Origin: Candidatus Omnitrophota bacterium
Lineage (GTDB): Bacteria; Omnitrophota; Gorgyraeia; Aquiviventales; Aquiviventaceae
Assembly (NCBI GenBank): GCA_030697665.1
Contig: JAUYPJ010000037.1
Location: 28,089 to 92,088, forward strand
Direction of reading: 5' to 3'
DNA length: 64,000 bases
Shown here: positions 1-64,000 of the stretch, one piece after another
Numbering within the stretch: position 1 is the first letter of the stretch
How the letters are laid out: every line of letters starts with the position of its first letter
The notes under the pieces: model-generated
What the model was told of the DNA's origin: nothing
What the model saw: only the letters and a program-made list of their open reading frames with translations
The model's database searches: none
Position numbers and translations under genes: made by a program

Positions 1-27
1 CGCAGCCGGAAATTGCAAGCTGACGCA

Positions 28-85
28 CCACGGAAGCACGGAAGCGCCACGGAAGCACGGAAATGACTCCTCCGTGTCTCCGTGG
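28..85. repeat. Short CACGGAA(G) tandem repeats with inverted CTCCGTG copies
   Basis: ccacggaagcacggaagcgccacggaagcacggaa followed by ctccgtgtctccgtgg. Confidence 0.7.
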
Positions 86-106
86 ATTTCTGTGTCCTCT
101 GTGGTA

Positions 107-115
107 TGGTATCAT
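107..115 (+). promoter_or_regulatory. Extended -10 promoter element (TGnTATCAT), probably a leaderless transcript
   Basis: TGGTATCAT ends 7 nt before ATG at 123; no SD between them. Confidence 0.45.
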
Positions 116-122
116 AGTTACC

Positions 123-719
123 ATGGCTCAGACGGACGTTCCCACGAATCTCCAACCCTATTTTGAGAAAGGCATCCAGGCCTACACGCAAGGCAGCTAT
201 GAGTACGCGATCGACCTGCTGGGCTTCGTCGTCCGTCAAACCCCTGACGCCACGGAGGCCCGTCGCTACCTTCGCTTAGCCGTTCAAAAACAGTTCAGCC
301 TCTCTCCTCCCTCCGGGGTGTCCCAACTGGGCCTGGCGTTGTTGACGCTTCCCTTGCGCTCGTGGGCCATGCTGGCTGAGCTTCAAGGACAGACCCGCCA
401 GGCCATCGCGTTGTATGAGCGGCTCTTGATGACGGCTCCCCGCTCCAAGTCGATCCTCATGCGGCTGGCGGCGGTGCTGATGCGCAGTGGATTGGACGAC
501 GCCGCGGTGCAGATCTACGAGGAGCTGCTGGTGGTCGACCCGAACCATCTGGGCGCGCTCCGAAAGCTCGCGCGCCTGGCCATGAAGCGCGGCAACGATG
601 CCCAGGCCCGCCAGTGCTTCGAGCGCATCCTCAAACTCCACCAGGGGGATCTGGAAGCCCAACAAAGCCTGCGAAACCTCGACGCGCTCGGCACCCTCAA
701 GAAAGGCTTCTCCACCTAG
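123..719 (+). CDS. Tetratricopeptide repeat protein
   Basis: Repeated TPR-like helices (YFEKGIQAYTQGSYEYAIDLL; AVQIYEELLVVDPNHLGALRKLA); start moved from 63 to ATG 123 because 63-122 is repeat/promoter sequence. Confidence 0.8.
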   Translation: MAQTDVPTNLQPYFEKGIQAYTQGSYEYAIDLLGFVVRQTPDATEARRYLRLAVQKQFSLSPPSGVSQLGLALLTLPLRSWAMLAELQGQTRQAIALYERLLMTAPRSKSILMRLAAVLMRSGLDDAAVQIYEELLVVDPNHLGALRKLARLAMKRGNDAQARQCFERILKLHQGDLEAQQSLRNLDALGTLKKGFST

Positions 720-729
720 TGCTTCGAGC

Positions 730-805
730 AGTCCATAGTCAATAGTCCATAGTCGATAGTCAGAGCAGGGTTTGCTATGGACTGCGGACTATGGACTATC
801 GACTG
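730..805. repeat. Heptamer (AGTCCAT/AGTCGAT) tandem array with inverted array; hairpin between convergent genes
   Basis: gtccata gtcaata gtccata gtcgata ... ctatgga ctgcgga ctatgga ctatcga. Confidence 0.8.
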
Positions 806-831
806 CTCCGTCCACATCCGTGGACGGAGCA

Positions 832-2886
832 CTACAGGGGATCCACGTCGACGGCCACCGGCATCCCCTGGAACCGTCGCCCTGCCTGCAGCGTGCTCCT
901 GAGGAGCGCGACCATCGGTTCAACCGCGCGTCCTTTGAGCAAGAGGCACATCCGGTAGGTCTGACGCCGGCGAAAGAGGCGATGGGGCGCCGGCCCCAGC
1001 AGCGTCAACCGATCGTGGGGCGCCGCGCGGCGCAGCGCCACGGCCAACGCCTCCGCCGCAGCCTGGACGCGCTGGCTGGATGAGCCCTGAAGCGTCAGCT
1101 CCACCAGATGGGTGAACGGCGGCAGCCGCAGACGCCGGCGCATGCCGATCTCCTCATGGTAGAACCGGTGGTAGTCGTGTCGCGCGGCGGCCTGAATGGC
1201 GTAGTGGCTTGGGCAGAACGTTTGGATCAACACCCGCCCCGGGCGAACCCCTCGACCCGCTCGACCCGCCACTTGGGTGAGGAGATCGAACGTTCGTTCC
1301 CCCGCCCTGAAGTCCGGAAGGTTCAGCGCGGTATCCGCTGAGACGACCCCCACGAGCGTGACGTGGGGAAAGTCAAATCCCTTGGCGATCATCTGGGTTC
1401 CCACCAGCAGCCGGATCTGCTGCGCCTTCATCGCTTCGTAGAGCTCATCGTGGCTCCCCCGGCGCGTGGTCGTATCACGGTCCATCCTGGCAATCGAGGC
1501 GGTGGGAAAGTATCGGTGGAGCTCGGATTCGACCCGTTCGGTCCCCGCGCCCCTGAAGCGCAGGTCTCCCTTCCGGCACGCCTGGCACACCTCAGGGGGC
1601 GGCTGATGGAAGCGGCAGTAATGGCAGATCAGCTCGCGGCGGCTTGCGTGATAGACCAGCGGGACCGTGCATCGCGCGCACCGCGCCACCAGGCCGCAGG
1701 CATGACACCGGACCACCCTGGCGAACCCTCGGCGGTTCAACAGCAGCATCGCCTGTTCTCCGCTCGCGAGCGTCTCTTCCAGGGCGCGCTGCAGGAGAGG
1801 GGAAAGCGGCTCGGAGCGGCGTCGCGCGGCCCACTGCTGCCGCATGTCGATCACGTCCACCTGCGGGAGGGAACGGCCCTGCACGCGCTGCGGCAGGCTG
1901 ACCAATCGTCCACGCTTGTGGGTGGCGGCGTAGTAGCTTTCAACCGACGGCGTGGCGCTGCCCAGGAGGACGGCGGCTTGCGTGAGAGAGGCGCGGGTGA
2001 GCGCGACCGTCCTGGCGTGGTAGCGGGGATGCTCCCCCTGCTTGTAGCTCTGGTCGTGCTCTTCGTCCAGGATGATCAGTCCCAGCGTCTGGAGGGGCGC
2101 AAAGACCGCCGAGCGGGTCCCCACGACCACGCGGCACGTCCCCTCGGTGAGCTGACGCCACGTCGACGCCCGTTGCCGCAAGGTGAGCCGGCTGTGCCAG
2201 GCGGCGACGTGCTCCCCGAAGGCGTCCCGAAAGCGCGCCAGCGTCTGGGGCGTCAGCGCGATCTCCGGCACCAGGCAGATGGCGGACCGGCCGAGGGCCA
2301 GCGCCTGGTGAATCGCGTGCAGGTAGATCTCCGTCTTGCCGGAGCCGGTGACCCCATGGAGGAGGACCATCCGATGCCCTTGCGGCGTCTTGAGCGTGGC
2401 GGTGATCGCGCTGAGCGCGCGGCGCTGATCCGCCGACAATTGTCCCTTCAGCAAGGGGGGCAGAGGGGCGAGCCCGCCCCGGCCATCACCAGAGGCGGGC
2501 CGGGGGGGCAGGCCCGCCCCGACAGTCGTGAAAGGCGGGCCGGGGGGGCGTGGGGCGTGGGGAGAGACGGCCGCGAGACGCAGTTGGGTCGGCACCATGG
2601 TGGCGAGCGCCTCCCCCAAACTGCAACAGTAGTAGGTTGAGAACCACGCGGCAAGCGTCCACCGCTCATGGCTGATCACCGGTGTCGGATCGATCAGCCG
2701 CCGAATCGTCTTCAGTTCTTTGATGGGGCTCGTATCGCCCACGCCCAGCACGAACCCGAGCCGCTCTTGCCGGCCGAAGGGGGCCAGGACCCGCATGCCC
2801 GGCTGCACGATTCCCTCGAGCTCGGATGGGATCAGGTAGTGGAACGACCGCTCCAGCGGGATCTGAAACGCCACCTCAGCAATCAT
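832..2886 (-). CDS. priA: Primosomal protein N' (replication restart helicase)
   Basis: LLHGVTGSGKTEIY, DEEHD, NRRGF plus four CxxC Zn motifs, GTQMIAKGFDFP, QVAGRAGR, C-terminal DVDP. Confidence 0.97.
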   Translation of the reverse strand: MIAEVAFQIPLERSFHYLIPSELEGIVQPGMRVLAPFGRQERLGFVLGVGDTSPIKELKTIRRLIDPTPVISHERWTLAAWFSTYYCCSLGEALATMVPTQLRLAAVSPHAPRPPGPPFTTVGAGLPPRPASGDGRGGLAPLPPLLKGQLSADQRRALSAITATLKTPQGHRMVLLHGVTGSGKTEIYLHAIHQALALGRSAICLVPEIALTPQTLARFRDAFGEHVAAWHSRLTLRQRASTWRQLTEGTCRVVVGTRSAVFAPLQTLGLIILDEEHDQSYKQGEHPRYHARTVALTRASLTQAAVLLGSATPSVESYYAATHKRGRLVSLPQRVQGRSLPQVDVIDMRQQWAARRRSEPLSPLLQRALEETLASGEQAMLLLNRRGFARVVRCHACGLVARCARCTVPLVYHASRRELICHYCRFHQPPPEVCQACRKGDLRFRGAGTERVESELHRYFPTASIARMDRDTTTRRGSHDELYEAMKAQQIRLLVGTQMIAKGFDFPHVTLVGVVSADTALNLPDFRAGERTFDLLTQVAGRAGRGVRPGRVLIQTFCPSHYAIQAAARHDYHRFYHEEIGMRRRLRLPPFTHLVELTLQGSSSQRVQAAAEALAVALRRAAPHDRLTLLGPAPHRLFRRRQTYRMCLLLKGRAVEPMVALLRSTLQAGRRFQGMPVAVDVDPL

Positions 2887-2893
2887 CAGCGGA

Positions 2894-2987
2894 GTCCATA
2901 GTCCATAGTCGATAGTCGATAGTCCATAGTGGTCGAGTGTGCTGGCATGGCTTTGGCTATGGACTATGGTCTATTGACTATGGACTG
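2894..2987. repeat. Second AGTCCAT heptamer inverted array (same family as 730-805)
   Basis: agtccat agtccat agtcgat agtcgat agtccat ... ctatgga ctatggt ctattga ctatgga; supplies the udg stop codon. Confidence 0.8.
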
Positions 2988-3751
2988 TTTTCAAGAAGCG
3001 ACTTCACGCGTTTGAGATCCGCCCACGCCAGACGTTTCGCCGACGGGTTGCGGAGGAGATACGCCGGGTGGAAGGTCGGCACGACAGGAACGCCACGATA
3101 GTCCCGCACCTGCCCCCGAACCGCGCTGATCGTCACCTGCGGGCCCAGGAGCGTTTTCGTGGCGACGGCGCCCAGGGTGCAAATGACCCGCGGCTGCACG
3201 AGGGCCAGTTGTTCTTCGAGGAACGACCGGCACGCGTCGATCTCTTCCGGCAGAGGGGTCCGATTCGCCGGCGGGCGGTCCTTGAGGACATTGCAGATGT
3301 AGACCTCCTCCCGTTTCATGCCGATCGCCACAATCATTTTGGTCAGGAGCTGTCCGGCTGCGCCGACGAACGGACGCCCCTGGAGGTCTTCCTCGCGCCC
3401 CGGCGCCTCCCCCACGAAGACGAGCTGGGCGTGAGGGCTGCCATCGCTGATCACCGCGTGGGTGCGGGTCCGGTAGAGCGAGCAGCGCCGGCACGCGACC
3501 ACGGCGCGGGCGAGCTGAGCGAGGCGGTCCAGCCGTGTTGCTTCTGGTGTGAACTGTGGACCGTGTCCGCCAACTTGCTTGGCGGATCCGCCATGTCGTG
3601 TGGTGGAGACAGTGTCCGCCAGAGGCGGATCCGCCTTCGGCGGAGACTGTGGACCGGTTGTAGTGACGGGCAGGGTCCTCACGCCAAGGGTCCGCAGCCC
3701 CTCGACGTGCAGCGTCAGCGCCCGGATGAGCGCTCGTCGGTCATCCATCAT
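2978..3751 (-). CDS. Uracil-DNA glycosylase family 4
   Basis: CRRCSLY Fe-S motif, VGEAPG, PFVGAAG, TFHPAYLLR. Confidence 0.95.
   Translation of the reverse strand: MMDDRRALIRALTLHVEGLRTLGVRTLPVTTTGPQSPPKADPPLADTVSTTRHGGSAKQVGGHGPQFTPEATRLDRLAQLARAVVACRRCSLYRTRTHAVISDGSPHAQLVFVGEAPGREEDLQGRPFVGAAGQLLTKMIVAIGMKREEVYICNVLKDRPPANRTPLPEEIDACRSFLEEQLALVQPRVICTLGAVATKTLLGPQVTISAVRGQVRDYRGVPVVPTFHPAYLLRNPSAKRLAWADLKRVKSLLENSP
3553..3656. repeat. In-frame palindromic (TCCGCC..GGCGGA) insertion in the udg linker, flanked by 11-bp direct repeats
   Basis: actgtggaccg at 3553 and 3646 (93 bp apart) bracketing two double-hairpin units. Confidence 0.8.
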
Positions 3752-3760
3752 GCCGGTCCT

Positions 3761-3791
3761 CTGCCTACTGCCTACCGCCTACTGACTTACT
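3761..3791. repeat. CTGCCTA heptamer tandem repeat at a gene junction
   Basis: ctgccta ctgccta ccgccta ctgactt. Confidence 0.6.
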
Positions 3792-4931
3792 CAGCAGCGG
3801 TTTGATCACCTGCTCGACAATGGCCTCGGCCGCATCGGGGCGGCTCAGGGCCTGTGCGGCGTGGCGCATCGACGCCAGCCGCTCAGGATGCTGCAGCAGC
3901 TCCAGGACGTCTCGAGCGACCGCCGCCGGCCGCGTGGCCAACAACGCGGCCCCATGGCGGAGGACGTGGCGCGCGTTCCACCACTCGTGCCCAGGAATGG
4001 CGAAGTAGAAGATGAGCGGCACGCCCCGCCCCAGTACTTCCGCAACGGTGAGCCCCCCGGCCTTCGTCACCACGATGTCGCTGAGGGCCATCGCTTCCGG
4101 GATCTGGTCGATGAAGCCGAAGACCCGCACCGGCATGAGGGAGCCCTTGGCCTTCCGGAGGAGCCGCTCGACCATCCGGGCGTCCGCCCCGCACACGACG
4201 AGGAGCTGCACGCGACCGGGCAAGGCCTGCTCAAGCCCCATCAGATGCGTGACGACCGCTTCAAACGGCCCGACGGTGTCGCCTCCACTGGTGACGAGCA
4301 CGGTCCGTCGCGCCGGGTCAAGTTGGAACCGCTCCATGAGGCGTTGTCGGTCGAAGGGGGTGCGGCAGGCGCTTGCGATAGGGATGCCCAGGGCGTGCAG
4401 CCGTTCTGGAGAGATCCCGCGCCGCCGGGCCGCCGTGGCCGTATCCGGGGTCGCGCAGATATACGCATCGGCCGACGGCGCCAGCCAAAAACGATGGGGA
4501 TACAGGTCGGTGATGACGACCACGAGCCGTCCGGTGAACTGCCCGGCGCGCTTGCAGGCGCTGACCAGGTCGGCGGGAAAAAAGTGCGTGGCCATGACGA
4601 GGTCGGGCGATTCCCGGAGGAGCCGCCGGATGATCCGTCGCCCCACAAGGCGGTTCCACGCTCGTCGGAGGGGCTGAACGCAGGCATAGACCGCCCGATG
4701 GTCCAGCAGCCAGAACCCCATGCCCCAGAGCGGTCCTGCGTAGCGCACCAGGCTGTAGTACGTCAGGGGGTAGAGCCGGCGCCACCAGCGCGGAACGTCC
4801 TCGAGCGCATCGCGGCATTGGACGATCGCCTCCGGGAAGGCGTGACGGATCGCCTGCGCAAGGGCCTCAGCGGCTCTGCGGTGGCCTGCACCGGCGCTGA
4901 CATACGAGATGAGGATGCGGATGGGGATCAC
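3765..4931 (-). CDS. MGDG synthase/UgtP-like glycosyltransferase (GT28)
   Basis: SAGAGHRRAAEA, ATHFFP, VITD...HRFW, GIPI, TKAGGLTVAE, IPGHE. Confidence 0.88.
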   Translation of the reverse strand: MIPIRILISYVSAGAGHRRAAEALAQAIRHAFPEAIVQCRDALEDVPRWWRRLYPLTYYSLVRYAGPLWGMGFWLLDHRAVYACVQPLRRAWNRLVGRRIIRRLLRESPDLVMATHFFPADLVSACKRAGQFTGRLVVVITDLYPHRFWLAPSADAYICATPDTATAARRRGISPERLHALGIPIASACRTPFDRQRLMERFQLDPARRTVLVTSGGDTVGPFEAVVTHLMGLEQALPGRVQLLVVCGADARMVERLLRKAKGSLMPVRVFGFIDQIPEAMALSDIVVTKAGGLTVAEVLGRGVPLIFYFAIPGHEWWNARHVLRHGAALLATRPAAVARDVLELLQHPERLASMRHAAQALSRPDAAEAIVEQVIKPLLSKSVGGRQ

Positions 4932-4933
4932 GT

Positions 4934-4996
4934 GGGTGATGAGTGACGAGTGGTGAGTTCAGAGCACGTGGCGTCTCACCTCGTCACTCGCCACTC
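4934..4996. repeat. GAGTGAC heptamer array with inverted CTCGTCA array
   Basis: gagtgacgagtggtgag ... ctcacctcgtcactcgccactc. Confidence 0.65.
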
Positions 4997-5021
4997 CTTA
5001 GCAGGGTGATGAAACAGTGGC

Positions 5022-5103
5022 GCGACAGGCAACAAGCGACAGGCGAACAGATGCCCATGGTGTGCTGGTGCTCCATGTCGCGTGTCACCTGTCACGTGTC
5101 ACC
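5022..5103. repeat. GACAGGC/TGTCACC heptamer inverted array
   Basis: gcgacaggcaacaagcgacaggcg ... tgtcgcgtgtcacctgtcacgtgtcacc. Confidence 0.65.
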
Positions 5104-5124
5104 CAGGAGTTGTTCCGCAGCCTG

Positions 5125-5829
5125 TTAGGACGGTTCTTTGAGCCGACGGAAGAGGTCGTAGTAGCCGGAGACCTTGGCAAAAAAACAGACGGGGTTGGCG
5201 TCGCGTTCCGTCACCTTCACCCGACGCAGCGCGTAGCGGTCGATCGCCCCGCCGGCGAGCGCGCGATTCGTCGTGCACGCCGCCAGGTAGCCGGCGCGCT
5301 TCACAATCGCCTGGGTCTGGGAGGTGAACCCGCCGACCGGATAGCTCAGGAACCGGACCGCTTGCCCTGTTCGCTCTTCGATGACGCGCTTGGATTGGAG
5401 GAGCTCTTCGAGGAGCCGGTCTTCCGGGACGAGCGGGAGGTAGCTGTGATGCATCGTATGGCTGCCGATCGCGAAGCCGTCACTCGCCAGTTGGATCAGC
5501 TGGTCCCACGTCGCAAACCCCGGCAGCCCCACTTCGGTCGGCGTCACGAAGACGGTCGCGGGAAACCCGAACCGCTTCAGGAGCGGCCACGCCACCGTGC
5601 ACGTCTCCTCGTAGCCGTCATCGAACGTCATGGCCACGCTGCGACGGGGAAACGGCGCCCGCTGCTCCAGACGTTGCACGACCTCCTCAAGCGTCAGGAC
5701 CCGATACCGGTGGCGGGCGAGGAAGGCCAACTGGCGCCCAAAGGCGTCCGGGGACACCGTGGGCACATGGTCCCCCTTGAAGGGGCCGACGCGATGGTAG
5801 CCCAGGATCGGAACGTGGTAGCCCATCAC
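5125..5829 (-). CDS. Polysaccharide deacetylase (CE4)
   Basis: ILGYHRV, TFDDGY, GSHTMHH, SYPVG. Confidence 0.92.
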   Translation of the reverse strand: MMGYHVPILGYHRVGPFKGDHVPTVSPDAFGRQLAFLARHRYRVLTLEEVVQRLEQRAPFPRRSVAMTFDDGYEETCTVAWPLLKRFGFPATVFVTPTEVGLPGFATWDQLIQLASDGFAIGSHTMHHSYLPLVPEDRLLEELLQSKRVIEERTGQAVRFLSYPVGGFTSQTQAIVKRAGYLAACTTNRALAGGAIDRYALRRVKVTERDANPVCFFAKVSGYYDLFRRLKEPS

Positions 5830-6683
5830 GAACCCTCAGGTTCACGCGGATCGCCGCGGATCAACGGCGGATGTCCGCCGATCACGTCGGCACGTGGCTT
5901 CTCGGCGATCACCAGGAGGTAGCGGGCGCACAGGCCCCCCTCCGCAGGAGAGAGGCGCATCTCCAGTTGGAGCCACTGCTCCTGGGCCTCCCGGCCAAGG
6001 CACGACGGGTTGAGGCCGGTCAGCCACGCGGTGCAGTCAATGGGCCACATCGCCACCCACCGCAAGCCCAGTGAGCGGTAGAGCGCTTTGAGCTCGTCCT
6101 CCGTCTGCCAGTTGTAGTAGGCGCTGTCGCGAAAGGGCCCCTCTGCCGTCTGCAGCACCGTCACGGCGGCGCCGACGTCGTGCTGCCGGATCGCCTCGAG
6201 CACGTAATACCCCTTCGAGCGATGCGACGCGCAGAGCAATCCGCCGGGACGCACCGCTGAGGCCATCGCCTGGAGCATGGCCCGGTAGTTCGGGGAGAGG
6301 TACAGGACCTCCGCGCAGACGACGATATCGTAGCGCCACTCCGGGTGGCGATGCAAGAGGTCGATGAGATCTCCCTGGATGAGCTCGAGACTGACGCCGG
6401 CCTCCTTCGCGTGCTCGCGGGCGCGCCGCAAGGCAAAGCCGGAGGTGTCGATGCCGGTCACCCGGTAGCCGAGCTTGGCCAGGGGGATGGCAAGGCGGCC
6501 CGCCTGGCAGCCGGCCTCCAGCACGGCGGCGGAGGCGTCAATTCCGGCGGCCTCGGCGTGCCGCCGGATCCGCTCCAGGTAGAGCCGCGCAAAGAGGGCC
6601 TCGTTGTTATCGGCGTACATATCGTAGTAGTCCGGATCGTAATCCGCCACCGCCCGGAGGATCTTTCTCACGGTCCGCTGCAT
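5826..6683 (-). CDS. Class I SAM-dependent methyltransferase
   Basis: VLEAGCQAGR, VTGIDTS, YDIVVCAEVL, VRPGG. Confidence 0.85.
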   Translation of the reverse strand: MQRTVRKILRAVADYDPDYYDMYADNNEALFARLYLERIRRHAEAAGIDASAAVLEAGCQAGRLAIPLAKLGYRVTGIDTSGFALRRAREHAKEAGVSLELIQGDLIDLLHRHPEWRYDIVVCAEVLYLSPNYRAMLQAMASAVRPGGLLCASHRSKGYYVLEAIRQHDVGAAVTVLQTAEGPFRDSAYYNWQTEDELKALYRSLGLRWVAMWPIDCTAWLTGLNPSCLGREAQEQWLQLEMRLSPAEGGLCARYLLVIAEKPRADVIGGHPPLIRGDPREPEGS

Positions 6684-6704
6684 CCGCTATCCCACCCTCT
6701 CGCC

Positions 6705-7730
6705 TCACGCCTGATCGATCCACGGCAATCCCAGCACCCGTGCCAGCTCTTTCGCCCGATGGGCGTTGGTGTGCTCTTCCAAGACGAACGCCTGCGCCCC
6801 ACGCGCCTTCGCCAGACGCTCTTCGGGGTGAGTCAGATAGTGGTCCAACTTGTCACGCAGATCATCTCCTCCGGAGGTGAAGACGACATACCGGTCGAGG
6901 AGGTCGAGCGACGGCATACGATCAGAGAGGACGAACGCTTCGCAGGCCAACGCATCGAAGAGCCGGCCGCTCGGCATGTCGTCTTGTCGTTGAGGTTGCG
7001 TATGATAGGAGAGGAACACCCGACAGGAGCTGTGCGCCACAGGACCGAACTTTACGGGGAGTCGCCCCCGGGCGAACCGACGAAGGATCGCCGGCTCAGC
7101 GCGCTCCCAGCCGGAACCCCAGATGGCCAATCGGACGCGGGTTGCCGGGAGCATGTAGCGGGCCGCGTGCTCCCCTGAGCGCCCTTCCGAGTAGTTGCCG
7201 ATGAAGCACACGTCAACGTCAAAACGCGGATCGGCAGCGACCGGCCGATAGAGCGTACAATTCGTGCAGGCGATGGGCAGATAGATCAAGCCAGGGAACC
7301 GCTCACAGAGCAGTTGTGAAGCGCAGAAGACGACAGCAAACTGCTCCTGGAACCGCGGGATCAACGCCGACCAGCCTCCGTTTTGGAGCCACATGATTTT
7401 TCGGGCGCATGTACGTGGGAGCGGCGGGTAATCCGGCCACAAGACAATGACGAGATCCGCCACAATCGTTGGGGCCTCCTTGGCATCGTAGAGCTGCCAG
7501 CTGCCGATCTCCGGACAGTGTCGGCTTAATGCCTCGCCAAGCTCCATGGCGACGAATTCATCTCCGGCCACCCGCAGGAAGGGGCTGAAGCGCGAGATCC
7601 GGTGATTCAGGCAGATGCCCAGATGTAGGAGGCGACGCCGTCCTCGTCGCACCGTCCACCGGTGAGGGACCGCGGCCCGCAGCGCCCAGTGCGTGAGCTT
7701 CCTGGCGACCTTCTTCATCTTCATCCACAA
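6705..7730 (-). CDS. CgeB-like (Glyco_trans_1_2) glycosyltransferase
   Basis: DVCFIGN, IWGSGW, RLFDALACEAFVLSD, YLTHPEER...HTNAHRA. Confidence 0.75.
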   Translation of the reverse strand: MWMKMKKVARKLTHWALRAAVPHRWTVRRGRRRLLHLGICLNHRISRFSPFLRVAGDEFVAMELGEALSRHCPEIGSWQLYDAKEAPTIVADLVIVLWPDYPPLPRTCARKIMWLQNGGWSALIPRFQEQFAVVFCASQLLCERFPGLIYLPIACTNCTLYRPVAADPRFDVDVCFIGNYSEGRSGEHAARYMLPATRVRLAIWGSGWERAEPAILRRFARGRLPVKFGPVAHSSCRVFLSYHTQPQRQDDMPSGRLFDALACEAFVLSDRMPSLDLLDRYVVFTSGGDDLRDKLDHYLTHPEERLAKARGAQAFVLEEHTNAHRAKELARVLGLPWIDQA

Positions 7731-7736
7731 AGTCGG

Positions 7737-8573
7737 TTAGCGAATGATCTCCACGTTGGCGTATGGATGGGTCGTCATCACTTCAGGGAGATCGGAGGGT
7801 TCAGCCCGTTGGGCGACCGGAAATTCCTCCGGGACCATCGGGTGGATGTTGCGCATCTTTCGCTGAGAAGGCCAGGCGAGCCAGACCCGCTCGAACCAGC
7901 CGTCGTGGACCTGATCGGCGACCGAGAAGGTTGAGATCTTCTGCCGCATCTTGGCCTCCGACCTGGCGTACGAGAAATGGTAGAACACGCACCGCTCGGG
8001 TGGAACGAGGTGGCGTGGACCTGGGCTGTTGGTCTTGTTGTCTCCGACGAACCTCGTCTCATGGGGAAACGGCAGGCCCAGGATGCGCCTCGCGCGATGA
8101 ATCTTAAAGACCCTCCAGGGCGTCCACTTCATGACGTCCGGCGGGATGCGGTAGGCGAAGCTCCTCCAGAAGATAACGCACTTGATGTGGAACGTGCCCG
8201 CATCGGGGTGGGCACGGATCTCATCCAGCAGCGCATCAAGATGGTCCGGCCGGTACACCTCGTCCCCATCAACCAGAAAGTAGTAGTCGAATCCATGCTC
8301 GAGACAGTACGCCATGCCGGCCTGGCGATGCGCCACCTCCGTGGCCCATGTTCCGGTCTGGACAACCACGTTCGGATCCTGCCGCGCCAAGGCTCGAACC
8401 ATGTCCTCTGTCCGGTCAGGAAGAAATGGAGCCGGCTGGAGTGACCCGCTGCGATTCCATGGCTGACGGTTCACGTTGACCACCACCTGGTCAACGTGGC
8501 GGCGTACCGACCGAATCGAGTAGGCGATGTACTCTTCCTCGTTGTACACGGAGTAGACGGCGGCGATTTTCAT
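7737..8573 (-). CDS. GT2-like glycosyltransferase
   Basis: SVYNEEEYI, FLVDGDEV, YHFSYARS. Confidence 0.75.
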   Translation of the reverse strand: MKIAAVYSVYNEEEYIAYSIRSVRRHVDQVVVNVNRQPWNRSGSLQPAPFLPDRTEDMVRALARQDPNVVVQTGTWATEVAHRQAGMAYCLEHGFDYYFLVDGDEVYRPDHLDALLDEIRAHPDAGTFHIKCVIFWRSFAYRIPPDVMKWTPWRVFKIHRARRILGLPFPHETRFVGDNKTNSPGPRHLVPPERCVFYHFSYARSEAKMRQKISTFSVADQVHDGWFERVWLAWPSQRKMRNIHPMVPEEFPVAQRAEPSDLPEVMTTHPYANVEIIR

Positions 8574-8674
8574 CCCACCACCTGGCTGTCGCGGCGGGTG
8601 GGGCGAGATTCACGGCAGGGCATGAACCCGCCGCGTCTGCGCCGCAGGCGCAGGCAGCCAGGTGGTGGGATCAT
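8570..8674 (-). mobile_element. ATGA-bounded inverted-repeat relay cassette, copy 1; 34-aa mini-ORF MIPPPGCLRLRRRRGGFMPCRESRPTRRDSQVVG
   Basis: IR ATCCCACCACCTGGCTG / CAGCCAGGTGGTGGGAT; ATGA at both ends overlapping the upstream stop and the downstream start; mobility is inferred. Confidence 0.75.
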
Positions 8675-11346
8675 GCGCGCCGAGGGACCGAGCGCTCCCA
8701 GACCTTCGCCCACTTGAGCAGCTCAATCCCTGCGTAGAATTCGGCGAAGACCAACCCGTGGAGGCCCTCACGGTAGCCAGCCTTCTTGACATAGCTCTTC
8801 CAGAACGTCTTCCAGGGCCTGCGCCAGATCTGACGCCTCAGATCGCGCTCAGCCTGCGGCCCGAGCCTCCGGAGGAGCTCTTCGGCTTGTAGCGTCGTGT
8901 AGCGGTTGTGCCGCGCGACGAACGACGAGAGATCCTCGCATGGATGGTGTTCCACATCGGCCGCCAGCTCCCCCACCGTCCCCCGGATGACCGGACGCTC
9001 GTGCACCACCCCTTCGTACACGGCCCGGTCCCGGCGCACCAGATTTGGAACGGTATAGTACCACCCGCCGTAGCGCATGGGACGATTGAGCAACACGCTG
9101 CGACGATAGAACGAGAAGGCGGCATGAGGGCTCTGGGCTTGAAGCAGCCGCTCCATCGAAGCACGAAACCCCGGCGTGACGACGTCGTCGGCGTCGATCT
9201 GCAGGACCCACTCGCCATGGGCGTGCTGCATCCCCAGGTTGCGGTCGGTGGCAAAGCTGCCGTCAAACGCATGGGACACCACCGTCGCCCCAAACGACCG
9301 GCAGATCTCCGGCGTTCGGTCGGTGCTGGCGCCATCCACGACAATGATCTCGTCCGCCCAGCGCACGCTCTCGAGGCATCGGGCGATCCGTGGCTCCTCG
9401 TTCTTGGTCAGCACGACGACCGAGAGGGTCTCCCGCCCATCAGTTGGGAGCTCAGAACCTGTTATCTGTGGATGGGTTGTCAACGTTGAACGCTGAACGC
9501 TGAACGCTGAACTCGATGCCCAGTACTTGGCCCACTTGAGGAAATGGACCCAGGCGAAGAGCGCAGCGAAGACCAGGCCGTGCATTCCCTCGCGCCAGCC
9601 CTGCTTTTTGACGTAGGATTTCCAAAACAGCTTGAGCGGCCGGAGGAACAGCTGAGAGCGGAGCGCCCACGCCGACAGCTCACGGCGGGCCTGCCGGAGC
9701 AACCGGGCCTCCACATCGGAATAGAAGTTCTGCCGCTCCATGAACTGCGTCAGGCTCTGGAAGGGGTAGTGGTGGATTGGCTGCGCGAGATCGGCGATCG
9801 AACCACGCACCTCCAGCGTCTCATGGACGCTGTGCCCGACGTAGCGGGCCGAGGAGCGTTTGAACAGCTTCACCCCATGCCAGCCAAAGCCTCCGTAGCG
9901 CATCGGGCGCCCAAGAAAGTGGTTCAGCCGATGGACGCGGTAGGCCACGATCGTCCGCTCCTGTTGCACCGTCGAGCGAATCTCGTCCCGCAGGGGCGGC
10001 GGGATGACCTCATCCGCGTCCAACTGGAGGATCCACTGCCCACGCGCCGCCTCGATGCCGGCGTTGCGCTGCTCATCAAAGTCCCCCCCTGAGCGGCGCA
10101 CGATGACCGTAGCTCCGACCTGGCGGCAGTGCTCTCGCGTCCGGTCAGTGCTCTCATCGTCTACCACGACGATCTCATCCACCCAATCCAGGCTCGTGAG
10201 GCAGTTGAGGATTCTGGCCCCTTCGTTTTTCGTGATGATCACGGCGCTGATCGTCGCGCGATCGTCCATGGCGCGTCCTGGATCACCTTCCGCTTGAGGC
10301 ACATCTCCAATGTGTTCCACGGCTGCGCGATGAAGAGGCATGAATCGCTGGAGGCATCTCGCGAACCGTCCTGAGGGAGCGACGATGCGGTGAAACCGCT
10401 TCTTCTTTGTGAGGATTCGCCAGAGCACCGTGAGAGCGCGCCAGGGGCCGCTCAGGCGCACGACGGTCACCTCACGGTGTCTGGGAATGGCGAACTCGAT
10501 GGCCGGGTCACCAAACACCCAGACGCGATGCCCGTCGTTCACCAGATGCCGAATGGATGAGACGGCCCTGTCCAGGACTGGCCCCTGTTGCTCCAGGAGC
10601 ACATACGCGATCCGTTGCGGCCGCGGTCTGCGCCATTTGCGATAGAACCGCTCCCCATTCTCAAGAAACCGCTGCTCCCGGGTCGGGTCGCGCTTCGCCG
10701 TCGCGCTGCCGAGATGGTAGACATAGGCGCCTTCGGCGATCGCGCAGAAATATCCAGCCCGCCGGACGCGGAGCGAATAATCGGCGTCCTCGTAGTACAT
10801 GAACCAGAACGTCTCATCGAGGTATCCCACGCGCTCAAACACCCGCCGAGGCATCAGGAGACAGAACCCCACTGCCCCGGTCGCTTCGAGCCATCGTCCC
10901 TGAAGGGGTTGCAGTCGTCGAGCGACGTCATCCACCGTTTCGCCAGGTTGCGGATGCGCGCCGAACTCGTTGCTCATCGGATTCAGGAGACCGAGCGTCG
11001 GATGTGACGTCGCGACGTGAATCAACTCCGACAACCACCCTGCTGTCACGAGGATGTCGTTGTTGAGCACGCAGATCCAGGGGGCGCGTGTCTGCGCCAG
11101 ACCCGTGTTGATCCCGGCAGCGAACCCATCATTCTGTGGACGGCGGACAACCTCGATCTCAACCCATGGCGTCCCACGAACCTCACTGAGGTACCGCAGG
11201 GTCTCTGGCTCGCTGCTGCCGTTATCCACAATGATGAGCCGGGTGTCGAGCCTCGTGTGGAGCAGGAGGCGTTCCACCCCTGGCTTCAGCAGGTCGGCCC
11301 GATCCCACGTGAGGAGTACCAGATCACAACGCGCTGGTCTCGCCAT
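8671..11346 (-). CDS. Triple-domain GT2 glycosyltransferase fusion
   Basis: Three GT2 starts: CDLVLLTW..IIVDNGS; ISAVIITKNE..LDADE; LSVVVLTKNE..IDADD. Confidence 0.9.
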   Translation of the reverse strand: MARPARCDLVLLTWDRADLLKPGVERLLLHTRLDTRLIIVDNGSSEPETLRYLSEVRGTPWVEIEVVRRPQNDGFAAGINTGLAQTRAPWICVLNNDILVTAGWLSELIHVATSHPTLGLLNPMSNEFGAHPQPGETVDDVARRLQPLQGRWLEATGAVGFCLLMPRRVFERVGYLDETFWFMYYEDADYSLRVRRAGYFCAIAEGAYVYHLGSATAKRDPTREQRFLENGERFYRKWRRPRPQRIAYVLLEQQGPVLDRAVSSIRHLVNDGHRVWVFGDPAIEFAIPRHREVTVVRLSGPWRALTVLWRILTKKKRFHRIVAPSGRFARCLQRFMPLHRAAVEHIGDVPQAEGDPGRAMDDRATISAVIITKNEGARILNCLTSLDWVDEIVVVDDESTDRTREHCRQVGATVIVRRSGGDFDEQRNAGIEAARGQWILQLDADEVIPPPLRDEIRSTVQQERTIVAYRVHRLNHFLGRPMRYGGFGWHGVKLFKRSSARYVGHSVHETLEVRGSIADLAQPIHHYPFQSLTQFMERQNFYSDVEARLLRQARRELSAWALRSQLFLRPLKLFWKSYVKKQGWREGMHGLVFAALFAWVHFLKWAKYWASSSAFSVQRSTLTTHPQITGSELPTDGRETLSVVVLTKNEEPRIARCLESVRWADEIIVVDGASTDRTPEICRSFGATVVSHAFDGSFATDRNLGMQHAHGEWVLQIDADDVVTPGFRASMERLLQAQSPHAAFSFYRRSVLLNRPMRYGGWYYTVPNLVRRDRAVYEGVVHERPVIRGTVGELAADVEHHPCEDLSSFVARHNRYTTLQAEELLRRLGPQAERDLRRQIWRRPWKTFWKSYVKKAGYREGLHGLVFAEFYAGIELLKWAKVWERSVPRRA
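9483..9512. repeat. AACGCTG heptamer tandem repeat in the linker between GT2 domains 2 and 3
   Basis: acgttga acgctga acgctga acgctga. Confidence 0.65.
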
Positions 11347-12145
11347 GCCGTTGGGCGTCGCGTCGATTGGATGTCCCGGACGCGCCAGTCGATGAGCGCT
11401 CTTCCCAATACTTCGCGTAACTGAGCCACTGGTACAGGGCGGCCATGACAGAGACGATCAAGCCCCATCGTCCGTCTCGGTAGCCCTGTTTACCCACGAA
11501 ACCCCGAACGAACCGATCCACCGTCCGCCACAGGGCCTTGCCCAAGGTCATACGGTGTCCGTCCCTGACCCATTTCCTGGCCTCCAGTGTGGTTTGGCGA
11601 TTCAATTTCTCGACAAAGTCTGCCAGGCCCTGATACGAGTAATGCAGCAGGTCATGCCGCAAGGTGCCGCACGGCCGGTTTGAAACGGCTCGGGGGTGGA
11701 CCGTGGTCTCCTCCCATCGGAACACCGATTTCTTGAGTAGCTTCAGTTGGGCGCTCGGATACCAGCCGCCGTGGCGAATCCACCGATTCCCGATATAGTT
11801 GCGTCGAGGAATCGCGTAGGTATCAAAGGGTGGTGGGCCATCGGAAAAGAGTCGTCGAATTTCCTCAGCCAACTCAGGCGTCACACGTTCATCCGCATCC
11901 AGGCTGAGTACCCACTCATGCGCAGCCTGCGCATGCGCCCAATTGCGATGCCGGCCTTCAATGTCCATCTTGCGCCGCAGTACCCGGGCCCCCAGCGATT
12001 CGGCGATGCGCACGGTGTCGTCCATGCTCTCATCATCCACCACGAGGATCTCCTCGGCCCACCGGACACTGTCAATGCAGGCACGGATCCGATCCGCTTC
12101 GTTCTTGGTCAAGATCACGACGGATAGCGGGAGCGGCGTTGCCAT
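11324..12145 (-). CDS. GT2 glycosyltransferase (WaaE/KdtX-like)
   Basis: LSVVILTKNE, VDDES, LDADERVTPEL, GGWYP. Confidence 0.9.
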   Translation of the reverse strand: MATPLPLSVVILTKNEADRIRACIDSVRWAEEILVVDDESMDDTVRIAESLGARVLRRKMDIEGRHRNWAHAQAAHEWVLSLDADERVTPELAEEIRRLFSDGPPPFDTYAIPRRNYIGNRWIRHGGWYPSAQLKLLKKSVFRWEETTVHPRAVSNRPCGTLRHDLLHYSYQGLADFVEKLNRQTTLEARKWVRDGHRMTLGKALWRTVDRFVRGFVGKQGYRDGRWGLIVSVMAALYQWLSYAKYWEERSSTGASGTSNRRDAQRHGETSAL

Positions 12146-13266
12146 AGGCGCTCGAATTGCTCCTCGTCCCCTTGGAGGACGACATCGGCATGATGGGCCC
12201 ACCGCAGGCCATGCATCCACTGGCCCCATCTGGTCCCCGGGGCGGCGATGAGGTCAAAGGGTTTCTTCCGGCGCTTCAGGATGAGCCCGGCGGCAGCCAC
12301 CGAGGCCCAGCGCGAGGGGAGCGCGGCCCAATGGATATCGGCGTAGGGGATGAGATCCACCGAACGAAAGAGCGCCTCTCCTGTGATGCGCGCGGGCATG
12401 ACGCAGTACACATAGACGTGGGTCCGGCGCCGCGACACGGCCACCAGTCGCTGCAGCCAGCGCCGCAGTTCCTCTGAGCCGGGGACGACCGGCTCCAGTC
12501 GAGGCCACGCGACGCGGACCCATCGGCCCCATTTGCGGTGGCACCAGCGCTGATTGCGCGCAAAGAGCGCTTCGCGCTCAGGAAGGCTCCGGACCGACTG
12601 ATGCTCGGCGTGGTAGACGTAGGAGGCCGAGGCGACCACGCAACGGTAGCCGCCTCGCTGAGCCCGCATGCAGAAGTCCTCGTCCTCAAAAAAGACCCGC
12701 TGCACCTCCTCGCTCAAGCCGCCGATCCGGTCGAGCACGTCTCGTTTGATCAACATGCAAAAGCCCGTGCACATCCCCACTTCGACGTAGCGTCCCCCTG
12801 ACGGTTTGAGGCTGTCCGCATAGGCCTGGAGCAACATCCCCTTGGGAGGGTGGTTGCCGAACGTGTTGCTGGTGGGGTTCACCACGCCGATGGCGGGATG
12901 GGCGGTGGCGACGGTGAGCATCTCCTGCAGCCAGCCGGCGGTAAACCGCAGGTCGTTGTTCAAGAGGCATACGAACGGGGCGGTGGACGCCATGATGCCA
13001 CGGTTCATCCCGCGAGGGAATCCCTGGTTCGTCTCGTTCTGCAGCACGGCGACCTCTTTGATGGCGCCGCGCGGCGTGACGGTCGCCAGGAATCGGCGGA
13101 CGTCCTCTTCGCTGCCGTTGTCCACGATGAACAACCGGCAGGGCACCCGCGTGGTCTCTAAGAGGCTCTCGAGACACGGCTGCGTCTGCTCAAGGTGGTT
13201 CCAGCTCAGGAGGATGAGATCACACACGGGCCTCTCCGGTGACACGTGACAGGTGACAGGTGACAT
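12115..13266 (-). CDS. GT2 glycosyltransferase
   Basis: LILLSWN, IVDNGS, LLNND, FFEDEDFC; start uncertain and lies within the GTGACAG heptamer run at 13238-13266. Confidence 0.85.
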   Translation of the reverse strand: MSPVTCHVSPERPVCDLILLSWNHLEQTQPCLESLLETTRVPCRLFIVDNGSEEDVRRFLATVTPRGAIKEVAVLQNETNQGFPRGMNRGIMASTAPFVCLLNNDLRFTAGWLQEMLTVATAHPAIGVVNPTSNTFGNHPPKGMLLQAYADSLKPSGGRYVEVGMCTGFCMLIKRDVLDRIGGLSEEVQRVFFEDEDFCMRAQRGGYRCVVASASYVYHAEHQSVRSLPEREALFARNQRWCHRKWGRWVRVAWPRLEPVVPGSEELRRWLQRLVAVSRRRTHVYVYCVMPARITGEALFRSVDLIPYADIHWAALPSRWASVAAAGLILKRRKKPFDLIAAPGTRWGQWMHGLRWAHHADVVLQGDEEQFERLWQRRSRYPS

Positions 13267-13277
13267 GGAACCAACTC

Positions 13278-14159
13278 TTAAACGCCCATCGCCTGCATCT
13301 GTGGCCTCTGTTCCGGTGATGACCACGTGAGGCCGAGCCTCCGTGAGGCCGTCTCCAGCAGGTGCGTCATCCTGTGGATATAGGTATGGCGCGCCCTGGT
13401 AAGGTCGCATCCCGCCTGGGCGATGGCCCGACGTTCCTCAGGGCGCGCGAGGACGTCGTCGATCACGCCAACAAGCTCATCCGGCGCTCGATAGAGGATG
13501 AGGTGCCGCCGGTCTTCGAGACCCAAGCGCGCCAGATCGTCATGGGGCAGCGTGTTCGTGACGAGCAGCGCCCCCGCCGCCAGCACTTCAAAGATGCGCA
13601 TGTTGACGTCATCGGCAATGGAGTAGTTGAATCCCACGCGGGCTTGGCTGTAGATGGCGCTCAACTCGGTGTAGGGGGCCGTGCCGATGAAGCTCTGCGG
13701 GTAGCGCTCCCGCAGCGCCTGCAGGTAGAACTTTCTCGGGATGCCCCCTTCGGTTCCGACAAACGCAACGTCCCATCGGGGGGCGTGTTCCTGGCGACCG
13801 TGGAGTTCCCAGTCGCACGCGAGGGGGAGCCACTCGGCGTTCGCCAGGCGGTTCGAGGCGGCTCGTTGGGCGCAGCAGACGAGGTCGTAGCGATCCGCCG
13901 CGCGACGGATCTTTCGCCAGCTATTGGGCAGATGCGTGTCAATGGCGTAAAAGATCGCCGGCCGAAGACGCCTGGGAAGAAGGACGAGATAGTCGTCGCC
14001 ATGATCCACCCGCAGGTACAGATCATAGCGCGGGGGGATGGACGCGGCGTCGCGCAGCCACCAGTGGTCGCAGGAGAGCCCGAGCGCCCGACAGGCCCGC
14101 TCGACATAGATGCCCGTTGTGTCAGGCCGCGTCTTGTCGAAGATCAGGGCGATGCGCAT
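13278..14159 (-). CDS. CgeB-like glycosyltransferase
   Basis: WLPLACD, DVAFVG, FNYSIADDVNMRIFE, HTYIHR. Confidence 0.82.
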   Translation of the reverse strand: MRIALIFDKTRPDTTGIYVERACRALGLSCDHWWLRDAASIPPRYDLYLRVDHGDDYLVLLPRRLRPAIFYAIDTHLPNSWRKIRRAADRYDLVCCAQRAASNRLANAEWLPLACDWELHGRQEHAPRWDVAFVGTEGGIPRKFYLQALRERYPQSFIGTAPYTELSAIYSQARVGFNYSIADDVNMRIFEVLAAGALLVTNTLPHDDLARLGLEDRRHLILYRAPDELVGVIDDVLARPEERRAIAQAGCDLTRARHTYIHRMTHLLETASRRLGLTWSSPEQRPQMQAMGV

Positions 14160-14478
14160 TGTGGAGCTCCCAAATGGGAACCGCCGCGCCTGGGAACCAG
14201 CGGCGCACGCGGTGGAAGGAGCGCTCGTTGTCCACGAGGACGGCCTGGAGCGTCCCGCAGAGGAAGAACCAAACGCTCAGGGACCACGCCACCGGCCAGA
14301 AGACGACCCGCGCCACGCTGAGCAGGTGGAGCGGCGCGGAGGAGGCCATGAGGCGACGGACCGGCCGCGCCACGCGGCCTTTGACAATGTGGAGCACTCG
14401 AACTCCGTTGCGGTCGGTCTTCAGGGAGTAGTCACGGGCCGCCTGCCAACCTCGCTCAACCAACGAGAGGACCACCAT
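14122..14478 (-). CDS. Hypothetical protein
   Basis: Only ORF bridging the two flanking genes on the operon strand; no motif recognised; start uncertain (14478 or 14508). Confidence 0.45.
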   Translation of the reverse strand: MVVLSLVERGWQAARDYSLKTDRNGVRVLHIVKGRVARPVRRLMASSAPLHLLSVARVVFWPVAWSLSVWFFLCGTLQAVLVDNERSFHRVRRWFPGAAVPIWELHNAHRPDLRQDAA

Positions 14479-15580
14479 GATCCGATAACAACGCCTCACA
14501 GGCCTCAATGACTTCTCCCGGCTCGATGGTCGTCAAACAGGCGCGTTCATAGGGACAGGGCGGGAGTTTGAACTGGTGGTAGCAGGGCCGGCACGGCAGA
14601 TCCTCCCTGAAGACCGTCCAGTGGCGCGACGGCGAGGAGATCGAGGGACCGTACACGCTCGGGTCCACCGGGCCGAAGATCGACACCGTCTTCACGCCTT
14701 GGCTGACGGCCAGGTGCAACGGACCGCCATCGTTGCAGATAACGAGGTCAAGACGGCCCAAGAGGCTGACGAACTGGCCGAGCGACGTCTGTCCGCTCAT
14801 ATCCATCGTTGGGTGCTTCATGAGTCGGGCGACGGTCTGGCAGATCGAGGCGTCCGACGCCTCCCCGAACAGGATCACGCGCGCCCCATGGCGCTCGACC
14901 AGCGCGTCCCCCACAGCGGCGAACCCCTCAAAGCTCCACCGCCGAAACGAGGCGTCGATCCCCCAGCTCGCCCCGCCCGCCGGCACGATGCCGACCAGGG
15001 GCTGCCCGTCGGCCAACCCATGTCGGGCTAACCACTCCCCGGTCCACTCCCGATCCTCTGCCAAGACCGCCAGCTCGAGTGACGTCTCGCGCAGGCCTAT
15101 CCCCATGAAGTGGAGGAGCCTGCGGTAGTACTCGACCACATGCACATCGTGGTACCCGTCGATGGAAAACCGCTCTGTGAGGAAGCGTCCCCGGCGCCGG
15201 TAATTGAACCCGATGCGCTGACGCACACCCAGGAGCTTCAGGATGAGTCCATACCGCTCACCCAGCGAGAGGTCCAGCGCCAGATCGAAGCGTGACCGGC
15301 GGATGCGCCGCAGGAGCCGCCACAGATCACCAAGGCACCGCCAGGAGGACGTCCGCCACAACTGCACGAACTCATCCTTCTCGTAGATGAACAGCTCATC
15401 GAGATGCGGGTTGTTCCGGAGGATCCGCTCGGTCCGACGGTTGCACAGGTAACCGATCCAACTGCCTGGGAAGGCCTTCCGAACGGCTCGGATGAGCGGC
15501 GTGCTGAAGAGGACGTCGCCGATCCCGAACGGGTTCACGATGAGGATGCGGAAGTCGCTGGAGGATTGCGCGGGATTCAC
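14456..15580 (-). CDS. GT9 LPS heptosyltransferase family protein
   Basis: GIGDVLFSTP, CNDGGPLHLA, IFGP, LPCRPC. Confidence 0.9.
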   Translation of the reverse strand: MNPAQSSSDFRILIVNPFGIGDVLFSTPLIRAVRKAFPGSWIGYLCNRRTERILRNNPHLDELFIYEKDEFVQLWRTSSWRCLGDLWRLLRRIRRSRFDLALDLSLGERYGLILKLLGVRQRIGFNYRRRGRFLTERFSIDGYHDVHVVEYYRRLLHFMGIGLRETSLELAVLAEDREWTGEWLARHGLADGQPLVGIVPAGGASWGIDASFRRWSFEGFAAVGDALVERHGARVILFGEASDASICQTVARLMKHPTMDMSGQTSLGQFVSLLGRLDLVICNDGGPLHLAVSQGVKTVSIFGPVDPSVYGPSISSPSRHWTVFREDLPCRPCYHQFKLPPCPYERACLTTIEPGEVIEACEALLSDHGGPLVG

Positions 15581-16005
15581 ACGAGAATCCTGTGGGTCAC
15601 GAGTCCTTCACTCAATGCCGCAGCAACGAGCCGTTCATCTGCGGCGACGAATTCGACTCGTGTCTCTTGCCGCATCGCCAGCGCGGAGGCCAGGTGGACG
15701 GCGTCATACGCCCTGAGGGCGCGTCGCTCCGTCAGCTCACCCGCAAGCTTGATGATCGGCTCAGCGACTTCGAGCCGGACATAGGTCTCCCATTCATGGT
15801 CCAGGACACGCACCATCTCCCCATACCGATGTTTCGACAGCGCTCCCTCTCGGTAGCGCCTGGCAAAGGCCGCTCTCGCTTCCACGTAACTGAGACGCGA
15901 AGTCGCAACGTGCGTCGCGTGCGTCACGAGGCGGCGCGTGTCTGCTGCGCCCGGTTCATCCACGTACAGCTTCACCAAAGCGCTCGTGTCGAGATACGCG
16001 GTCAT
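15577..16005 (-). CDS. vapC: VapC-family PIN-domain toxin
   Basis: YLDTSALVKLY, LRAYDAVHLASA, ADERL. Confidence 0.9.
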   Translation of the reverse strand: MTAYLDTSALVKLYVDEPGAADTRRLVTHATHVATSRLSYVEARAAFARRYREGALSKHRYGEMVRVLDHEWETYVRLEVAEPIIKLAGELTERRALRAYDAVHLASALAMRQETRVEFVAADERLVAAALSEGLVTHRILV

Positions 16006-16271
16006 CCTCGCTCGTCAATGACCGCTTGCGCGATAGATGGCCCCGTCAGTTTGACCGGGCGCCGGATCCCCTGGGGCTTGCCCCCGGACCACGAGACATG
16101 GCCGGTTCGCACCAGCCGCCACAACGCTTCCGCTTCCGCATCATGGGGCAACGGCACAATGATCGCCACGCGATGGCCCCGCTCGGCCACATGGATCGTC
16201 CGGCCCTTCTTGACCTGGCTCAGATAATAACTCAACCGGTTCTTTAACTCGCGGATCCCGACCATGGCCAT
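16002..16271 (-). CDS. Phd/YefM-family antitoxin
   Basis: VGIRELKNRLSYYL..V..G..I.V..RG..VA.IVP; ATGA overlap with vapC. Confidence 0.9.
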   Translation of the reverse strand: MAMVGIRELKNRLSYYLSQVKKGRTIHVAERGHRVAIIVPLPHDAEAEALWRLVRTGHVSWSGGKPQGIRRPVKLTGPSIAQAVIDERG

Positions 16272-16282
16272 GGCTGTCCCCT

Positions 16283-16321
16283 ATGTAGCTACATGATACA
16301 CGAAAAGTAGCTCCATCGCAA
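16283..16321 (-). promoter_or_regulatory. Sigma70 promoter of the TA module with palindromic operator
   Basis: TTGCGA-17 bp-TATCAT on the minus strand; perfect palindrome ATGTAGCTACAT (16283-16294) overlaps the -10/TSS; AGGGG SD before the ATG. Confidence 0.75.
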
Positions 16322-16335
16322 CCCCGCGCCTTGAC

Positions 16336-17325
16336 TCACCCCACGCCATGGGCCACCGCCTCATACACGTCCTCAACGGTGATGGCCTCCATCGATGGCT
16401 TCCAGATCACCCCGTGGCCCGCGCCCCACGGTCCCCAGCGCCGAGGGCCTGCGGCCGGGCTCGAGGCGCCAAAGAGGACCACGGTCTTGGTCCCAACCGC
16501 CGCCGCCAAGTGGACAGGGCCGCTGTCGTTTGACACCAGGACCCTCGCATGCGTGAACAGGGCGGCAAGCTGGGTGAGCCTCAACCGGCCTACCAGATCG
16601 ATGACCGGCAGCCCTGCGGGGAGCACCGCGGACGCCTGATCACGTTCGTCCACCCCCCCAATCACCACCACGCGGATGGCCAGCTGCCTGACCAGGTGTC
16701 GAATCAGCTCCGCGAACCGAGCAAGAGGCCACTGCTTGATCGGGTTCGAGGTCCACGGGTGAACGACGATCAACGGTTCTGATGTTTTAACTCCTTCCTG
16801 TGAAAGCAGTTGGAGAACTTCTGTTTGCTCATGGTCCAAACGAGGCGCGGGCCACTGCGGAATCGAGGTGGGCAGTCCGAGTGCCCGCACCAAGTCAAGA
16901 TTATACTCGACTTCATGACGTTCGCCAAGCGCCTTCCGGTCCTGGAGGCGGTGCGTCAGGAGCCATCCCCACTTCCGGCCGTAGCCCACCCGGCAGGGGA
17001 TCCCAGCCAACCACACGGCAAGATGCAGCTCTTTCTGTGGATTGGACACGACCGCGATGTCGAAGCGGTGAGAGCTCAGGAGGCGACCAAGCTGGCGCGC
17101 CCGAACCCACCACGCACGGAAAGCCACCGTGGGATACGGGATCACGTGGTCGATGATCGGGAAGCTCGACATGAGAGACCGGAGCTCTGGATGAACGAGG
17201 AAGGTCAGCGAAGCTCTCGGGAGGGTCTGTTTCAGGGCAGCGATCGCCGGGAGGTTCAACAACGTCTCGCCGAGCCGATCTGTGCGGGCAAAGAGGATGC
17301 GACGCGCCCGCTGTATCGACACCAT
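16336..17325 (-). CDS. GT9 LPS heptosyltransferase family protein
   Basis: RTDRLGE, HEVEYNL, KQWP, SNDSGPVHLAAA, LFG. Confidence 0.9.
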   Translation of the reverse strand: MVSIQRARRILFARTDRLGETLLNLPAIAALKQTLPRASLTFLVHPELRSLMSSFPIIDHVIPYPTVAFRAWWVRARQLGRLLSSHRFDIAVVSNPQKELHLAVWLAGIPCRVGYGRKWGWLLTHRLQDRKALGERHEVEYNLDLVRALGLPTSIPQWPAPRLDHEQTEVLQLLSQEGVKTSEPLIVVHPWTSNPIKQWPLARFAELIRHLVRQLAIRVVVIGGVDERDQASAVLPAGLPVIDLVGRLRLTQLAALFTHARVLVSNDSGPVHLAAAVGTKTVVLFGASSPAAGPRRWGPWGAGHGVIWKPSMEAITVEDVYEAVAHGVG

Positions 17326-17334
17326 AGCACCCCC

Positions 17335-18582
17335 CTACGCCACGAGCTTCTGTCGGCTACCAGGAGAAGCTTGGGGTGCCGGGCTGACGCTCCTGCTGCT
17401 CAACCCAAGCGCCAGTCCTGCGAGCACCCAGAAGAGCGCCGCTTGACGTAAGGCATAGAAGTTGGTGTCGACCGCTGACTGAACAGCAAACGCGAGGAGC
17501 CCTGCCGTCAGGCCGACAAGGACCGACTGATCGTTGGGGCGCAGACGGGGCAAAGCGCCGAGTACGCGCGCGAAGAACAGATACAGCAGCGCCAGGAACG
17601 TCAGGAGACCCGGCAGGCCCGTTTCCGCGGCAACCTGCAGGTAACAGTTGTGGGCGTAGCGCGGCAGCTGTTGGCCTCCAACCCAATGGTCGAGGTAGTT
17701 CGCCATAAAGGTGTTCAGGCCGAACCCCAACACCGGCCGCTCGCCGATCATCTTCAGCGCCGCCTGCCACATGTGCCACCGGTCCAGCATCCCGATGTCA
17801 GACAGGGACTGCACCGCCTTGAAGCGGCCCCCCAGAGACAGCACGGTTCCCCCGCTCAGCGCGAGCGTCACGAGGAGGACGAGTGCAGGTTTCCGCACGG
17901 TGGTCTTCAGGACGACCATCATGAGGAGCCCCACCCCGATCCCCAGCCATGCCCCGACCGCTTTGGTCCTGACGAGACATGCGCTCAGGAGCAGGATCAC
18001 GCCCCACAGCGGCCAGCGGTTGGCCTTGCGGCGGACCGTTGCAAATGCCATCAGGGTGGGAATGACCACCATCAGGTACGTCGCCAGGTCAATGGGATTC
18101 TCATAGGGGCCGGTCATCCGGCTAAAGAAATCCAGGCGGAAGTTGAGGAAGAAACCATTCCCATAGCGTTCCTGCGTCAACGCTTCGATCAGGACGAACG
18201 CGGCCGAATAGACGAGGACCCTCAGGCAGCGCTTGACGACGCGGGGACGAACCGCGAGGTCAGCGACCATGACGAAGTACAAGAGATACTCCAGCCACTT
18301 CCCGACGAACCCCCGCAGGCTCAACCAGTGGAAGGTGCTGGGCGCAATGGAGAGCGCACAGACGCCCAGGTAACTGACGAGCGCCAACGCCAGTGGACGG
18401 AGAGCGGGGCTCAGCCAGAGCGTGTCGGTCCGTGTTCGGGGGTCGAGTCGCTGGAAGAGCCACCCGAAGAAGATGAACCCGAACAGAATTTCAACCGCCG
18501 CTTTCGAAAACGGCAACAAAAAAAGCAGCGCGTAGAGGCTGCCTTCTTGCACCAGCGCCACGCCACGTCGCAGCCGGCTCAT
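17335..18582 (-). CDS. O-antigen ligase (WaaL-like)
   Basis: Multi-TM; R..MWQAA..MI.ERP.LGFG.N.F, YAHNCYLQVAAETG; may start at 18609. Confidence 0.85.
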   Translation of the reverse strand: MSRLRRGVALVQEGSLYALLFLLPFSKAAVEILFGFIFFGWLFQRLDPRTRTDTLWLSPALRPLALALVSYLGVCALSIAPSTFHWLSLRGFVGKWLEYLLYFVMVADLAVRPRVVKRCLRVLVYSAAFVLIEALTQERYGNGFFLNFRLDFFSRMTGPYENPIDLATYLMVVIPTLMAFATVRRKANRWPLWGVILLLSACLVRTKAVGAWLGIGVGLLMMVVLKTTVRKPALVLLVTLALSGGTVLSLGGRFKAVQSLSDIGMLDRWHMWQAALKMIGERPVLGFGLNTFMANYLDHWVGGQQLPRYAHNCYLQVAAETGLPGLLTFLALLYLFFARVLGALPRLRPNDQSVLVGLTAGLLAFAVQSAVDTNFYALRQAALFWVLAGLALGLSSRSVSPAPQASPGSRQKLVA

Positions 18583-18609
18583 CCCATCACCCCGTTGCCA
18601 GGGGATCAT
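18579..18609 (-). mobile_element. Miniature relay cassette (27-nt period, in frame with waaL)
   Basis: ATGA TCCCCTGGCAACGGGTGATGGG ATGA; same ATGA and ATCCC/GGGAT termini as the full copies. Confidence 0.55.
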
Positions 18610-20450
18610 AGTGCGTCAGTCACGCCTGCGGTCACCACCTTCCAGGTGACCCCTCTTGGCTCGCAGCATCGTTGGATATGCTGCAGCAGATCGCCGGGCG
18701 GATCGGTAATCGCGATCAGGACCTCTCGAACATGGTGCTCCTCAATGACCTTCTGTAGCTGAGCCCGCGTTCCAAACACCGGAGAGCCGTAGATCCGCTC
18801 GCCGAGCTTCCTGAGATCATCATCGAGGAACCCGACCACCCGATACGCGCCTTTGGTCTCGTATTTGAGCGAGCGTAACACACGCGCCCCCGTATCACCG
18901 GCTCCAATGATCAGCGCGGGAACGCCCTGCGTAGCCGCTCCACGGATCCACTCATCCATCAATCGCTCCAGCACACGGGAGCCGACAACCCCAAGGAAGG
19001 TGAGCATCCCGTCAATGACCAACACCGCCCTGGAATACCCCTCGAACCGCCACAGATACAGCAATCCGAGCGCAGAGAGGATTGAGCTGAGCGTGACTGC
19101 TTTCAGAATGGCCGTGACGTCGGAGAGGCTCAGGTAGCGCCAGACCCCTCGGTAGAGGCCGCCTCCTGCAAAACACGCGAGCTTGATCAGCAGGATGAGC
19201 GGCAGGGACTGGACGATGCGCTGCTGGTATTCGCCCGTCAGCGTCCCCTCAAACCGCAAGAGGTGCGCGAAGACTTAGGCGCTGCTGACAACGGAGCAAT
19301 CAACGACGATTTCAAGCAAGCGGCGTTTGTGCAGGAGCATGGTGCCGATCGGTGTCGTCGGAACAGGAAGATGTGATGGCGGCATGCCGCTGTCAGCTTG
19401 TCCCATGCGGTACACCTTCACCTGGGCAAGGTAGAGGCCGCACAGCATCAGGGCGGTCAGCACGGATGACCAGAGCGCGAGGGAGGGGAGCGGCTTGAGG
19501 GTCGTGAAGGCCAGGCTCAACAACCCGAGGCAGATGCTCGCTCCATAGAGCGCCACGACCGTCTGCCGGACGCTCAACCCGAGCACCGCCAGGCGATGCG
19601 AAATGTGATCCGTCCCTCCCGTGAAGGGATGTTGCCGATGGAGCAGACGCTGCACGGTCACAAAACAGGTGTCAAAGATCGGCACCGCCAAGACCAGCGT
19701 GGGCACCGCTAAGATACTGACGAGCTGGGTCGAATGGCGCAAGCTCCCCGTGATGGCCAGGGCGGCCAAGCTCAGCCCAAGGAAATGGCTGCCAGAGTCT
19801 CCCATGAAGATCTTCGCGGGAGGAAAATTGTAGCGCAAGAAGCCCAGACACACGCCGCTCACGATGCCCGCCAACGCCGCCACGACCCACTGGCCGCTCA
19901 GGGCGGCGTGGAGCACGTAGAACCCCGCGGCAATCGCCCCCACACCGGCCGCCAGACCGTCCATGTTGTCCAGGAGGTTGAAGGCGTTCATCACAAAGAC
20001 AAACCATAAGACGGACAGCGGAATGGAGATCCACGCCCAGTGGACGGGCACCAGCCGGATGCCGCTGAGGACGATCCCGCAGCCAATGAGCAGCTGGGCC
20101 ATCAGCTTGGTATACGGAGGAATTCGACGGAAGTCATCGACGAGCCCGAGGACAAAGACGAGGCTCACCCCCCCGAGCAGCGCCACGACCGACGGTTCCC
20201 AGGACACCCACAAGGCGGTCGTCGCGACAAACCCGATAAACATCGCGACCCCGCCCAGCCGGGCGACGACGCGCCTGCCCCAACGTGATTCCACCGGCTT
20301 GACGATCCACCCAAACCGGACGGCGGTCAACCGCACCAGGGGGGTGAGCAGCAGCGTGATGAGCAACGCCGTCAGGCCGGCCGCTCCCACGCGAGTCAGC
20401 TCCTTCGCGGTCTGCGAAAGGATCGGGCCGTCAGCGGGAAGCCAACTCAT
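18606..20450 (-). pseudogene. WecA/MraY-like UndP sugar-1-phosphate transferase fused to a CapD-type N-terminal/CoA-binding domain, interrupted by one in-frame TAA at 19275-19277
   Basis: NAFNLLDNMDGL, NFPPAKIFMGDSG, DHISHRL; reads ...VVSSA*VFAHLLRFEG... in one frame, then LYRGVWRY, IIGAGDTG, GFLDDD. Confidence 0.75.
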
Positions 20451-20602
20451 CCCACGCCCTGCGCCTCACGGCGGCTCGTCACGGTTCCTACGTAGGCCGC
20501 CCTGACGAAGACCACACGACCCTCACAGGGCACTGCCATCTCACTCCTCACGTCTTCGGGCCCCCGCCGGAGGCGGGGGGCCGGCGCAGGGCGTGGGATC
20601 AT
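20447..20602 (-). mobile_element. Relay cassette copy 2; 51-aa mini-ORF MIPRPAPAPRLRRGPEDVRSEMAVPCEGRVVFVRAAYVGTVTSRREAQGVG
   Basis: IR ATCCCACGCCCTGCGCC / GGCGCAGGGCGTGGGAT; ATGA at both ends. Confidence 0.75.
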
Positions 20603-21603
20603 CAGGATGGGCGGCCTTTGGCAGGACTGGAACACTCGGGAAGGCTCTGGCGCATGCTGTCCACCACGCTCTGGATAATCTCCTCCAAATGCATGGTGGG
20701 TTGGAAGCCGATCAGGTCGCGAACCTTGGTGGTATCCGGCACCCGCCGCGGCATGTCCTCAAACCCCTCTTCGTAGGCTTCTTCATAGGGGACGTAGACG
20801 ATGCGCGAGGAGCTCTTGGTCAGGCGGACGACGAGGTTGGCCAGCGCTTCAATGGTCACCTCTTCCTGGCTGCCCAGGTTGAAGACGTCCCCCACCGCCC
20901 GGGGATGCTCCATCAGCTTCACCAGTGCGTTCACCACATCTGTCACATGCAGGAAGCAACGGGATTGCTCCCCGCTCCCATGCACCACGAGCGGCTCCCC
21001 TTTCAGCGCCTGGCTGACGAACCGCGGGATCACCATCCCGTACGTGCCGGACTGGCGGGGTCCGACCGTGTTGAAGAGGCGGACGATGACCGTGGGGACC
21101 CCTTTCTCTCTCCAGTACACGTACGCGAGGATCTCATCCACCGCCTTCGAGGTGGAGTAGCTCCACCGGCTCTTCAGCGGCGAGCCGAGAATACGGTCGG
21201 TGTCTTCCCGAAGCGGACCGTTCGTGTTCTTGCCGTAGATCTCCGAGGTGGACGCGATCAGGACTTTTTTCCGATACCGATGCGCCATCTCCAACACAAT
21301 CTCACTCCCTCGGATGTTCGTCATCAGCGACTCAAGTGGGTGCTTGATGATCAGCTCCACCCCGACGGCGGCAGCCAGATGGAACACCACGTCGCACCGC
21401 TCGATCAACTTGTCCACCAGGGTGTCGTTCAGGATCGTCCCCACGACGAGCCGCAGATTGGGATGTCCATCGAGATGCGCGATATTTTCATATCGCCCGG
21501 TGGAGAGGTTGTCCAGCAGGGTGACGTGGTAACGCGCACGGAGGAGCCGATCCGCCAGATGTGATCCGATGAACCCCGCCCCTCCGGTGACGAGGGCCTT
21601 CAT
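20602..21603 (-). CDS. NAD-dependent nucleotide-sugar epimerase/dehydratase
   Basis: VTGGAGFIGSHL, STSEIYG, YSTSK, RLFNTVGPRQ. Confidence 0.92.
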   Translation of the reverse strand: MKALVTGGAGFIGSHLADRLLRARYHVTLLDNLSTGRYENIAHLDGHPNLRLVVGTILNDTLVDKLIERCDVVFHLAAAVGVELIIKHPLESLMTNIRGSEIVLEMAHRYRKKVLIASTSEIYGKNTNGPLREDTDRILGSPLKSRWSYSTSKAVDEILAYVYWREKGVPTVIVRLFNTVGPRQSGTYGMVIPRFVSQALKGEPLVVHGSGEQSRCFLHVTDVVNALVKLMEHPRAVGDVFNLGSQEEVTIEALANLVVRLTKSSSRIVYVPYEEAYEEGFEDMPRRVPDTTKVRDLIGFQPTMHLEEIIQSVVDSMRQSLPECSSPAKGRPS

Positions 21604-21751
21604 CTCAACAGCCTCCTGCGGTCTACGGCAAGATGGACTCGGTGGGGCGGGGTGAACCCTGCGCCGCCCGTCACGAACGCCCGCCTTCTCTTCGCTGCCC
21701 CTCGCTCACAGACCCCTGCTCGGACCTGAAGGACACCGCATGGGAAGAACC

Positions 21752-22894
21752 TCAGCGCGCTGCGAACCCACCGATGGGCTCGCGATCCTTGAACAGGTCG
21801 CGACGACACGCGGCATCGATCCCTCCCTGGACCGCGGCCTTCGCGTACCAGGCCTGCGCTCGATCGGAATGGCCCAGGTCTTCTTCACAGCGCCCCAGGT
21901 AGTACCACGCCATCGGCGCCCACCGGGAGTTCGCGTCTTGTGCCAGAAGGGTTTCGAACGTCCGCTGCGCACTCGCCGCATCACCCTCCAGTTCCCACTG
22001 GAGCACCCCCAGCCAAAAGAGCGCCTCAGATCTCAGGGAAGGCTCCGCGGCTTCCTGTGCGCACCGCTGGTAGGTGTGCCGGGCCAGCAGCACACGGCCA
22101 GCCAGGTGCCAGTGACGTGCCAGTTGCAAGGCCTCCGCAGACGCGGAAGGTGGGTGCAACCCCAGCGATGCGAAGTAGCGGTCCTGATACCAGTCCAGAA
22201 ATCGCTGACCGGCCCATCGCCGGTACAGCACCACGGCTCGGTCGAAGAAGGTCAGGCGCTGGATCGCGGGACTTGACCGTCGCGGCGGCACACCCGCCGT
22301 GAGCACGCGGCCGTAGACCTGGCGGATCTGGATGGCTTCGTCGGGGAGTCGGCGATCCAGCACCGCCACCATGGGCTGCGCGTCGAGGAGGCTCGGGGTC
22401 TTGCAGAGGGCCTCGAAGGACAACGGCTGGCCCTGGGCATCCGTGAAGCGAATACCAAACAGGACGTCAACAGCCCCCCACCGTCCCAGATGGTGCACTT
22501 CAGCAATCGTATGGGGGGAGACGCCGTTGGCGTCTCGCAGCATCGCATAGCGTGCCGGGATGTCGCACGCCGCCAGCAGCCGCATGTAGGTCTTCGACTG
22601 GTAATCACACCAACCAATGCCTCTCACAAGGTAGTCGATCGGCTTCCCCTCATATGGCGCGACATCAGCCGCTGGCCACATGTGCATTTGCACATAGTCC
22701 AGCAGACGCTCCAGGCGCTCGTCTATGGAGTGAGCGTCTGCGGTGACCCGCCTCGCAATCTGATCATACAGGAGCGTATGATACGTGTGGGTCCGCCACG
22801 GGGTTGCGCCAGGACACCATAGGATCCACACGGGCGCAAGCAGCAGGGTGAGCAGACCTCCAAGCGCCACGAGCCACAACGTCCGATGGTTCAT
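21752..22894 (-). CDS. Membrane-anchored transglutaminase-like protein with C-terminal TPRs
   Basis: N-terminal TM; GIGWCDYQS..HTIAEV..WGAVD (C-H-D); TPR helices (AWYYLGRCEE). Confidence 0.65.
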   Translation of the reverse strand: MNHRTLWLVALGGLLTLLLAPVWILWCPGATPWRTHTYHTLLYDQIARRVTADAHSIDERLERLLDYVQMHMWPAADVAPYEGKPIDYLVRGIGWCDYQSKTYMRLLAACDIPARYAMLRDANGVSPHTIAEVHHLGRWGAVDVLFGIRFTDAQGQPLSFEALCKTPSLLDAQPMVAVLDRRLPDEAIQIRQVYGRVLTAGVPPRRSSPAIQRLTFFDRAVVLYRRWAGQRFLDWYQDRYFASLGLHPPSASAEALQLARHWHLAGRVLLARHTYQRCAQEAAEPSLRSEALFWLGVLQWELEGDAASAQRTFETLLAQDANSRWAPMAWYYLGRCEEDLGHSDRAQAWYAKAAVQGGIDAACRRDLFKDREPIGGFAAR

Positions 22895-24120
22895 CGGCGG
22901 ACGCTGCGCTGCAGCAGCTCCTCATAGAGCGCCGTCATATCCCGCACGAGGCGCTCTTGGGTAAACCGCTCCACCACATAGGCTCTCGCGGCCTCGCCCA
23001 TCCGCCGGCGAAGCTGCGCGTCCCCGGCCAGTGTCGCCATCGCCTTGGCAAGGCCCTCCGCGTCTCCCGGTTGGACGAGGATCCCCCGCTCGGTCACGTG
23101 AAAGGTGCCCGGCGAGAGGGCCGCTGGGCCGCGGGCCGTTTCGCCTAACACGTCACGCACACCGCCCACATCGGTCGCCAAAACGGCCCGTCCGGCCGCC
23201 ATGGCCTCGATCAGGGCGGCGGGTGTCCCTTCGTTCCACGAGGTGAGGCACACGGCGTCAAGCCCCTCGTAGCATGCGCGCAGATCCCTGCGCCAGCCGG
23301 TGAACTCCACATACCCATCAAACCCCATCGCCTGCGCCTCGGCTTCCAGCTGCCGGCGCAACGGTCCGTCCCCGACCACGAGCCCCCGCACACCGGCCTG
23401 CGGGAGCAGCTCTCGAACCCGTTGCAGCGCCGCCAGGAACAGCCCAGGATTCTTGATCGGGACCAGCCTCCCCACCAACCCAATTCGAAACATCGGGGGC
23501 CTCTCGGGCGGCGGCGGCAGGCTCGCCAGGTCTGAGAGGTCCAGCCCGAGAGGAATCACCCGCCACTGGTCGGGTGTCCCGATCTTTCGCTCGAGCAACG
23601 CCGCGCGAATCCGTTCGCTCACGGCGATGAGGCAATCACTTCGTCTGGCCAGCCAGCGCTCTATTATAACGAAGAGACGGGACACCAGCACGGGAAAATA
23701 CCCGGAGAGCACATGGCCGTGGAACGTGTGGATGATGACCGCCCGCTGTCCTGGTCCACGCCCCGGCCCCCATCGGTTGTACGCAATCCCGGCGAGGCGC
23801 CCCAGCGCACCGGCCTTCGCCATGTGGGTATGGAGGATGCGAGGCCGTTCCCTCCACGCAATCCGGACGAGCCGCGCGAGCGTCACGAGATCACGCCAGG
23901 GATGCAACGGCCGCATGAAGGAGTTGAGCCGGATGACCTTCACGCGCTCGCGCTGCAGGAGGTCGCTCAAGTCGCCCTCGTTGGGATCCGGCCGCCCCGT
24001 GACCAGGCGCGTGGAAAATCGCTCCGAGTCCAGCCCGTTCGACAAGAGGGCCGCGTGGATGGCGGGCCCGCCGATGTTCATCCGGGTTATCACGCGCAGC
24101 ACGTTCGTCGGCGCGGCCAT
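22891..24120 (-). CDS. GT4 glycosyltransferase
   Basis: ITRMNIGGPA, HTHMAKAG, GRLVPIKN, EGTPAALIEAMAAG. Confidence 0.92.
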   Translation of the reverse strand: MAAPTNVLRVITRMNIGGPAIHAALLSNGLDSERFSTRLVTGRPDPNEGDLSDLLQRERVKVIRLNSFMRPLHPWRDLVTLARLVRIAWRERPRILHTHMAKAGALGRLAGIAYNRWGPGRGPGQRAVIIHTFHGHVLSGYFPVLVSRLFVIIERWLARRSDCLIAVSERIRAALLERKIGTPDQWRVIPLGLDLSDLASLPPPPERPPMFRIGLVGRLVPIKNPGLFLAALQRVRELLPQAGVRGLVVGDGPLRRQLEAEAQAMGFDGYVEFTGWRRDLRACYEGLDAVCLTSWNEGTPAALIEAMAAGRAVLATDVGGVRDVLGETARGPAALSPGTFHVTERGILVQPGDAEGLAKAMATLAGDAQLRRRMGEAARAYVVERFTQERLVRDMTALYEELLQRSVRR

Positions 24121-25289
24121 CACGCGGACCGCGGGTCGCGCAGCAGACGCCACCACCCTCGCACACACCATCCCCAAGTCGCCAATCCGACGGCCCCGAC
24201 CGCCACGACCCCTGCCAGATCGAAGCGGCTCAGGCGTCCCAGATCTTCTGTGATTGACGCCACGCCGTACTTTCCGTTCAATGTCCATTGCCAGTACGAG
24301 CCCGCGAGAAACGTCCCTGCCAAGAAGCTGTACCACATGGCCTGACGACGGTTGACCACCAACCAAAACGGCACGGCCCACACCAGCCACTGCATCCCGA
24401 AGCCAGGGCTCACCACGTACAGCCCCACGAGAAACAGCAGCGTCGCCTTCCAGAGATCAAGGGACGCGCCCTGGCGTACGGACCAGACCCAATATCCCAG
24501 CGTCCAGATCACGTACGGCGCGATCGCGTAGGCGTCCAGCCACTGGGTCAGGGCCGCAGGAACGGTCTTCAAGGTGTCCAGCCCCAGCAGCCCGAGGAGC
24601 CGCGCCCCCTGCAGCAGCAGGAGCGTGTAGCCCCACTTCCCATAGAGCAAGGTGGGGGCCAGCAACCGGTCCAGGTGCGCGCTGGCCAGCAGCCGCACGT
24701 TCAGCGCAACACCGACCGCCGCACAACTGGCCAAGGCGATCGGCCATCTCGATCCCGCGCCCCTCAACAGGGGCACCAGGAGCCCGGCGAAGTGCTGACG
24801 GATGCTGGCGGCGAGCGCCAGGGCAGCGCCGCTCAGCCCGGGCCGGCCGCGCTCCGCCACGCAGACCGAGAGGACGAGGATGGCCACCGCGACGGTATGG
24901 AGCTGCCCGTGGTAGACCGCCAGCAAGAACGTGACAGGGTTGACGAGGTACCACCACGCGGCGCGCTCGCCCCCCCTGGGGCTGGCCCGCAGCAGGAAGG
25001 CGATGCAGAGATCCGCGAGGATGGCGGGGACCTTGACGGCGAAGGCGAACGGCACGTGCAGGGCCTGCGACACCACAAGACAGGCGGTGGCCAGAAGGTA
25101 ATTGCCCATCGGAAAGAACGAGGGGTGCCCTCCCGTGGCCTGCGCATCCAAGATGTCTCGCCCGGCCACAAAGCCCCGGCCCTGTTCGAAGATGTTGGTG
25201 ATGTCTGCGGTTTCGCCCCACACAGCGGCCAGCGCCAGCTTGACGAGCGTGATCCCCACGAAGACACCGACGACCGACGAGGGCTTCAT
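24120..25289 (-). CDS. Integral membrane GT-C-like glycosyltransferase (GT87/PIG-M-like)
   Basis: Multi-TM; [27 protein letters not shown]. Confidence 0.6.
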
Positions 25290-26056
25290 CGCGAAATGTC
25301 TGTGGGAGCGGCCTGCAATCGGCACCTGAGCAGTCGAGCGATGATCTTCACGCCGTCCCACCACCTGATCTTCTTTCCTTCCCGTACGTTCCTGGGATGG
25401 TACGAGATGGGAACCTCCGTGATCCGGAATCGCCTCAGGAGCAGGTGGGCCGTCATCTCCGCCTCGATGTCAAAACCTGAAGCCATCAGCGGGAGCTGGC
25501 GCACGACCTCGGCGCGGAAGACCCGATGCGCCGTGTCGACATCCGTGAGCCGCGATCCGTAGAGGAGGTTGGTGACGCCGATGATGATGTTGTTCGCCAC
25601 GATCGTGCCGAGGCGCACTGACGAGGACGGCTGGAGGAAGCGCGACCCATAGACGACGTCGCTCTCCCCGCGGAGGATCGGCTCCAACAACTGTGGGTAC
25701 TCTTCCGGCAGATACTCAAGGTCGGCATCCTGAATCAGGATGAGGTCTCCGGTGGCGCGGGCAAGCCCCGCCCGCACCGCCGCCCCTTTGCCCTGACGCA
25801 CCGGGAAGGTCTGCACCGTGATGATCTGTTGGGCCTCCAGCGCCTTCAGGATCGTGCCCGTCCCATCCCCCGATCCGTCGTCCGCGACGATGATCTCCCG
25901 CTCCATCGCCAGCGGGACGGTGAGGACGCGACGGATGACCTCTTCGATCGTTGAGCGCTCATTGTAGACCGGGATGATGATGCTCAGCTTCGCAAGACGC
26001 CGCACGCTCACCAGTGCGCCGCTCAGAGCCATCGACGTGTGGGCCTGGCGCGTCAT
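25286..26056 (-). CDS. GT2 polyprenol-phosphate glycosyltransferase (DPM1-like)
   Basis: [43 protein letters not shown]. Confidence 0.9.
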
Positions 26057-26766
26057 CGCTGGGTCACCCAGATGAACTGGTAGGCGAACATCGTCTTCCA
26101 CACCACGCTCAGCCCGTGATAGAGCGATTCGGTCCCAGCAAGGAGCCACCGCGGCAGCCGGCCCTCCAGGACCGAGGTGAACGGCAACGGCGTCACCAGG
26201 GTGCGCTGGATCCGAAGGCCGGCTTCCTCGAGCAACCGCCGCCCGCTGGCGTGCGTGAAGAAGCGCAGATGAGCGTCATCCAGCAGCCCCTTGGTGGCGT
26301 AGTCGAACCGGCCGCAGGCCACCATGAGACGGACTGTCCAGTTGACGGCGTTGGGCAACGAGACGATCACCTGACCTCCTGGGCGAACCAGTTGCGTCAG
26401 GCGCCGGAGCGATGTGAGAGGGTGGCGGAGGTGCTCGAGCACATCCGCACAGATCAGCACGTCAAAGACCTCCCCGTCTTCCCACGGCCACGGCCCCTGC
26501 TGTTCCACGTCAGCCACGTAACAGCGCCGATAGGATGGCTGCGCCTCCCGCGCCAGCTCGGGATCCTGCTCAACGCCGGTGAGGTCTTCAAACCCGCGCC
26601 GGCGCAGCTCCCGTCCGAGGTAGCCGCTCGCGGTCCCGATCTCCAAGATTCTGGACGACCGGGGCCACGCCCACGCCAGGCTCAGGATTCGCCCGTGGCT
26701 ACTGAGCGGTCCCGGCTTGAGCTGGTAGCGGGCGTCCGCTGTCTGTGACGTCAAAGAGTGGCTCAC
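26053..26766 (-). CDS. Class I SAM-dependent methyltransferase
   Basis: [32 protein letters not shown]. Confidence 0.88.
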
Positions 26767-27562
26767 GGATCCACCCCCATCGGTGCAGGCGATACCGGAG
26801 GACCGATTCCGCACAGTGAACGGCGTACGCGAGTCCGTTGACGTAGCAGATCTCGCTCCCGTAATAGGTCGGGATGGGCCGCTCGACGATGCGGAAGCGC
26901 CTCGCGAGGAATTGGATGATGATCTGCGTGTCGAAATGCCACTCGTCGGTGCACCGCTCAAACGGGACCTGGGCCAGGGCGCGGCAGCTATACGCCCGAT
27001 AGCCTGAATGGAACTCGAAGAAGCGCGTGCCGAGCACCCAGTTTTCAACCATGGAGAGGACCTTGTTGCCGACAAACTTATAGGACGGCATCCCCCCCTT
27101 CAACGGATTCCCGCCCGGCATCATGCGAGAGCCCATGACCATTTCCGCTTCATCCCGTTCGAGCGGATCCAGCAACCCCTGCATCACCTCGGGAGCGTAC
27201 TGGCCGTCCCCGTGGAGGAGCACCACGACATCGAACCCGCGCTCCAAGGCGTAGCGATACCCTTGCTTCTGGTTGCCGCCGTAGCGGCGGTTGCGCTCGT
27301 TGCGGAAGATGCGGAGTTTCCCAAGGCCCCGCCGCCGCTTGTACTCGAGAGCCGCCTCGTAGGTCCGGTCGGTGGAATGATCGTCGAACACGAAGATCTC
27401 CTCGATCTTGTCCATCACGCCCGCAGGAAACCGGTCCAGCGTCGCCCCCAGCGTCTGGATCGCGTTGTAGGCCACGACCAACACCCCGATCCGCATTGGC
27501 CGCACCGGCTGAGCCGGCGCCTGGCGGTCCTCGACAGATGCCACCGGTTCAACGCGGCCCAT
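26699..27562 (-). CDS. GT2 polyprenol-phosphate glycosyltransferase
   Basis: VVAYNA, DDHSTD, YGGNQK, LHGDGQY, EFHSGYRAY; start 27562 or 27496. Confidence 0.88.
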   Translation of the reverse strand: MGRVEPVASVEDRQAPAQPVRPMRIGVLVVAYNAIQTLGATLDRFPAGVMDKIEEIFVFDDHSTDRTYEAALEYKRRRGLGKLRIFRNERNRRYGGNQKQGYRYALERGFDVVVLLHGDGQYAPEVMQGLLDPLERDEAEMVMGSRMMPGGNPLKGGMPSYKFVGNKVLSMVENWVLGTRFFEFHSGYRAYSCRALAQVPFERCTDEWHFDTQIIIQFLARRFRIVERPIPTYYGSEICYVNGLAYAVHCAESVLRYRLHRWGWIREPLFDVTDSGRPLPAQAGTAQ

Positions 27563-27576
27563 CGCCTCCGCCCCCC

Positions 27577-28848
27577 TCACTGTGCCTGTCGCCACCGCAG
27601 CCACCACAGCCCGTGGCCCGCCGGGATCAGCAGGAACGGCTCGATCGCGAGCCGATGCCGCCCCTCGATGTAGAACACGCTTTGGAGGAGCGCAATCGAT
27701 GCGCACATCCCGAGGAGCAGGACCAGGGCCTGCCCGTCCATCCATCCCCGCACCGGATCGCGCCAGTGCGCCCAGATCGCAAGCGCGACACACACCATAA
27801 GGGCCAGAGACACCACCTGGTAGAGGCGCAGCCACCAGGAGGGGTACAGCAGCCCCGCCTGCGGCGAGAACCACCAGAAGTACCGCCACTTGAGGAACCA
27901 CCGCTGCAGGAAGGCGCCCGGATGCGCCCGGATGTGGTCCAGCGCCTCCTTCAGGAAGTAGTCCTGCTGTCCCAACTCATCGAGCGAGAGGATATGCTCC
28001 CGCACCGGGAGGGGTGCGGCGTTGATCAGGATGGCCTCGCCCTCAGGCGTTAAGGCCGAGCCGGTGAACCGGTACGGGTTATTCCCGATCCAGAGCACCA
28101 TGGGGCTGCCGCTTCTGGTGAGGAGGAACCGGCCGTGCACAACGTAGTTGCGCCATACCCACGGCATGATCACGGCAGCCGCGCACCCTGCCACGAGCGC
28201 CAGGGCCAGTCCACGGCGACGCCAGTTCCCCGGCACGCGCTTGCAGACCCACCATCCGATGATGGGGGCACAGGCCAGCACCGTCGGCCGCGTCAACATG
28301 CACAAGCCGATCAGGATCCCCAGCAGCGCAACGCGGCGCCACACGTGTGCCGATGCAATCCAGAGGCATCCAGCCAACACCGCCACTAACAACAAGGCAT
28401 CTAAGATGAAGGGATGGAATTTCGTCGTATAGAGGACCAGGCCTGGATGGATGGCAGCGAGCGACGCAGCTACCAGGGCCGCCCCCTCGGGGCTGATGCG
28501 CCGTGCGCACGCGAACACCAGCCACACGAGTGCTGTGCCCAGAATCACGTGGACCAGTCCCAGGCCCAGCGGATGGTGCCCGGTGATCGCATAGACCGCG
28601 GTGCACAGCGCCGGGTACAGCGGCTCCATGTACGAGCGGTAGTCCACGCCAAGGAAGTTGAAGACGAACCCTCTCCCCTGCAGCAGGTTCAGGGCAATCG
28701 TCTCGCTCTCCCACACATCCGGATGCCTGAGACGGTCCAAGGCGATCAGTGCCCCGAGCCGCACGACGAACGCCACCAAGCAAATACCGACAAGAAGGCG
28801 CCGATGATCCAGCGCGCGAGGGGACGACGCGTTGCCTCTCAGATCCAT
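27577..28848 (-). CDS. ArnT/PMT-like (GT-C) membrane glycosyltransferase
   Basis: Multi-TM; IALNLLQGRG, PLYP, LTRP, PWVWRNY, RHRLAIEP. Confidence 0.75.
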   Translation of the reverse strand: MDLRGNASSPRALDHRRLLVGICLVAFVVRLGALIALDRLRHPDVWESETIALNLLQGRGFVFNFLGVDYRSYMEPLYPALCTAVYAITGHHPLGLGLVHVILGTALVWLVFACARRISPEGAALVAASLAAIHPGLVLYTTKFHPFILDALLLVAVLAGCLWIASAHVWRRVALLGILIGLCMLTRPTVLACAPIIGWWVCKRVPGNWRRRGLALALVAGCAAAVIMPWVWRNYVVHGRFLLTRSGSPMVLWIGNNPYRFTGSALTPEGEAILINAAPLPVREHILSLDELGQQDYFLKEALDHIRAHPGAFLQRWFLKWRYFWWFSPQAGLLYPSWWLRLYQVVSLALMVCVALAIWAHWRDPVRGWMDGQALVLLLGMCASIALLQSVFYIEGRHRLAIEPFLLIPAGHGLWWLRWRQAQ

Positions 28849-30674
28849 CCCTTCCACCAAGAGGAGAGGATCGCGGCGTACTCGTGCAGGATCCCGCGGA
28901 GCTGCTCCACTGAGGCGCCTCGATCATGGACGTAAAATTGACTGGCGGGAACCGGGGTCGGGATGACCGTGATATCCGGGGCCAGCTTCCGCCACATCAG
29001 GAGCGCCCGACGCATGTGGTACGGGGAGCTCACGAGCAGGATGGAGCGCCACCGCTCATGGTGCAGGATGTGCGCGACAAACATGACGTTCTCGCGCGTT
29101 GTGGCCGCGTTCGTTTCAAGGATGATGGCCGTGGCCGGCACGCCATGGGTCATCGCGAGTTCCTTCATGACCTCCGTCTCTTTGAAGACAAACGTGTAGC
29201 CGGACGAGAAAATCATCCGTGGGGACTTCCCTTGCTGGTAGAGGTCAACCGCTTGCTTGACCCGCTCTTGATAGCCGCCTCCGGCCTTGCCGGATTCGCC
29301 CACGCCGCCCGCGAAGACCACGATCGCGTCGGCCGGCCGTGGCGGCTCCGCGACCCGGAGGGGCTCCGCCAGCCACCAGGGGACCGGACTGTGGAAGATG
29401 AGCAGGTATCCGAACGTCAGCCCCAGCGCAACCTGGAGGGCCCGTCGACGCGCGCTCAGGTAGAGCCGGCGGAGAGCGACTTCCCACTGCGTGGCGTCCG
29501 CCTGGCGGGCGCGCAAACGTTCCTCAATCAACTCGGCCATCTTGGCGATGCGCGCATCCCAGCTATTCTGTTTGGCGATCTCAATGCGGCGGGTGATCTC
29601 CTCCAGAGGGCTCGGCTCCAGCGCCCGAAGGACTGCACGCCCGAACTCTTCAGCGTCATGCGCCACATGGACCACCTCACCATGCTCCATATTGAAGCGG
29701 CGGATCTCCGGGAGGTCCGTGGCCACGACAGGGATCCCCATCGCCAGGTACTCGTTCAGTTTTGCAGGATAGATGTGGGCGGTGTATTCATTGATGGCAT
29801 AGGGGATGAGGCCGGCCTGGAACCGCTTGATATAGTGCGGGAGCTCCTCGTGTGTGCGCGGCCCGAGAAACACGATGTTGGACGCCGTGAGGTGCGACAC
29901 CTCTGTCTGCATCGGCCCGACCATCACAAACGTCACCTGGGGCAGGCGTGCCGCGACGGCCTGAAGAAGCCCTTGATCGAGTTCCTTCCTAATGCCCCCA
30001 ATGTATCCAACGACAGGACCGCGCACATCTTTCAAGTCGTTCGGTTCGACCGCCGCACGCCGGGCATGTTCAAACTGGTTGAAATTGACGCCAAACGGAA
30101 ACGAGTAGACATGGCGGTTGAAGCGTGATGCCCGAACGAACAGCCGTTCGGATGTCACGAAGACGAGCTCAGCCCGTCGGAGCAGCCAGGATTCGCTCCG
30201 GCTGATGCGGCGTGCCCCTGCCGAGCTCGACGCCAGGTCATCAATACAGTAGTAGACGGTGAGCTCCGGATCAAGCTCCTCCAGCAGATCGCACGCGAGG
30301 GGAGTGGGTAGAAAGGTCCACACCACGGAAGGCCGAAATCCGATCGCATGCATCCAGCGCTGAATGGCTCGGAACATCAAGTGCCGATTGATCCATCGCG
30401 CCACCAGGGAATACGGAAACGGGAGAATGAGCGGCGAGTAGACGAACAGTCGTTCTCGCACCTGGCGAAACCCCTTGGTCCCTCGCCACCAATTGAGCAA
30501 CCGCCGTTTCAGGCGTGGCAAATCCCTCAAGGTCGGCGCGCGCACCCCGGTGTTCTCGACAAAGAGCACCCGGTTGCCCTGCCCGGCGAGGGCAGCCATG
30601 ATCTCCTGGTGGCCTTGCCAGATGAAATCCCAGTCAATGGAGGAGATGCACAGGATATCGTAGCCGCTTAACAT
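28839..30674 (-). CDS. GT-B glycosyltransferase fused to a C-terminal YdcF/DUF218 (ElyC/SanA-like) domain
   Basis: DWDFIWQGHQ, YYCIDD, PAKLNEYLAMG; TM; ADAIVVFAGG, TRENV, VSSPYHMRRA. Confidence 0.85.
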   Translation of the reverse strand: MLSGYDILCISSIDWDFIWQGHQEIMAALAGQGNRVLFVENTGVRAPTLRDLPRLKRRLLNWWRGTKGFRQVRERLFVYSPLILPFPYSLVARWINRHLMFRAIQRWMHAIGFRPSVVWTFLPTPLACDLLEELDPELTVYYCIDDLASSSAGARRISRSESWLLRRAELVFVTSERLFVRASRFNRHVYSFPFGVNFNQFEHARRAAVEPNDLKDVRGPVVGYIGGIRKELDQGLLQAVAARLPQVTFVMVGPMQTEVSHLTASNIVFLGPRTHEELPHYIKRFQAGLIPYAINEYTAHIYPAKLNEYLAMGIPVVATDLPEIRRFNMEHGEVVHVAHDAEEFGRAVLRALEPSPLEEITRRIEIAKQNSWDARIAKMAELIEERLRARQADATQWEVALRRLYLSARRRALQVALGLTFGYLLIFHSPVPWWLAEPLRVAEPPRPADAIVVFAGGVGESGKAGGGYQERVKQAVDLYQQGKSPRMIFSSGYTFVFKETEVMKELAMTHGVPATAIILETNAATTRENVMFVAHILHHERWRSILLVSSPYHMRRALLMWRKLAPDITVIPTPVPASQFYVHDRGASVEQLRGILHEYAAILSSWWKGWI

Positions 30675-30752
30675 GCGATACGCGTACCGCCCGACGGTAC
30701 CGAGGCCACCTGCCGCTGTGCGTTCACGCGCAGCCGACGGCGCCACGCCTCG

Positions 30753-31778
30753 TCATTGAGGACACGCTTCCAGCGCCTTGAGCATATTGAACTGAAGATC
30801 CGCCAGCGAAGTCCCTGCATGCACGCGGCGCAGCCGGTAGCGATTCTTGGCGCTGTCAAGGCGGTTGTGTCCACACTCCATCGTGAAGCCCATCGTATAG
30901 CCGCACTGGGCCAGCAGGGTCTCCGCCTCCCGAGGAATATCCGACGAACGTCCGACGGGATAGGCGAAGGCCTCGATCGGACGTCCTACAGCCGCCTCGA
31001 GAACCGCCTTCGATTCTGCAAGCTCTCGCACCACCTCCTGCCCGCTCAGGCCCGTGAGAAGACGATGCGAGATCCCGTGACTGCCGATGGCAATGGACGG
31101 GTCGAGCATCCTGAGATCTTCTGCACTGAGATACAACCGCGAGGCGATCTCCTGCTCGCCACAGCCGCCGTCGTGCCAGTCTACGGCCGTGGCGGCTGCG
31201 GGATGGGACTGCGCCTTTAAGCCTGCCTTGATCAGTTGCTGCTTCCTGGCCTCTCGCCGCCAGTCGTGCACGGCAGGTACCCCCTCACCCACCGATTCCG
31301 TCCTGAGGTTGCGGTCGACGGTCAGCGCGAGCCGATCGATCCAGAGCAGACGCTTCAGTTCCCCCAACCCCGCCGTCGTGGGGAACACGACGGCCGGCAG
31401 CCGATGACGCTTCAGGATCGGTGCGACAAACGTCACGAAGTCGCGATAGCCATCGTCGAACGTCAACAGCAGACTTCCCGGTGGCAACGAGACACGCCCA
31501 TCGAGAGCTTGACGGAGTGTCGCCAATGAGACGATCGTGACGTGGTCCTTCAGAAAGTTCACCATGGCTTCGAACACCTCGGGCGAACCGTTCACGAGAC
31601 TCCACAGGCCGGTCTCAAAAGCTTCAGGGGTCGTGATCCGATGAAACGCGACGACGAGGAGTCCCTGGCGCCGCACGCGTTTTCGTCCCGGACCGCGCGG
31701 GCCCCAATACCATGCTGCCAGCCGGTGCTTCAGCCAGCACTTGCCCTCCACGGACCACCGCCAAGGCGCGTGGATCAT
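30753..31778 (-). CDS. Polysaccharide deacetylase
   Basis: FHRI, TFDDGYRD, GSHGISH, FAYPVG. Confidence 0.88.
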   Translation of the reverse strand: MIHAPWRWSVEGKCWLKHRLAAWYWGPRGPGRKRVRRQGLLVVAFHRITTPEAFETGLWSLVNGSPEVFEAMVNFLKDHVTIVSLATLRQALDGRVSLPPGSLLLTFDDGYRDFVTFVAPILKRHRLPAVVFPTTAGLGELKRLLWIDRLALTVDRNLRTESVGEGVPAVHDWRREARKQQLIKAGLKAQSHPAAATAVDWHDGGCGEQEIASRLYLSAEDLRMLDPSIAIGSHGISHRLLTGLSGQEVVRELAESKAVLEAAVGRPIEAFAYPVGRSSDIPREAETLLAQCGYTMGFTMECGHNRLDSAKNRYRLRRVHAGTSLADLQFNMLKALEACPQ

Positions 31779-32503
31779 CCCCCTGGCTTCCTCGCGAGGA
31801 GCAGGTGGCCCAAGGTGTCGTCTGGATCGCAGTGGAGCCGATCAAGCAGCCCGCACACGGCTTGCGTCAATCCGCACACCACGGCCACCACGGGCCTCCC
31901 CGCCACCCGCAGACCGCCGAAGTTGTGCAACAGATAGAGGCTGGTCGCATGTCCGATCATTGTCCAGAAGCCGCCGCGGGCTGTCAGCTCCACCACTTCC
32001 AGACCCACATGTTCTGTCAACCGCCTGAGACCGAAGCGCGTCACCCGAAACAAGTCGTGTGGTGGATCGTGCTCACGGTTCGCCTGAGAGCTAATCAGCA
32101 GGAGATGACCTCCCGGCCGCAGCAGCCGCGCGAACTCACCGAACAACCGATGAGGCTCCCAGACATAGTCAAACACCTGCACACAGAGGATCGTGTCAGC
32201 GCACCCTGACTGAAACGGCGACGTTTCCCCGCGGCCGAACACATCCACGGGCGCATCCTCCGGCGCTCTGGGCAGATCCAGCCCCACGTAAGTCGCCGCG
32301 CCAGGAAACAAATGCCGGTACGGCTGGCGACCGCAGCCCACATCAATCACAGTCCCGCGCACCAGATGGCCGAAACGCCGCAGCCCCTCGTAATGCGTCT
32401 GCTCAGCCAACCACCCTGGGTTGAACCAGTGCAACCGCGGACGCACGGGCCGTCGCAGCGCGGATGGCGTCGCACGACCGCGGATATCGCGCCCGCTCAA
32501 CAT
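31775..32503 (-). CDS. Class I SAM-dependent methyltransferase
   Basis: VIDVGCGRQPY, YVGLD, LLRPGG, HDPPHDLFR. Confidence 0.85.
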   Translation of the reverse strand: MLSGRDIRGRATPSALRRPVRPRLHWFNPGWLAEQTHYEGLRRFGHLVRGTVIDVGCGRQPYRHLFPGAATYVGLDLPRAPEDAPVDVFGRGETSPFQSGCADTILCVQVFDYVWEPHRLFGEFARLLRPGGHLLLISSQANREHDPPHDLFRVTRFGLRRLTEHVGLEVVELTARGGFWTMIGHATSLYLLHNFGGLRVAGRPVVAVVCGLTQAVCGLLDRLHCDPDDTLGHLLLARKPGG

Positions 32504-34080
32504 TCCCCGTCATGACCTCTCGAAGACGCGCCAGCCGACGACAGCGTCACATACACCCGTTTCACCAACGACAACAACGTTGGAGGACAGTCGACGTGGT
32601 CGAACAGCGACAGGTCATCAGAGGAAAAAATCCCGCTCGCTCGAGTCCATCCAAGCAGTAGCAGGGCCGCCGACACCAGGAGAGCGAGCTTGACCACTTG
32701 CCCGGCGCCTGAAACGAAGGCGAGCACGCCAGCCACGAGGCTCGCGGCGATCAGGGCCGTGGAGGACTCCACCCCGATCCGCCGGTTGCCCCAGGAGAGG
32801 GCGCACCAGGCAAATACCGCGAAGCTCGCGCCGGTGGCCCACGCGGCGCCGAAGGCCCCGAACCTCGGAACCAGCAGGATATCTCCCACGATCTTCACCA
32901 CCGCCATCAGTACGCCATACAGGGTGTTCCACGCCGGCCCATCGTGGCTGAAGAAGAGCGGGTTATACAACGAGATGATGGGTTGAAACGTCAAACTCAC
33001 CAGGAGAATGGAGAGCACCTGCCCGCTGATCGCGAAACGCGGGCCCATCAGGAGGGAAAAGAACGGTTCGGCGACGATCCCGAGGCCCAACAGCACAAAC
33101 CCCCAGAGGACGGTCACTTGAGGAACGAACCGGACGAGATACCGAGTCACCCGGTCCTCTCGCCCCTGAGCCCGCCAGGCGGTCAGCACAGGAAACATGA
33201 GGGTGTGCATGCCGGTCAGCACACTCCCGATAAAGAGGAACACCTGGAAGGCAATCTGGTACACCCCCACCTCGGCGCGTCCCTGGAGAAATCGAAGGAA
33301 ATAGAGATCGACCCAATCACAGAGATACGCGGCGAAGAACCCAAGCCAGAGCGCGAGGGAATATCGCGTCAGGGTCCTGGTGAAACGCCAGTCAATGCCT
33401 CTGGGCTGGGTGATCGAGCTGTCTAATCGCGGCAAGCTGATCGCGGCCTGCACGACCATGGCGATCCCCAAGCACAGAATGACCGCAAGCGGAGTCATCC
33501 GCGAGCCGCTGAGCCACGCCAGTCCTGTGAGAAGAACGAGGTAGACGATCCGGCCCTCCACAGGGCTCCATGAGGCGGCCTTCATGTTGCCTTGCATCTG
33601 GAGCAACTGCACGATGGCACCTGTGAGCACCGTCACGGCAAAGATCGCAATGAACACCGCGGGCAGCCGTCCATTGAGACCCACGATGCTCGCGCCGACG
33701 CGGGAGACCGAGAGCAACACGCAGGACGACACGACGAGCAGCGTCGTGACCAGGGCGGTCCACGCCCAGAACACACGCCCTGCCGCTCCCTGAGAGATGA
33801 GCGCCTCTCGGCCATACCGCATCGCCGCAGGGAAGCTCCACTTCACTCCCGCGACAAAGAACAGTTGAATCATCCCCAGAAAGAGGGCCACGGTTCCGTA
33901 CCCCTCAGGGCCTAACAGGCGGGCCGTGAGTACCGTCGTGACTGCCGCCAAGACGGCAAACGCCACTTGCCCAGCAAGGATGGAGACGTAATCCCACCAC
34001 GCAGTGTGAACACCCGTCACATCCTGGATGCTCGTCGTGGGAATGCCTACCGGTCGCTCTATGCTGGTTTCCATGAGCAC
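32497..34080 (-). CDS. wzx: Oligosaccharide flippase (Wzx)
   Basis: About 14 TM; ARLLGPEGYG, D.YFL...EVGVY, LVPRFGAFGAAWAT. Confidence 0.85.
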   Translation of the reverse strand: MLMETSIERPVGIPTTSIQDVTGVHTAWWDYVSILAGQVAFAVLAAVTTVLTARLLGPEGYGTVALFLGMIQLFFVAGVKWSFPAAMRYGREALISQGAAGRVFWAWTALVTTLLVVSSCVLLSVSRVGASIVGLNGRLPAVFIAIFAVTVLTGAIVQLLQMQGNMKAASWSPVEGRIVYLVLLTGLAWLSGSRMTPLAVILCLGIAMVVQAAISLPRLDSSITQPRGIDWRFTRTLTRYSLALWLGFFAAYLCDWVDLYFLRFLQGRAEVGVYQIAFQVFLFIGSVLTGMHTLMFPVLTAWRAQGREDRVTRYLVRFVPQVTVLWGFVLLGLGIVAEPFFSLLMGPRFAISGQVLSILLVSLTFQPIISLYNPLFFSHDGPAWNTLYGVLMAVVKIVGDILLVPRFGAFGAAWATGASFAVFAWCALSWGNRRIGVESSTALIAASLVAGVLAFVSGAGQVVKLALLVSAALLLLGWTRASGIFSSDDLSLFDHVDCPPTLLSLVKRVYVTLSSAGASSRGHDGEC

Positions 34081-34083
34081 CCC

Positions 34084-35274
34084 TTACGCCACGTGACCCA
34101 CCCCGCGCTTGGACCGCATGAGATCTTCATACCACTGTTCGTAGGACCGCACCATCCCCAGGGCATCAAAGTGCCGTTCAACCCGTTCCCGTGCTCGCGC
34201 CGCAAGGTCCCTCGCCAACACGCGATCCTGCAGCAGACGCTTCATGGCCTCCGCAAGCCCCACGGGATCCTCTGGGGAAACGAGCAGGCCGGTCTGTCCG
34301 TTGGTAATAATCTCGGGCACCCCCCCGCTCTCACAGGCCACCACTGGAACTTCGAGTGCCATCGCTTCAAGCATGGCGATTCCGAAGCCATCCCAGATGG
34401 AGGGAAGGACGAACAGGTCGCTACCACGCAGGAGCGCAGGGACATCCTCACGGCGACCAAGGAAACGCACCGTATCGTCCAGTCCCAGGGCTCGTGCCCG
34501 CGCCTGGATCGCGGGCCGCTCCGGCCCGTCCCCGATCAACAGACATTCGAGCGCGAACTCCGGCACAAGACGGCGGAGCGCCTCCAGCAGGACGCGGTGT
34601 CCTTTAACCGGGGCGAATGCCGCCACGGTCACGATGCGAAAGGACCGAGCCCTTCCAGAGAAGGCATACGGTGCAGCGTTTCGTTCGGCCGTTTGTTCCC
34701 CTGCTGTGCGGATCTGGCTGATCTCAATCCCATTATGGATGACCCGCACGCGCTCTGGACGGAGCTTGATGCCAGGCCTGGAACACACGGCCTGCCTCAC
34801 CGCTTCGCTACAGGCGGCCATTCCGTTGAAGAAGCGATACATCCCGCGATACACCTGTGAGCTGATCCGCCATCTGACACGTCTGGGAAACGGCTCTGTC
34901 TCCCAGAAAAAGTTGACGTTGTGGAGCGTAGCCGCTAACACCGGAACGCTCACCAAACGGCTGGCGAGTAGTCCGTAGAGGTCGCCGTGAAACAGATGGG
35001 TATGGAGGATGTCGACTCGTTCTGTACGGATCAAGGACGCCAGGTGACGAAGCGTCCGGACATTGGGATACACGGGAAACGAGAACGGATAGACGTGCAC
35101 GTCGCCTGCACGTCCCAATCGATCCGTCAAGGAAGACCGGGGACACACGAGAGATACGTTGAACCGACGCCGGTCGAGGTGGCGTGCGAGCAGCTCCACG
35201 ACACGCCATCCACCACCGAGCTGATCCGTCGAGATCACGAGCATCACCCGCAAGGAAATGAGCGGATCAATCAT
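34084..35274 (-). CDS. GT4 glycosyltransferase
   Basis: DILHTH, IHNGI, KGHRVLL, DGFGIAMLEAMA. Confidence 0.9.
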   Translation of the reverse strand: MIDPLISLRVMLVISTDQLGGGWRVVELLARHLDRRRFNVSLVCPRSSLTDRLGRAGDVHVYPFSFPVYPNVRTLRHLASLIRTERVDILHTHLFHGDLYGLLASRLVSVPVLAATLHNVNFFWETEPFPRRVRWRISSQVYRGMYRFFNGMAACSEAVRQAVCSRPGIKLRPERVRVIHNGIEISQIRTAGEQTAERNAAPYAFSGRARSFRIVTVAAFAPVKGHRVLLEALRRLVPEFALECLLIGDGPERPAIQARARALGLDDTVRFLGRREDVPALLRGSDLFVLPSIWDGFGIAMLEAMALEVPVVACESGGVPEIITNGQTGLLVSPEDPVGLAEAMKRLLQDRVLARDLAARARERVERHFDALGMVRSYEQWYEDLMRSKRGVGHVA

Positions 35275-36028
35275 GGCGTCGCTCCGAAACCCCCCGGGTC
35301 GTCGCGCGCAGACCGCGCCGCAACAACCGCGCTGCCTCTCGACTGAGGCGGGGCCAGGGCTGTTGGTCATCGGTCCTTGAGAACCGTGAGGGACGACGCT
35401 GCAATCCCGAAAAGTACTGTTCGTAGGGCAAGCCCTGGACGATCCGCCCAGGGGCGGCTGCGCCAATCCACTCCGGATGCGCCAGGAGCTGCTGGGTATC
35501 CGCCAGGCCACCTGTCCTGTTCTTGAAGAGCGTGCGGTTGGCCACGTCGAACACGAACGTCCTGGGGCCCATGTCAACCAGCGCGACTATCAAGAAGTGG
35601 TCGGAGCGCCCCAGTGGAGTGAGCTTCGCAAGACCTGCCTGGAAGCCAGCGTAGCCGGCCAGAAGCACAAAGGCCTCGGTTCTCTGGTCTCCTGGCCCAT
35701 AGCCCCTGATGAGGATGTGCAGCGGGTGGTCATCCACAATCGGAAAGCCTTCGGGCACCGATCGAATATGCGTGGTCACCCACGAGAAAATCCTCACAAG
35801 CTTCTCTTCGTCATCTGATATGCCAGCAACGATGTCGTGTACCATGCGTCTGGTCTGGAGGTCGCGGCTGAGGAAATGAACGGCCTTTTCGTACAGCGGC
35901 AGCTGTTGACTCGACCACTGATAGTTGATTCCAAATCGAGTTGTGACGGGCCAATGGCTGATGGCGACAAGAGCGACCATCAGCCCCAGCATGATGAGTA
36001 CCGCTCGACGTCCACGGAAGACCTTCAT
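35267..36028 (-). CDS. Membrane-anchored transglutaminase-like protein (catalytic Cys apparently absent)
   Basis: N-terminal TM; ILIRGYGPGDQ aligns with YLVRGIGWCDY of 21752-22894. Confidence 0.5.
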   Translation of the reverse strand: MKVFRGRRAVLIMLGLMVALVAISHWPVTTRFGINYQWSSQQLPLYEKAVHFLSRDLQTRRMVHDIVAGISDDEEKLVRIFSWVTTHIRSVPEGFPIVDDHPLHILIRGYGPGDQRTEAFVLLAGYAGFQAGLAKLTPLGRSDHFLIVALVDMGPRTFVFDVANRTLFKNRTGGLADTQQLLAHPEWIGAAAPGRIVQGLPYEQYFSGLQRRPSRFSRTDDQQPWPRLSREAARLLRRGLRATTRGVSERRHD

Positions 36029-36209
36029 CCCATCAATTCCGCGCAAGAAGATTGTTGTCGCGTGACGTCATCGTTGCCCTCGCCCTTTGACCGGTTGGAA
36101 ATCGGAGCTGGTCAGCGATCACCCAGGCCAGCAGCCGATTCCCCGCGTCGGTGAGGTGAGCTGAAGTTCAGCACCTCTATAGCGCACCCCGCGGTCCTGC
36201 AAGGTTCGC

Positions 36210-38153
36210 TCAAGGAGTACGGGCCAGGTAGCGTCCTCTGGATTGTTCACCCCGACCCAATACCAAGGACAAGTTCTGCAGCCATACCTCGAAGGTCAAC
36301 AGCGTCCAGAGCCGGTGGGAGTGGTCAGCCCGCCCGGACACATGGGCTTCGACCAACGAACCGACATAGGAGGCATCGAGGTACTGGCGCCAGCAGGCGC
36401 CGGAGGACAACAGGACATCCTGAAGGAAGTCCTTCAGATCAGTCCGAAACCAGCGCTGAAGCGGCACGCCGAACCCCATCTTTCCCCGTCGTAGAACCGG
36501 TTGAGGCAACATGTCGGTAAACGCCTGACGGAGGATCACCTTCGTCCGCCCCCAGCGAAGCTTCATCGCATCCGGAAGGCTGAACACGTATTCAAGCAGC
36601 TCGCGGTCCAGGAAGGGAGAGCGAGCCTCAAGCGCGTGCGCCATCGAGCAGCGGTCCGCCTTCACGAGGAGATCGTCCGGAAGGTAGGTTTTCACGTTCA
36701 GGTACAACAACTGGGTCAGGGGTGATGCGTTCCGGCACCGACGGACGTACGGATCGAGAGCGGCAAGAGGCGCTCCGGCTCCGTTCGTGCCTGTCCACAG
36801 GTGCGGGAGATCCTCATAGAACACGGCCACCCATCGAGTGAACCGTTCGGTGAACGGGAGTGCTGCGCTGCCGGCAAACTTCTGCAGGCGCCCCCAGGGG
36901 CTGCGAGGTCCCCCCCACGGCGGCAGGTTGGTGAGGAGCGAGCGCGCCGCGCGCCGCAGCGCCAGCGGGACTCGCTCTGACCAAAGGGTCGCGCAAAATC
37001 GGAGATAGCCTGCGAACAGTTCATCACCCCCATCACCGTTCAGGGCCACCGTCACATGCTCCTTCGTCAGTTGAGCCAGGAGGTAGGTCGGAATGGCCGA
37101 GGAGTCTGCGAACGGCCCATCATAGTGCCACACGAGCTGATCAATGAGCTCGACGGCTGAGGGCTCCACTCGGAACTCGGTGTGCTGCGTGCCAAAGTGC
37201 CGTGCCACCAGGCGCGCGTAACGTGTCTCGTCAAAGCGCGAATCCCCGCTGAACCCGATGCTGAACGTCCGCACCGGCTCTCGCTGGAGCCTGCTCATCA
37301 AGCCCACGATAATTGACGAGTCGATGCCGCCACTCAAGAAGGCCCCCAGGGGCACATCAGCTACGAGCCGCCTCCGCACGGCAGCCGTCAACAGCTCTCG
37401 CACCCGATCAACCGCTTCGGCCTCGGAAGGCGCTCGATGCACAGATGGCGCAGCCAGCGGCACATCCCAGTAAGCTTCGATCTGAAGCCGTCCGTCATCA
37501 TTCAGCGTCAGAAGGTGACCTGGTGGCAATTGGCAAATACCACGGTAGAGCGTGTGAGGGGTTGGAACATACCCGAACAGGAAGAAGGCTGGCAGGGCTT
37601 CGGCATCCACCTCAGGGACGATCGTGGGATATCGCAGCAGCGCCTTGATCTCAGAGGCGAATGCAAACCGTCCGCTCCCTGGATCAGCATAGTAGAACAG
37701 CGGCTTTTTCCCGACTCGGTCCCGACCGAGCAGCAGCGTCCGGTGCCGCGCATCCCAGACGGCAAAGGCAAACATCCCCTCGAGGCGCTCGACGCACCGC
37801 ACACCTTCTGCTTCGTACAGCCGCAGGAGGACCTCGGTATCTGAGGCGGTCCGAAAGCGCACTCCGCGCTGCTGCAGCGAGGCGCGTAGCTCAAGAAAGT
37901 TGTAGATCTCACCGTTGAACACGATCCAGACGGATTGATCGTCGTTCGACATCGGTTGCGAAGCCTCTTCAGACAGATCGATGATCTTCAGTCTGGCATG
38001 GGCGAGCCCAACCGAACATGGGGGAGTGTTCTTGAGCACCACCTGTCCCCTTCCCTCAGGGCCGCGATGTGAGAGGCTGGCAAGCGCTTCCGCCAACACG
38101 GCTTCCTCAACCGCTTGGCCATCCCACTGGAGCATCCCGACGATGCCGCACAT
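36210..38153 (-). CDS. asnB: Asparagine synthase (glutamine-hydrolysing) family amidotransferase
   Basis: MCGIVG, HRGP, FNGEIYN, FLSGGIDSS, GDGGDELFAGY, EARSPFLD. Confidence 0.93.
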   Translation of the reverse strand: MCGIVGMLQWDGQAVEEAVLAEALASLSHRGPEGRGQVVLKNTPPCSVGLAHARLKIIDLSEEASQPMSNDDQSVWIVFNGEIYNFLELRASLQQRGVRFRTASDTEVLLRLYEAEGVRCVERLEGMFAFAVWDARHRTLLLGRDRVGKKPLFYYADPGSGRFAFASEIKALLRYPTIVPEVDAEALPAFFLFGYVPTPHTLYRGICQLPPGHLLTLNDDGRLQIEAYWDVPLAAPSVHRAPSEAEAVDRVRELLTAAVRRRLVADVPLGAFLSGGIDSSIIVGLMSRLQREPVRTFSIGFSGDSRFDETRYARLVARHFGTQHTEFRVEPSAVELIDQLVWHYDGPFADSSAIPTYLLAQLTKEHVTVALNGDGGDELFAGYLRFCATLWSERVPLALRRAARSLLTNLPPWGGPRSPWGRLQKFAGSAALPFTERFTRWVAVFYEDLPHLWTGTNGAGAPLAALDPYVRRCRNASPLTQLLYLNVKTYLPDDLLVKADRCSMAHALEARSPFLDRELLEYVFSLPDAMKLRWGRTKVILRQAFTDMLPQPVLRRGKMGFGVPLQRWFRTDLKDFLQDVLLSSGACWRQYLDASYVGSLVEAHVSGRADHSHRLWTLLTFEVWLQNLSLVLGRGEQSRGRYLARTP

Positions 38154-40717
38154 CACGACGCGGTGGCCTCCACGTGTTCCCGTGGCAGGGGATGTGAATC
38201 GTGGCCAGCTCGGACCGCTCGGAATCGACCCAGCCTGGCGATCATGCGTGACCACATCTCATGGGGTTTTCCCTCCGCAGCGACAATGAGCAGTGGGAGC
38301 ACGAACGCCAACCGCAAGCGGAACAGCGTGCCCATGTTCGCCACCACCAGAGACAGCGGCACGGCGACCAGAAGAATCCATACCAGCAAGACATACGCCT
38401 CGACTCGGCGGGAGGCGACAAACCTCCGCGCACCGACCCACATCACAGGAAGCATCAAGTAGAGGAGCAACATCTCAAGGCCGGAGAACATCCGCATGAT
38501 GCCCGTGGAGCCGTGGGTGTCAAACCACTGCCACGGAAACGGCGCCAGCAGCCCAATCGCCAGCGCGCGCGGCAGGTACTGTAACAAGGATATCAGCCGA
38601 GAAATGACGGCGTGTGGATCCATGAGCGAATGGCCGCCAGTGGTCACAAAGCCTCCACGCCAACCGCCCAGAGCCGCCGGGGTCACCTCCTGAACGGTTG
38701 ACACCGCTTGCTCATCGAGTTGACGGAAGCTGTCCATAACCACTGTGTTCCGCCCCGCACCACCCGGTATGCTTGCGTCGGACTGAGACATTAAAAGGAG
38801 CGCTAGGTCCTGGAGGCGCTCGTCGGAAGCTTCTGAAACAAGGGCAGTGACGTGGGGAGCAGCCACTGTGATCTCCGGAAGCGGGCGCAGCGAGAGTTCA
38901 GCAGGAGCCCCTGCGCCCTCTGGCAGTCGGCCCGGGGCCATCGGCAACGTCTCTTCAGGCATCACGGTTGCCAGCTCAGGTGTTCTCTCTCCTCCGCGTG
39001 CCACGGTGAGGTACGCGTCAAGAGGGTTGGCAGAGGCTCCGACAACCAATGCTTCCTCGTACACGGTCTGCGCCTCCTCCCACTGTCCTGCATCGAGCAA
39101 CTTCTTGGTATGGGCTACTAAGAGGGTCACCAGCGTATGTCGGACCCGCTCAACCGCTTCAGAGTTCCCCCCGGCCATGACAAGCGCTTCTTTCACCCGC
39201 GCGATCGCGGCCTCAACCTGTCCTTGGCCTTCCAACGCCAGAGCCAGGCGCTCGTAGAGGAAGGCAGTGGGCGCTACCCACCGCAGCGCCTGTTCAAAGG
39301 CTCGCTGCGCCTCCACGAACTGCCGATGCTCCAGCAAGTGGTCGCCCTGGGCTGCAGAGAGGCGTCCCAGCATCTGCTGAACTCGATTCGTCTCCTGGGG
39401 TGTGGCGGCCGCCTCGAGCGCCTGCTGGGCCCTGGCCACAGCGTCCTCAACCTGCCCTTGGCCTTCCAGCGCTAAGGCAAGATGCTCGTAGAGGGCGCTG
39501 GCAGCAGCGCCCAGGGCCAGCGCCTCCTCGTAGGCCGCCTGCGCCTCGATAAAGTGGTTTTCCTCAAGCGCCACGTCACCTCGCGCGACGTGGAGCTGTC
39601 CCGCGAGGTGCCTTACTTCTGCTTGCCGACGCGCGTCATCTGGTACCTGTGCGAGGTACTCCTGGTAGACACGGGCGGCTTCGTCGAAGTGCTTCTCTTG
39701 AATGTGGACGGCCGCCAACGCGAAATAAGCGTTCCCGTTGGAGGCATCCTGTGCGAGTGTCTGGCGAAACTCTTCCGCTGCCCCAGCGAACTCGCCAGCT
39801 TTCCACGCCCGCATGCCTAACTGGAAGTGGCGTGGCGTAGGGTGGATTGAGCTCAGGAGGTGTGCCGTATCCAAGCCGCGAGCAAACAGCACGGACACCA
39901 CGACCATGGTCGCCAGGACCAGGTACTCCGCGCCGAGACTGAGACGCCGCTTCGCGACTGCGCTCGCGGCTGCCGGCAAGAAGACCACGAGCATCGTCAG
40001 CGCGAGGATCGATCCCAGATAGAACCGGAGCCGAGTCAACAACACGACCGAGCTCATCAGCGCAAGACACCAGGCGATAAGCCGCAGGATCCCAATCCGG
40101 CGCCGATCACGAACAGCGCCACACGCCTGCAAGACCAAGAGGAGAACCGCCAGCGTGAGGAACAGGCTCAAGGAATCCTTCAGGAGCTGGCTCGACCAGA
40201 TGAGCGTGGATGGCCAAAAGCTCACGAACAACCCGCTGACCACCGCCGGCCGCTCACCGGAGAGCCTCCGGCTGATCGCAAACGCCAACAGCCCGCTCAA
40301 GGTCCCCAGGAAGCAGTTCACAACCACAGCCAAGAGCGGATGGGACCCAAAGAAGGTGTAGATCGTCGCCACCACCACGAGATACTCGACCCCGAGCCCC
40401 GTGATGTAGGGCATGGGCGTACCGGCGAGCCACACCGACACGAGCGGCGATCCACAAAGGTGGTACACGCTCGCATCGGGCGCGAATTGCCAGAACCCCG
40501 GGATCTCTGCTTGCAACGGATGAAGAACGGGGAGGCGCCAGTACGAAATGGCAAAGAACACCACTGCCAGCACGACTCGCAGACCGTAGGAGACCAGCAG
40601 CAACCGACAGACCCGCGGGCCGGCCACCGGCATGGCCAATCGCCTGATGAGCCGTGCCCCGAACCAGCTCATGACCAGGAAGGTCAAGCAGATCTGCGGG
40701 GTGAACGGCGTGACCAT
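38153..40717 (-). CDS. Polytopic membrane protein (Wzy/GT-C-like) with an inserted TPR array
   Basis: N-terminal TMs (PDASVYH, WSSQLLKD), central TPRs, C-terminal TMs (PFPW, NMGTLFRLR). Confidence 0.6.
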   Translation of the reverse strand: MVTPFTPQICLTFLVMSWFGARLIRRLAMPVAGPRVCRLLLVSYGLRVVLAVVFFAISYWRLPVLHPLQAEIPGFWQFAPDASVYHLCGSPLVSVWLAGTPMPYITGLGVEYLVVVATIYTFFGSHPLLAVVVNCFLGTLSGLLAFAISRRLSGERPAVVSGLFVSFWPSTLIWSSQLLKDSLSLFLTLAVLLLVLQACGAVRDRRRIGILRLIAWCLALMSSVVLLTRLRFYLGSILALTMLVVFLPAAASAVAKRRLSLGAEYLVLATMVVVSVLFARGLDTAHLLSSIHPTPRHFQLGMRAWKAGEFAGAAEEFRQTLAQDASNGNAYFALAAVHIQEKHFDEAARVYQEYLAQVPDDARRQAEVRHLAGQLHVARGDVALEENHFIEAQAAYEEALALGAAASALYEHLALALEGQGQVEDAVARAQQALEAAATPQETNRVQQMLGRLSAAQGDHLLEHRQFVEAQRAFEQALRWVAPTAFLYERLALALEGQGQVEAAIARVKEALVMAGGNSEAVERVRHTLVTLLVAHTKKLLDAGQWEEAQTVYEEALVVGASANPLDAYLTVARGGERTPELATVMPEETLPMAPGRLPEGAGAPAELSLRPLPEITVAAPHVTALVSEASDERLQDLALLLMSQSDASIPGGAGRNTVVMDSFRQLDEQAVSTVQEVTPAALGGWRGGFVTTGGHSLMDPHAVISRLISLLQYLPRALAIGLLAPFPWQWFDTHGSTGIMRMFSGLEMLLLYLMLPVMWVGARRFVASRRVEAYVLLVWILLVAVPLSLVVANMGTLFRLRLAFVLPLLIVAAEGKPHEMWSRMIARLGRFRAVRAGHDSHPLPREHVEATAS

Positions 40718-40726
40718 CTGCGACGC

Positions 40727-41827
40727 TTACACTCCACGTCCCACCGGAGGACGTTTCCCAGCGTCCTGACGGAGGATGTTGACATACGAAGGAATATACC
40801 GCTGCATGGCAAACCGCTCTTCCACGGTCTTCCGGCCAGCCAACCCAAAGCGGGCCCGTAATGCGGGATCGGCCAGCAGGTGCCCGAGTGTGTCAACCCA
40901 CTCATCCTCGGACTGCGCCAGGAATCCGTTGACCCCGTTCTGGATGATCTCGCGGTTTCGTCCCACATTGGACACGACACAGGGCGTCCCAACCGCCATG
41001 TACTGCACCGTTTTAAACCCGGTCTTTCCATACACCCACGGCTCCACGGGTAAGGGGTAGACGCCGATATCCAGCTCCTGAAAATACGCCACGTCCTTTG
41101 TCAGCGTCCAAGGTTCCTGGATCACCTCCACCCCTGGAAGGCGAAACGGGCGCGCTGCGCCAACCACCTTGAAGGTGAACGCGAACCGCTTGGCCAAACG
41201 ACTCAAGACGGGTTTCAGGGGTTCGAGAAACGGGGCGGTGCTGTGGCTGCCGATCCATCCGATCAGGGGACGTGGCCGCGAAGGCCGGGTGGGAGGCGCG
41301 CGAAACTGCTCGATGTCCACACACGTGGGAATCATATAGACCTTCGGGTTGAACTGTTCAGCGTACTGGCGCAGGTAGTCGTTGCAGGTAATGACGCATC
41401 GACTCCAGCGCAGGATCGCCGGCAATTTTTGCGGCATGCGAAGCCACGCGGCGATGGGGTTCGCTGGGTTGTCCCGACGCAGAAAAATAGCATCGTCAAG
41501 GTCAAAGACCATGGGCACATCGCGGAGGGCGAAGAGCCACTCGATGACCGGGGGGCCGATTGGAAAGGCTTCAAGATGAATGAACACCGCATCGTATCGC
41601 CCGCTGCGGATGACGTCTCGCAGCCGTTTGAGGCTGCTGACGAGGAAGTGGCCGAGCTTCATTCCCCATCGCCCCTGTTGGTACACGATCCGGTAGAACC
41701 GTGGCGTCAGAAAGGGGCTCACGGTGCAGTGGATGCCCTGCAGCCGCAAATGCGGCAGGTACTGCAACACACGATACCGGCTACTCGCTCCCTCCGCGGG
41801 ATGCGGGGTCAGAAAGAGAACGCGCAT
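40727..41827 (-). CDS. GT4 glycosyltransferase
   Basis: ASSRYRV.QY, FDLDDAIF, IGWIGS, K.VQYMA.G.P. Confidence 0.9.
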   Translation of the reverse strand: MRVLFLTPHPAEGASSRYRVLQYLPHLRLQGIHCTVSPFLTPRFYRIVYQQGRWGMKLGHFLVSSLKRLRDVIRSGRYDAVFIHLEAFPIGPPVIEWLFALRDVPMVFDLDDAIFLRRDNPANPIAAWLRMPQKLPAILRWSRCVITCNDYLRQYAEQFNPKVYMIPTCVDIEQFRAPPTRPSRPRPLIGWIGSHSTAPFLEPLKPVLSRLAKRFAFTFKVVGAARPFRLPGVEVIQEPWTLTKDVAYFQELDIGVYPLPVEPWVYGKTGFKTVQYMAVGTPCVVSNVGRNREIIQNGVNGFLAQSEDEWVDTLGHLLADPALRARFGLAGRKTVEERFAMQRYIPSYVNILRQDAGKRPPVGRGV

Positions 41828-41842
41828 GATGCTGACGTCGTG

Positions 41843-42739
41843 TCACACCTGCTGCAACGTGCTGTGCGCCAGGTACCGCTGCACATAGGTCCGCAAGGCC
41901 TCCTGCCACGGCGGCATGTGATCCAACCCCAAGGATTGCAGTCGTTGGTTCGCCATGGCCTCCGAGGGCGCCCTGGGGGCCGGCAGCGGAAAGGCCTCCG
42001 AGGTGATCGGCCTGATGGTGACACCGGGCCGACCGAGGAACTCCACGAGTTTGCACGCAAACTCATAGCGGGAACACACTCCATGGTTCGTCATGTGAAA
42101 CACGCCGACATGGTCGGTCTCGATCAGCGTGGCAATCCCCCGCGCGAGGTCTTCAGTGAAGGTGGGGCTGCCGATCTTATCGGTCACGACCGACAGCGTG
42201 TTCCGGGTCTGCAGCAACTGTAGGATCTTCCCGGCGAATTTTTTATCCCGATCATGCCCGCCCACCATCCACCCGGCCCGCACGATCAGATGGGAGGGGA
42301 CGTGGTGCCGCACGGCGAACTCCCCGCTCAGCTTCGCCCGGCCATAGACATTCACCGGATCGGGTTGATCAGACTCCACATAGGGTGTGGGTTTCAGCCC
42401 GTTGAAGACCCCCGCGGTACTCACATAGAGCATCCGGATGCGGGATCGCCCGCAGGCGCTCGCGAGGTACTCGGTCCCAACCGCATTGGTGAGGTACGCA
42501 TGCGCGGGTTCCCGCTCGCATCGATCCACGTCCGTTTCTGCCGCAAGGTGCAGCAGGAACCTGGGACGCTCCGACGTGAGCACGGCATGGATGGCGCCTT
42601 CATCCCGCACGTCAAGCTGAATCGTGTCGGAGCTCCTTGGCTCCAGATCCGTCGGGATCACCTCATGGCCCCGCTGCCGCAGCTCGGGGCACAGGGCACT
42701 GCCCAACATCCCTTCCGCCCCGGTCACTAGGACCTTCAT
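41843..42739 (-). CDS. rfbD: dTDP-4-dehydrorhamnose reductase family
   Basis: VTGAEGMLG, AAETDVDRCE, PVNVYGRAK, GSPT, PAPR. Confidence 0.88.
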   Translation of the reverse strand: MKVLVTGAEGMLGSALCPELRQRGHEVIPTDLEPRSSDTIQLDVRDEGAIHAVLTSERPRFLLHLAAETDVDRCEREPAHAYLTNAVGTEYLASACGRSRIRMLYVSTAGVFNGLKPTPYVESDQPDPVNVYGRAKLSGEFAVRHHVPSHLIVRAGWMVGGHDRDKKFAGKILQLLQTRNTLSVVTDKIGSPTFTEDLARGIATLIETDHVGVFHMTNHGVCSRYEFACKLVEFLGRPGVTIRPITSEAFPLPAPRAPSEAMANQRLQSLGLDHMPPWQEALRTYVQRYLAHSTLQQV

Positions 42740-43971
42740 CCTTCCCCCTCCTTCGGTTCGTCAGATCCATTGAGGCAACGGTATAACTCAAGATACCTCC
42801 CCACCCCCATGCGGAGATCAAAGTGGCGCTCGGCCACCTGCCGGCATCGCCGTTGGCAGAGGGGGTCCTGAAGCAGTCGAGCGACGTCCTCAAACGTCGT
42901 CTCGAACGCCGACACGCTCACTTCTGACAACACCAGACCCACCCGCTCCCGGCGGATCAGCGCGCCAGCGTCCCCGATCCCTTCATTGATCACCACCGGC
43001 ACGCCGCTGGCGAGCAGCTCGCCGAGCTTGGCCGCCAACGAGCCCTGTTTGGAAAATCGCAGCTTCCTGAAGAACACCGCAAGATCCAGCAGGCGCAGGT
43101 AGGCCGGCATCTTTTCGAACGGGGCTTGAGTCAGCACGAGGCGATCGCGCGGTACACCGGCCGCTACGGCCTCTGCCGTCAGACGCGCATGGTCCTCCCT
43201 GGTCACTAACAGGACTTTGACGTTGGGGAGGCGCCCGCACACAAACGCCAGGTAGCGCAGGATCCAGTCCCGGAGATACCAGTTGCCGGTGTTGCCGACA
43301 CAGCCGACGACCGTGACGTGACGCAACCCAAGCTGCGCGAGCAGTTCGGGGTCCTTTGGGCCGGGGACAAACCGATCAAGGTCCACACAGGTCGGCACGA
43401 CGACGATTGGCCGATCCGACGGGATCCGATAGCCGAGCGTCGGAAACGCCGCGATGCCCTCCGCCGTCAACGAGACGACCGCATCGGCCTCCTCAAAGAA
43501 CCGACGCTCCCATCGTTTGGCCAACCGGTAGGCGAGCGAGCGGGTACTCCAATGTCCTGCATCCACTTTTTCATCAGCCCAGAACGCGCGCATATCGAAG
43601 ATGAACCGTGTCCCGCAGCACCGCTTGAGGCACACCGCAATGACGGAGGCCACATAGCCCCTGGCATGCACCACACGGACGCGATGCCGTCGGCAGAGGA
43701 TGATCCCCACCATGATCCCGCGTAAGACATCGTAGCCTGTCGCCAACAGCGATGGCCATTTGTGGTAGCGCAGCCATCGCCAGCGGATCGCCGCAGCCTG
43801 AAGCTCCCGCGTCAGGGGCGCGAGCCGCCCACGGTCTTTCAGATCTCGCCGCTTCTCATACGACAGCAGCGCAACCGTGTTGTGCTTCGCGATCTGGCGC
43901 AAATAGCTGAGGACCTGCGACTGGCCGAGCGGCTCCAACATTCCATCATAGGAGATATAGAGCAGCACCAT
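42736..43971 (-). CDS. GT4 glycosyltransferase
   Basis: PLGQSQVL.YL, FDMRAFWADE, KLGELLASGVPVV. Confidence 0.88.
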   Translation of the reverse strand: MVLLYISYDGMLEPLGQSQVLSYLRQIAKHNTVALLSYEKRRDLKDRGRLAPLTRELQAAAIRWRWLRYHKWPSLLATGYDVLRGIMVGIILCRRHRVRVVHARGYVASVIAVCLKRCCGTRFIFDMRAFWADEKVDAGHWSTRSLAYRLAKRWERRFFEEADAVVSLTAEGIAAFPTLGYRIPSDRPIVVVPTCVDLDRFVPGPKDPELLAQLGLRHVTVVGCVGNTGNWYLRDWILRYLAFVCGRLPNVKVLLVTREDHARLTAEAVAAGVPRDRLVLTQAPFEKMPAYLRLLDLAVFFRKLRFSKQGSLAAKLGELLASGVPVVINEGIGDAGALIRRERVGLVLSEVSVSAFETTFEDVARLLQDPLCQRRCRQVAERHFDLRMGVGRYLELYRCLNGSDEPKEGEG

Positions 43972-43980
43972 CGACCGACC

Positions 43981-45177
43981 TCACACCGCACGGGGCATGC
44001 GGGGCGAGGACCGGCCGATCCACGCCCCGAGGCGATGGGACAACAACCGTACCACGTACTTCTGCCGGCCGATCCGGTGGACCAGCTCCACAAGGAACCG
44101 ACGCACCGCCGGCACGAACATCGGTGACAGCGCCAGACACACGGGATACACCCACACCGTAGGGGACCGTGCCATCCGCCAGCCGCCGCGCAATGCAAAC
44201 CGGTACACCGGCAGGCTTTGGTAGCGTCGCTGAAGAATCCCCATCAGAGCCCCATGGCCCATCCACCAGTACACCCGGTGACGCAGATGAGCGGCCTCAA
44301 GCTGTGTCAGCGCCACGACCCGTTCCACCCGCTGCAGGAACGCCTCCAGCAAATCCAAGGCCTGCTGGACGCTCGCCTGGGATGGGCACGTGTCCCAAAA
44401 CCCCTCCTCCATCCGGAGGACCTGACTCAGCCGCTGGGCTGTTCCCTCAGCATCCAACGACGCCACCAAGGCGTGATGGGCCCGCCGCGCGTTCTCCTGC
44501 TGAACCGCGGCATGGGTTCGGCTCTGCTGCGCCTCATGGACACGTCTGATGATCAACGGCGTTCGGAGGACGACCGCGCTCCAGCGTATTCTCGCCATCG
44601 TGCACCAGAGCGCGTAGTCCTCGCAGAATTTGAAGGATTCATCATAACTGCCCGCAGCCAATGCGGCTGCCCGGCGGAACATCGCCGTCGGGTGGTCAAT
44701 CGGAGAGGCGTACGTAAGGACCGCGCCGAGGAACGAGCCGTAATCCTGGACCTGGCGCATGCCGACGACAGCGGTCTGCCGCCCATCCAACTCCATGTGA
44801 TACAGCCAGGATCCCACCAGCCCCACGTCGGCATGCCGGTCCAACACGGCGACCTGCTGCCGCAGTCGGTCGGGCAGGCACCGGTCATCCTGGTCAAGAC
44901 GGGCGAGGTACGGCGCGCGGGCCAAGACAAGACCCCGATTCAATGACCACACCTGCCCCATGTTACGCTCGTTGCGCACCAGCCGAATCCGGGGATCCGG
45001 ATAGCGCTGGATACAGGCCACCGACTCATCCGTGCTGGCGTCATCGATGATGAGCAGCTCAAAGTCGGTGAACGTCTGGGCGAGAACGCTCTCAATCGCC
45101 TCAGCGAGATACGGCATCCCGTTGTACACCGGCAACAGCACCGTCACGCGCGGATTCGAAGGCGCGTTGGTCGTCAT
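43981..45177 (-). CDS. GT2 glycosyltransferase
   Basis: VLLPVYN, IDDASTD, RLDQDD, CEDYALW. Confidence 0.9.
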   Translation of the reverse strand: MTTNAPSNPRVTVLLPVYNGMPYLAEAIESVLAQTFTDFELLIIDDASTDESVACIQRYPDPRIRLVRNERNMGQVWSLNRGLVLARAPYLARLDQDDRCLPDRLRQQVAVLDRHADVGLVGSWLYHMELDGRQTAVVGMRQVQDYGSFLGAVLTYASPIDHPTAMFRRAAALAAGSYDESFKFCEDYALWCTMARIRWSAVVLRTPLIIRRVHEAQQSRTHAAVQQENARRAHHALVASLDAEGTAQRLSQVLRMEEGFWDTCPSQASVQQALDLLEAFLQRVERVVALTQLEAAHLRHRVYWWMGHGALMGILQRRYQSLPVYRFALRGGWRMARSPTVWVYPVCLALSPMFVPAVRRFLVELVHRIGRQKYVVRLLSHRLGAWIGRSSPRMPRAV

Positions 45178-45290
45178 CCCACGCCCTGGCTGCCCCGCCT
45201 ATTGGCGGGGCGAAACGTCAATGAGAGAAACACGGGGCACCGTTTCGCGGCTCCGCCTTCAGGCGGAGCCCAGCTAGGGCGTGGGATCAT
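45174..45290 (-). mobile_element. Relay cassette copy 3; 38-aa mini-ORF MIPRPSWAPPEGGAAKRCPVFLSLTFRPANRRGSQGVG
   Basis: IR ATCCCACGCCCT(A/G)GCTG; ATGA at both ends; two internal GC hairpins. Confidence 0.75.
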
Positions 45291-46222
45291 CGAGTTGGCG
45301 TTGGCATCCGCGTAAAGTGCTCCAGGAGGTGTCGGACGGCTCGCCGCTCCATGGCAGCCCGTGAGGCGCGCGTCAGTGAGGCGACGTGCGGAGTACAGAG
45401 CACCTGGGGCAATCTTATCAACGGCCCCCTAGAGGGTTCCTGCTCACACACATCGAATGCGGCTGCCGCCAGATGCCCGGATCGGAGCGCCGCCTCGAGG
45501 GCCTGCTCATCAACGAGGTATCCCCGCGAGGTGTTGATGAGCCGACCGCCGGCCTTCATCTGCCCCAACTCTGCGCGGCCCATCAGCACACCTTCTTGTC
45601 GAGGACGGTTCGCGTGGAGCGACACCACATCAGCCTCAGCCAATAGTCGGGGTAGCGGACACCAGTGGGTCGTCTCCGGAACCTCGTGGGGTGCGACGAA
45701 TGGATCTGACACGAGGACGCGTGGCCCAAAAATCCGGAGATACCGTTCCACCGTCCTGCCGATCCGACCAAACCCTACCAGGCCCACCGTCCATTCAGCG
45801 AGCAGCCAGCCGGGACGCTTGACCCACGAGCCCTGTCGGCTGTCTGCGAGGTGTTGGGGCAGGTTCCTCGCCAAGGCCAGGATCATGGCCATGGTCATCT
45901 GTGCAACGGGCTCGGTCACTTCGTCAGGTGTCGTGTACACGGCAATACCTTTCCGGCGCGCCACATCGAGATCGATGGCGTCCATTCCCACGCCGCATCG
46001 GCTGATGCATTGCAGGTGGGGCAGCGCTTCGAGGACCGTGGCATCGTAGGGCTCTACACCCGCCACCACCGCGTCAGCGTCACGAAGTCCCTGGACGAGG
46101 TCCTCTGATGTTAAGCGGCGTCCCAGCTCGTTGACACGAACCTCCCAGCCGGCATCGAGCAAGAGCTGCTTCGGCGTCAGATCGAACTCGCAGAACTGCT
46201 GCAGCGCGACATACACGATCAT
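45287..46222 (-). CDS. D-isomer 2-hydroxyacid (SerA-like) dehydrogenase
   Basis: ISRCGVGMD, GLVGFGRIG, INTSRG, TPHVAS. Confidence 0.88.
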   Translation of the reverse strand: MIVYVALQQFCEFDLTPKQLLLDAGWEVRVNELGRRLTSEDLVQGLRDADAVVAGVEPYDATVLEALPHLQCISRCGVGMDAIDLDVARRKGIAVYTTPDEVTEPVAQMTMAMILALARNLPQHLADSRQGSWVKRPGWLLAEWTVGLVGFGRIGRTVERYLRIFGPRVLVSDPFVAPHEVPETTHWCPLPRLLAEADVVSLHANRPRQEGVLMGRAELGQMKAGGRLINTSRGYLVDEQALEAALRSGHLAAAAFDVCEQEPSRGPLIRLPQVLCTPHVASLTRASRAAMERRAVRHLLEHFTRMPTPTR

Positions 46223-46350
46223 CCCCCCACCTGCTGGTTGGCCGAAGGCCGGTCGCTGTCGCATTCGTCTTCCTGGGGCGACAGCGACCGCTTCGCCTTC
46301 GGCGTGATGTGACGAGCAGGACGGCGAAGCCCAGCAGGTGGGGGGATCAT
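46219..46350 (-). mobile_element. Relay cassette copy 4; 43-aa mini-ORF MIPPPAGLRRPARHITPKAKRSLSPQEDECDSDRPSANQQVGG
   Basis: IR ATCCCCCCACCTGCTGG / CCAGCAGGTGGGGGGAT; ATGA at both ends. Confidence 0.75.
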
Positions 46351-47132
46351 GGGCGCAGGATCTCACTCAAGACCGCTTGTTGGAGGGGATCATCTTCAAG
46401 ATACCGGTTGACCACCGCCACTTCACGCGGCTCGTTGATGGCAGGATAGCCCCTGCTGAACTCGACCGCCCGCAGCAGGATGTCATGCTCCAGGATGCGG
46501 GATTGATCGATTCCCTCGGCCACTTCAAGTGGGGTGCGCGGCAGGACCGTATACTGCTCTAAGAACGCCCGGGTATAGCCGAGGATCCCCACGATACTCC
46601 GAAGCGGCTCATACCCCGGACCCAGCTTCGGCGCCAAGGACGACCAGTCGCGGAAACAGCAGAGGACCTGTCCGGACGCAGAGACGGCGCACTTGACGAT
46701 GGAGGGGTCACTGAGTTCACTCGCCTGCTCGATCATTGTGACTGCGTTCCAGGCCGGTACCGCAGGCTCTGCCTCAATGGCACGAACCATCCGTTCCAAG
46801 TCGCTTGCCAGCACTAAGATCTCGTCACCCTGGACGTTGACCACATGGGTGCAGTCCAACTGACGGGCCGCCTCAGCCACGCGATCGGTCGCGGCCGGAT
46901 GCGCAGGCGACGTCATCACGCACCGCCCGTCGAACCGCTCAACGACTTCTTGGATTTCGCGGTCGCATGTGGCCACGACGACGTCGGAAAACCGCTTGCA
47001 CAGCAGGACGCGTCGGCGGATATGCTCGACCATCGGCAACCCCTGAATGGATAGGAGCGGCTTTCCGGGGAACCGGCTTGAGGCCATGCGGGCCGGGATC
47101 ACAGCGGCCACACGTACCGCAGCAGGAGCCAT
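46347..47132 (-). CDS. KdsB-family (CMP-ulosonate) cytidylyltransferase
   Basis: IPARMASSRFPGKPL, TDRVAEA, NVQGDE. Confidence 0.88.
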   Translation of the reverse strand: MAPAAVRVAAVIPARMASSRFPGKPLLSIQGLPMVEHIRRRVLLCKRFSDVVVATCDREIQEVVERFDGRCVMTSPAHPAATDRVAEAARQLDCTHVVNVQGDEILVLASDLERMVRAIEAEPAVPAWNAVTMIEQASELSDPSIVKCAVSASGQVLCCFRDWSSLAPKLGPGYEPLRSIVGILGYTRAFLEQYTVLPRTPLEVAEGIDQSRILEHDILLRAVEFSRGYPAINEPREVAVVNRYLEDDPLQQAVLSEILRP

Positions 47133-47169
47133 CAGCCCGCGCTCGCCATCAACGGACGCACCCGCATGC

Positions 47170-47928
47170 TCATGGTCGTTTCCGGAGCACCACGAGATCC
47201 TGACATCCTTCCGGGTAAGCCTCAATGGCGCCTTCCACATATTCCACCAACTCCAGTCCAGACTCACGTGGCCAGACCTCCAGGATGTACTCCTTGCGAA
47301 TCACGGTAGAGCCGTATTCCGGTGTCGCCGGATCGTCAACGACATAGAGATAGTCGCGTCCGGCACGGATGAACGCCTCGACGGGCTCCTTGAGCTGATA
47401 CTTCAAGAGGCTCTCAGGGCTGAAGCGCGCGGTTCGCCGCAGGTACTCGTATGAATGCACGGTGTGCAGCATGAGGCCGCCTGGTTTCAGCGTCCGCGCA
47501 AGTTCTCCGAGCCACGCCTTGTGATTCGACTCGGATAAATGCGTGAACACGCTGTAGGAATACAGCAGGTCGAACGCGGCGTCCTCCACGTCCATGGGCG
47601 GAGTCGCGTGATTCACCGTGAAGCGTCCTTGCGGAACCTTGCGCCGGCAGACCTCAACCGCTTCGCGGCGGACGTCGCATCCGAAGATGGAGGCCAGCGG
47701 CGACAACTCGAACAGATATTGAGTCAACCGGCCTTCCCCGCAGCCGAACTCGCAAAGAGCGGAAGACGTCTGAAAGGACCGGCCATGCCGATTCAGCACC
47801 GCCTCGAATCGCTGAAGCTGGTTGAGGTTGTAGCGGCGTTCCAGGTCGGCCGCGAGCCCGCCGTTGTGCCGGCGAACCCACGTCTTCACGCGACGAACCG
47901 GAGGCCGTAGCAGGTCAAGCGCCAGCAT
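47170..47928 (-). CDS. Class I SAM-dependent methyltransferase
   Basis: EFGCGEGR, FDLLYSYSVFTHL, LKPGG. Confidence 0.88.
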   Translation of the reverse strand: MLALDLLRPPVRRVKTWVRRHNGGLAADLERRYNLNQLQRFEAVLNRHGRSFQTSSALCEFGCGEGRLTQYLFELSPLASIFGCDVRREAVEVCRRKVPQGRFTVNHATPPMDVEDAAFDLLYSYSVFTHLSESNHKAWLGELARTLKPGGLMLHTVHSYEYLRRTARFSPESLLKYQLKEPVEAFIRAGRDYLYVVDDPATPEYGSTVIRKEYILEVWPRESGLELVEYVEGAIEAYPEGCQDLVVLRKRP

Positions 47929-47943
47929 CCCTTCCTCGCAGGG

Positions 47944-48690
47944 TTATTGCGGCAACGTGCCGCAGTCCACATTGAGACACTGCCCCGTGATCGCAGACGC
48001 TGCGGGGCTGGTCAGGAAGTACACGGCCTCGGCGATCTCGTGCGCGCTGGAGAGCCGCCCCAGCGCCGTCTGCGTCGCTGCGAAGCCCTTCAGGTATTGC
48101 TCGACGTTTTGGCCACGAGCTGGTGAGACCGGCTCCGCCAGCGCGGCAAGGACCTGAGGTGTCGGCACATATCCCGGACACACCGCGTTGATGCGAATGC
48201 CCCGGGGCCCAAGCTCCTTCGCCAAGGCTTGGGTGATGCCGTTGACCGAAAACTTCGCCGCGCAGTAGACGCTGTTGTTCGCGCTGCCCCGCTTGCCGGC
48301 CAGGCTTGAGATATTCACGATGCAGCCGCCCTCTGTCATCACTTTCGCAGCGGCCGCACATCCCCACAACGTTCCCAGGACACTCGTGTCCAGCACCTCC
48401 CGCACGAAGGCCTCATCGATCTCCTCGACGGCCCGCCACCGCGAGACGCCGGCACAGTTGACGAACACATCCGGCACTCCCCACTGCTCCACGACCTTTC
48501 CAACAAAAGCGTCCAGAGCCTTGCGATCGCGCACATCCACCGAGTCGAACAGGATCCCTGGTGGCAGCGCAGGCACCGGGTGTGAGCGGCCACAGACCGC
48601 AACGGCTTCACCACGGTCATGGAACAGCTCTGCGACCGAGCGCCCAATCCCCCGTGTGCCTCCCGTGATCGCCACCACCCGCCGGCTCAT
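47944..48690 (-). CDS. Short-chain dehydrogenase/reductase
   Basis: TGGTRGIG, NCAG, YCAAK, NAVCPG. Confidence 0.9.
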   Translation of the reverse strand: MSRRVVAITGGTRGIGRSVAELFHDRGEAVAVCGRSHPVPALPPGILFDSVDVRDRKALDAFVGKVVEQWGVPDVFVNCAGVSRWRAVEEIDEAFVREVLDTSVLGTLWGCAAAAKVMTEGGCIVNISSLAGKRGSANNSVYCAAKFSVNGITQALAKELGPRGIRINAVCPGYVPTPQVLAALAEPVSPARGQNVEQYLKGFAATQTALGRLSSAHEIAEAVYFLTSPAASAITGQCLNVDCGTLPQ

Positions 48691-49448
48691 ATCGTCATGG
48701 CGGTGAAGCCGCCGTCCACCGTCACGATGGAACCCGTCACGAAGCTGGCCGCATCGGAGGCCAGCCACAGCACCGCGCCGATAAGCTCCTCGGGTTGACC
48801 AAACCGACCCATTGGGGTGTGGTTGAGGATGGCGGTCTTGCGCGGCTCGTCAATGAAGTGCTGCATGCTCCAGGCGGTTGGGAAGAATCCTGGCCGCAGG
48901 GCGTTCACCCGCACATTGAACGGCGCCCACTCCCGCGCAAGGTTCTGCGTCAGATTGGCCACGCCCGCCTTGGACGTCGAGTAGACAAACGCCTTCGAGA
49001 GTGGCGGACCGTTGGACACCGAGGTGAAGTTGATGATGCTGCCGGCGCGCTGTCGAATCATGGCCTCACCGAAGACCTGACAACTCAAGAATGTTCCCAG
49101 GAGGTTCACCCGCGTGATCCGATCGAACTCCTCGAGTGAGATCTCGAAGAATGTCGTCGGCGCATTTGCGCCGGCCCCGTTGAGCAGGACGTCGATCCGC
49201 CCATGCTCCCCCAGGATTTCTTCCCGAGCACGGATGAGATCGTCCTTCGACGTCACGTCGCACCGGATGTAGGGAAGCGTGCCGGCGATGCCTGGATTGT
49301 CCTTCGTCGGCTGGGAGATATCGAGCAGGAACACCGACATCCCTGCCTCACGCATCGCTTCCGCCGCCGTTGAGCAGAGGTACCCCCCGCCCCCAATGAC
49401 CGCGGCCACTTTTCCGCGCAGATTGAAGCGCTCCTCAACTGTCGGCAT
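48687..49448 (-). CDS. Short-chain dehydrogenase/reductase (sugar-acid oxidoreductase-like)
   Basis: IGGGGYLC, NGAG, YSTSK, TPMGRFG, VDGG. Confidence 0.9.
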   Translation of the reverse strand: MPTVEERFNLRGKVAAVIGGGGYLCSTAAEAMREAGMSVFLLDISQPTKDNPGIAGTLPYIRCDVTSKDDLIRAREEILGEHGRIDVLLNGAGANAPTTFFEISLEEFDRITRVNLLGTFLSCQVFGEAMIRQRAGSIINFTSVSNGPPLSKAFVYSTSKAGVANLTQNLAREWAPFNVRVNALRPGFFPTAWSMQHFIDEPRKTAILNHTPMGRFGQPEELIGAVLWLASDAASFVTGSIVTVDGGFTAMTI

Positions 49449-50277
49449 GGCACGCCTCGATCATCGCATCAAACTCCTCGCTTCGCTGCGCCAGGTTGAA
49501 GACGTCGGAGCCCAGAACGAAAAACGTGAACCCGGAAGCGAGATGCTGTCGTATCCCCTCGAGGCTCGGGCGCACGAGGTGTGTGCCACAACTCTTGCCA
49601 GCCGAGGCGCACGCCGCCACCACGCGCCCGGCCGCCTCAGTCACGCGGGGATCGGACAGCTTCCCTGGAATGCCAAGGGAACCAGAGAGGTCGTAGGGTC
49701 CCACCATCACGCCATCCACATCCGGATGCGTCACGATGGAGCCGATCTGCTCCACTGCGGTGATCGTTTCCACCTGGACGATGAGCGGCAGGGAGGCGTT
49801 GGCTGCCCGCACATAGGCGTCAAACGCGCGCCCATACCGGTGGGCCGCGGCAACCCCAAAGCTGCGTTTGCCTTCAGGGGGGTAGCGGAGCGCCTCCACG
49901 ACTCGATCAATATCCTCAGGATGTGAGACCTGTGGCACGATGACGCCATCGGCCCCGGCATCCAGCAAGCGGCGGACCTGCTCCAGATTGCCCGGCGCAA
50001 TACGCGGCAGGCACGCGCGGCCACACTCGTGGCAGGCGCGGATGATCTGTTGCGCCACCGAGAGGTCAATGGTCGTATGCTCCAGATCGAAGCCGACGAA
50101 GTCGCCTCTGGCGTTCGCGAAGATGCTGGCAATCTCTGGATGGCCGATCGACACCCACGCCCCAAAAGTTCGCTCCCGCTTCTTCAGTTGACGACGCAAC
50201 CGCCCCGCCACAGCCAGGGGATTTGCAACCCCCATCCGCTTCCTTCGCTTCACCTGAGTGCCCTCGTTCACCATCAC
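49435..50277 (-). CDS. HpcH/HpaI class II pyruvate aldolase
   Basis: DLEHT, LLDAGADGVIVP, VQVET, VGPYDLSGSLG. Confidence 0.9.
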   Translation of the reverse strand: MMVNEGTQVKRRKRMGVANPLAVAGRLRRQLKKRERTFGAWVSIGHPEIASIFANARGDFVGFDLEHTTIDLSVAQQIIRACHECGRACLPRIAPGNLEQVRRLLDAGADGVIVPQVSHPEDIDRVVEALRYPPEGKRSFGVAAAHRYGRAFDAYVRAANASLPLIVQVETITAVEQIGSIVTHPDVDGVMVGPYDLSGSLGIPGKLSDPRVTEAAGRVVAACASAGKSCGTHLVRPSLEGIRQHLASGFTFFVLGSDVFNLAQRSEEFDAMIEACHADS

Positions 50278-51986
50278 AGAGAGACCGCCTTTCGCAGAAT
50301 CGTGAATTCGCCAATGACCGTCTCAACGCGGTAGGGGAAACTCGAGCGGTCGTGAAGCCACTGAGCCTTCGTCGTCGGGACCACCAGATAGTCGGGGGCT
50401 CCAATGGCGCTCAGGCTCGCCGTGACGCCGGATGCGTCGTGTCGCTCCCACGCGTCGATGAGCGGGTCGTGATGTGGTTCACGTTCATTGACGGACCACA
50501 TAATGGAGGGGTAATCAAAGATGAACACGACGCGAGGTCCAAATGGCATGGACCGACCGCTTCGCGTGCGCAAGGACCCCTCGAACTTGAATCGTTCAGC
50601 ACGCCACGGATAGTCCCGCATCGTCAGCGCGAGGACCGTCGAGTCGGGCGGGGTCCGTTCTCGGAAGTACTCGTTGATCCCCACCCACTTGGCTCCCGGG
50701 TTGTCCCCCATGATGCCATGCTGAGCCAAAAACCGAAGGGCCGGCCATCGATGGACCGTCCACGAGACCAATGTGGACAACGTCGTGGCGCCAAGCGCTG
50801 CGGCGATGATCCGCAGCCGCCAGGAGGAAGGCACCGCCGCCAGCGTGACGTTCCGGCACCGTGCCCACACGTACCACCACAGCCACATGAGTCCAAGCAG
50901 GACGCCGACTACGCTGGCCCGCTTCAGATGGAACGGTGTCTGATAGATCGCCAGCACCACTGCAGAGCAGACCCACACGCCTCTCCATGAGGAGGTCGTG
51001 CCGAGCCGCCTCAACGCCGAGGCCGCGATCGCGACGAGGAGGACGTACTGCGTCCAACACAGGGCTCTCTCGAATTCAAAGGGAACCACGTAGGGGATCT
51101 TGAGAATGTCCGGCGCGTAGGACAGGTACAGCCCACCAAGCAACCAGACGGCCGCCCCCATGACGGCGATGGTCTTCACCCGCTGTTCAAGCACAACGGA
51201 AGGGAGCTTGACCCACCAGGCTCCGGCACACACCACCACAAAAGCCAGGTTATGCCACCAGGTGTCCCAGAAGGGGTTGGCTTCCGGGCCTTCCATCTCA
51301 TACAGGATGAAGTCGAACAGGGCCACCTGGTTTGGATCCCCTGGCCGTATCGCCACGTAATACACCCCAAGCACCGCCGCAATCAGTCCCAGGACGCAGA
51401 GCCCCACACGCCATTTGGCGCGGGTTGTCAACCGTTCCTTGAACAGGATGGTGAGTCCGATCAGGATTGGCAACCACACGTTCTTCGGGGAGATCAGCGC
51501 GAGGAGAACCATGAGGACGAAGATGAGGGCCGGGTGCTTCCCTGCAAGCGCCAAGTACAACATCCAAAAGATGACAGGTCCTGCCATGGTCGTGGGGTTA
51601 AACTCCAACGCGCTGACAAACTGCGGGCGCTTAAACCCCCCGTTCCCAATCATCAGCATCAGGGAGAGCATCGCGACACGTGCTGCGGGGCGGTCTGCGC
51701 CAAACAACCTTGCAGTCTTGTCCAATGCCACCACGGCCAGGAGGACGAGCCCACCGTACACGAAGATCGTAAAGCGATCGTCCAGCCAGAGGTCACCCGT
51801 CAATCGTACGATGACATAATAGAGCGAGAGCAGCGTCGGCCGAAATGGCGGCATGTAGCGATCGACAGAGAAGCTTTCCGGATGGAGGACCTGAAACGCG
51901 CCGCCAAAGTACAGCGAAAGATACTCCAGCCCGGTGAAGCGCGTCACGGTATACAGGAGAGTGCAGAGGCCCATGAAGAACCACAT
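50274..51986 (-). CDS. Polytopic membrane protein (possible GT-C transferase)
   Basis: About 12 hydrophobic segments plus a soluble C-terminal domain; no specific motif recognised. Confidence 0.55.
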   Translation of the reverse strand: MWFFMGLCTLLYTVTRFTGLEYLSLYFGGAFQVLHPESFSVDRYMPPFRPTLLSLYYVIVRLTGDLWLDDRFTIFVYGGLVLLAVVALDKTARLFGADRPAARVAMLSLMLMIGNGGFKRPQFVSALEFNPTTMAGPVIFWMLYLALAGKHPALIFVLMVLLALISPKNVWLPILIGLTILFKERLTTRAKWRVGLCVLGLIAAVLGVYYVAIRPGDPNQVALFDFILYEMEGPEANPFWDTWWHNLAFVVVCAGAWWVKLPSVVLEQRVKTIAVMGAAVWLLGGLYLSYAPDILKIPYVVPFEFERALCWTQYVLLVAIAASALRRLGTTSSWRGVWVCSAVVLAIYQTPFHLKRASVVGVLLGLMWLWWYVWARCRNVTLAAVPSSWRLRIIAAALGATTLSTLVSWTVHRWPALRFLAQHGIMGDNPGAKWVGINEYFRERTPPDSTVLALTMRDYPWRAERFKFEGSLRTRSGRSMPFGPRVVFIFDYPSIMWSVNEREPHHDPLIDAWERHDASGVTASLSAIGAPDYLVVPTTKAQWLHDRSSFPYRVETVIGEFTILRKAVSL

Positions 51987-51987
51987 G

Positions 51988-52929
51988 TCAGCTTCTTGCC
52001 TCTTCGACTGGCTGCCATGAGTCGCGCTGCATCACCCCGCTCGAACGGCTCCATTGGAACTGCGCCACCACCCGCGGCCCCGCGTCGCGCGCCCTGGACA
52101 ATCGTACGGCATCCCAGGCCTGTCGCGCCGCGTGCTTCAACGCGTAGTCCCAGGTGTACCTCGGATTCTGGTCCGGACGATCCACAATCGTCACTCGCCC
52201 AGGATGCGCTGTGCGTCTGAACACGCCAAGGGCTGTCTCCGCGGTTCCTGTCGAGGCCACGAACAGCTCCTTGGGCACAAACCGGCTGTGCCTCCCGCCG
52301 AGGACCGTGTGGCTTCGGTAGACAGCGACCTCAGCTTCCGGCGCTTCGGCCATGACCGCGTCGATGAGCTCCTGAAGGTTCACCACGATAAACGGCATCC
52401 ACCCGTCATAGTGATATTGGCAGGAGTGTTCTGGATTCCACTCGGTCGGGCCGACGTCCCGCGTGCGGCATCGGACGATGACCGCTTCCTCTGCGATTCG
52501 GATGAGCTCAGAGAGGAAGGCGAGGGGCTCGGCCTGGTGCTGGATGACGTCCTTGGCGTACACGATCTGCGGATGCTCCGGAAGACCACGGGCCCGGAGG
52601 GTCGCGCTGACGGACGCGGCGGGGTCGCTCACGACGAATGTCCCCTCCGGGTACTTCTGTTTGGCTCGCGCGATGGCCGGACCGGAGACGTCCAGACCGC
52701 AGTAGCGCGCGCGGGGATAGCGACGGCGCAGGTAGCGGTAGAACTCTCCGGTGGCGCATCCGAGTTCCAGCAGGTCCAGCGGACGATCCGTGGCAACCCG
52801 CTCGTTCAACAGCCGGACGTCGTTGAAGCCTTCCTGGTTACGGACCAGGTTGCGCCGATCAAGCTGCCAGCGTCCGTCGAATGCCTCCGCATGCCGCTGG
52901 TGTTGCCAATCGTCGTACCACGAGTTCAT
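51988..52929 (-). CDS. Class I SAM-dependent methyltransferase
   Basis: LLELGCATG, YCGLDVS, DVIQH. Confidence 0.82.
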   Translation of the reverse strand: MNSWYDDWQHQRHAEAFDGRWQLDRRNLVRNQEGFNDVRLLNERVATDRPLDLLELGCATGEFYRYLRRRYPRARYCGLDVSGPAIARAKQKYPEGTFVVSDPAASVSATLRARGLPEHPQIVYAKDVIQHQAEPLAFLSELIRIAEEAVIVRCRTRDVGPTEWNPEHSCQYHYDGWMPFIVVNLQELIDAVMAEAPEAEVAVYRSHTVLGGRHSRFVPKELFVASTGTAETALGVFRRTAHPGRVTIVDRPDQNPRYTWDYALKHAARQAWDAVRLSRARDAGPRVVAQFQWSRSSGVMQRDSWQPVEEARS

Positions 52930-53069
52930 CCCACCACCTGTTCATGGGCCGGTTCAATCATATCGAGAGATTGCAGCGAACGAACCGGCCCTGGTTCGCT
53001 GCAGGGTGGTTTCAAGCTATCGGGCGAACCGCTCCGCCTACGGCGGAACTGAACAGGTGGTGGGATCAT
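52926..53069 (-). mobile_element. Relay cassette copy 5; 47-aa mini-ORF MIPPPVQFRRRRSGSPDSLKPPCSEPGPVRSLQSLDMIEPAHEQVVG
   Basis: IR ATCCCACCACCTGTTCA / TGAACAGGTGGTGGGAT; ATGA at both ends; several stop triplets occur but none in the relay frame. Confidence 0.78.
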
Positions 53070-53824
53070 GCCGGCACGCGCGCCAGACGAGGACCCTGTT
53101 CAGAGAGACGCTCCGGCTGTCGATGCGCTTCAACCTGCTCTAGCTTCGCGGCGTCCCGGAGGAACTGCCGGACCGTCTCCTTGCTGTAGGGATGCACCAG
53201 CATCCCTTCCACCAACGCTGGGACCGCGGTGACAATATCCGCGCCCGCCTCAAACCATTCCACAATGTTCAGGATTTCGCGGGTGGACCCGACGATGATC
53301 TTCGCGGGGCTGCCGAACGCGTCCAAGAGGCTGCGCAGCCGGCGGATCTCCTGACAGGCGTTGTAGCCCATGTTGTTGACCCGCCCCCCGAACAACGAGA
53401 CATAGGTCGCACCCGCCATCGCCGCCAGCAGACACTGCTGTGCGCTCATCATGGCGGTCACGTTGACGCGAATGTCGTGTCGCGTCTCCAGCTCGTGCAC
53501 GAGCCGCAAGTTCTCCGTCCCGCCCCCCACGTCGTGAATCGGAATCTTGACGTTGATGTTGGGCGCCCAGCTGACAAACCTCTGGGCCTGCTCGAGCATA
53601 CCGTCCTGGTCGTTGGTGGTCACTTCCACCGAGACGGGAAGCGGCTCCACGAGCTTGGCAATGTGCCGGCAGCGCTCCTCAATTCCCGGCCAGCCTCCTC
53701 GCACGCCTTCTTTCGCCAGGATCGTCGGGTTAGTTGTGACGCCGCGGATGATCCCCAACGCATGATACTTCTGAATCTCTTCCAGCCTGCCTGTGTCCAA
53801 GAAGATCCCCGTCAAGCTTCTCAT
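53066..53824 (-). CDS. Transaldolase/fructose-6-phosphate aldolase family
   Basis: IFLDTG, GVTTNPT, NVKIP, VNVTA, YVSLFGGR. Confidence 0.9.
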   Translation of the reverse strand: MRSLTGIFLDTGRLEEIQKYHALGIIRGVTTNPTILAKEGVRGGWPGIEERCRHIAKLVEPLPVSVEVTTNDQDGMLEQAQRFVSWAPNINVKIPIHDVGGGTENLRLVHELETRHDIRVNVTAMMSAQQCLLAAMAGATYVSLFGGRVNNMGYNACQEIRRLRSLLDAFGSPAKIIVGSTREILNIVEWFEAGADIVTAVPALVEGMLVHPYSKETVRQFLRDAAKLEQVEAHRQPERLSEQGPRLARVPA

Positions 53825-53871
53825 TGCTTCCACCTTTCTTCAGGACTGCGCCTGGGCCATGGGGTCCGCCG

Positions 53872-55827
53872 TCAATCGGGCGCAAGCTCCCGCTGCCATA
53901 CTTCCTGGGGCTCCCCCATCGGGGTCTGCTCCGCCTTCTCGATGACGAAACACTCCAACACGAGCGCATCGATCTGCGTGCGCATGAAACACCGATAGGC
54001 ATCCTCCGGTGTGCAGACAATCGGCTCCCCACGAACATTGAAAGACGTATTGATGATCACCGGGCAGCCGGTGCGCTCGTAGAAGGCGCGCAGGATGTCG
54101 TAGAACAGCGGGTTGTGCTCCCGCCGCACGGTCTGGATCCTCGCCGAGTGATCGACGTGGGTCACCGCGGGAATCTCCGAGCGGGGTATCTTCAGCTTCT
54201 CAAGGCCCAGGCGCGCCTCATCGGCTGGCGCGAGTGGGAGACGCCGATGTGCAGCCACATCGGCCACGAGCAGCATGTACGGGCTCTCCCCGTCGAACGC
54301 GAACCAGTCGGCGACATGCTCCCGCAACACGCAGGGAGCGAACGGCCGGAACGATTCCCGGAACTTGATCTTGAGGTTCATGAGCGACTGCATCGCCGGG
54401 GACCGCGCGTCCCCGATGATGGACCGCGCCCCGAGCGCCCTCGGGCCGAACTCCATGCGCGATTGAAACAGGCCGATGACCTTGCCAGCGGCCAGCAGCT
54501 CCGCCACGCGCTCCACGAGCGCCACCTGCTCAAAACGCGCGGCAGGGTAGCCGTGGCGCGCCAGCCATGCACCGATTTCCTCTTCGGAGAAGGCCGGACC
54601 CAAGAGCGCACCCTGCATTCGATCCGCGTACGCGGGCAGTCCGTTGTGCTCATGGGCTGACGTGACCGTAACACCCTCGACGCGTTCCCCGCCTGCGCCA
54701 ACGGTCACAGGCGCCGGCGCATGCTCGAGGCGCGTCGCAGGCCGCCACGTGCCTTCGCGCTCCGGGCTGAGCCGAGGCTTCCCCAGGTACCGGTGCCAGA
54801 GCGCCATCGCAACGCCTAAGGCCCCCCCAGCATCACCCGCAGCCGGCTGGACCCAGACTTCTTTGAACGGACCCTCCCGCAAGATCCGGCCATTGCCGAC
54901 ACAGTTCAACGCAACCCCACCCGCGAGACACAGGTATGGAAGCTGCGTCTGACGATACACCTGGCGGGCCATGCGGAGCATCACCTCCTCGGTGACCTCC
55001 TGGATCGAGCGGGCGAGGTCCATCTCCCGCTGGGTGATGGGGCCCTCAGGCTTGCGTGGAGGCCCTTCAAATAATCGCTCAAAGGCGGAGGAAGTCATGG
55101 TCAGACCTGTGCAGTAGTTGAAGTACTCAAGGTTGAGCCACAGGCTGCCATCTTCGCGAATGTCCACGAGGTGATCGCGAATGGTGTCGACGTACCGAGG
55201 CTCGCCGTAGGGGGCCAGACCCATCAACTTGTATTCGCCCGAGTTCACCTTAAACCCGCAGAAATAGGTGAACGCTGAGTACAACAATCCCAATGAGTGG
55301 GGAAAGCGCATCTCTTCCAGAAGCACCAGCTCACTGCCCTTCCCGTAGCCATACGAGGCGGTGGCCCATTCCCCAACGGCATCCATCGTCAGGATCGCCG
55401 CTTCCTCAAATGGCGACGGATAGAAGGCCGAGGCGGCATGCGACTCGTGGTGATCGCCGAATAAGACGGGACGCGTCCAGCCAAGCTCCCGCTGAATCGT
55501 GTCCGACAACCACAGCTTCTCTCCGAGCCACACCGGCATCGCCATCAGGAATGAGCGGACGCCCCGCGGGGCGTAGCCCAGATAGGTTTCGATGAGCCGC
55601 TCAAACTTCACAATGGGTTTCTCATAGAAGCCAACGAGATCGACGGTCTCGATGGGAATCCCGCCAGCCTTGAGGCAGTACGCAATGGCCTGCGACGGAA
55701 AGCGCTCATCGTGCTTCTTGCGCGTGAAGCGCTCCTCTTGCGCCGCCGCGACGATCTGGCCATCGACCAGCAGGCAGGCGGCTGCGTCGTGGTAGTATGC
55801 GGAAATTCCCAGGATCCGTGTCGTCAT
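53872..55827 (-). CDS. O-carbamoyltransferase (NodU/CmcH/SxtI family)
   Basis: ILGISAYYHDAAA, QEERF.R.KH, HHESHAAS, GEYKLMGLAPYG, EFGPRALG, NTSFNVRGEP. Confidence 0.95.
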   Translation of the reverse strand: MTTRILGISAYYHDAAACLLVDGQIVAAAQEERFTRKKHDERFPSQAIAYCLKAGGIPIETVDLVGFYEKPIVKFERLIETYLGYAPRGVRSFLMAMPVWLGEKLWLSDTIQRELGWTRPVLFGDHHESHAASAFYPSPFEEAAILTMDAVGEWATASYGYGKGSELVLLEEMRFPHSLGLLYSAFTYFCGFKVNSGEYKLMGLAPYGEPRYVDTIRDHLVDIREDGSLWLNLEYFNYCTGLTMTSSAFERLFEGPPRKPEGPITQREMDLARSIQEVTEEVMLRMARQVYRQTQLPYLCLAGGVALNCVGNGRILREGPFKEVWVQPAAGDAGGALGVAMALWHRYLGKPRLSPEREGTWRPATRLEHAPAPVTVGAGGERVEGVTVTSAHEHNGLPAYADRMQGALLGPAFSEEEIGAWLARHGYPAARFEQVALVERVAELLAAGKVIGLFQSRMEFGPRALGARSIIGDARSPAMQSLMNLKIKFRESFRPFAPCVLREHVADWFAFDGESPYMLLVADVAAHRRLPLAPADEARLGLEKLKIPRSEIPAVTHVDHSARIQTVRREHNPLFYDILRAFYERTGCPVIINTSFNVRGEPIVCTPEDAYRCFMRTQIDALVLECFVIEKAEQTPMGEPQEVWQRELAPD

Positions 55828-55958
55828 CGAGTGCGGCCCTGCGCAACCGCGAAGAAATAGGCCCGAGCGCCCAGCTCTCCGCCCAACAGGACCAGGACGG
55901 TGGGCACGACCAGCAGCGCAAGGCGCATCCGCCATGAAATGGGGCGAGGCGTTCCCAT
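55824..55958 (-). pseudogene. 44-aa single-TM ORF, probably the remnant N-terminus of a deleted SGNH-type gene
   Basis: MGTPRPISWRMRLALLVVPTVLVLLGGELGARAYFFAVAQGRTR; overlaps both neighbours (TGATG, ATGA). Confidence 0.45.
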
Positions 55959-56116
55959 CAGAACAAGGTATAGACAAATGGCGCCATGGGCGTGCTCTGG
56001 GCGGCAATGAGCACGAGCCCGAAGAGCACCATGAGCACGACAATCGGAATCAGCCAATACTTCTTCTGCTCCCGCAGGAGCTGCCACACCTCAACGAGCA
56101 CGCGCGCTTTGCTCAT
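55958..56116 (-). CDS. DUF5989 / SxtK-like small membrane protein
   Basis: KKYWLIPIV...APFVYTLF signature. Confidence 0.88.
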   Translation of the reverse strand: MSKARVLVEVWQLLREQKKYWLIPIVVLMVLFGLVLIAAQSTPMAPFVYTLF

Positions 56117-56190
56117 TATAGCCGTAGTAGAGTTCGCCGGGTTCTCCATGCCGCAACACGTAGACTCCGTACCTGCAAATTAGTGCTGGG

Positions 56191-56247
56191 TGACATTCAG
56201 CCAGAGACTTACGTTCGCTGCGTTCCGTAAGTCTCGACTTCATGTCA
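56191..56247. other. Imperfect inverted repeat just downstream of the sxtJ-like gene
   Basis: gagacttacg / cgtaagtctc core with outer tgacat / atgtca arms; no U-tract. Confidence 0.5.
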
Positions 56248-56640
56248 GTACATCCGCTCGTAATGTTTGGGATCTCGGTGCCGGTCCGGGTGCGGCACCC
56301 AGCCACTGCCACGGCCGGCGCGTCGCCGGTGCAGCGAATCCCACCCGCACCGGCGTAGGATGACCCCTGTCGGTGTGACCACTGTGAAGAAGCAGAACGT
56401 CAACAGCACACGGGTGTTGATCCATCCAAGCGCGTGCGCCAGCCGCCACCAGAAGCGGCTGGGGATGTGCAGCGTCGAAGGCCTCAGCCACCCGAGGCCG
56501 ATGAGCCACAGCGAGAGGTTCCCTAAGATCCATGGCGCCACCGGATGCCCTCGCCATGCCGTGAGCAGTGCCAGTAGTCCGCATACTGCGCCGATGCACA
56601 GCCCAAACGACCTCTCTTGACGATTATCTCTGTGCGTCAT
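56245..56640 (-). CDS. SxtJ-family membrane protein
   Basis: RSFG, W..LAHALGWINTRVLL..FF.V.TP.G, ends YERMY. Confidence 0.85.
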   Translation of the reverse strand: MTHRDNRQERSFGLCIGAVCGLLALLTAWRGHPVAPWILGNLSLWLIGLGWLRPSTLHIPSRFWWRLAHALGWINTRVLLTFCFFTVVTPTGVILRRCGWDSLHRRRAGRGSGWVPHPDRHRDPKHYERMY

Positions 56641-57661
56641 CAAGCAGCTCCAGCACCGGCTCCACAAGCGCCGCAGCCATCCGCTCGTTTCCCGTTGCGC
56701 TGAGGTGCATGCCATCCAGGCACAGCGTCGGATCCTTCAGGTCAACGAGGTTGCGGCCGAGGTTGACATAGCGTAGCCGCGGTTCACTGCTGAAGCGCGC
56801 GTTCAACATATTCGCCATTGCGGCCTGCTGGACCACATGCTCATCCGAGAGGTAGGGCTCTGTCACAACGAGGACTCCTTTCCCACGGCCCAAGGCATAC
56901 TCGACCGCAACCGCCACACTCTCGCAGTAGTGGGCCCAACGCTGTCCGCAATCTGAAACCGCAAAGGAGGCCACCGCATCTGGGTGCGTCACATGGCCGA
57001 CCTGATGCTCAAGGGCTGCTCGGATCTCATCAGCCGTCTTGTGGACCTCCGGGTTGGCCTGGTTCCCCACCCCAGGCCGAAACACGACGGCTTGTGCCCG
57101 ATACGCTGCCTCTAAGTTGCCTCCGTGGCGTAGCGTCATCCATTTCTCTCTGACGACCAGCGGCAGGATTGGATAGTAGCCCGTGAGCTTGAACATGAGC
57201 GATTCCTGTCGGAAGACGTTGACGTTCGGCTCCTCGTTGAGGTCATTGTAGCCTGTATAAAACAGCGCGAGGTCATAGTCCAGAAACTCGTAATCCTTCA
57301 GGGTGGGTAACAAGGCGTACGCTCCCTCACGGTTGTACGCCAGATTTGCCACGCTGACAGGTCCGCGGCCCTCGTGTCGCCGCTGGATGTTGAGCTGCCG
57401 TTCTAAGGCGGCGGGTAACGCCTCATGCGAACGCACACCGTAGCCGAAAGCCGCGCTTCCACCCAGGACCACGACGCGCTGCTCTTCGGCTTGCTTGCGT
57501 CCAACCAGCGCTCCGCGGTAGCTCCGGATGTTCAGCCCTCCGGCTCGTTCGAAGCGCCGATGGAGGTAGAGGTCAATCGGAAGGGCTACAGCAATCGTCA
57601 GGGCTCCGGACACCACCATGAGTGTCGCACACGCAATACATTTCTTCCTGACCCACATCAT
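56624..57661 (-). CDS. SGNH/GDSL hydrolase-like membrane-anchored protein
   Basis: LGGSAAFGYG, YTGYND, DGMHLSATGN. Confidence 0.8.
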   Translation of the reverse strand: MMWVRKKCIACATLMVVSGALTIAVALPIDLYLHRRFERAGGLNIRSYRGALVGRKQAEEQRVVVLGGSAAFGYGVRSHEALPAALERQLNIQRRHEGRGPVSVANLAYNREGAYALLPTLKDYEFLDYDLALFYTGYNDLNEEPNVNVFRQESLMFKLTGYYPILPLVVREKWMTLRHGGNLEAAYRAQAVVFRPGVGNQANPEVHKTADEIRAALEHQVGHVTHPDAVASFAVSDCGQRWAHYCESVAVAVEYALGRGKGVLVVTEPYLSDEHVVQQAAMANMLNARFSSEPRLRYVNLGRNLVDLKDPTLCLDGMHLSATGNERMAAALVEPVLELLDDAQR

Positions 57662-57668
57662 TCGCTGG

Positions 57669-58304
57669 CTACGTCCGGTTCGACGAGGACGCCCTCGCAT
57701 TGAGGGTCGACGTCTCCCACTTGTTGCCCTGCACCATCAGGCGGGGATCGGACACAAGGGCATGCCAGACGACCGCCTGAAACGCCTCGGTGTGCGGGGT
57801 AACCGATTGCTCGTTGACCGTCGGGATCACGAGCACGATGTCTCCGCGCTGTTTCGTGTACCCGCCGTCACGCCCGACGATGCCCAGGACGTCCATGCCG
57901 CGGCTCTTGGCTTCGTCGATGGCGGCCACCAGGTTGGCGCTGATGTTGCGCTCCCGGCTGCCTCCGCCGACCGACAGGATGAACAGCGCGTCACGCTCAC
58001 AAGCCCGGCTCACCTTCAGCCAGGCTGCAAACACGGTCTCCCACCCCTCGTCGTTCGTCCGCGCCGTCAACTCCGAGACGTTGTCCACAGGACTGTACGC
58101 TTCGATCCCGGCGAGCTTGCGAAAATCGTTCACCGCATGGCTGCAATTTCCTGCGCTCCCGCCCACGCCGCACAGAAAGAGCCGCCCGCCTTCATCACGC
58201 AACCGGACAAGCCGTTCCACCATTTGGTCGATCACCCCCACATCCAATCGCCGCGCGATGTCCGCCGCTTCCGCGAAATGCCGGGAGAGAAATGTGTCGT
58301 TCAT
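57669..58304 (-). CDS. SIS-domain phosphoheptose isomerase (GmhA-like)
   Basis: GVGGSAGNCSH, TARTND, LSVGGG, HTEAFQ. Confidence 0.85.
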   Translation of the reverse strand: MNDTFLSRHFAEAADIARRLDVGVIDQMVERLVRLRDEGGRLFLCGVGGSAGNCSHAVNDFRKLAGIEAYSPVDNVSELTARTNDEGWETVFAAWLKVSRACERDALFILSVGGGSRERNISANLVAAIDEAKSRGMDVLGIVGRDGGYTKQRGDIVLVIPTVNEQSVTPHTEAFQAVVWHALVSDPRLMVQGNKWETSTLNARASSSNRT

Positions 58305-58319
58305 CGTCGGTCCTTCCGA

Positions 58320-59882
58320 TTATCCTGCATACGTTAACATACGATCCGCCTCATCCTTGCCGTAGACCAATTGGAAGAACTCCTTCGAGAGCGCTTCGAA
58401 CACAGCATTTCCCTCTTCATCGAATTGTTCGGCCGCGCGGACTTCCGAGTAGCGCGACTCCGGCAGGCGCACATACAACGGGAACACGCGCTGGAGTGAG
58501 AGAATCTCATCAGGCTGGAGGTAGGGTTTGGGCATCCGCAGCAGCGACTTGGCAATCACGGAGGTCGTCTGGGCGTTCGGATCCAACCACCCCTCCTGGA
58601 GGGCCATCTCCCTCAGCGGCGTCCCGTGGTACGGGACGAACACATTCACGCTCAACGAGTCGAAGCTGTGGATCTCCCGGATCAGCCGGACGCTGTCGAA
58701 GAGCAACTCCCGGGTCTCATAGGGCATCCCCACCAACACGTTCAGCGTAAAGGGAATCCCTGAGGCCGCCACCACCTTGGCCTGCTGCAAGATGAACTCG
58801 TTCGTCATTTTTCGCCGCAGCTTCTCTTGCCGGTACTGCTCGTTGCCATGCTCAAGACCAAACGAGATCCGGTAGCACCCCACGCTGGACAGCCAGTCCA
58901 GTTTCTCGGCGTCGATATCCTCGAACCGCGTTTGAAACCAGAACGGGATGTTGATGTCCTTGTACATCGCCACGAATTCGGCGGCCTCTGCCTTCGGCCG
59001 GGCCAAGAAGGCGTCGTCGTTAATATAGAAAAACTCCGGGCGGTAGCGCTCGATCATGACGTCGATTTCGCGCCGCAGGGTTGCCATCGACTTCCGCCGC
59101 AAAAACAGTCCTTGGCGGCGCTCCTTCGCCAAGGTCACCTGCCTCGGGGAATTGCAGAAGGTGCAGGTATACGGGCAGCCGCGGTAGGTCTCCAGCGGGA
59201 TCGCCTTCCAGATCCGCGCTCCCAGCGGCCGGAGAAACCGCCGCTCATCGAAGACGGAAAAATCAGGAATGGCCTGGTTGATGTCCACGAGCGGACGCGG
59301 GGGATTGTGGATGGTCCGTCCCTCCTCGTCCTTCGCCCAGGTCCCCGCGATATCGGTGGGGGCCGCCCCATGACGGACCCGTTCACAGAACTCCACGAGA
59401 ACCTCTTCCCCTTCGCCTAACCCAAGGCACTGAACGTCCGGATCGGCCATGACCATCTCCGGGGCCATGGTCGTAAACACCCCGCCAATCAGCGACTTGA
59501 TGTGCGGGTATTCCGCGAGCACCTTCAGCATATCCTTGGCCTGCGGCCAGGTATCCTCCACGAGCGTGGAGAAGATGACGGCATGAGGCTTGAACGCATC
59601 GAGCATGTTCGTAAAATCATCCAGGAGATGCTTCTTCGGCTCGCCCCACAGCGCCAAGGCATCAAATTTCCGGCTGTTCAGCAGTTTGTTGGCTCGGGTG
59701 ACTGGCAGCGGCTCGCCCATAAACTCATACGAGGCCAGGTACGGCGTGCAGTCGAACAGCTCCACCTCGTAGCCTTGCTCCTTCAAAATCGCGGTGAACA
59801 GTCCGACCGCGTACGACGGGGTCAGCATCATGCTCAGATTCGGGTAGGCCAGCAACACACGAAACTGATGTCGCTCGATCAT
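58320..59882 (-). CDS. B12-binding radical SAM protein
   Basis: N-terminal cobalamin-binding-like region, RGCPYTCTFC, INDDAF, GLEHG, PYHGT. Confidence 0.9.
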   Translation of the reverse strand: MIERHQFRVLLAYPNLSMMLTPSYAVGLFTAILKEQGYEVELFDCTPYLASYEFMGEPLPVTRANKLLNSRKFDALALWGEPKKHLLDDFTNMLDAFKPHAVIFSTLVEDTWPQAKDMLKVLAEYPHIKSLIGGVFTTMAPEMVMADPDVQCLGLGEGEEVLVEFCERVRHGAAPTDIAGTWAKDEEGRTIHNPPRPLVDINQAIPDFSVFDERRFLRPLGARIWKAIPLETYRGCPYTCTFCNSPRQVTLAKERRQGLFLRRKSMATLRREIDVMIERYRPEFFYINDDAFLARPKAEAAEFVAMYKDINIPFWFQTRFEDIDAEKLDWLSSVGCYRISFGLEHGNEQYRQEKLRRKMTNEFILQQAKVVAASGIPFTLNVLVGMPYETRELLFDSVRLIREIHSFDSLSVNVFVPYHGTPLREMALQEGWLDPNAQTTSVIAKSLLRMPKPYLQPDEILSLQRVFPLYVRLPESRYSEVRAAEQFDEEGNAVFEALSKEFFQLVYGKDEADRMLTYAG

Positions 59883-60871
59883 CCAGCACCCTCCTGTTTT
59901 GATGACACCTTCTTCCCGACCAGCCGTGCAAATGAACTCAAGCCCTGCCGCTGCAAGAACGCCTGCAGCGCCTCGTGGGTTTGCGCATCGGCCTCGATGA
60001 GCTGTCGCTCGAAGCGTGACACCGGCAGCGACGGATTGTGCTGGAGGTGGGCGCGAACCACCTCGACGTCCAGCACACCAGGTGTACTGACTTCGATCAA
60101 CGTCAACCCGGCTTGTGTCAGGAGGCGTGAAAGACCCTGGAGGCTAAAACAGTTCGTGCGATCCGGGGGACAGAGATACAGGTTGGCAAGCCCCAGCACC
60201 GCCAAGTCAAATCCCGAACACACCAACGCCGTCACAAACAGTAATCCGCCCTCCTCCATCCGATTGACCACTCCCTGCAACAGCGCCACCGGATCATCGA
60301 CACGATCCAGGGATTCCAGCAGAATCGCGGCGTGAACCCGAGGAGCATCAGCGCAGTTGCCGGATCCCGTGGCCACGGTCATTTCATCAACCATCAGCAC
60401 GTCTGAACACATCCCGCTATCCTTCAGCAGATGCGTGAAGGTGCTTGGGGGTGTGGCGCCCTCCAGGACAATCGGCTGACGAACCCCCTGCAGTCGGAGC
60501 GTATCCCGAATCCATTCCAGTTTGGGTGTGTAGACGTGATCGGTCCGCGACTGCGCCAATCCTGGGTAGAACCCCTCAGACGAAAACCGGTGACGGCTCA
60601 CGTCCTGCAGCAACCTCGCCCACGACACGGCGTCTGGCAGCTCCTCCAGAAAGAGGCTCCCGCTCTCCTGACACCGCAGATAGCGCAGCCCACCGATCTC
60701 GCCGAACGGCTCAAGCGATGCGCCACCGATCGGTGACCGCTGACGACGCCTGGTGGGGCCGCGGAGCGCCTGTCGCGTCATCTCGAGACAGTAGGCGCGA
60801 TACCGCAGCAGCCCCTCCAGGGGCTTGACAGAGGACAAGGGGAAACTCGCGCTGGTCTGGATGGTTCTCAT
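59879..60871 (-). CDS. Methyltransferase-like protein with degenerate motifs
   Basis: ESLDRVDDP, GFDL..LG, PPDRTNCFS, TPGVLDV; canonical SAM motif I not intact. Confidence 0.6.
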   Translation of the reverse strand: MRTIQTSASFPLSSVKPLEGLLRYRAYCLEMTRQALRGPTRRRQRSPIGGASLEPFGEIGGLRYLRCQESGSLFLEELPDAVSWARLLQDVSRHRFSSEGFYPGLAQSRTDHVYTPKLEWIRDTLRLQGVRQPIVLEGATPPSTFTHLLKDSGMCSDVLMVDEMTVATGSGNCADAPRVHAAILLESLDRVDDPVALLQGVVNRMEEGGLLFVTALVCSGFDLAVLGLANLYLCPPDRTNCFSLQGLSRLLTQAGLTLIEVSTPGVLDVEVVRAHLQHNPSLPVSRFERQLIEADAQTHEALQAFLQRQGLSSFARLVGKKVSSKQEGAG

Positions 60872-61890
60872 GGCACCGTCCGTTTCGTGGCCTGGCGCTC
60901 GGCCACGGCGTAGACATCCCGGATGACCTGCATGACCCGTTGGGCCTCCTCGAGCGTCCCGTGGGTGGCCGGACGTCCTTCGTGGGCGGCCAGAAGAAAT
61001 TCATTGACCTCTTTGTCCCATGACTCGTCACGGTCGAAGTGGATGATTTCCTCGCGCGGATTGCCCAGCGCCAGGGCCTCATCTTCGAACTGGCGCTTGC
61101 CGATGACGAGCTGCTCACGGCCGTAGCTACCGGTCTGTGACAACAACCCACTGGCCACCAGGTAGCCATTGCGACAGCCGACCTCGATGCGGAACGTGTG
61201 TTTCCAGAACGTCGCGGAAGAATGGAGGAACGCCGGCACCCCCTGCTCGGAGCGGAGCAGGACGAAGGCGTTGTCTTCCAACCCCGTTCCCCAGAAGGAA
61301 TCCGCCAGGACGGCATCGACGACGGTGAGCGGCCCAAGGAAGAGGTGAAACAGATCCAGCATATGGATGCCCTGATCCAGCAAAATGCCCCCGCCGGCGA
61401 TGTCCGGATTGGCGCGCCAGCTCTCACGGTACCGGATGCCGCCTGACTTGCCGTAGGTCCCCTTGAGGTACAGCACCTCGCCTAGGCCGCCCTCGCCGAT
61501 GAGCGACTTGGCCGCCTGGACAGACGGGTGCAACCGGTGGTTGAACCCGAACACCAGCGTATGATTAGGGACCGCGGCCGCGGTCTCGGCGATCCGACAG
61601 AAATCCTCCCAGTTGCGTCCCGGCGGCTTTTCACAAAACACCCGGCGGCACCGGCGCAGCCCTTCCACGCACAGATCCGCGGTGACATTATTCGGCGTAC
61701 AAACGAACACCACGTCAGTGTCGTCCCACGGAATGGGAGCTGCCGGAGGGAGCAGCACCCCATCGAGCCCGACGGTCGATGGATCCACGCCGTGATCCAC
61801 GATGGTGATGCCGCGCACCAGGGGATGTTGACGCAGGACCTGATAGCGGATCTTGCCCATATACCCATAGCCAAACAGGAGACAGTTCAT
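60868..61890 (-). CDS. Gfo/Idh/MocA oxidoreductase
   Basis: GYGYMG, CEKP, GFNHR, GGGILLDQGIH. Confidence 0.92.
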   Translation of the reverse strand: MNCLLFGYGYMGKIRYQVLRQHPLVRGITIVDHGVDPSTVGLDGVLLPPAAPIPWDDTDVVFVCTPNNVTADLCVEGLRRCRRVFCEKPPGRNWEDFCRIAETAAAVPNHTLVFGFNHRLHPSVQAAKSLIGEGGLGEVLYLKGTYGKSGGIRYRESWRANPDIAGGGILLDQGIHMLDLFHLFLGPLTVVDAVLADSFWGTGLEDNAFVLLRSEQGVPAFLHSSATFWKHTFRIEVGCRNGYLVASGLLSQTGSYGREQLVIGKRQFEDEALALGNPREEIIHFDRDESWDKEVNEFLLAAHEGRPATHGTLEEAQRVMQVIRDVYAVAERQATKRTVP

Positions 61891-62033
61891 CCCCCCACCT
61901 GCTGGAGGCTCCGCCCGAGGCGGAGCCGTGGGTTGGCTTCACGTGATAAAGCCGGCTGCCAGCCAACCCTGGCAGTGCCGGTCACTGCGTTTGTAGCGAT
62001 GGCGGCACTGCCGCCAGTAGGTGGGGGGATCAT
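61887..62033 (-). mobile_element. Relay cassette copy 6; 48-aa mini-ORF MIPPPTGGSAAIATNAVTGTARVGWQPALSREANPRLRLGRSLQQVGG
   Basis: IR ATCCCCCCACCT(A/G)CTGG; ATGA at both ends. Confidence 0.75.
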
Positions 62034-63613
62034 CCCACCGATGCCCCCGGACATCCAACCGCCTGGAGGAAACGATCAATGGCTGCGGCATCCACGGCCC
62101 TCGTGTAGCGATTCACGTACTCCACCGTCCTGCGCCATTGCTGCATGGCCTGTGCTTCATCCACGGTCAGGTACTGCTGCAGCGCCTCGCTCATCGCTTC
62201 AGGCGAATCAACACGTTCACGCCAACCCGTCACCTCGAACAGGGGATCCACATCCGGGTAGTCCGCGTCCTGGAGGTAGATCGGCTTCAATCCGTGGAGG
62301 ACCGCGTACAAGACGGCGGAGGAGCCGCGGTAGAGCACCACCGATGAGCGCGCAAAGTCCTCGCCGATCGACGGGCGATCAGAAACCTCCATGTTCGGCA
62401 ATGCGGACGGCTCGCCGGCCAGGTGCGGACGCAGGCGATGAAACGGCATCGCGGGGTGACACCGCAAGATGAAGCGGTGATCGGTCGCCAGCGACGCCGC
62501 CTGCATGGCAAAATTGAACAGGAGCTTGGCCTCACGGATCACCCCAGTCTCCGGAACCACCAGCACCGTCCGCCGCTGGAACTGCGGGCTGGGCGCCGCT
62601 GGGGCGTGATGGTCGCTGCGCCGGAAGGTCCCGAAGGACACCAGGCGGCTCCCAAGCGGTTGGTGCCCGGACGCCATCATCTGCAGCGGGATCTCTCCCA
62701 GGCAGAGCACGACATCGGGTGTTGAGCGCTCCCAGGAGTTGCGGTTCGGGGACAAGAGCGACAACGAGTGCGGCATGATGACCGTATGTTGGTATCCCAC
62801 GGTGACGCATGTCGCCTCGGCAGCTTTCGCCCCATGCCAGGCGGGCTTCTCCCAGGGCTGCCCCTCATAGAGCGTGACGAAGACCTTTGCCCCCCAGGTC
62901 TTCACGGCCTTGCGCGCAATGGAGAAGTGCAAGATGTTGCGCACGGTAATGGGCTGCAGGCTGTCCAGGCAGGCCGCCGCCGCCACCCTTGCCAGCGACG
63001 GCTGCTCGGCGCGCTGCGCCAGGCGACGCAGGGCCACGGCCGTGGCGAATTGGCGGACGGCCGTCACCAGCGGCGCCCAGATCGGCACCAGCAGTTGCTC
63101 CGGAACGGTGCGGATCGTCGGGCGTCGTAGCAGCGTTTTCGCAAAGGCCGTGTCAAGCCGCTCCCGCGTGTCGCCGCACAACACGAGGCAGCTGATCCCG
63201 CGGGCTTCCAGTTGCTGCGGCAGCGTCCCGTAATAGAAATCCTCCGTCCGATGGAGGGCCTCCGGACCGAAGCCCCATGTTTTCAAGATGACGGTTGCCG
63301 GCTCGCGCGTGAGACGCCGGAGGTCGCGCCACACCTGCGGCTTCACCCACAACAGGCCGAGGCTCTCACGAGCGGCGAACAGGACGCATCTCACCCACCG
63401 GGCCACCAGACCCAACGGCGACGGAAGGGTCAGCGGTGCCGGCCCCATCAGCCATAGGTGGTCAGGAGGCACCGCGTGCCGGGGATGAACGGTGGAGAGT
63501 CCCAGGACGGGCAACCGCGGGCACAGACGTCGCACCTCATACATCAGCTCAGTCAATGCGGCGTAGCGCTCGAGCCACCGACGAGGCTCCGCTGGCGTGG
63601 CAGATGCGATCAT
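62030..63613 (-). CDS. Hypothetical protein with a GT-B-like C-terminus (possible ulosonate transferase)
   Basis: YEGQPWEK, GYQH, LRCHP, YRGSSAVLYAVL.GLKP. Confidence 0.55.
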   Translation of the reverse strand: MIASATPAEPRRWLERYAALTELMYEVRRLCPRLPVLGLSTVHPRHAVPPDHLWLMGPAPLTLPSPLGLVARWVRCVLFAARESLGLLWVKPQVWRDLRRLTREPATVILKTWGFGPEALHRTEDFYYGTLPQQLEARGISCLVLCGDTRERLDTAFAKTLLRRPTIRTVPEQLLVPIWAPLVTAVRQFATAVALRRLAQRAEQPSLARVAAAACLDSLQPITVRNILHFSIARKAVKTWGAKVFVTLYEGQPWEKPAWHGAKAAEATCVTVGYQHTVIMPHSLSLLSPNRNSWERSTPDVVLCLGEIPLQMMASGHQPLGSRLVSFGTFRRSDHHAPAAPSPQFQRRTVLVVPETGVIREAKLLFNFAMQAASLATDHRFILRCHPAMPFHRLRPHLAGEPSALPNMEVSDRPSIGEDFARSSVVLYRGSSAVLYAVLHGLKPIYLQDADYPDVDPLFEVTGWRERVDSPEAMSEALQQYLTVDEAQAMQQWRRTVEYVNRYTRAVDAAAIDRFLQAVGCPGASVG

Positions 63614-63717
63614 CCCCCCACCTGCCTGCCAGCCGGAGGCTGGCGAACAGCCGCGCGTCGAGTACTCCATGTGTTCGCGGCTCGCCTCTGGCGAGCCCAG
63701 GTAGGTGGGGGGATCAT
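63610..63717 (-). mobile_element. Relay cassette copy 7; 35-aa mini-ORF MIPPPTWARQRRAANTWSTRRAAVRQPPAGRQVGG
   Basis: IR ATCCCCCCACCT(A/G)CCTG; ATGA at both ends. Confidence 0.75.
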
Positions 63718-64000
63718 CGCGCCATCGCGTGGCATCGTGAGCCCTGTCCTCTCTGCAACCGCTCCTGCTGAAGGATCCACGCGACGGCCTCGGTCAAGTC
63801 CTCCGCTTCGTAGTCAGGCTCAACGCCATGGGCCGGTTCCGGCCTGTGGCCTGAGCGGACAAGGATGGTCTGACTTCCCGCGGCGCGGCCCGACAGGACG
63901 TCGAGCATCCGATCCCCCACCACATAGGAAGACGCCAGGGAAAGCCCCAGTTCCTCAGCGGCTTGTGTGAACATCGCGATTCCAGGTTTTCGACACGCGC
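63714..64000 (-). CDS. GmhB-like HAD heptose-bisphosphate phosphatase, 3' part (runs off the window)
   Basis: CRKPG, SYVVGDR..DV..G..AG..TILVRSG. Confidence 0.82.
   Translation of the reverse strand, partial: ACRKPGIAMFTQAAEELGLSLASSYVVGDRMLDVLSGRAAGSQTILVRSGHRPEPAHGVEPDYEAEDLTEAVAWILQQERLQRGQGSRCHAMAR

Follow-up and report, generated by a model that had tools for sequence, protein, structure and literature searches.

The seven hairpin-rich repeats in the window (the whole 64,000-nucleotide stretch of DNA analysed) belong to a family that is probably a non-autonomous, MITE-like mobile family, the insertions of which would relay translational coupling as mini-cistrons. Its members share a defined anatomy, are flanked by a short target duplication, occupy orthologous junctions that are empty or independently filled in relatives, lie at gene boundaries and carry an open frame governed by a mod-3 rule of length. 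The sequence-only reading of this DNA saw in the repeats a MITE-like family with inverted repeats and duplicated targets, located at stop/start overlaps, and this was borne out. It lacked the main point, namely that the elements are ORFs of length 2 mod 3 that would relay the coupling.

Copies, anatomy and fold

A site-by-site reading of the window located all seven elements at the coordinates originally claimed for them. On the minus (coding) strand each copy reads xTGA-TCCC(A/C)C(C/G)(A/C)CCT...AGG..G.GGGA-TGA, and according to the ORF list each occupies precisely the interval that separates the TGA stop of one minus-strand ORF from the ATG of the following one (7/7). The body is defined as TCCC..GGGA and its coordinates are given on the plus strand of the window. 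Element 1 (8570..8674, minus strand) has a body of 98 nt (8573-8670; 2 mod 3) with 34 codons. The upstream glycosyltransferase gene ends in a TGA (8673-8671) that overlaps the ATG of the mini-ORF (8674-8672), and the stop TGA of the mini-ORF (8572-8570) overlaps in turn the new ATG (8573-8571) with which the downstream gene begins. The other six elements likewise lie on the minus strand. Element 2 (20447..20602) consists of a 149-nt body (20450-20598) between target duplications (TSD) at 20599-20601 and 20447-20449, with 51 codons and the arm core CACGCCC/GGGCGTG; here the stop codon of the upstream epimerase gene comes one codon sooner (20604-20602; cTGATGA, a -1 overlap), as had been noted. 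The core CACGCCC recurs in element 3 (45174..45290; body 45177-45286, 110 nt; TSD 45287-45289 and 45174-45176; 38 codons). CCCCACC was found in element 4 (46219..46350; body 46222-46346, 125 nt; TSD 46347-46349 and 46219-46221; 43 codons), in element 6 (61887..62033; body 61890-62029, 140 nt; TSD 62030-62032 and 61887-61889; 48 codons), the mini-ORF of which encodes MIPPPTGG...QQVGG, and in element 7 (63610..63717; body 63613-63713, 101 nt; TSD 63714-63716 and 63610-63612; 35 codons). Element 5 (52926..53069; body 52929-53065, 137 nt; TSD 53066-53068 and 52926-52928; 47 codons) carries the core CACCACC.

The same repeat is present in approximately 65 copies in the genome from which the window derives (an Omnitrophota MAG of 2.18 Mb, from an uncultured bacterium of groundwater), comprising 56 paired copies plus variants, and hundreds more occur in relatives, 110 of them within 574,085 nt of 80 other Omnitrophota loci. 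The carriers fall into two distant lineages of Candidatus Omnitrophota. Scanning the own genome for arm pairs without regard to their flanks yielded 76 pairs compared to 33 in a reversed-not-complemented control. Each copy is bounded by a 16-bp terminal inverted repeat (TIR; TCCCMCVMCCTR...), and element length ranges from 56 to 173 nt, apart from a single copy of 289 nt. They are spread as single units over most contigs, between housekeeping genes, and tandem copies are rare in the family. The claim that interiors are unrelated holds among the seven window copies but not genome-wide, where subfamilies appear. No two copies are identical, the best full-length pair showing 97.3% identity, so that recent movement of the elements is not demonstrated.

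The family was not recognised by the sequence-only reading, and this agrees with our searches: Rfam gave no match at the gathering score over the window, and at E <= 1 over 45100-46420 a snoRNA model alone, located outside the elements. Literature searches returned neither a description of this hairpin-repeat family nor any paper on Omnitrophota repeats, and the arm pattern had no match in viral_contigs, where a phage vector was considered. Integron attC sites have RYYYAAC...GTTRRRY core sites and form arrays beside intI; attC was rejected as a candidate on the basis of the ends TCCC...GGGA and of copies scattered between housekeeping genes.

Folding of element 1 gave -81.3 kcal/mol (z = -8.49), and none of 200 shuffled sequences was as stable. 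The co-variation of the arms described earlier was confirmed with the 53 TGA-flanked copies, which were paired without regard to complementarity: positions 1-8, 10 and 11, including the variable positions 5, 7 and 8, are Watson-Crick in 53/53. Positions 13-16, which played no part in finding the copies, form Watson-Crick pairs of CG, TA and GC types in 157-163 of 173 copies, and position 17 pairs in 10/173. Mismatches within the arms are of mixed type (U-G at position 9, A-C at position 12). Consensus folds of two subfamilies contain 48 and 46 pairs, of which 3 and 5 are compensated. The sense strand was the more stable in 30 cases and the antisense strand in 23 (p = 0.29), so that the folds do not distinguish between selection acting on RNA and selection acting on single-stranded DNA.

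Reading frame of the proposed mini-cistron

Of 173 copies, 149 have a length of 2 mod 3 (47/57 in the own genome, 102/116 elsewhere; binomial p = 8e-47), and the bias persists when counted by sequence cluster (101/121, p = 8e-30). In 154/173 copies the frame entered from the old start codon is open up to the right-hand TGA. Separated by origin, this left-xTG frame is open in 52/57 own and 102/116 other copies, compared to 29 and 25 of 57 own and 37 and 46 of 116 other copies for the remaining two frames. In genomes of 44-52% GC the interiors have a GC content of 47%, yet 35/38 copies are 2 mod 3. The mini-ORF starts with ATG, GTG or TTG in 53/56 copies, reads M-I-P-P-P...Q-V-V-G-stop and forms ATGA overlaps with both the upstream stop and the downstream start. 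The three copies with a TGG duplication all have L = 78 (0 mod 3), creating an in-frame fusion, as the relay model demands wherever the duplicated triplet is no stop codon. At three junctions the copy contains internal stops and has L = 1 mod 3. Open frames of length 2 mod 3 were also obtained where no downstream gene was called (7/8 of the copies classified as "stop only" and 4/5 as "neither"); as the rule holds there too, it may be inherited from source copies instead of being maintained at each site.

Open frames and regular starts could also be expected if the mini-ORFs encoded functional small proteins and the repeats were a small-protein gene family. We regard this as barely tenable, as conservation is limited to the ends encoded by the arms (MIPPP, QVVG), the interiors are unrelated Arg/Ala/Gly-rich strings that track the hairpins, the seven window peptides had no Pfam match at E <= 1, and variation within subfamilies peaks in loops whatever the codon position. 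ORFs of at least 75 codons opening with the left arm were also observed; they represent host genes fused to remnants, not transposases.

The coupling relay that we favour would proceed as follows. The element would be moved by an enzyme of DDE type that cuts its target with a 3-nt stagger; the duplicated 3 bp are nearly always a TGA, belonging either to an NTGA stop/start overlap or to a start codon followed by A. The old start codon together with the left arm opens the mini-ORF (Met-Ile-Pro-Pro-Pro...). As the element lacks stops in this frame and is 2 mod 3 in length, the mini-ORF ends at the right-hand TGA (...Gln-Val-Val-Gly-stop). This TGA in turn overlaps a new ATG made of the last A of the element and the following TG. 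Two ATGA overlaps thus link the mini-ORF to the gene before it and to the gene after it, which would render the insertion silent for translation. Judging from the sequence, ribosomes probably translate the mini-ORF and thereby relay coupling through a very stable hairpin, in which the 16-bp stem is predicted to close two or three further hairpins (approximately -80 kcal/mol). Since the stem would bury the new ATG and the SD-like AGGUGG, translation of the downstream gene should continue to require ribosomes that come from upstream. Such a read-through design would let elements live in operons without breaking them, a selfish element thereby colonising the most constrained spots of a streamlined genome, among them rpoB-rpoC, pyrH-frr and pyrB-pyrC, by means of its own start/stop overlaps and a reading-frame rule, and would offer a natural test bed for termination-reinitiation across strong RNA structure. 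For annotation, "hypothetical proteins" of 30-55 codons between operon genes may be such repeats, and ORFs running through elements, for example 45287..46366 and 62030..63670, are over-extended.

Target duplication, occupied junctions and mobilisation

The sequence-only reading proposed a duplication of ATGA (or TGA); the duplicated target is 3 bp, in most cases TGA, and not ATGA. In the own genome 59/76 arm pairs have identical 3-nt flanks, namely TGA/TCA (53), TGG/CCA (3), TTA, CTA and CGA (1 each), and two further arm pairs are flanked by CGA|TGA. TAA was found duplicated twice in other Omnitrophota genomes, giving six duplicated triplets overall (TGA, TGG, TTA, CTA, CGA, TAA). The base 5' of the left TGA is A in only 40 of 56 copies (G 11, C 3, T 2), the left flank thus being GTGA, CTGA or TTGA in 16/56, and the right flank is ATGA in all, its A always being the last base of the element. 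The duplication of several triplets besides TGA shows that the target is truly duplicated and that a stop/start constraint is not the whole explanation.

Empty orthologous sites, the comparison proposed along with the original claim, were found at two junctions. Between rpoB and rpoC, 22 family loci showed a -4 overlap in 13 cases, a -1 overlap in 3 and an element in 3, and the interiors of these elements (own genome, G010, G017) differ. Among 28 pyrH-frr loci, five contain an element, with a different interior and arm core in each, and six an unoccupied -4 overlap. Logan contigs from four groundwater runs contained no clean empty-site allele, only short pieces and repeat-driven joints. Size (56-289 nt), copy number (approximately 65 in 2.18 Mb), a mini-ORF of 18-55 codons as sole ORF, the 16-bp terminal stem, and duplications of six triplets together with empty sites elsewhere (rpoB-rpoC, pyrH-frr) are those of a MITE family. 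The elements might also serve as insertion markers for Omnitrophota populations.

Of the 56 TGA-flanked own copies, 29 lie at both a stop and a start, 14 at a start only, 8 at a stop only and 5 at neither. Unoccupied TGA sites in the same genome number 198 at stop/start overlaps and 10,680 in intergenic DNA, and unoccupied ATGA sites 130 and 2,278, respectively, all site classes being approximate as they derive from a home-made codon-usage gene caller. The claimed specific insertion at coupled overlaps is inseparable from selective survival, and the start-only (14/56) and stop-only (8/56) copies depart from it. We infer that the enrichment at boundaries is due at least partly to selection.

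A different explanation of this location is a host-serving structured RNA module kept by positive selection, with mobility ancient or incidental. It could act as a switch that regulates coupling, or as an intercistronic hairpin for processing (e.g., by RNase III) or stabilisation. Within subfamilies stems are conserved and loops and linkers vary freely, the arms are identical across genomes of 44-70% GC, and enrichment at boundaries is approximately 70-fold or more over intergenic ATGA, for which tolerance alone is no explanation. Moreover, the right arm, judged by the anti-SD consensus, resembles an extended SD (AGGUGGUG) at short spacing to the AUG. Nevertheless, the several duplicated triplets and the element-free xTGA overlaps at the corresponding junctions of relatives show that insertions took place, interiors at the same junction are unrelated in different genera, rpoB-rpoC lacks an element in most relatives, and Rfam offers no matching RNA. 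We therefore consider a host module improbable and retain the mobile mini-cistron as the preferred reading.

The absence of a transposase from the window, as claimed, was confirmed: matches to DDE_Tnp_1, Y1_Tnp, rve and IS110 in the own genome lie on other contigs (C14, C110, C49, C125, C139, C27 and C39). Neither the own genome nor 574 kb of other Omnitrophota loci, all from incomplete MAGs, yielded an IS-like arm pair at 330-6000 bp spacing or a parent IS with the same ends, and no DDE-type enzyme for the element was found; the long arm pairs scanned were neighbouring short elements with a gene between them. In five element-rich, incomplete MAGs (G000, G234, G111, G023, G011), RVT_1, DDE_Tnp_4 and TnpB were each found in 0/5, and rve and IS110 each in 1/5; DDE_Tnp_1 was present in 1/5 of a similar set of incomplete MAGs (G234, G111, G023, G011, G005). 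The RVT_1 result lends no support to RNA-mediated spread. Multi-copy subfamilies each occur in a single orientation relative to TGA, which is not predicted by a symmetric TIR transposase.

This strict orientation beside an asymmetric target, together with hairpin-rich palindromes whose arm complementarity is itself conserved, would fit a family akin to REPINs or PATEs, which an HUH tyrosine transposase of RAYT or IS200/IS605 type would mobilise in single-stranded form, and Y1_Tnp genes of approximately 200-270 codons occur in 25/35 family genomes. However, the matching TGG, TTA, CTA, CGA and TAA flanks indicate a staggered cut with repair, which HUH elements do not make. The only Y1 gene of the own genome is N-terminally truncated with no arms nearby, the element-rich G023, G020, G015 and G004 (incomplete MAGs) gave no Y1_Tnp match, and several element-free genomes do possess Y1. 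Movement by such an enzyme is thus very unlikely, and the REPIN/RAYT part of the sequence-only reading finds no support, since the elements have a TSD and their distribution is not followed by that of Y1 transposases.

As none of seven enzyme families tested is common to element-rich genomes, a novel system is conceivable. In this speculative and rather doubtful scenario, a mobilising system outside the known transposase families would aim insertion mechanistically at start/stop overlaps, might sense single-stranded or ribosome-exposed ATGA, and would use the conserved arms in two roles, as sites of recombination and as the element's own ribosome binding site. If true, this would represent a mobile element designed wholly as a portable, self-coupling mini-cistron.

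Comparison with known repeat systems

Several repeat families resemble the Omnitrophota elements in part. Correia/nemis MITEs of Neisseria and ERIC also bear TIRs and are co-transcribed with their neighbours, the TIRs pairing in mRNA (PMC10969869). In contrast to the present family, Correia elements duplicate TA, have no frame constraint, lie off start and stop codons and carry promoter and IHF signals. Rickettsia palindromic elements (RPEs) are, in the account of the same source, palindromic mobile repeats of similar size (approximately 100-150 bp) that are likewise kept open and are translated; they are inserted in frame within host genes, to whose products they add peptide segments, whereas the Omnitrophota elements are separate intergenic mini-cistrons with their own start/stop overlaps (PMC10969869). 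DDE elements of the IS5/PIF-Harbinger (PHIS) superfamily, with its MITEs, are described in PMC4482050 as creating 3-bp duplications of fixed pattern (TWA, ANT, CWG, TNA), and TGA would fit TNA. The TGG and CGA duplications fall outside TNA, and searches for DDE_Tnp_1 and DDE_Tnp_4 genes revealed none with matching ends. Like REP/REPIN-RAYT sequences, the elements are abundant extragenic palindromes within operons; REPINs make no target duplication and depend on RAYT, and neither feature applies here. An IS200/IS605-derived PATE was ruled out by the perfect TIRs, the matching non-TGA flanks and the lack of TnpB from the five element-rich genomes.

The closest parallel is provided by MIRUs (mycobacterial interspersed repetitive units), repeats of 40-100 bp noted for forming tandem arrays. 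According to reviews that cite Supply et al. (1997), MIRUs are inserted at start codons with an ORF coupled at -4 nt (PMC12548453, PMC3184786). Both families are short, GC-rich intra-operon repeats whose ORF ends lie at -4 spacing with the flanking genes, have short flanking direct repeats and empty and filled sites suggestive of transposition, and are linked to no known transposase (PMC12548453, PMC3184786). In the Omnitrophota family, too, the ORF of the repeat overlaps the stop and the start of the flanking operon genes. Compared by description, it differs from MIRUs by single units, a perfect 16-bp TIR, a 3-bp TSD, a multi-hairpin interior, the strict 2-mod-3 length and its occurrence in Omnitrophota. 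The principle has already been described for mycobacterial MIRUs, and the TIR-bearing Omnitrophota family, which matches no Rfam or Pfam family, would carry it beyond the single genus in which it is known, into a candidate phylum and to elements with true TIRs.

Element ends, target duplication and arms

In the genome carrying the window (2.18 Mb in 148 contigs, 63.5% GC; the window spans 28089-92088 of contig C59), nearly all window genes are oriented on the minus strand, and the scanned genes flanking the elements encode glycosyltransferases, epimerases and other sugar-pathway enzymes. Reading each site bore out the seven elements located by the sequence-only reading (8570-8674, 20447-20602, 45174-45290, 46219-46350, 52926-53069, 61887-62033 and 63610-63717). 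On the coding (minus) strand all of them read xTGA/TCCC...GGGA/TGA; the upstream ORF ends on the left TGA, except for copy 2, where its stop lies one codon earlier, and according to the window ORF list the downstream ORF is opened by the ATG formed at the right junction.

Scanning the genome for motif plus complementarity yielded 58 candidates, and motif-only arm pairing resulted in 56 elements and 33 unpaired arm-like sites; among the latter, several represent elements in which one arm is mutated, and three are tRNA genes. A flank-blind scan, matching TCCC plus 10 nt to its own reverse complement, detected 76 pairs versus 33 in the reversed control. TGA/TGA flanks (or TCA/TCA, other strand) were present in 53 of the 76 pairs; bona fide members with other flanks carry TGG/TGG (two copies), CCA/CCA, TTA/TTA, CTA/CTA and CGA/CGA, and two are flanked by CGA/TGA. 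Across 56 copies, the base preceding the left TGA was A in 40, G in 11, C in 3 and T in 2, and the base preceding the right TGA was always the element's own A. These flank triplets and preceding bases show that the element body is TCCC...GGGA, that the duplication comprises 3 bp and that every insertion creates an ATG at its right end. The earlier proposal of a MITE-like family that duplicates its target at gene overlaps is retained, but not the ATGA size of that duplication.

Tandem or nested copies joined as ...GGGATGATCCC... were observed at C38:~33815 and C104:~76245 of this genome, at the rpoB-rpoC junction of the relative G017 (locus L189) and in locus L131; here, the ATGA from one insertion appears to have been hit a second time. 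A T follows the TGA at 22 of the 56 own-genome sites. In addition, the native frr start ATGATCCC (Met-Ile-Pro), compared at pyrH-frr junction loci L034, L037, L038, L041, L043 and L051, equals the element's left junction both at filled junctions and at the empty site of the relative G002. Based on these two observations, the target may extend to TGAT(CC).

Element 1 folds with -81.3 kcal/mol (z = -8.49), the mean over 53 copies being -84.6 kcal/mol. Within the outer stem of 16 bp, positions 1-8, 10 and 11 are paired in all 53 copies, which were picked regardless of complementarity; position 12 shows A opposite C in 18 and position 9 U-G in 8 of the 53. Positions 13-16, which played no part in detecting the 173 copies (57 from this genome and 116 from others), are paired in 157-163 of the 173 by several pair types, and position 17 in 10. 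Closely related interiors bear different, fully compensated arm cores (four types in the 142-nt subfamily) and the prevailing core varies from genome to genome; constraint therefore acts on arm complementarity itself. Sense and antisense folds were equally stable (30 against 23, p = 0.29); RNA-level and DNA-level selection are therefore indistinguishable.

Reading frame and position at gene boundaries

A length of 2 mod 3 was seen for 47 of 57 own copies and, in other genomes, for 102 of 116 (149/173, p = 8e-47); counted per sequence cluster, this holds for 101 of 121 (p = 8e-30), where the lengths take 27 different values between 56 and 173 nt. The frame starting at the left xTG is stop-free to the right junction in 52 of the 57 and 102 of the 116 copies, the remaining two frames being open in 29 and 25 own copies and in 37 and 46 of the others. 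Due to the 2-mod-3 length, this open frame ends exactly at the right-hand TGA, overlapping the new ATG. As the frame runs from the left xTG to that stop, each element is predicted to be a mini-cistron of ~18-55 codons, a feature overlooked by the sequence-only reading. The encoded peptides start with M(V/L)-I-P-P-P (or I-P-Q-P, I-P-R-P) and end with Q-V-V-G, Q-V-G-G or Q-G-V-G, ends that are simply the arms in translation. Interior peptide strings are unrelated, and the seven window peptides showed no Pfam match at E <= 1.

Two internal controls fit this model. The three copies with a TGG duplicate, which is not a stop, have a length of 78 nt (0 mod 3), and the old ATG is therefore in frame with the gene. 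Among carriers of 44-52% GC, interior sequence has drifted to 47% GC; 35 of 38 copies nevertheless keep the 2-mod-3 length, and the majority have an open frame. The final codons (...QVVG-stop, with the ATGA overlap kept) of upstream genes at C46:~3410-3426, C110:~48815-48831 and C53:~8386-8402 are formed by lone right arms. Lone left arms likewise supply the opening codons of genes downstream, as with MIPQP... in a ribulose-phosphate epimerase-like ORF (C78:3915). Such lone arms look like element remnants taken into coding sequence and also fit the mini-cistron model. We consider it probable that such a relay mini-ORF design is what the sequences encode.

Mechanical ORF calls at 45287-46366 and 62030-63670 (minus) begin at upstream GTG or ATG codons. 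Since the mini-ORF region has no stop in that frame either, the genes downstream are made to reach back across elements 4 and 7. N-termini in genomes of this kind will be placed too far upstream by automatic annotation.

Placement was classified for the 56 TGA-flanked copies using a self-written gene caller based on codon usage (2,034 genes, 85% coding). Both a called stop and a called gene frame were found for 29 copies, a start only for 14, a stop only for 8 (one being rpoC running off the contig) and neither for 5. Unoccupied TGA sites numbered 198 at stop/start overlaps (130 ATGA) and 10,680 in intergenic regions (2,278 ATGA), corresponding to occupancy of roughly one overlap in eight versus one intergenic site in two thousand. 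The only preferences in the target logo were for A or G in position -1 and, weakly, for T in position +1, and boundary enrichment exceeds what sequence preference alone explains. Either boundaries are targeted by means invisible in the sequence, or copies elsewhere are quickly lost and boundary copies are removable only precisely. The open frame and 2-mod-3 length also occur in the 'stop only' and 'neither' classes, indicating that this property derives at least partly from the source copies.

Mobility and carriers

Elements occupy the housekeeping junctions pyrH-frr, pyrB-pyrC, rpoB-rpoC, dxs-gltX, glyA-nrdR and radA-PIN. The empty orthologous sites that the sequence-only reading had proposed to look for are present in relatives at rpoB-rpoC and pyrH-frr. 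Among 22 rpoB-rpoC loci of the same taxonomic family, 13 show a plain -4 overlap (xTGA), three a -1 overlap, two a 2-nt spacer and one an unclear state; an element is present in three (own genome, G010 and G017), with differing interiors and as a tandem pair in G017. At pyrH-frr, 5 of 28 loci hold an element, interior and arm core differing among all five, and six show an unoccupied -4 overlap, including G002 (...AAATGATCCCGCTC). Within the genome, 39 of 57 copies have a full-length relative and the closest pairs share 97.3, 96.4 and 95.6% identity; subfamilies exist without a very recent burst. The family is, or was, mobile.

Two neighbouring observations concern these junctions. In L201 (G004:C84), rpoC starts with ATGAGCCCACCACCTGTT; apart from this arm-like N-terminus, the -4 overlap there is plain. 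The G017 pyrH-frr spacer (L046) holds two copies of another palindromic repeat, GTCCCACCTGATTTGC...GCAAATCA..GGTGGGAC, whose arm core resembles TCCCACC and which may represent a related family with shorter arms.

Transposase-family genes of this genome comprise four of the DDE_Tnp_1 family, one of the rve family, one of IS110 type and a truncated Y1 gene of IS200-like kind. Direct inspection revealed no family arms at the ends of the DDE_Tnp_1 and Y1 genes, and genome-wide scans no arm motif near the rve and IS110 genes on their contigs. None of seven enzyme families was common to the element-rich genomes, which are incomplete MAGs. Y1_Tnp is among these seven and a target duplication is present, and the REPIN analogy of the sequence-only reading is not supported. 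The sole Y1_Tnp gene (C139:7031-7273, L017) lacks the first 40 profile positions and is set in visibly AT-richer sequence; at a stated genome contamination of 5.94%, this gene may represent either the decayed copy of an IS200-like element or DNA of foreign or contaminant origin. Cuts with a 3-nt stagger are typical for enzymes of the DDE type. For the IS5/PIF-Harbinger superfamily, 3-bp duplications of fixed pattern are characteristic according to the relevant passage of PMC4482050, and from the duplication alone we infer a possible link to such enzymes.

Carrier counts are lower bounds, as the search pattern is narrow. Exact arms with an 80-110 nt gap were found on at least 114 contigs of the species-representative collection, 80 of which were made into loci. 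Among the matches listed, the titles are nearly always those of groundwater MAGs of Candidatus Omnitrophota or Omnitrophica, and a few carry the label Planctomycetales, Planctomycetia, Elusimicrobia, Nitrospira or 'uncultured bacterium'. A degenerate pattern with the gap restricted to 60-90 nt matched in 16 of 24 further genera belonging to the family, and in none of 16 genomes that represent 16 different families elsewhere in the order and class. A phylum-wide sample gave 12 of 401 genomes: the own genome, three of four others of its family, six in f69 (a low-GC family of another class) and singles in two further families. Such patchiness over two clades, combined with arms that are identical, is suggestive of either horizontal transfer or numerous losses.

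Relation to other repeats and known systems

A second kind of intergenic repeat lies in the window at 720-831, 2887-2977 and 4932-5124, consisting of palindromic arrays with ~7-nt units (CCATAGT/ACTATGG and GTGACA/TGTCAC). Genome-wide, seven of nine arrays of a third type (GATTGCG/CGCAATC) lie in short ORFs whose start overlaps a stop and whose stop overlaps a start; for the other two types, the same is true of just 4 of 31 and 2 of 14 arrays.

Covariance-model searches of the window gave no Rfam match, and literature searches found no published description of the Omnitrophota family. The coupling-preserving principle is already in print for mycobacterial interspersed repetitive units (MIRUs), in the passage on them in a review (PMC12548453), and a 2011 review describes MIRUs, in the part concerned, with tetranucleotide direct repeats, imperfect TIRs and ORFs overlapping their neighbours (PMC3184786). 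Rickettsia palindromic elements, the other translated palindromic repeat, are located within genes according to the relevant part of PMC10969869, whereas the Omnitrophota elements lie between genes. Measured against these passages, the strategy of preserving coupling is shared with MIRUs and known; new are its occurrence in a different phylum, the clean TIR/TSD anatomy and the quantified frame rule.

Follow-up and report, generated by a model that had tools for sequence, protein, structure and literature searches.

A MITE-like repeat family at operon stop/start junctions in Omnitrophota, with a predominantly open reading frame onto the next start codon

The window analysed here, a stretch of 64,000 nucleotides from a Candidatus Omnitrophota contig (JAUYPJ010000037.1), holds seven copies of a short inverted repeat, which is a MITE-like, non-autonomous mobile element of 85-166 nt. 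Its copies lie between co-directional genes, in the same direction as these genes and almost all at gene starts, and most carry a mini-ORF that stays open from a start codon at the upstream stop to a TGA overlapping the ATG of the next gene. Our best reading, which we hold at a probability of about three in four, is that there has been selection for translation through the insert, mostly as a relay in which ribosomes would stop and restart and, rarely, as an in-frame fusion. The original prediction had proposed such a relay from the window and missed the mobile, MITE-like nature of the repeat, in which a 3-bp duplication of TGA creates both ATGA junctions.

Anatomy, insertion sites and mobility

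All seven window copies lie on the minus strand and read NTG/ATCCC…GGGAT/GA there. Copy 1 (8570..8674; 105 nt, ATGA-to-ATGA period 101, mini-ORF of 34 aa plus TGA, predicted fold -72.3 kcal/mol, z -8.5) joins two GT2 glycosyltransferase genes: its left ATG (8674-8672) overlaps the stop TGA (8673-8671) of an 891-aa gene (8671-11346), and its right TGA (8572-8570) overlaps the ATG (8573-8571) of a 278-aa gene (7737-8573). Copy 2 (20447..20602; 156 nt, period 152, 51 aa, -96.8 kcal/mol, z -6.7) ends in the ATGA that starts a 391-aa GT4 gene (19275-20450). It departs from the earlier statement that the upstream stop is the element's own TGA: here the epimerase gene (20602-21603) stops one codon before that TGA, as TGATGA, with a 1-nt overlap with the ATG of the mini-ORF. 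Copy 3 (45174..45290; 117 nt, period 113, 38 aa, -76.2 kcal/mol, z -7.6) lies between a 2-hydroxyacid dehydrogenase gene (stop 45287-45289) and a 398-aa GT2 gene (43981-45177); judged by eye, a similarly laid-out copy is found at pyrH/frr of another genus (L018).

Copy 4 (46219..46350; 132 nt, period 128, 43 aa, -87.2 kcal/mol, z -9.7) separates a cytidylyltransferase gene (46347-47267) from a dehydrogenase gene of 311 codons starting at the right ATG (46222-46220), and copy 5 (52926..53069; 144 nt, period 140, 47 aa, -82.3 kcal/mol, z -8.9) a transaldolase-family gene (53066-53833) from a methyltransferase gene (51988-52929). Copy 6 (61887..62033; 147 nt, period 143, 48 aa, -95.4 kcal/mol, z -7.6) follows a gene with its stop at 62030-62032 and precedes a GFO/IDH/MocA oxidoreductase gene (60868-61890). 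Finally, copy 7 (63610..63717; 108 nt, period 104, 35 aa, -65.7 kcal/mol, z -5.9) is preceded by a gene that runs past the window end (199 codons before the TGA) and followed by a 527-codon gene from ATG 63613-63611. Annotation is affected by the elements: longest-ORF calls run through them and misplace starts, at GTG 46366 instead of 46222 after copy 4 and at 63670 instead of 63613 after copy 7, and the mini-ORFs go uncalled.

The arm motif is enriched in the window, with 21 matches against 8.8 expected, a number reached in 0 of 100 shuffles. A solitary arm-like motif, GTCCCACCACCTG (one mismatch; 25355..25367, plus strand), is paired with no partner arm and is not a full element. Rfam 15 gave no match at gathering score within the window. 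A single ~60-kb operon around the copies, as had been assumed, is not established: the ~50 genes are almost all co-directional, but gaps of ~570-730 nt separate stop-to-stop ORFs around 26.3-27.0, 35.6-36.2 and 56.0-56.6 kb.

In the genome of this window (G000), arms were detected without any flank condition, giving 70 arm pairs, 54 of them with canonical flanks; the canonical copies measure 85-160 nt arm to arm and the non-canonical pairs span 72-291 nt. The element has terminal inverted repeats, as in a MITE, with arms of 14-17 nt (TCCC[AC][AC][ACG][AC]CCTG … CAGG….GGGA; consensus ATGATCCCACCaCCTg … CAGGtGGTGGGATGA), and its size leaves no room for a transposase gene. The target duplication is 3 bp and nearly always TGA, with identical non-TGA flanks of 3 nt in six copies of this genome (TTA twice, CTA, CGA, TGG twice). 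Copies with GTG, TTG or CTG on the left still have ATGA on the right, hence the A belongs to the element. We propose that the target is the TGA of NTGA, a start codon plus A, which would most often be the 4-nt stop/start overlap between operon genes. Insertion would give N-TGA-[TCCC…GGGA]-TGA, in which the upstream stop is kept, the former start codon comes to open the mini-ORF, and the last A of the element together with the duplicated TG would supply the downstream gene with a new ATG that TGA overlaps.

Occupied and empty versions of orthologous sites exist at rpoB/rpoC and pyrH/frr. At rpoB/rpoC, 18 junctions are readable in the family, with nine empty ATGA overlaps and three filled sites (G000, G010 and G017). 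Of 25 genomes, five carry a copy at pyrH/frr; these copies belong to different subfamilies and all keep the relay frame, and in G002 the junction is an empty ATGA overlap. Among named records, Frr identity is 69% to an 'uncultured Planctomycetales bacterium' MAG and 53% to 'Candidatus Omnitrophota'. Most copies are single, but tandem pairs or triplets with one common TGA occur, as a pair at rpoB/rpoC of G017 and at G005:C121:231-557. Further essential-operon junctions that are occupied, with names read from the translated flanks, are pyrB/dihydroorotase and dxs/gltX. ORFs of at least 50 codons flank 36 of the 54 copies of the window genome on both sides and 11 more copies precede a gene; in the relatives, 79 of 119 copies have ORFs on both sides. 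A search of sequencing runs with the rpoB/rpoC copy returned one strong DNA run, two partial DNA runs, and RNA runs with a small share only. Reads of four DNA runs assembled into fragmentary contigs, with joints inside the element that skip 64-82 nt and most likely represent other copies with common arms.

Searches for Y1_Tnp, DDE_Tnp_1 and DDE_Tnp_4 identified no autonomous partner or transposase. No matching arms surround the four DDE_Tnp_1 genes of the window genome and no DDE_Tnp_4 was found, in draft MAGs where IS copies are often unassembled. Y1_Tnp (PF01797) does not co-vary with the element, being present in 12 of 18 element-positive and 5 of 6 element-negative genomes of the family. 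A TNA-type duplication of 3 bp resembles that of some IS5-group and Harbinger-type elements.

Reading frame and openness of the copies

Recomputed from the coordinates, the seven periods in the window are all 2 mod 3, as had been claimed, and between left ATG and right TGA all seven mini-ORFs run for 34-51 aa without a stop. Stops do occur in other frames: frames 0, +1 and +2 hold 1, 2 and 3 stops in copy 3 and 1, 3 and 4 in copy 5, the lone frame-0 stop being the terminal TGA. The peptides are likewise alike only at their arm-encoded ends, MIPPP or MIPRP at the start and QVVG, QGVG or QVGG at the end.

When frame and stops were tabulated for all genomic copies, the proposed relay was not refuted. 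The relay frame is found in 48 of the 54 canonical copies of the window genome (binomial p = 3e-17), and 47 of these 48 are open, where shuffled interiors give an expected fraction of 0.48 (p = 2e-14). In five further genera of the family 94 of 119 copies are in this frame, with 90/94 open against 0.46 expected, and in 12 genomes of other families in the phylum it is kept by 59/65 among the copies listed. A distant, AT-richer family (interior GC 0.44) has 28/30 copies in frame, of which 26/28 are open against 0.16 expected; its remaining two frames are open in only 2/28 and 9/28. Over the window genome and these five genera together, 137 of 142 relay-frame copies are open, compared with ~47% in the two remaining frames and in interiors that were shuffled.

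The prediction that every full element is a relay is true of the window and too strong beyond it. Among 173 copies, 137 are open relays, eight are open fusions and 28 break the rule: stops interrupt five copies in the relay frame and five in the fusion frame, and 18 have the third frame. Some of these misfits sit between long genes (C53:27786, C57:6103, C99:17537), so the mini-ORF relay is not obligatory everywhere.

Length classes of a few founders, or structural limits on the hairpin, might have produced the regularity as a by-product, without any selection exerted through translation. Length is indeed shared within subfamilies (clusters of 9, 8 and 7 copies). Furthermore, the copies of the window genome that have no long ORF at the right ATG, in two of which the TGA is followed after 0-1 nt by the real start, are also in the relay frame (7/7), so that part of the bias may stem from in-frame source copies rather than from selection at each site. 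However, the 173 copies fall into 106 interior-sequence clusters, 80 of which are wholly in frame, and 62 of the 80 singletons, whose interiors resemble no other copy, are in frame; amplification of a few copies therefore does not account for the bias. The window genome alone has 24 distinct copy lengths, 18 of them in frame. Stop depletion is moreover limited to frame 0, and the left codon is kept: it is ATG in 39, GTG in 11, TTG in 2 and CTG in 2 of the 54 copies, that is, N is A or G in 50/54. The base before TGA in the relatives (n = 119) is A in 103, G in 10, C in 5 and T in 1, and before ordinary TGA stops the proportions are A 0.32, G 0.26, C 0.26 and T 0.16. Copies flanked by TGG on both sides (n = 2), where there is no stop, switch to the fusion length, each being an 80-nt open in-frame N-terminal extension. 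Already disfavoured by these points, the by-product explanation seems to us highly improbable.

Under selection for translation through the insert, the few copies of length 2 mod 3 would continue directly into the gene and extend its product at the N-terminus. The three such copies of the window genome are all open and in frame into the downstream gene. Of the 11 TTA-flanked copies in 24 family genomes, a small control set for selection at the site as against inherited length, 5 are 2 mod 3. A given interior occurs in both orientations, with 161 related pairs in the same orientation and 33 in the opposite one, and only 55 of the 137 open copies would remain open if flipped.

That the mini-ORFs encode functional small proteins could be argued from frames that are open and begin with start codons. 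We consider it extremely improbable, given that the peptides have only the arm-encoded five and four residues in common and that the 106 interior clusters among the 173 copies are unrelated. Interiors, and hence peptides, show no relationship from one subfamily to the next, so what is constrained is openness rather than peptide sequence, in agreement with the original prediction.

Predicted RNA fold and the passage of ribosomes

In the predicted fold the arm stem closes in all 54 canonical copies of the window genome, with a mean MFE of -84 kcal/mol and a mean z of -7.4; the seven window copies range from -65.7 to -96.8 kcal/mol and from z -5.9 to -9.7. The SD-like hexamer is wholly paired in 51/54 copies, and the predicted stem takes in the SD-like right arm along with the initial AU of the downstream AUG. 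Six genomes of the family have no assembled 16S 3' end: G000 holds positions 9-754 only and G002 9-902 only, and a search of G012, G016, G022 and G045 gave nothing. The SD/anti-SD reading therefore assumes the usual CCUCC tail, and its sole support comes from empty pyrH/frr junctions, which carry GGAGG-type spacers.

We suggest that in a transcript running through the element the arms would close a very stable multi-hairpin stem, in which the anti-SD-like left arm pairs with the SD-like AGGUGG of the right arm and with the AU of the next AUG, and that the left start codon alone would stay unpaired. A ribosome that comes from the upstream gene, or is recruited by the original initiation signals, may then start at the left NTG, unwind the insert and translate all of it, terminate on the UGA that overlaps the downstream AUG, and restart there. 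A broken frame would carry a fitness cost, and only copies with an arm-to-arm length of 1 mod 3 and a stop-free frame would persist. The frame and stop bias thus supports the earlier proposal that selection acts on ribosome passage, with translation of the mini-ORF and re-initiation as its probable steps.

Two further readings of the same fold give the host a larger part. One is a phylum-wide coupling lock exploited by the host, in which near-invariant arms bury the downstream start in a stem of -66 to -97 kcal/mol; we regard it as unlikely, with a small but real chance. The anti-SD-like left arm always encodes Met-Ile-Pro-(Pro/Gln/Arg)-Pro, and the right arm combines the SD-like sequence with the AUG. 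With that start buried, genes such as rpoC and frr would be translated solely by ribosomes passed along by the gene before them, and the proline-rich start would make the hand-over sensitive to translation capacity (EF-P). Because such a copy could not decay without polar damage, it would be kept by selection, in the manner of an addictive insert.

The other, which we consider distinctly unlikely, is that the repeats have been domesticated and kept by the host as a regulatory device, not a tolerated parasite, whose locked stem binds translation of the downstream gene strictly to that of the upstream gene; in a variant, the arm-encoded Met-Ile-Pro-Pro-Pro start could tie coupling to translation capacity. 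It would agree with arms that are nearly invariant across the families of the phylum while interiors take on the base composition of the host, with the copies in essential operons, and with the predicted pairing of the SD-like arm and the AU. However, most related genera lack an insert at the same junctions, the element is patchily distributed (in 15 of the 301 phylum genomes sampled), one site can hold different subfamilies in different genera, and conserved arms are equally expected of a transposase recognition site.

Stems might instead be cut by duplex-cleaving nucleases, the open frame being irrelevant to expression. Nuclease processing has been reported for other bacterial MITEs, and the closing stems are long and perfect (median 16 uninterrupted pairs), a type of duplex that such enzymes cut. 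We find this very unlikely, as it leaves the frame, the absence of stops and the conservation of the left start codon unexplained.

Known repeats and what the family may reveal

By analogy, the closest known system is the mycobacterial interspersed repetitive unit (MIRU). Supply et al. reportedly described MIRUs in 1997 and read them as translationally coupled inserts, so the idea itself is not new. In reviews, MIRUs are short, apparently mobile operon repeats which insert at start codons, with an internal ORF coupled to the downstream gene by a 4-nt overlap, ends overlapping the flanking genes, short direct repeats at filled sites, and matching empty sites in a relative, and they are interpreted as insertions with little effect on expression (PMC3184786, PMC12548453). 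The present family likewise has an internal ORF and ends that overlap the upstream stop and downstream start, 137 of 173 copies being open relays from NTGA to the next ATGA. Set against the descriptions of MIRUs, it differs in its long perfect inverted arms and multi-hairpin stem of -66 to -97 kcal/mol, its duplication of 3 bp instead of 4 bp, its SD/anti-SD-like arms, hypervariable interiors and in-frame fusion alternative, and its occurrence in an uncultivated phylum-level lineage rather than in Mycobacterium.

Rickettsia palindromic elements (RPE), as outlined in these sources, are palindromic repeats of ~150 bp with an open frame compatible with the host gene (PMC10969869, PMC3184786). Our copies are also palindromic and keep an open frame; however, RPEs are described as in-frame fusions inside genes, and here 137/173 copies are separate stop/restart mini-ORFs between genes. 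With only 8/173 open fusions, assignment to this intragenic class was rejected. Correia, ERIC, Nezha and Chunjie MITEs are summarised as small, multi-copy elements with terminal inverted repeats, target duplication and stable RNA folds, often within transcription units (PMC3184786, PMC10969869), and Chunjie as having 9-bp direct repeats and 21-bp arms (PMC3184786). The family shares their size, inverted ends, target duplication, copy number and stable fold and, unlike these MITEs as described, has a duplication that regenerates stop and start and a frame-conserved mini-ORF from junction to junction.

REP/BIME repeats, in the accounts cited, are 20-40 bp long and mobilised by RAYT (Y1) transposases without target duplication (PMC2817692, PMC3733652). 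They too are GC-rich palindromic repeats between genes, and identity with them was rejected because the present elements are 85-166 nt with a target duplication and do not track the presence of a Y1 transposase. In the synthetic 'bicistronic design', according to the same kind of summary, a leader ORF brings ribosomes to the downstream start and cancels repressive RNA structure (PMC12548453); delivery by a short ORF is common to both, whereas the engineered leader is neither mobile nor palindromic. No description of this repeat family was found in the literature, judged from titles and abstracts.

Relative to MIRUs as described, the evidence here is cleaner and comes from more lineages, and it adds the variants of hairpin/SD masking and in-frame fusion. 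The family would amount to a natural experiment on translational coupling, replicated in hundreds of separate, independent insertions across several families of an uncultivated phylum, in which very stable hairpins between essential genes such as rpoB and rpoC appear to survive almost only if ribosomes can read them onto the next start codon. This would be population-scale sequence evidence that termination-reinitiation, or unwinding by ribosomes, matters for operon expression, and native copies would be ready constructs for asking how much structure a coupled ribosome can overcome. It may also show how a selfish element becomes translationally transparent, through a 3-bp target duplication that rebuilds both a stop and a start codon.

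Frame and openness of the copies

The draft genome G000 (2.18 Mb in 148 contigs, 64% G+C, 94.75% complete) contributes about 50 genes to the window, nearly all on the minus strand, and seven intergenic inserts on that strand, each of the form NTG|ATCCC…GGGAT|GA. In this genome the window corresponds to C59:28089-92088. The genes flanking these inserts are of polysaccharide-synthesis type, and their products include GT2 and GT4 glycosyltransferases, an NAD-dependent epimerase, a cytidylyltransferase, a methyltransferase and a transaldolase-family protein. The copies lie at 8570-8674, 20447-20602, 45174-45290, 46219-46350, 52926-53069, 61887-62033 and 63610-63717 (all minus strand), with ATGA-to-ATGA periods of 101, 152, 113, 128, 140, 143 and 104 nt, respectively. 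As the original prediction held, all seven periods are 2 mod 3, all seven frames leading from the left NTG into the right TGA are stop-free (34-51 aa), and the seven peptides resemble each other at their arm-encoded ends only. Copy 2 requires a small correction: its upstream gene ends one codon before the element's own TGA (TGATGA). The proposed single operon of 60 kb is unsupported because stop-to-stop gaps of about 570-730 nt occur near 26.3, 35.6 and 56.0 kb.

Longest-ORF listing carries two minus-strand genes, 45287-46366 and 62030-63670, upstream through an element; the element junctions imply starts at 46222 and 63613, respectively. An eighth copy is found on the same contig about 10 kb ahead of the window (G000:C59:17668-17809; 142 nt, GTG start, relay frame, open), flanked by ORFs of 489 and 266 codons. 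A separate feature of the window is a pair of short arrays, with ATAGTC and one variable base as their 7-nt unit, at 730-761 and 2893-2938, at both ends of a gene of 684 aa (832-2886). Comparable heptamer arrays (AATTGCG-like, AATCGAC-like) occur on another G000 contig (C79, around 8749), and genome G042 has them in its 356-nt pyrH-frr spacer (L033).

Arm detection over the whole G000 genome with unconstrained flanks gave 70 arm pairs, of which 54 have the canonical flanks. The genome-wide tabulation of frame and stop content bore out the pattern of the window: 48/54 canonical copies have the relay frame (p = 3e-17). Of these 48, 47 are open, against an expectation of 0.48 from shuffled interiors, with the two remaining frames stop-free in 24/48 and 21/48. 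The pattern TGATCCC…GGGATGA is present in 18 of the 24 other genera of the family. Among 301 sampled genomes of the phylum, 12 that belong to four further families carry it too; a control pattern read backwards had 0 matches in all genomes searched. Five other genera of the family have 94/119 copies in frame, 90 of these 94 open and each other frame open in 44/94. Outside the family, 59/65 copies are in frame among the matches listed. The sharpest test of the bias is an AT-richer family (interior GC 0.44; 30 of 49 matches examined), in which 28 of the 30 copies listed are in frame and 26/28 are open versus 0.16 expected, the other frames being open in 2/28 and 9/28.

Could this bias be an echo of a few amplified copies? 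Clustering by interior sequence shows that it is not: 106 clusters result from the 173 copies of six genomes (80 wholly in frame, 21 wholly out, 5 mixed), and 62 of the 80 singletons are in frame. The bias may be partly inherited from in-frame source copies, because all seven G000 copies without a long ORF at the right ATG are in frame too; in two of the seven, the true start comes 0-1 nt after the TGA. The TTA-flanked control class comprised only 11 copies.

Insertion sites and element anatomy

In its behaviour the element resembles a MITE whose insertion duplicates 3 bp of the target. Six G000 copies have identical non-TGA flanks (TTA twice, CTA, CGA and TGG twice). The right junction stays ATGA even where the left codon is GTG, TTG or CTG, therefore the A is part of the element, whose own sequence runs TCCC…GGGA. 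A given interior is found in either orientation (161 related pairs in the same orientation versus 33 opposite), and neighbouring tandem copies have one TGA in common. Tandem arrays comprise three elements at G005:C121:231-557 and two at the rpoB|rpoC junction of genome G017 (L209), adjacent elements sharing one TGA. The copies in G005 all have the third, non-relay frame, two of the three with stops inside. A search for a mobilising enzyme found none. In a distant family (genomes G230, G236, G107, G210 and G072; loci L237-L266) the arms are identical (TGATCCCACCACCT…) and the interiors AT-rich (GC 0.44), thus arm conservation is independent of host base composition. What preserves these near-invariant arms may be a transposase or, alternatively, their SD/anti-SD and start/stop content.

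Filled and empty orthologous sites were found at two gene pairs. Nine of the 18 readable rpoB|rpoC junctions of the family are plain ATGA overlaps, e.g., in genome G002 (gcATGAgcccc; RpoC identity 93%), and three are filled (G000, G010 and G017, the last with a tandem pair). At pyrH|frr, the element is present in 5 of 25 genomes, in different subfamilies and in the relay frame in all five; G002 is again an empty ATGA overlap, and most remaining junctions are short spacers, several with GGAGG-type motifs. The right-hand ATG is the frr and rpoC start as defined from element-free orthologues. G000 itself retains roughly 174 ATGA overlaps without an element. The rpoC gene of genome G004 (L220, G004:C84) starts with ATGAGCCCACCACCTG (MSPPPVQ…), an N-terminus which looks like an absorbed solitary left arm. 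The 106-nt pyrH-frr spacer of G017 (L026) is filled by two copies of another small palindromic repeat, AGTCCCACCTGATTTGC … GCAAATCA … GGTGGGACT, possibly a second family of repeats whose arm letters are related.

Insertion at the TGA within an NTGA yields N-TGA-[TCCC…GGGA]-TGA. The upstream gene's stop survives, the old start codon becomes that of the mini-ORF, and the element's terminal A with the duplicated TG forms a new ATG, which keeps the previous frame of the downstream gene. Start codons are strongly over-represented at the left position: ATG or GTG occupies it in 50/54 canonical G000 copies, and A or G precedes TGA in 113/119 copies of the relatives, with frequencies before ordinary TGA stops of 0.32 (A), 0.26 (G), 0.26 (C) and 0.16 (T). 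About 36 of the 54 G000 copies are flanked on both sides by ORFs of at least 50 codons, and another 11 precede a gene whose upstream neighbour ends elsewhere; in these 11, the gene's own initiation signals would pass to the mini-ORF. One of them (C132:44771) has an SD-like GGGAGG 7 nt ahead of its GTG. The copy at G000:C104:27435-27570 has no upstream gene and lies ahead of a gene of 421 codons; its mini-ORF ATG is preceded by TTGTAA, 17 nt, TATAAT and then 6 nt, an arrangement which would fit a leaderless transcript beginning at the mini-ORF.

Predicted fold and exceptions to the proposed relay

In the predicted RNA fold the arm stem closes all 54 canonical G000 copies, with at least 12 of 14 terminal positions paired. 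The mean MFE of the G000 copies is -84 kcal/mol (mean z -7.4), and the seven window copies range from -65.7 to -96.8 kcal/mol (z -5.9 to -9.7). The left AUG is predicted to be unpaired. The right arm has an SD-like AGGUGG 4-5 nt upstream of the AUG. This arm is predicted to pair, together with the first two bases of that downstream AUG, with the left arm, which has an anti-SD-like core; in 51/54 predicted folds every base of the hexamer is paired. This SD/anti-SD reading assumes the usual anti-SD, since the 16S 3' end is unassembled. A ribosome starting at the left codon and translating the entire insert would unwind the stem and terminate at the UGA overlapping the downstream AUG. Should the frame be wrong or contain an early stop, the downstream start would stay locked, or ribosomes would pass over it out of frame. 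This course of events is inferred. Selection for translation through the insert, as originally predicted, is supported by the comparative evidence.

The exceptions to this rule are informative. The 173 copies comprise 137 open relays, 8 open fusions (mini-ORFs continuing in frame into the downstream gene), 5 relay-frame and 5 fusion-frame copies with stops, and 18 third-frame copies, so that 16% break the rule; some of these lie between long genes. The three G000 copies whose length is 2 mod 3 are all open and in frame into the downstream gene. The two TGG-flanked copies, both 80 nt, have no stop codon at either junction and are open N-terminal extensions (MVPPP…) of their genes. A misfit subfamily consists of G000:C53:27786-27923 (138 nt) and G000:C99:17537-17671 (135 nt), which have internal stops, are out of frame and lie between long genes; both have an internal SD-like GAGGG motif and ATG, and the internal ORF of the latter ends 9 nt ahead of the downstream ATG.

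Relation to known repeats

Among known systems the mycobacterial MIRU comes closest. A 2011 review (PMC3184786) describes for it tetranucleotide direct repeats, sites both filled and empty, and ORF ends overlapping the adjacent genes; the concept of a coupled operon repeat is therefore already known. Unlike MIRU, the present element has long perfect inverted arms that are SD-like and anti-SD-like, a very stable predicted multi-hairpin fold, a 3-bp duplication that by itself restores both stop and start, interiors that are hypervariable, an alternative fusion form, and a host range both different and wide. Rickettsia palindromic elements have the frame-compatible theme in common with it but are located inside genes, and Chunjie and other MITEs belong to the same general class. 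The element does not fit a REP/RAYT identity. A literature search at the level of titles and abstracts found no description of this element family.

The original observation is confirmed and strongly generalised beyond the window, and the relay interpretation is supported at the level of sequence comparison. The element copies are a natural test bed for translational coupling and, as such, of solid interest.
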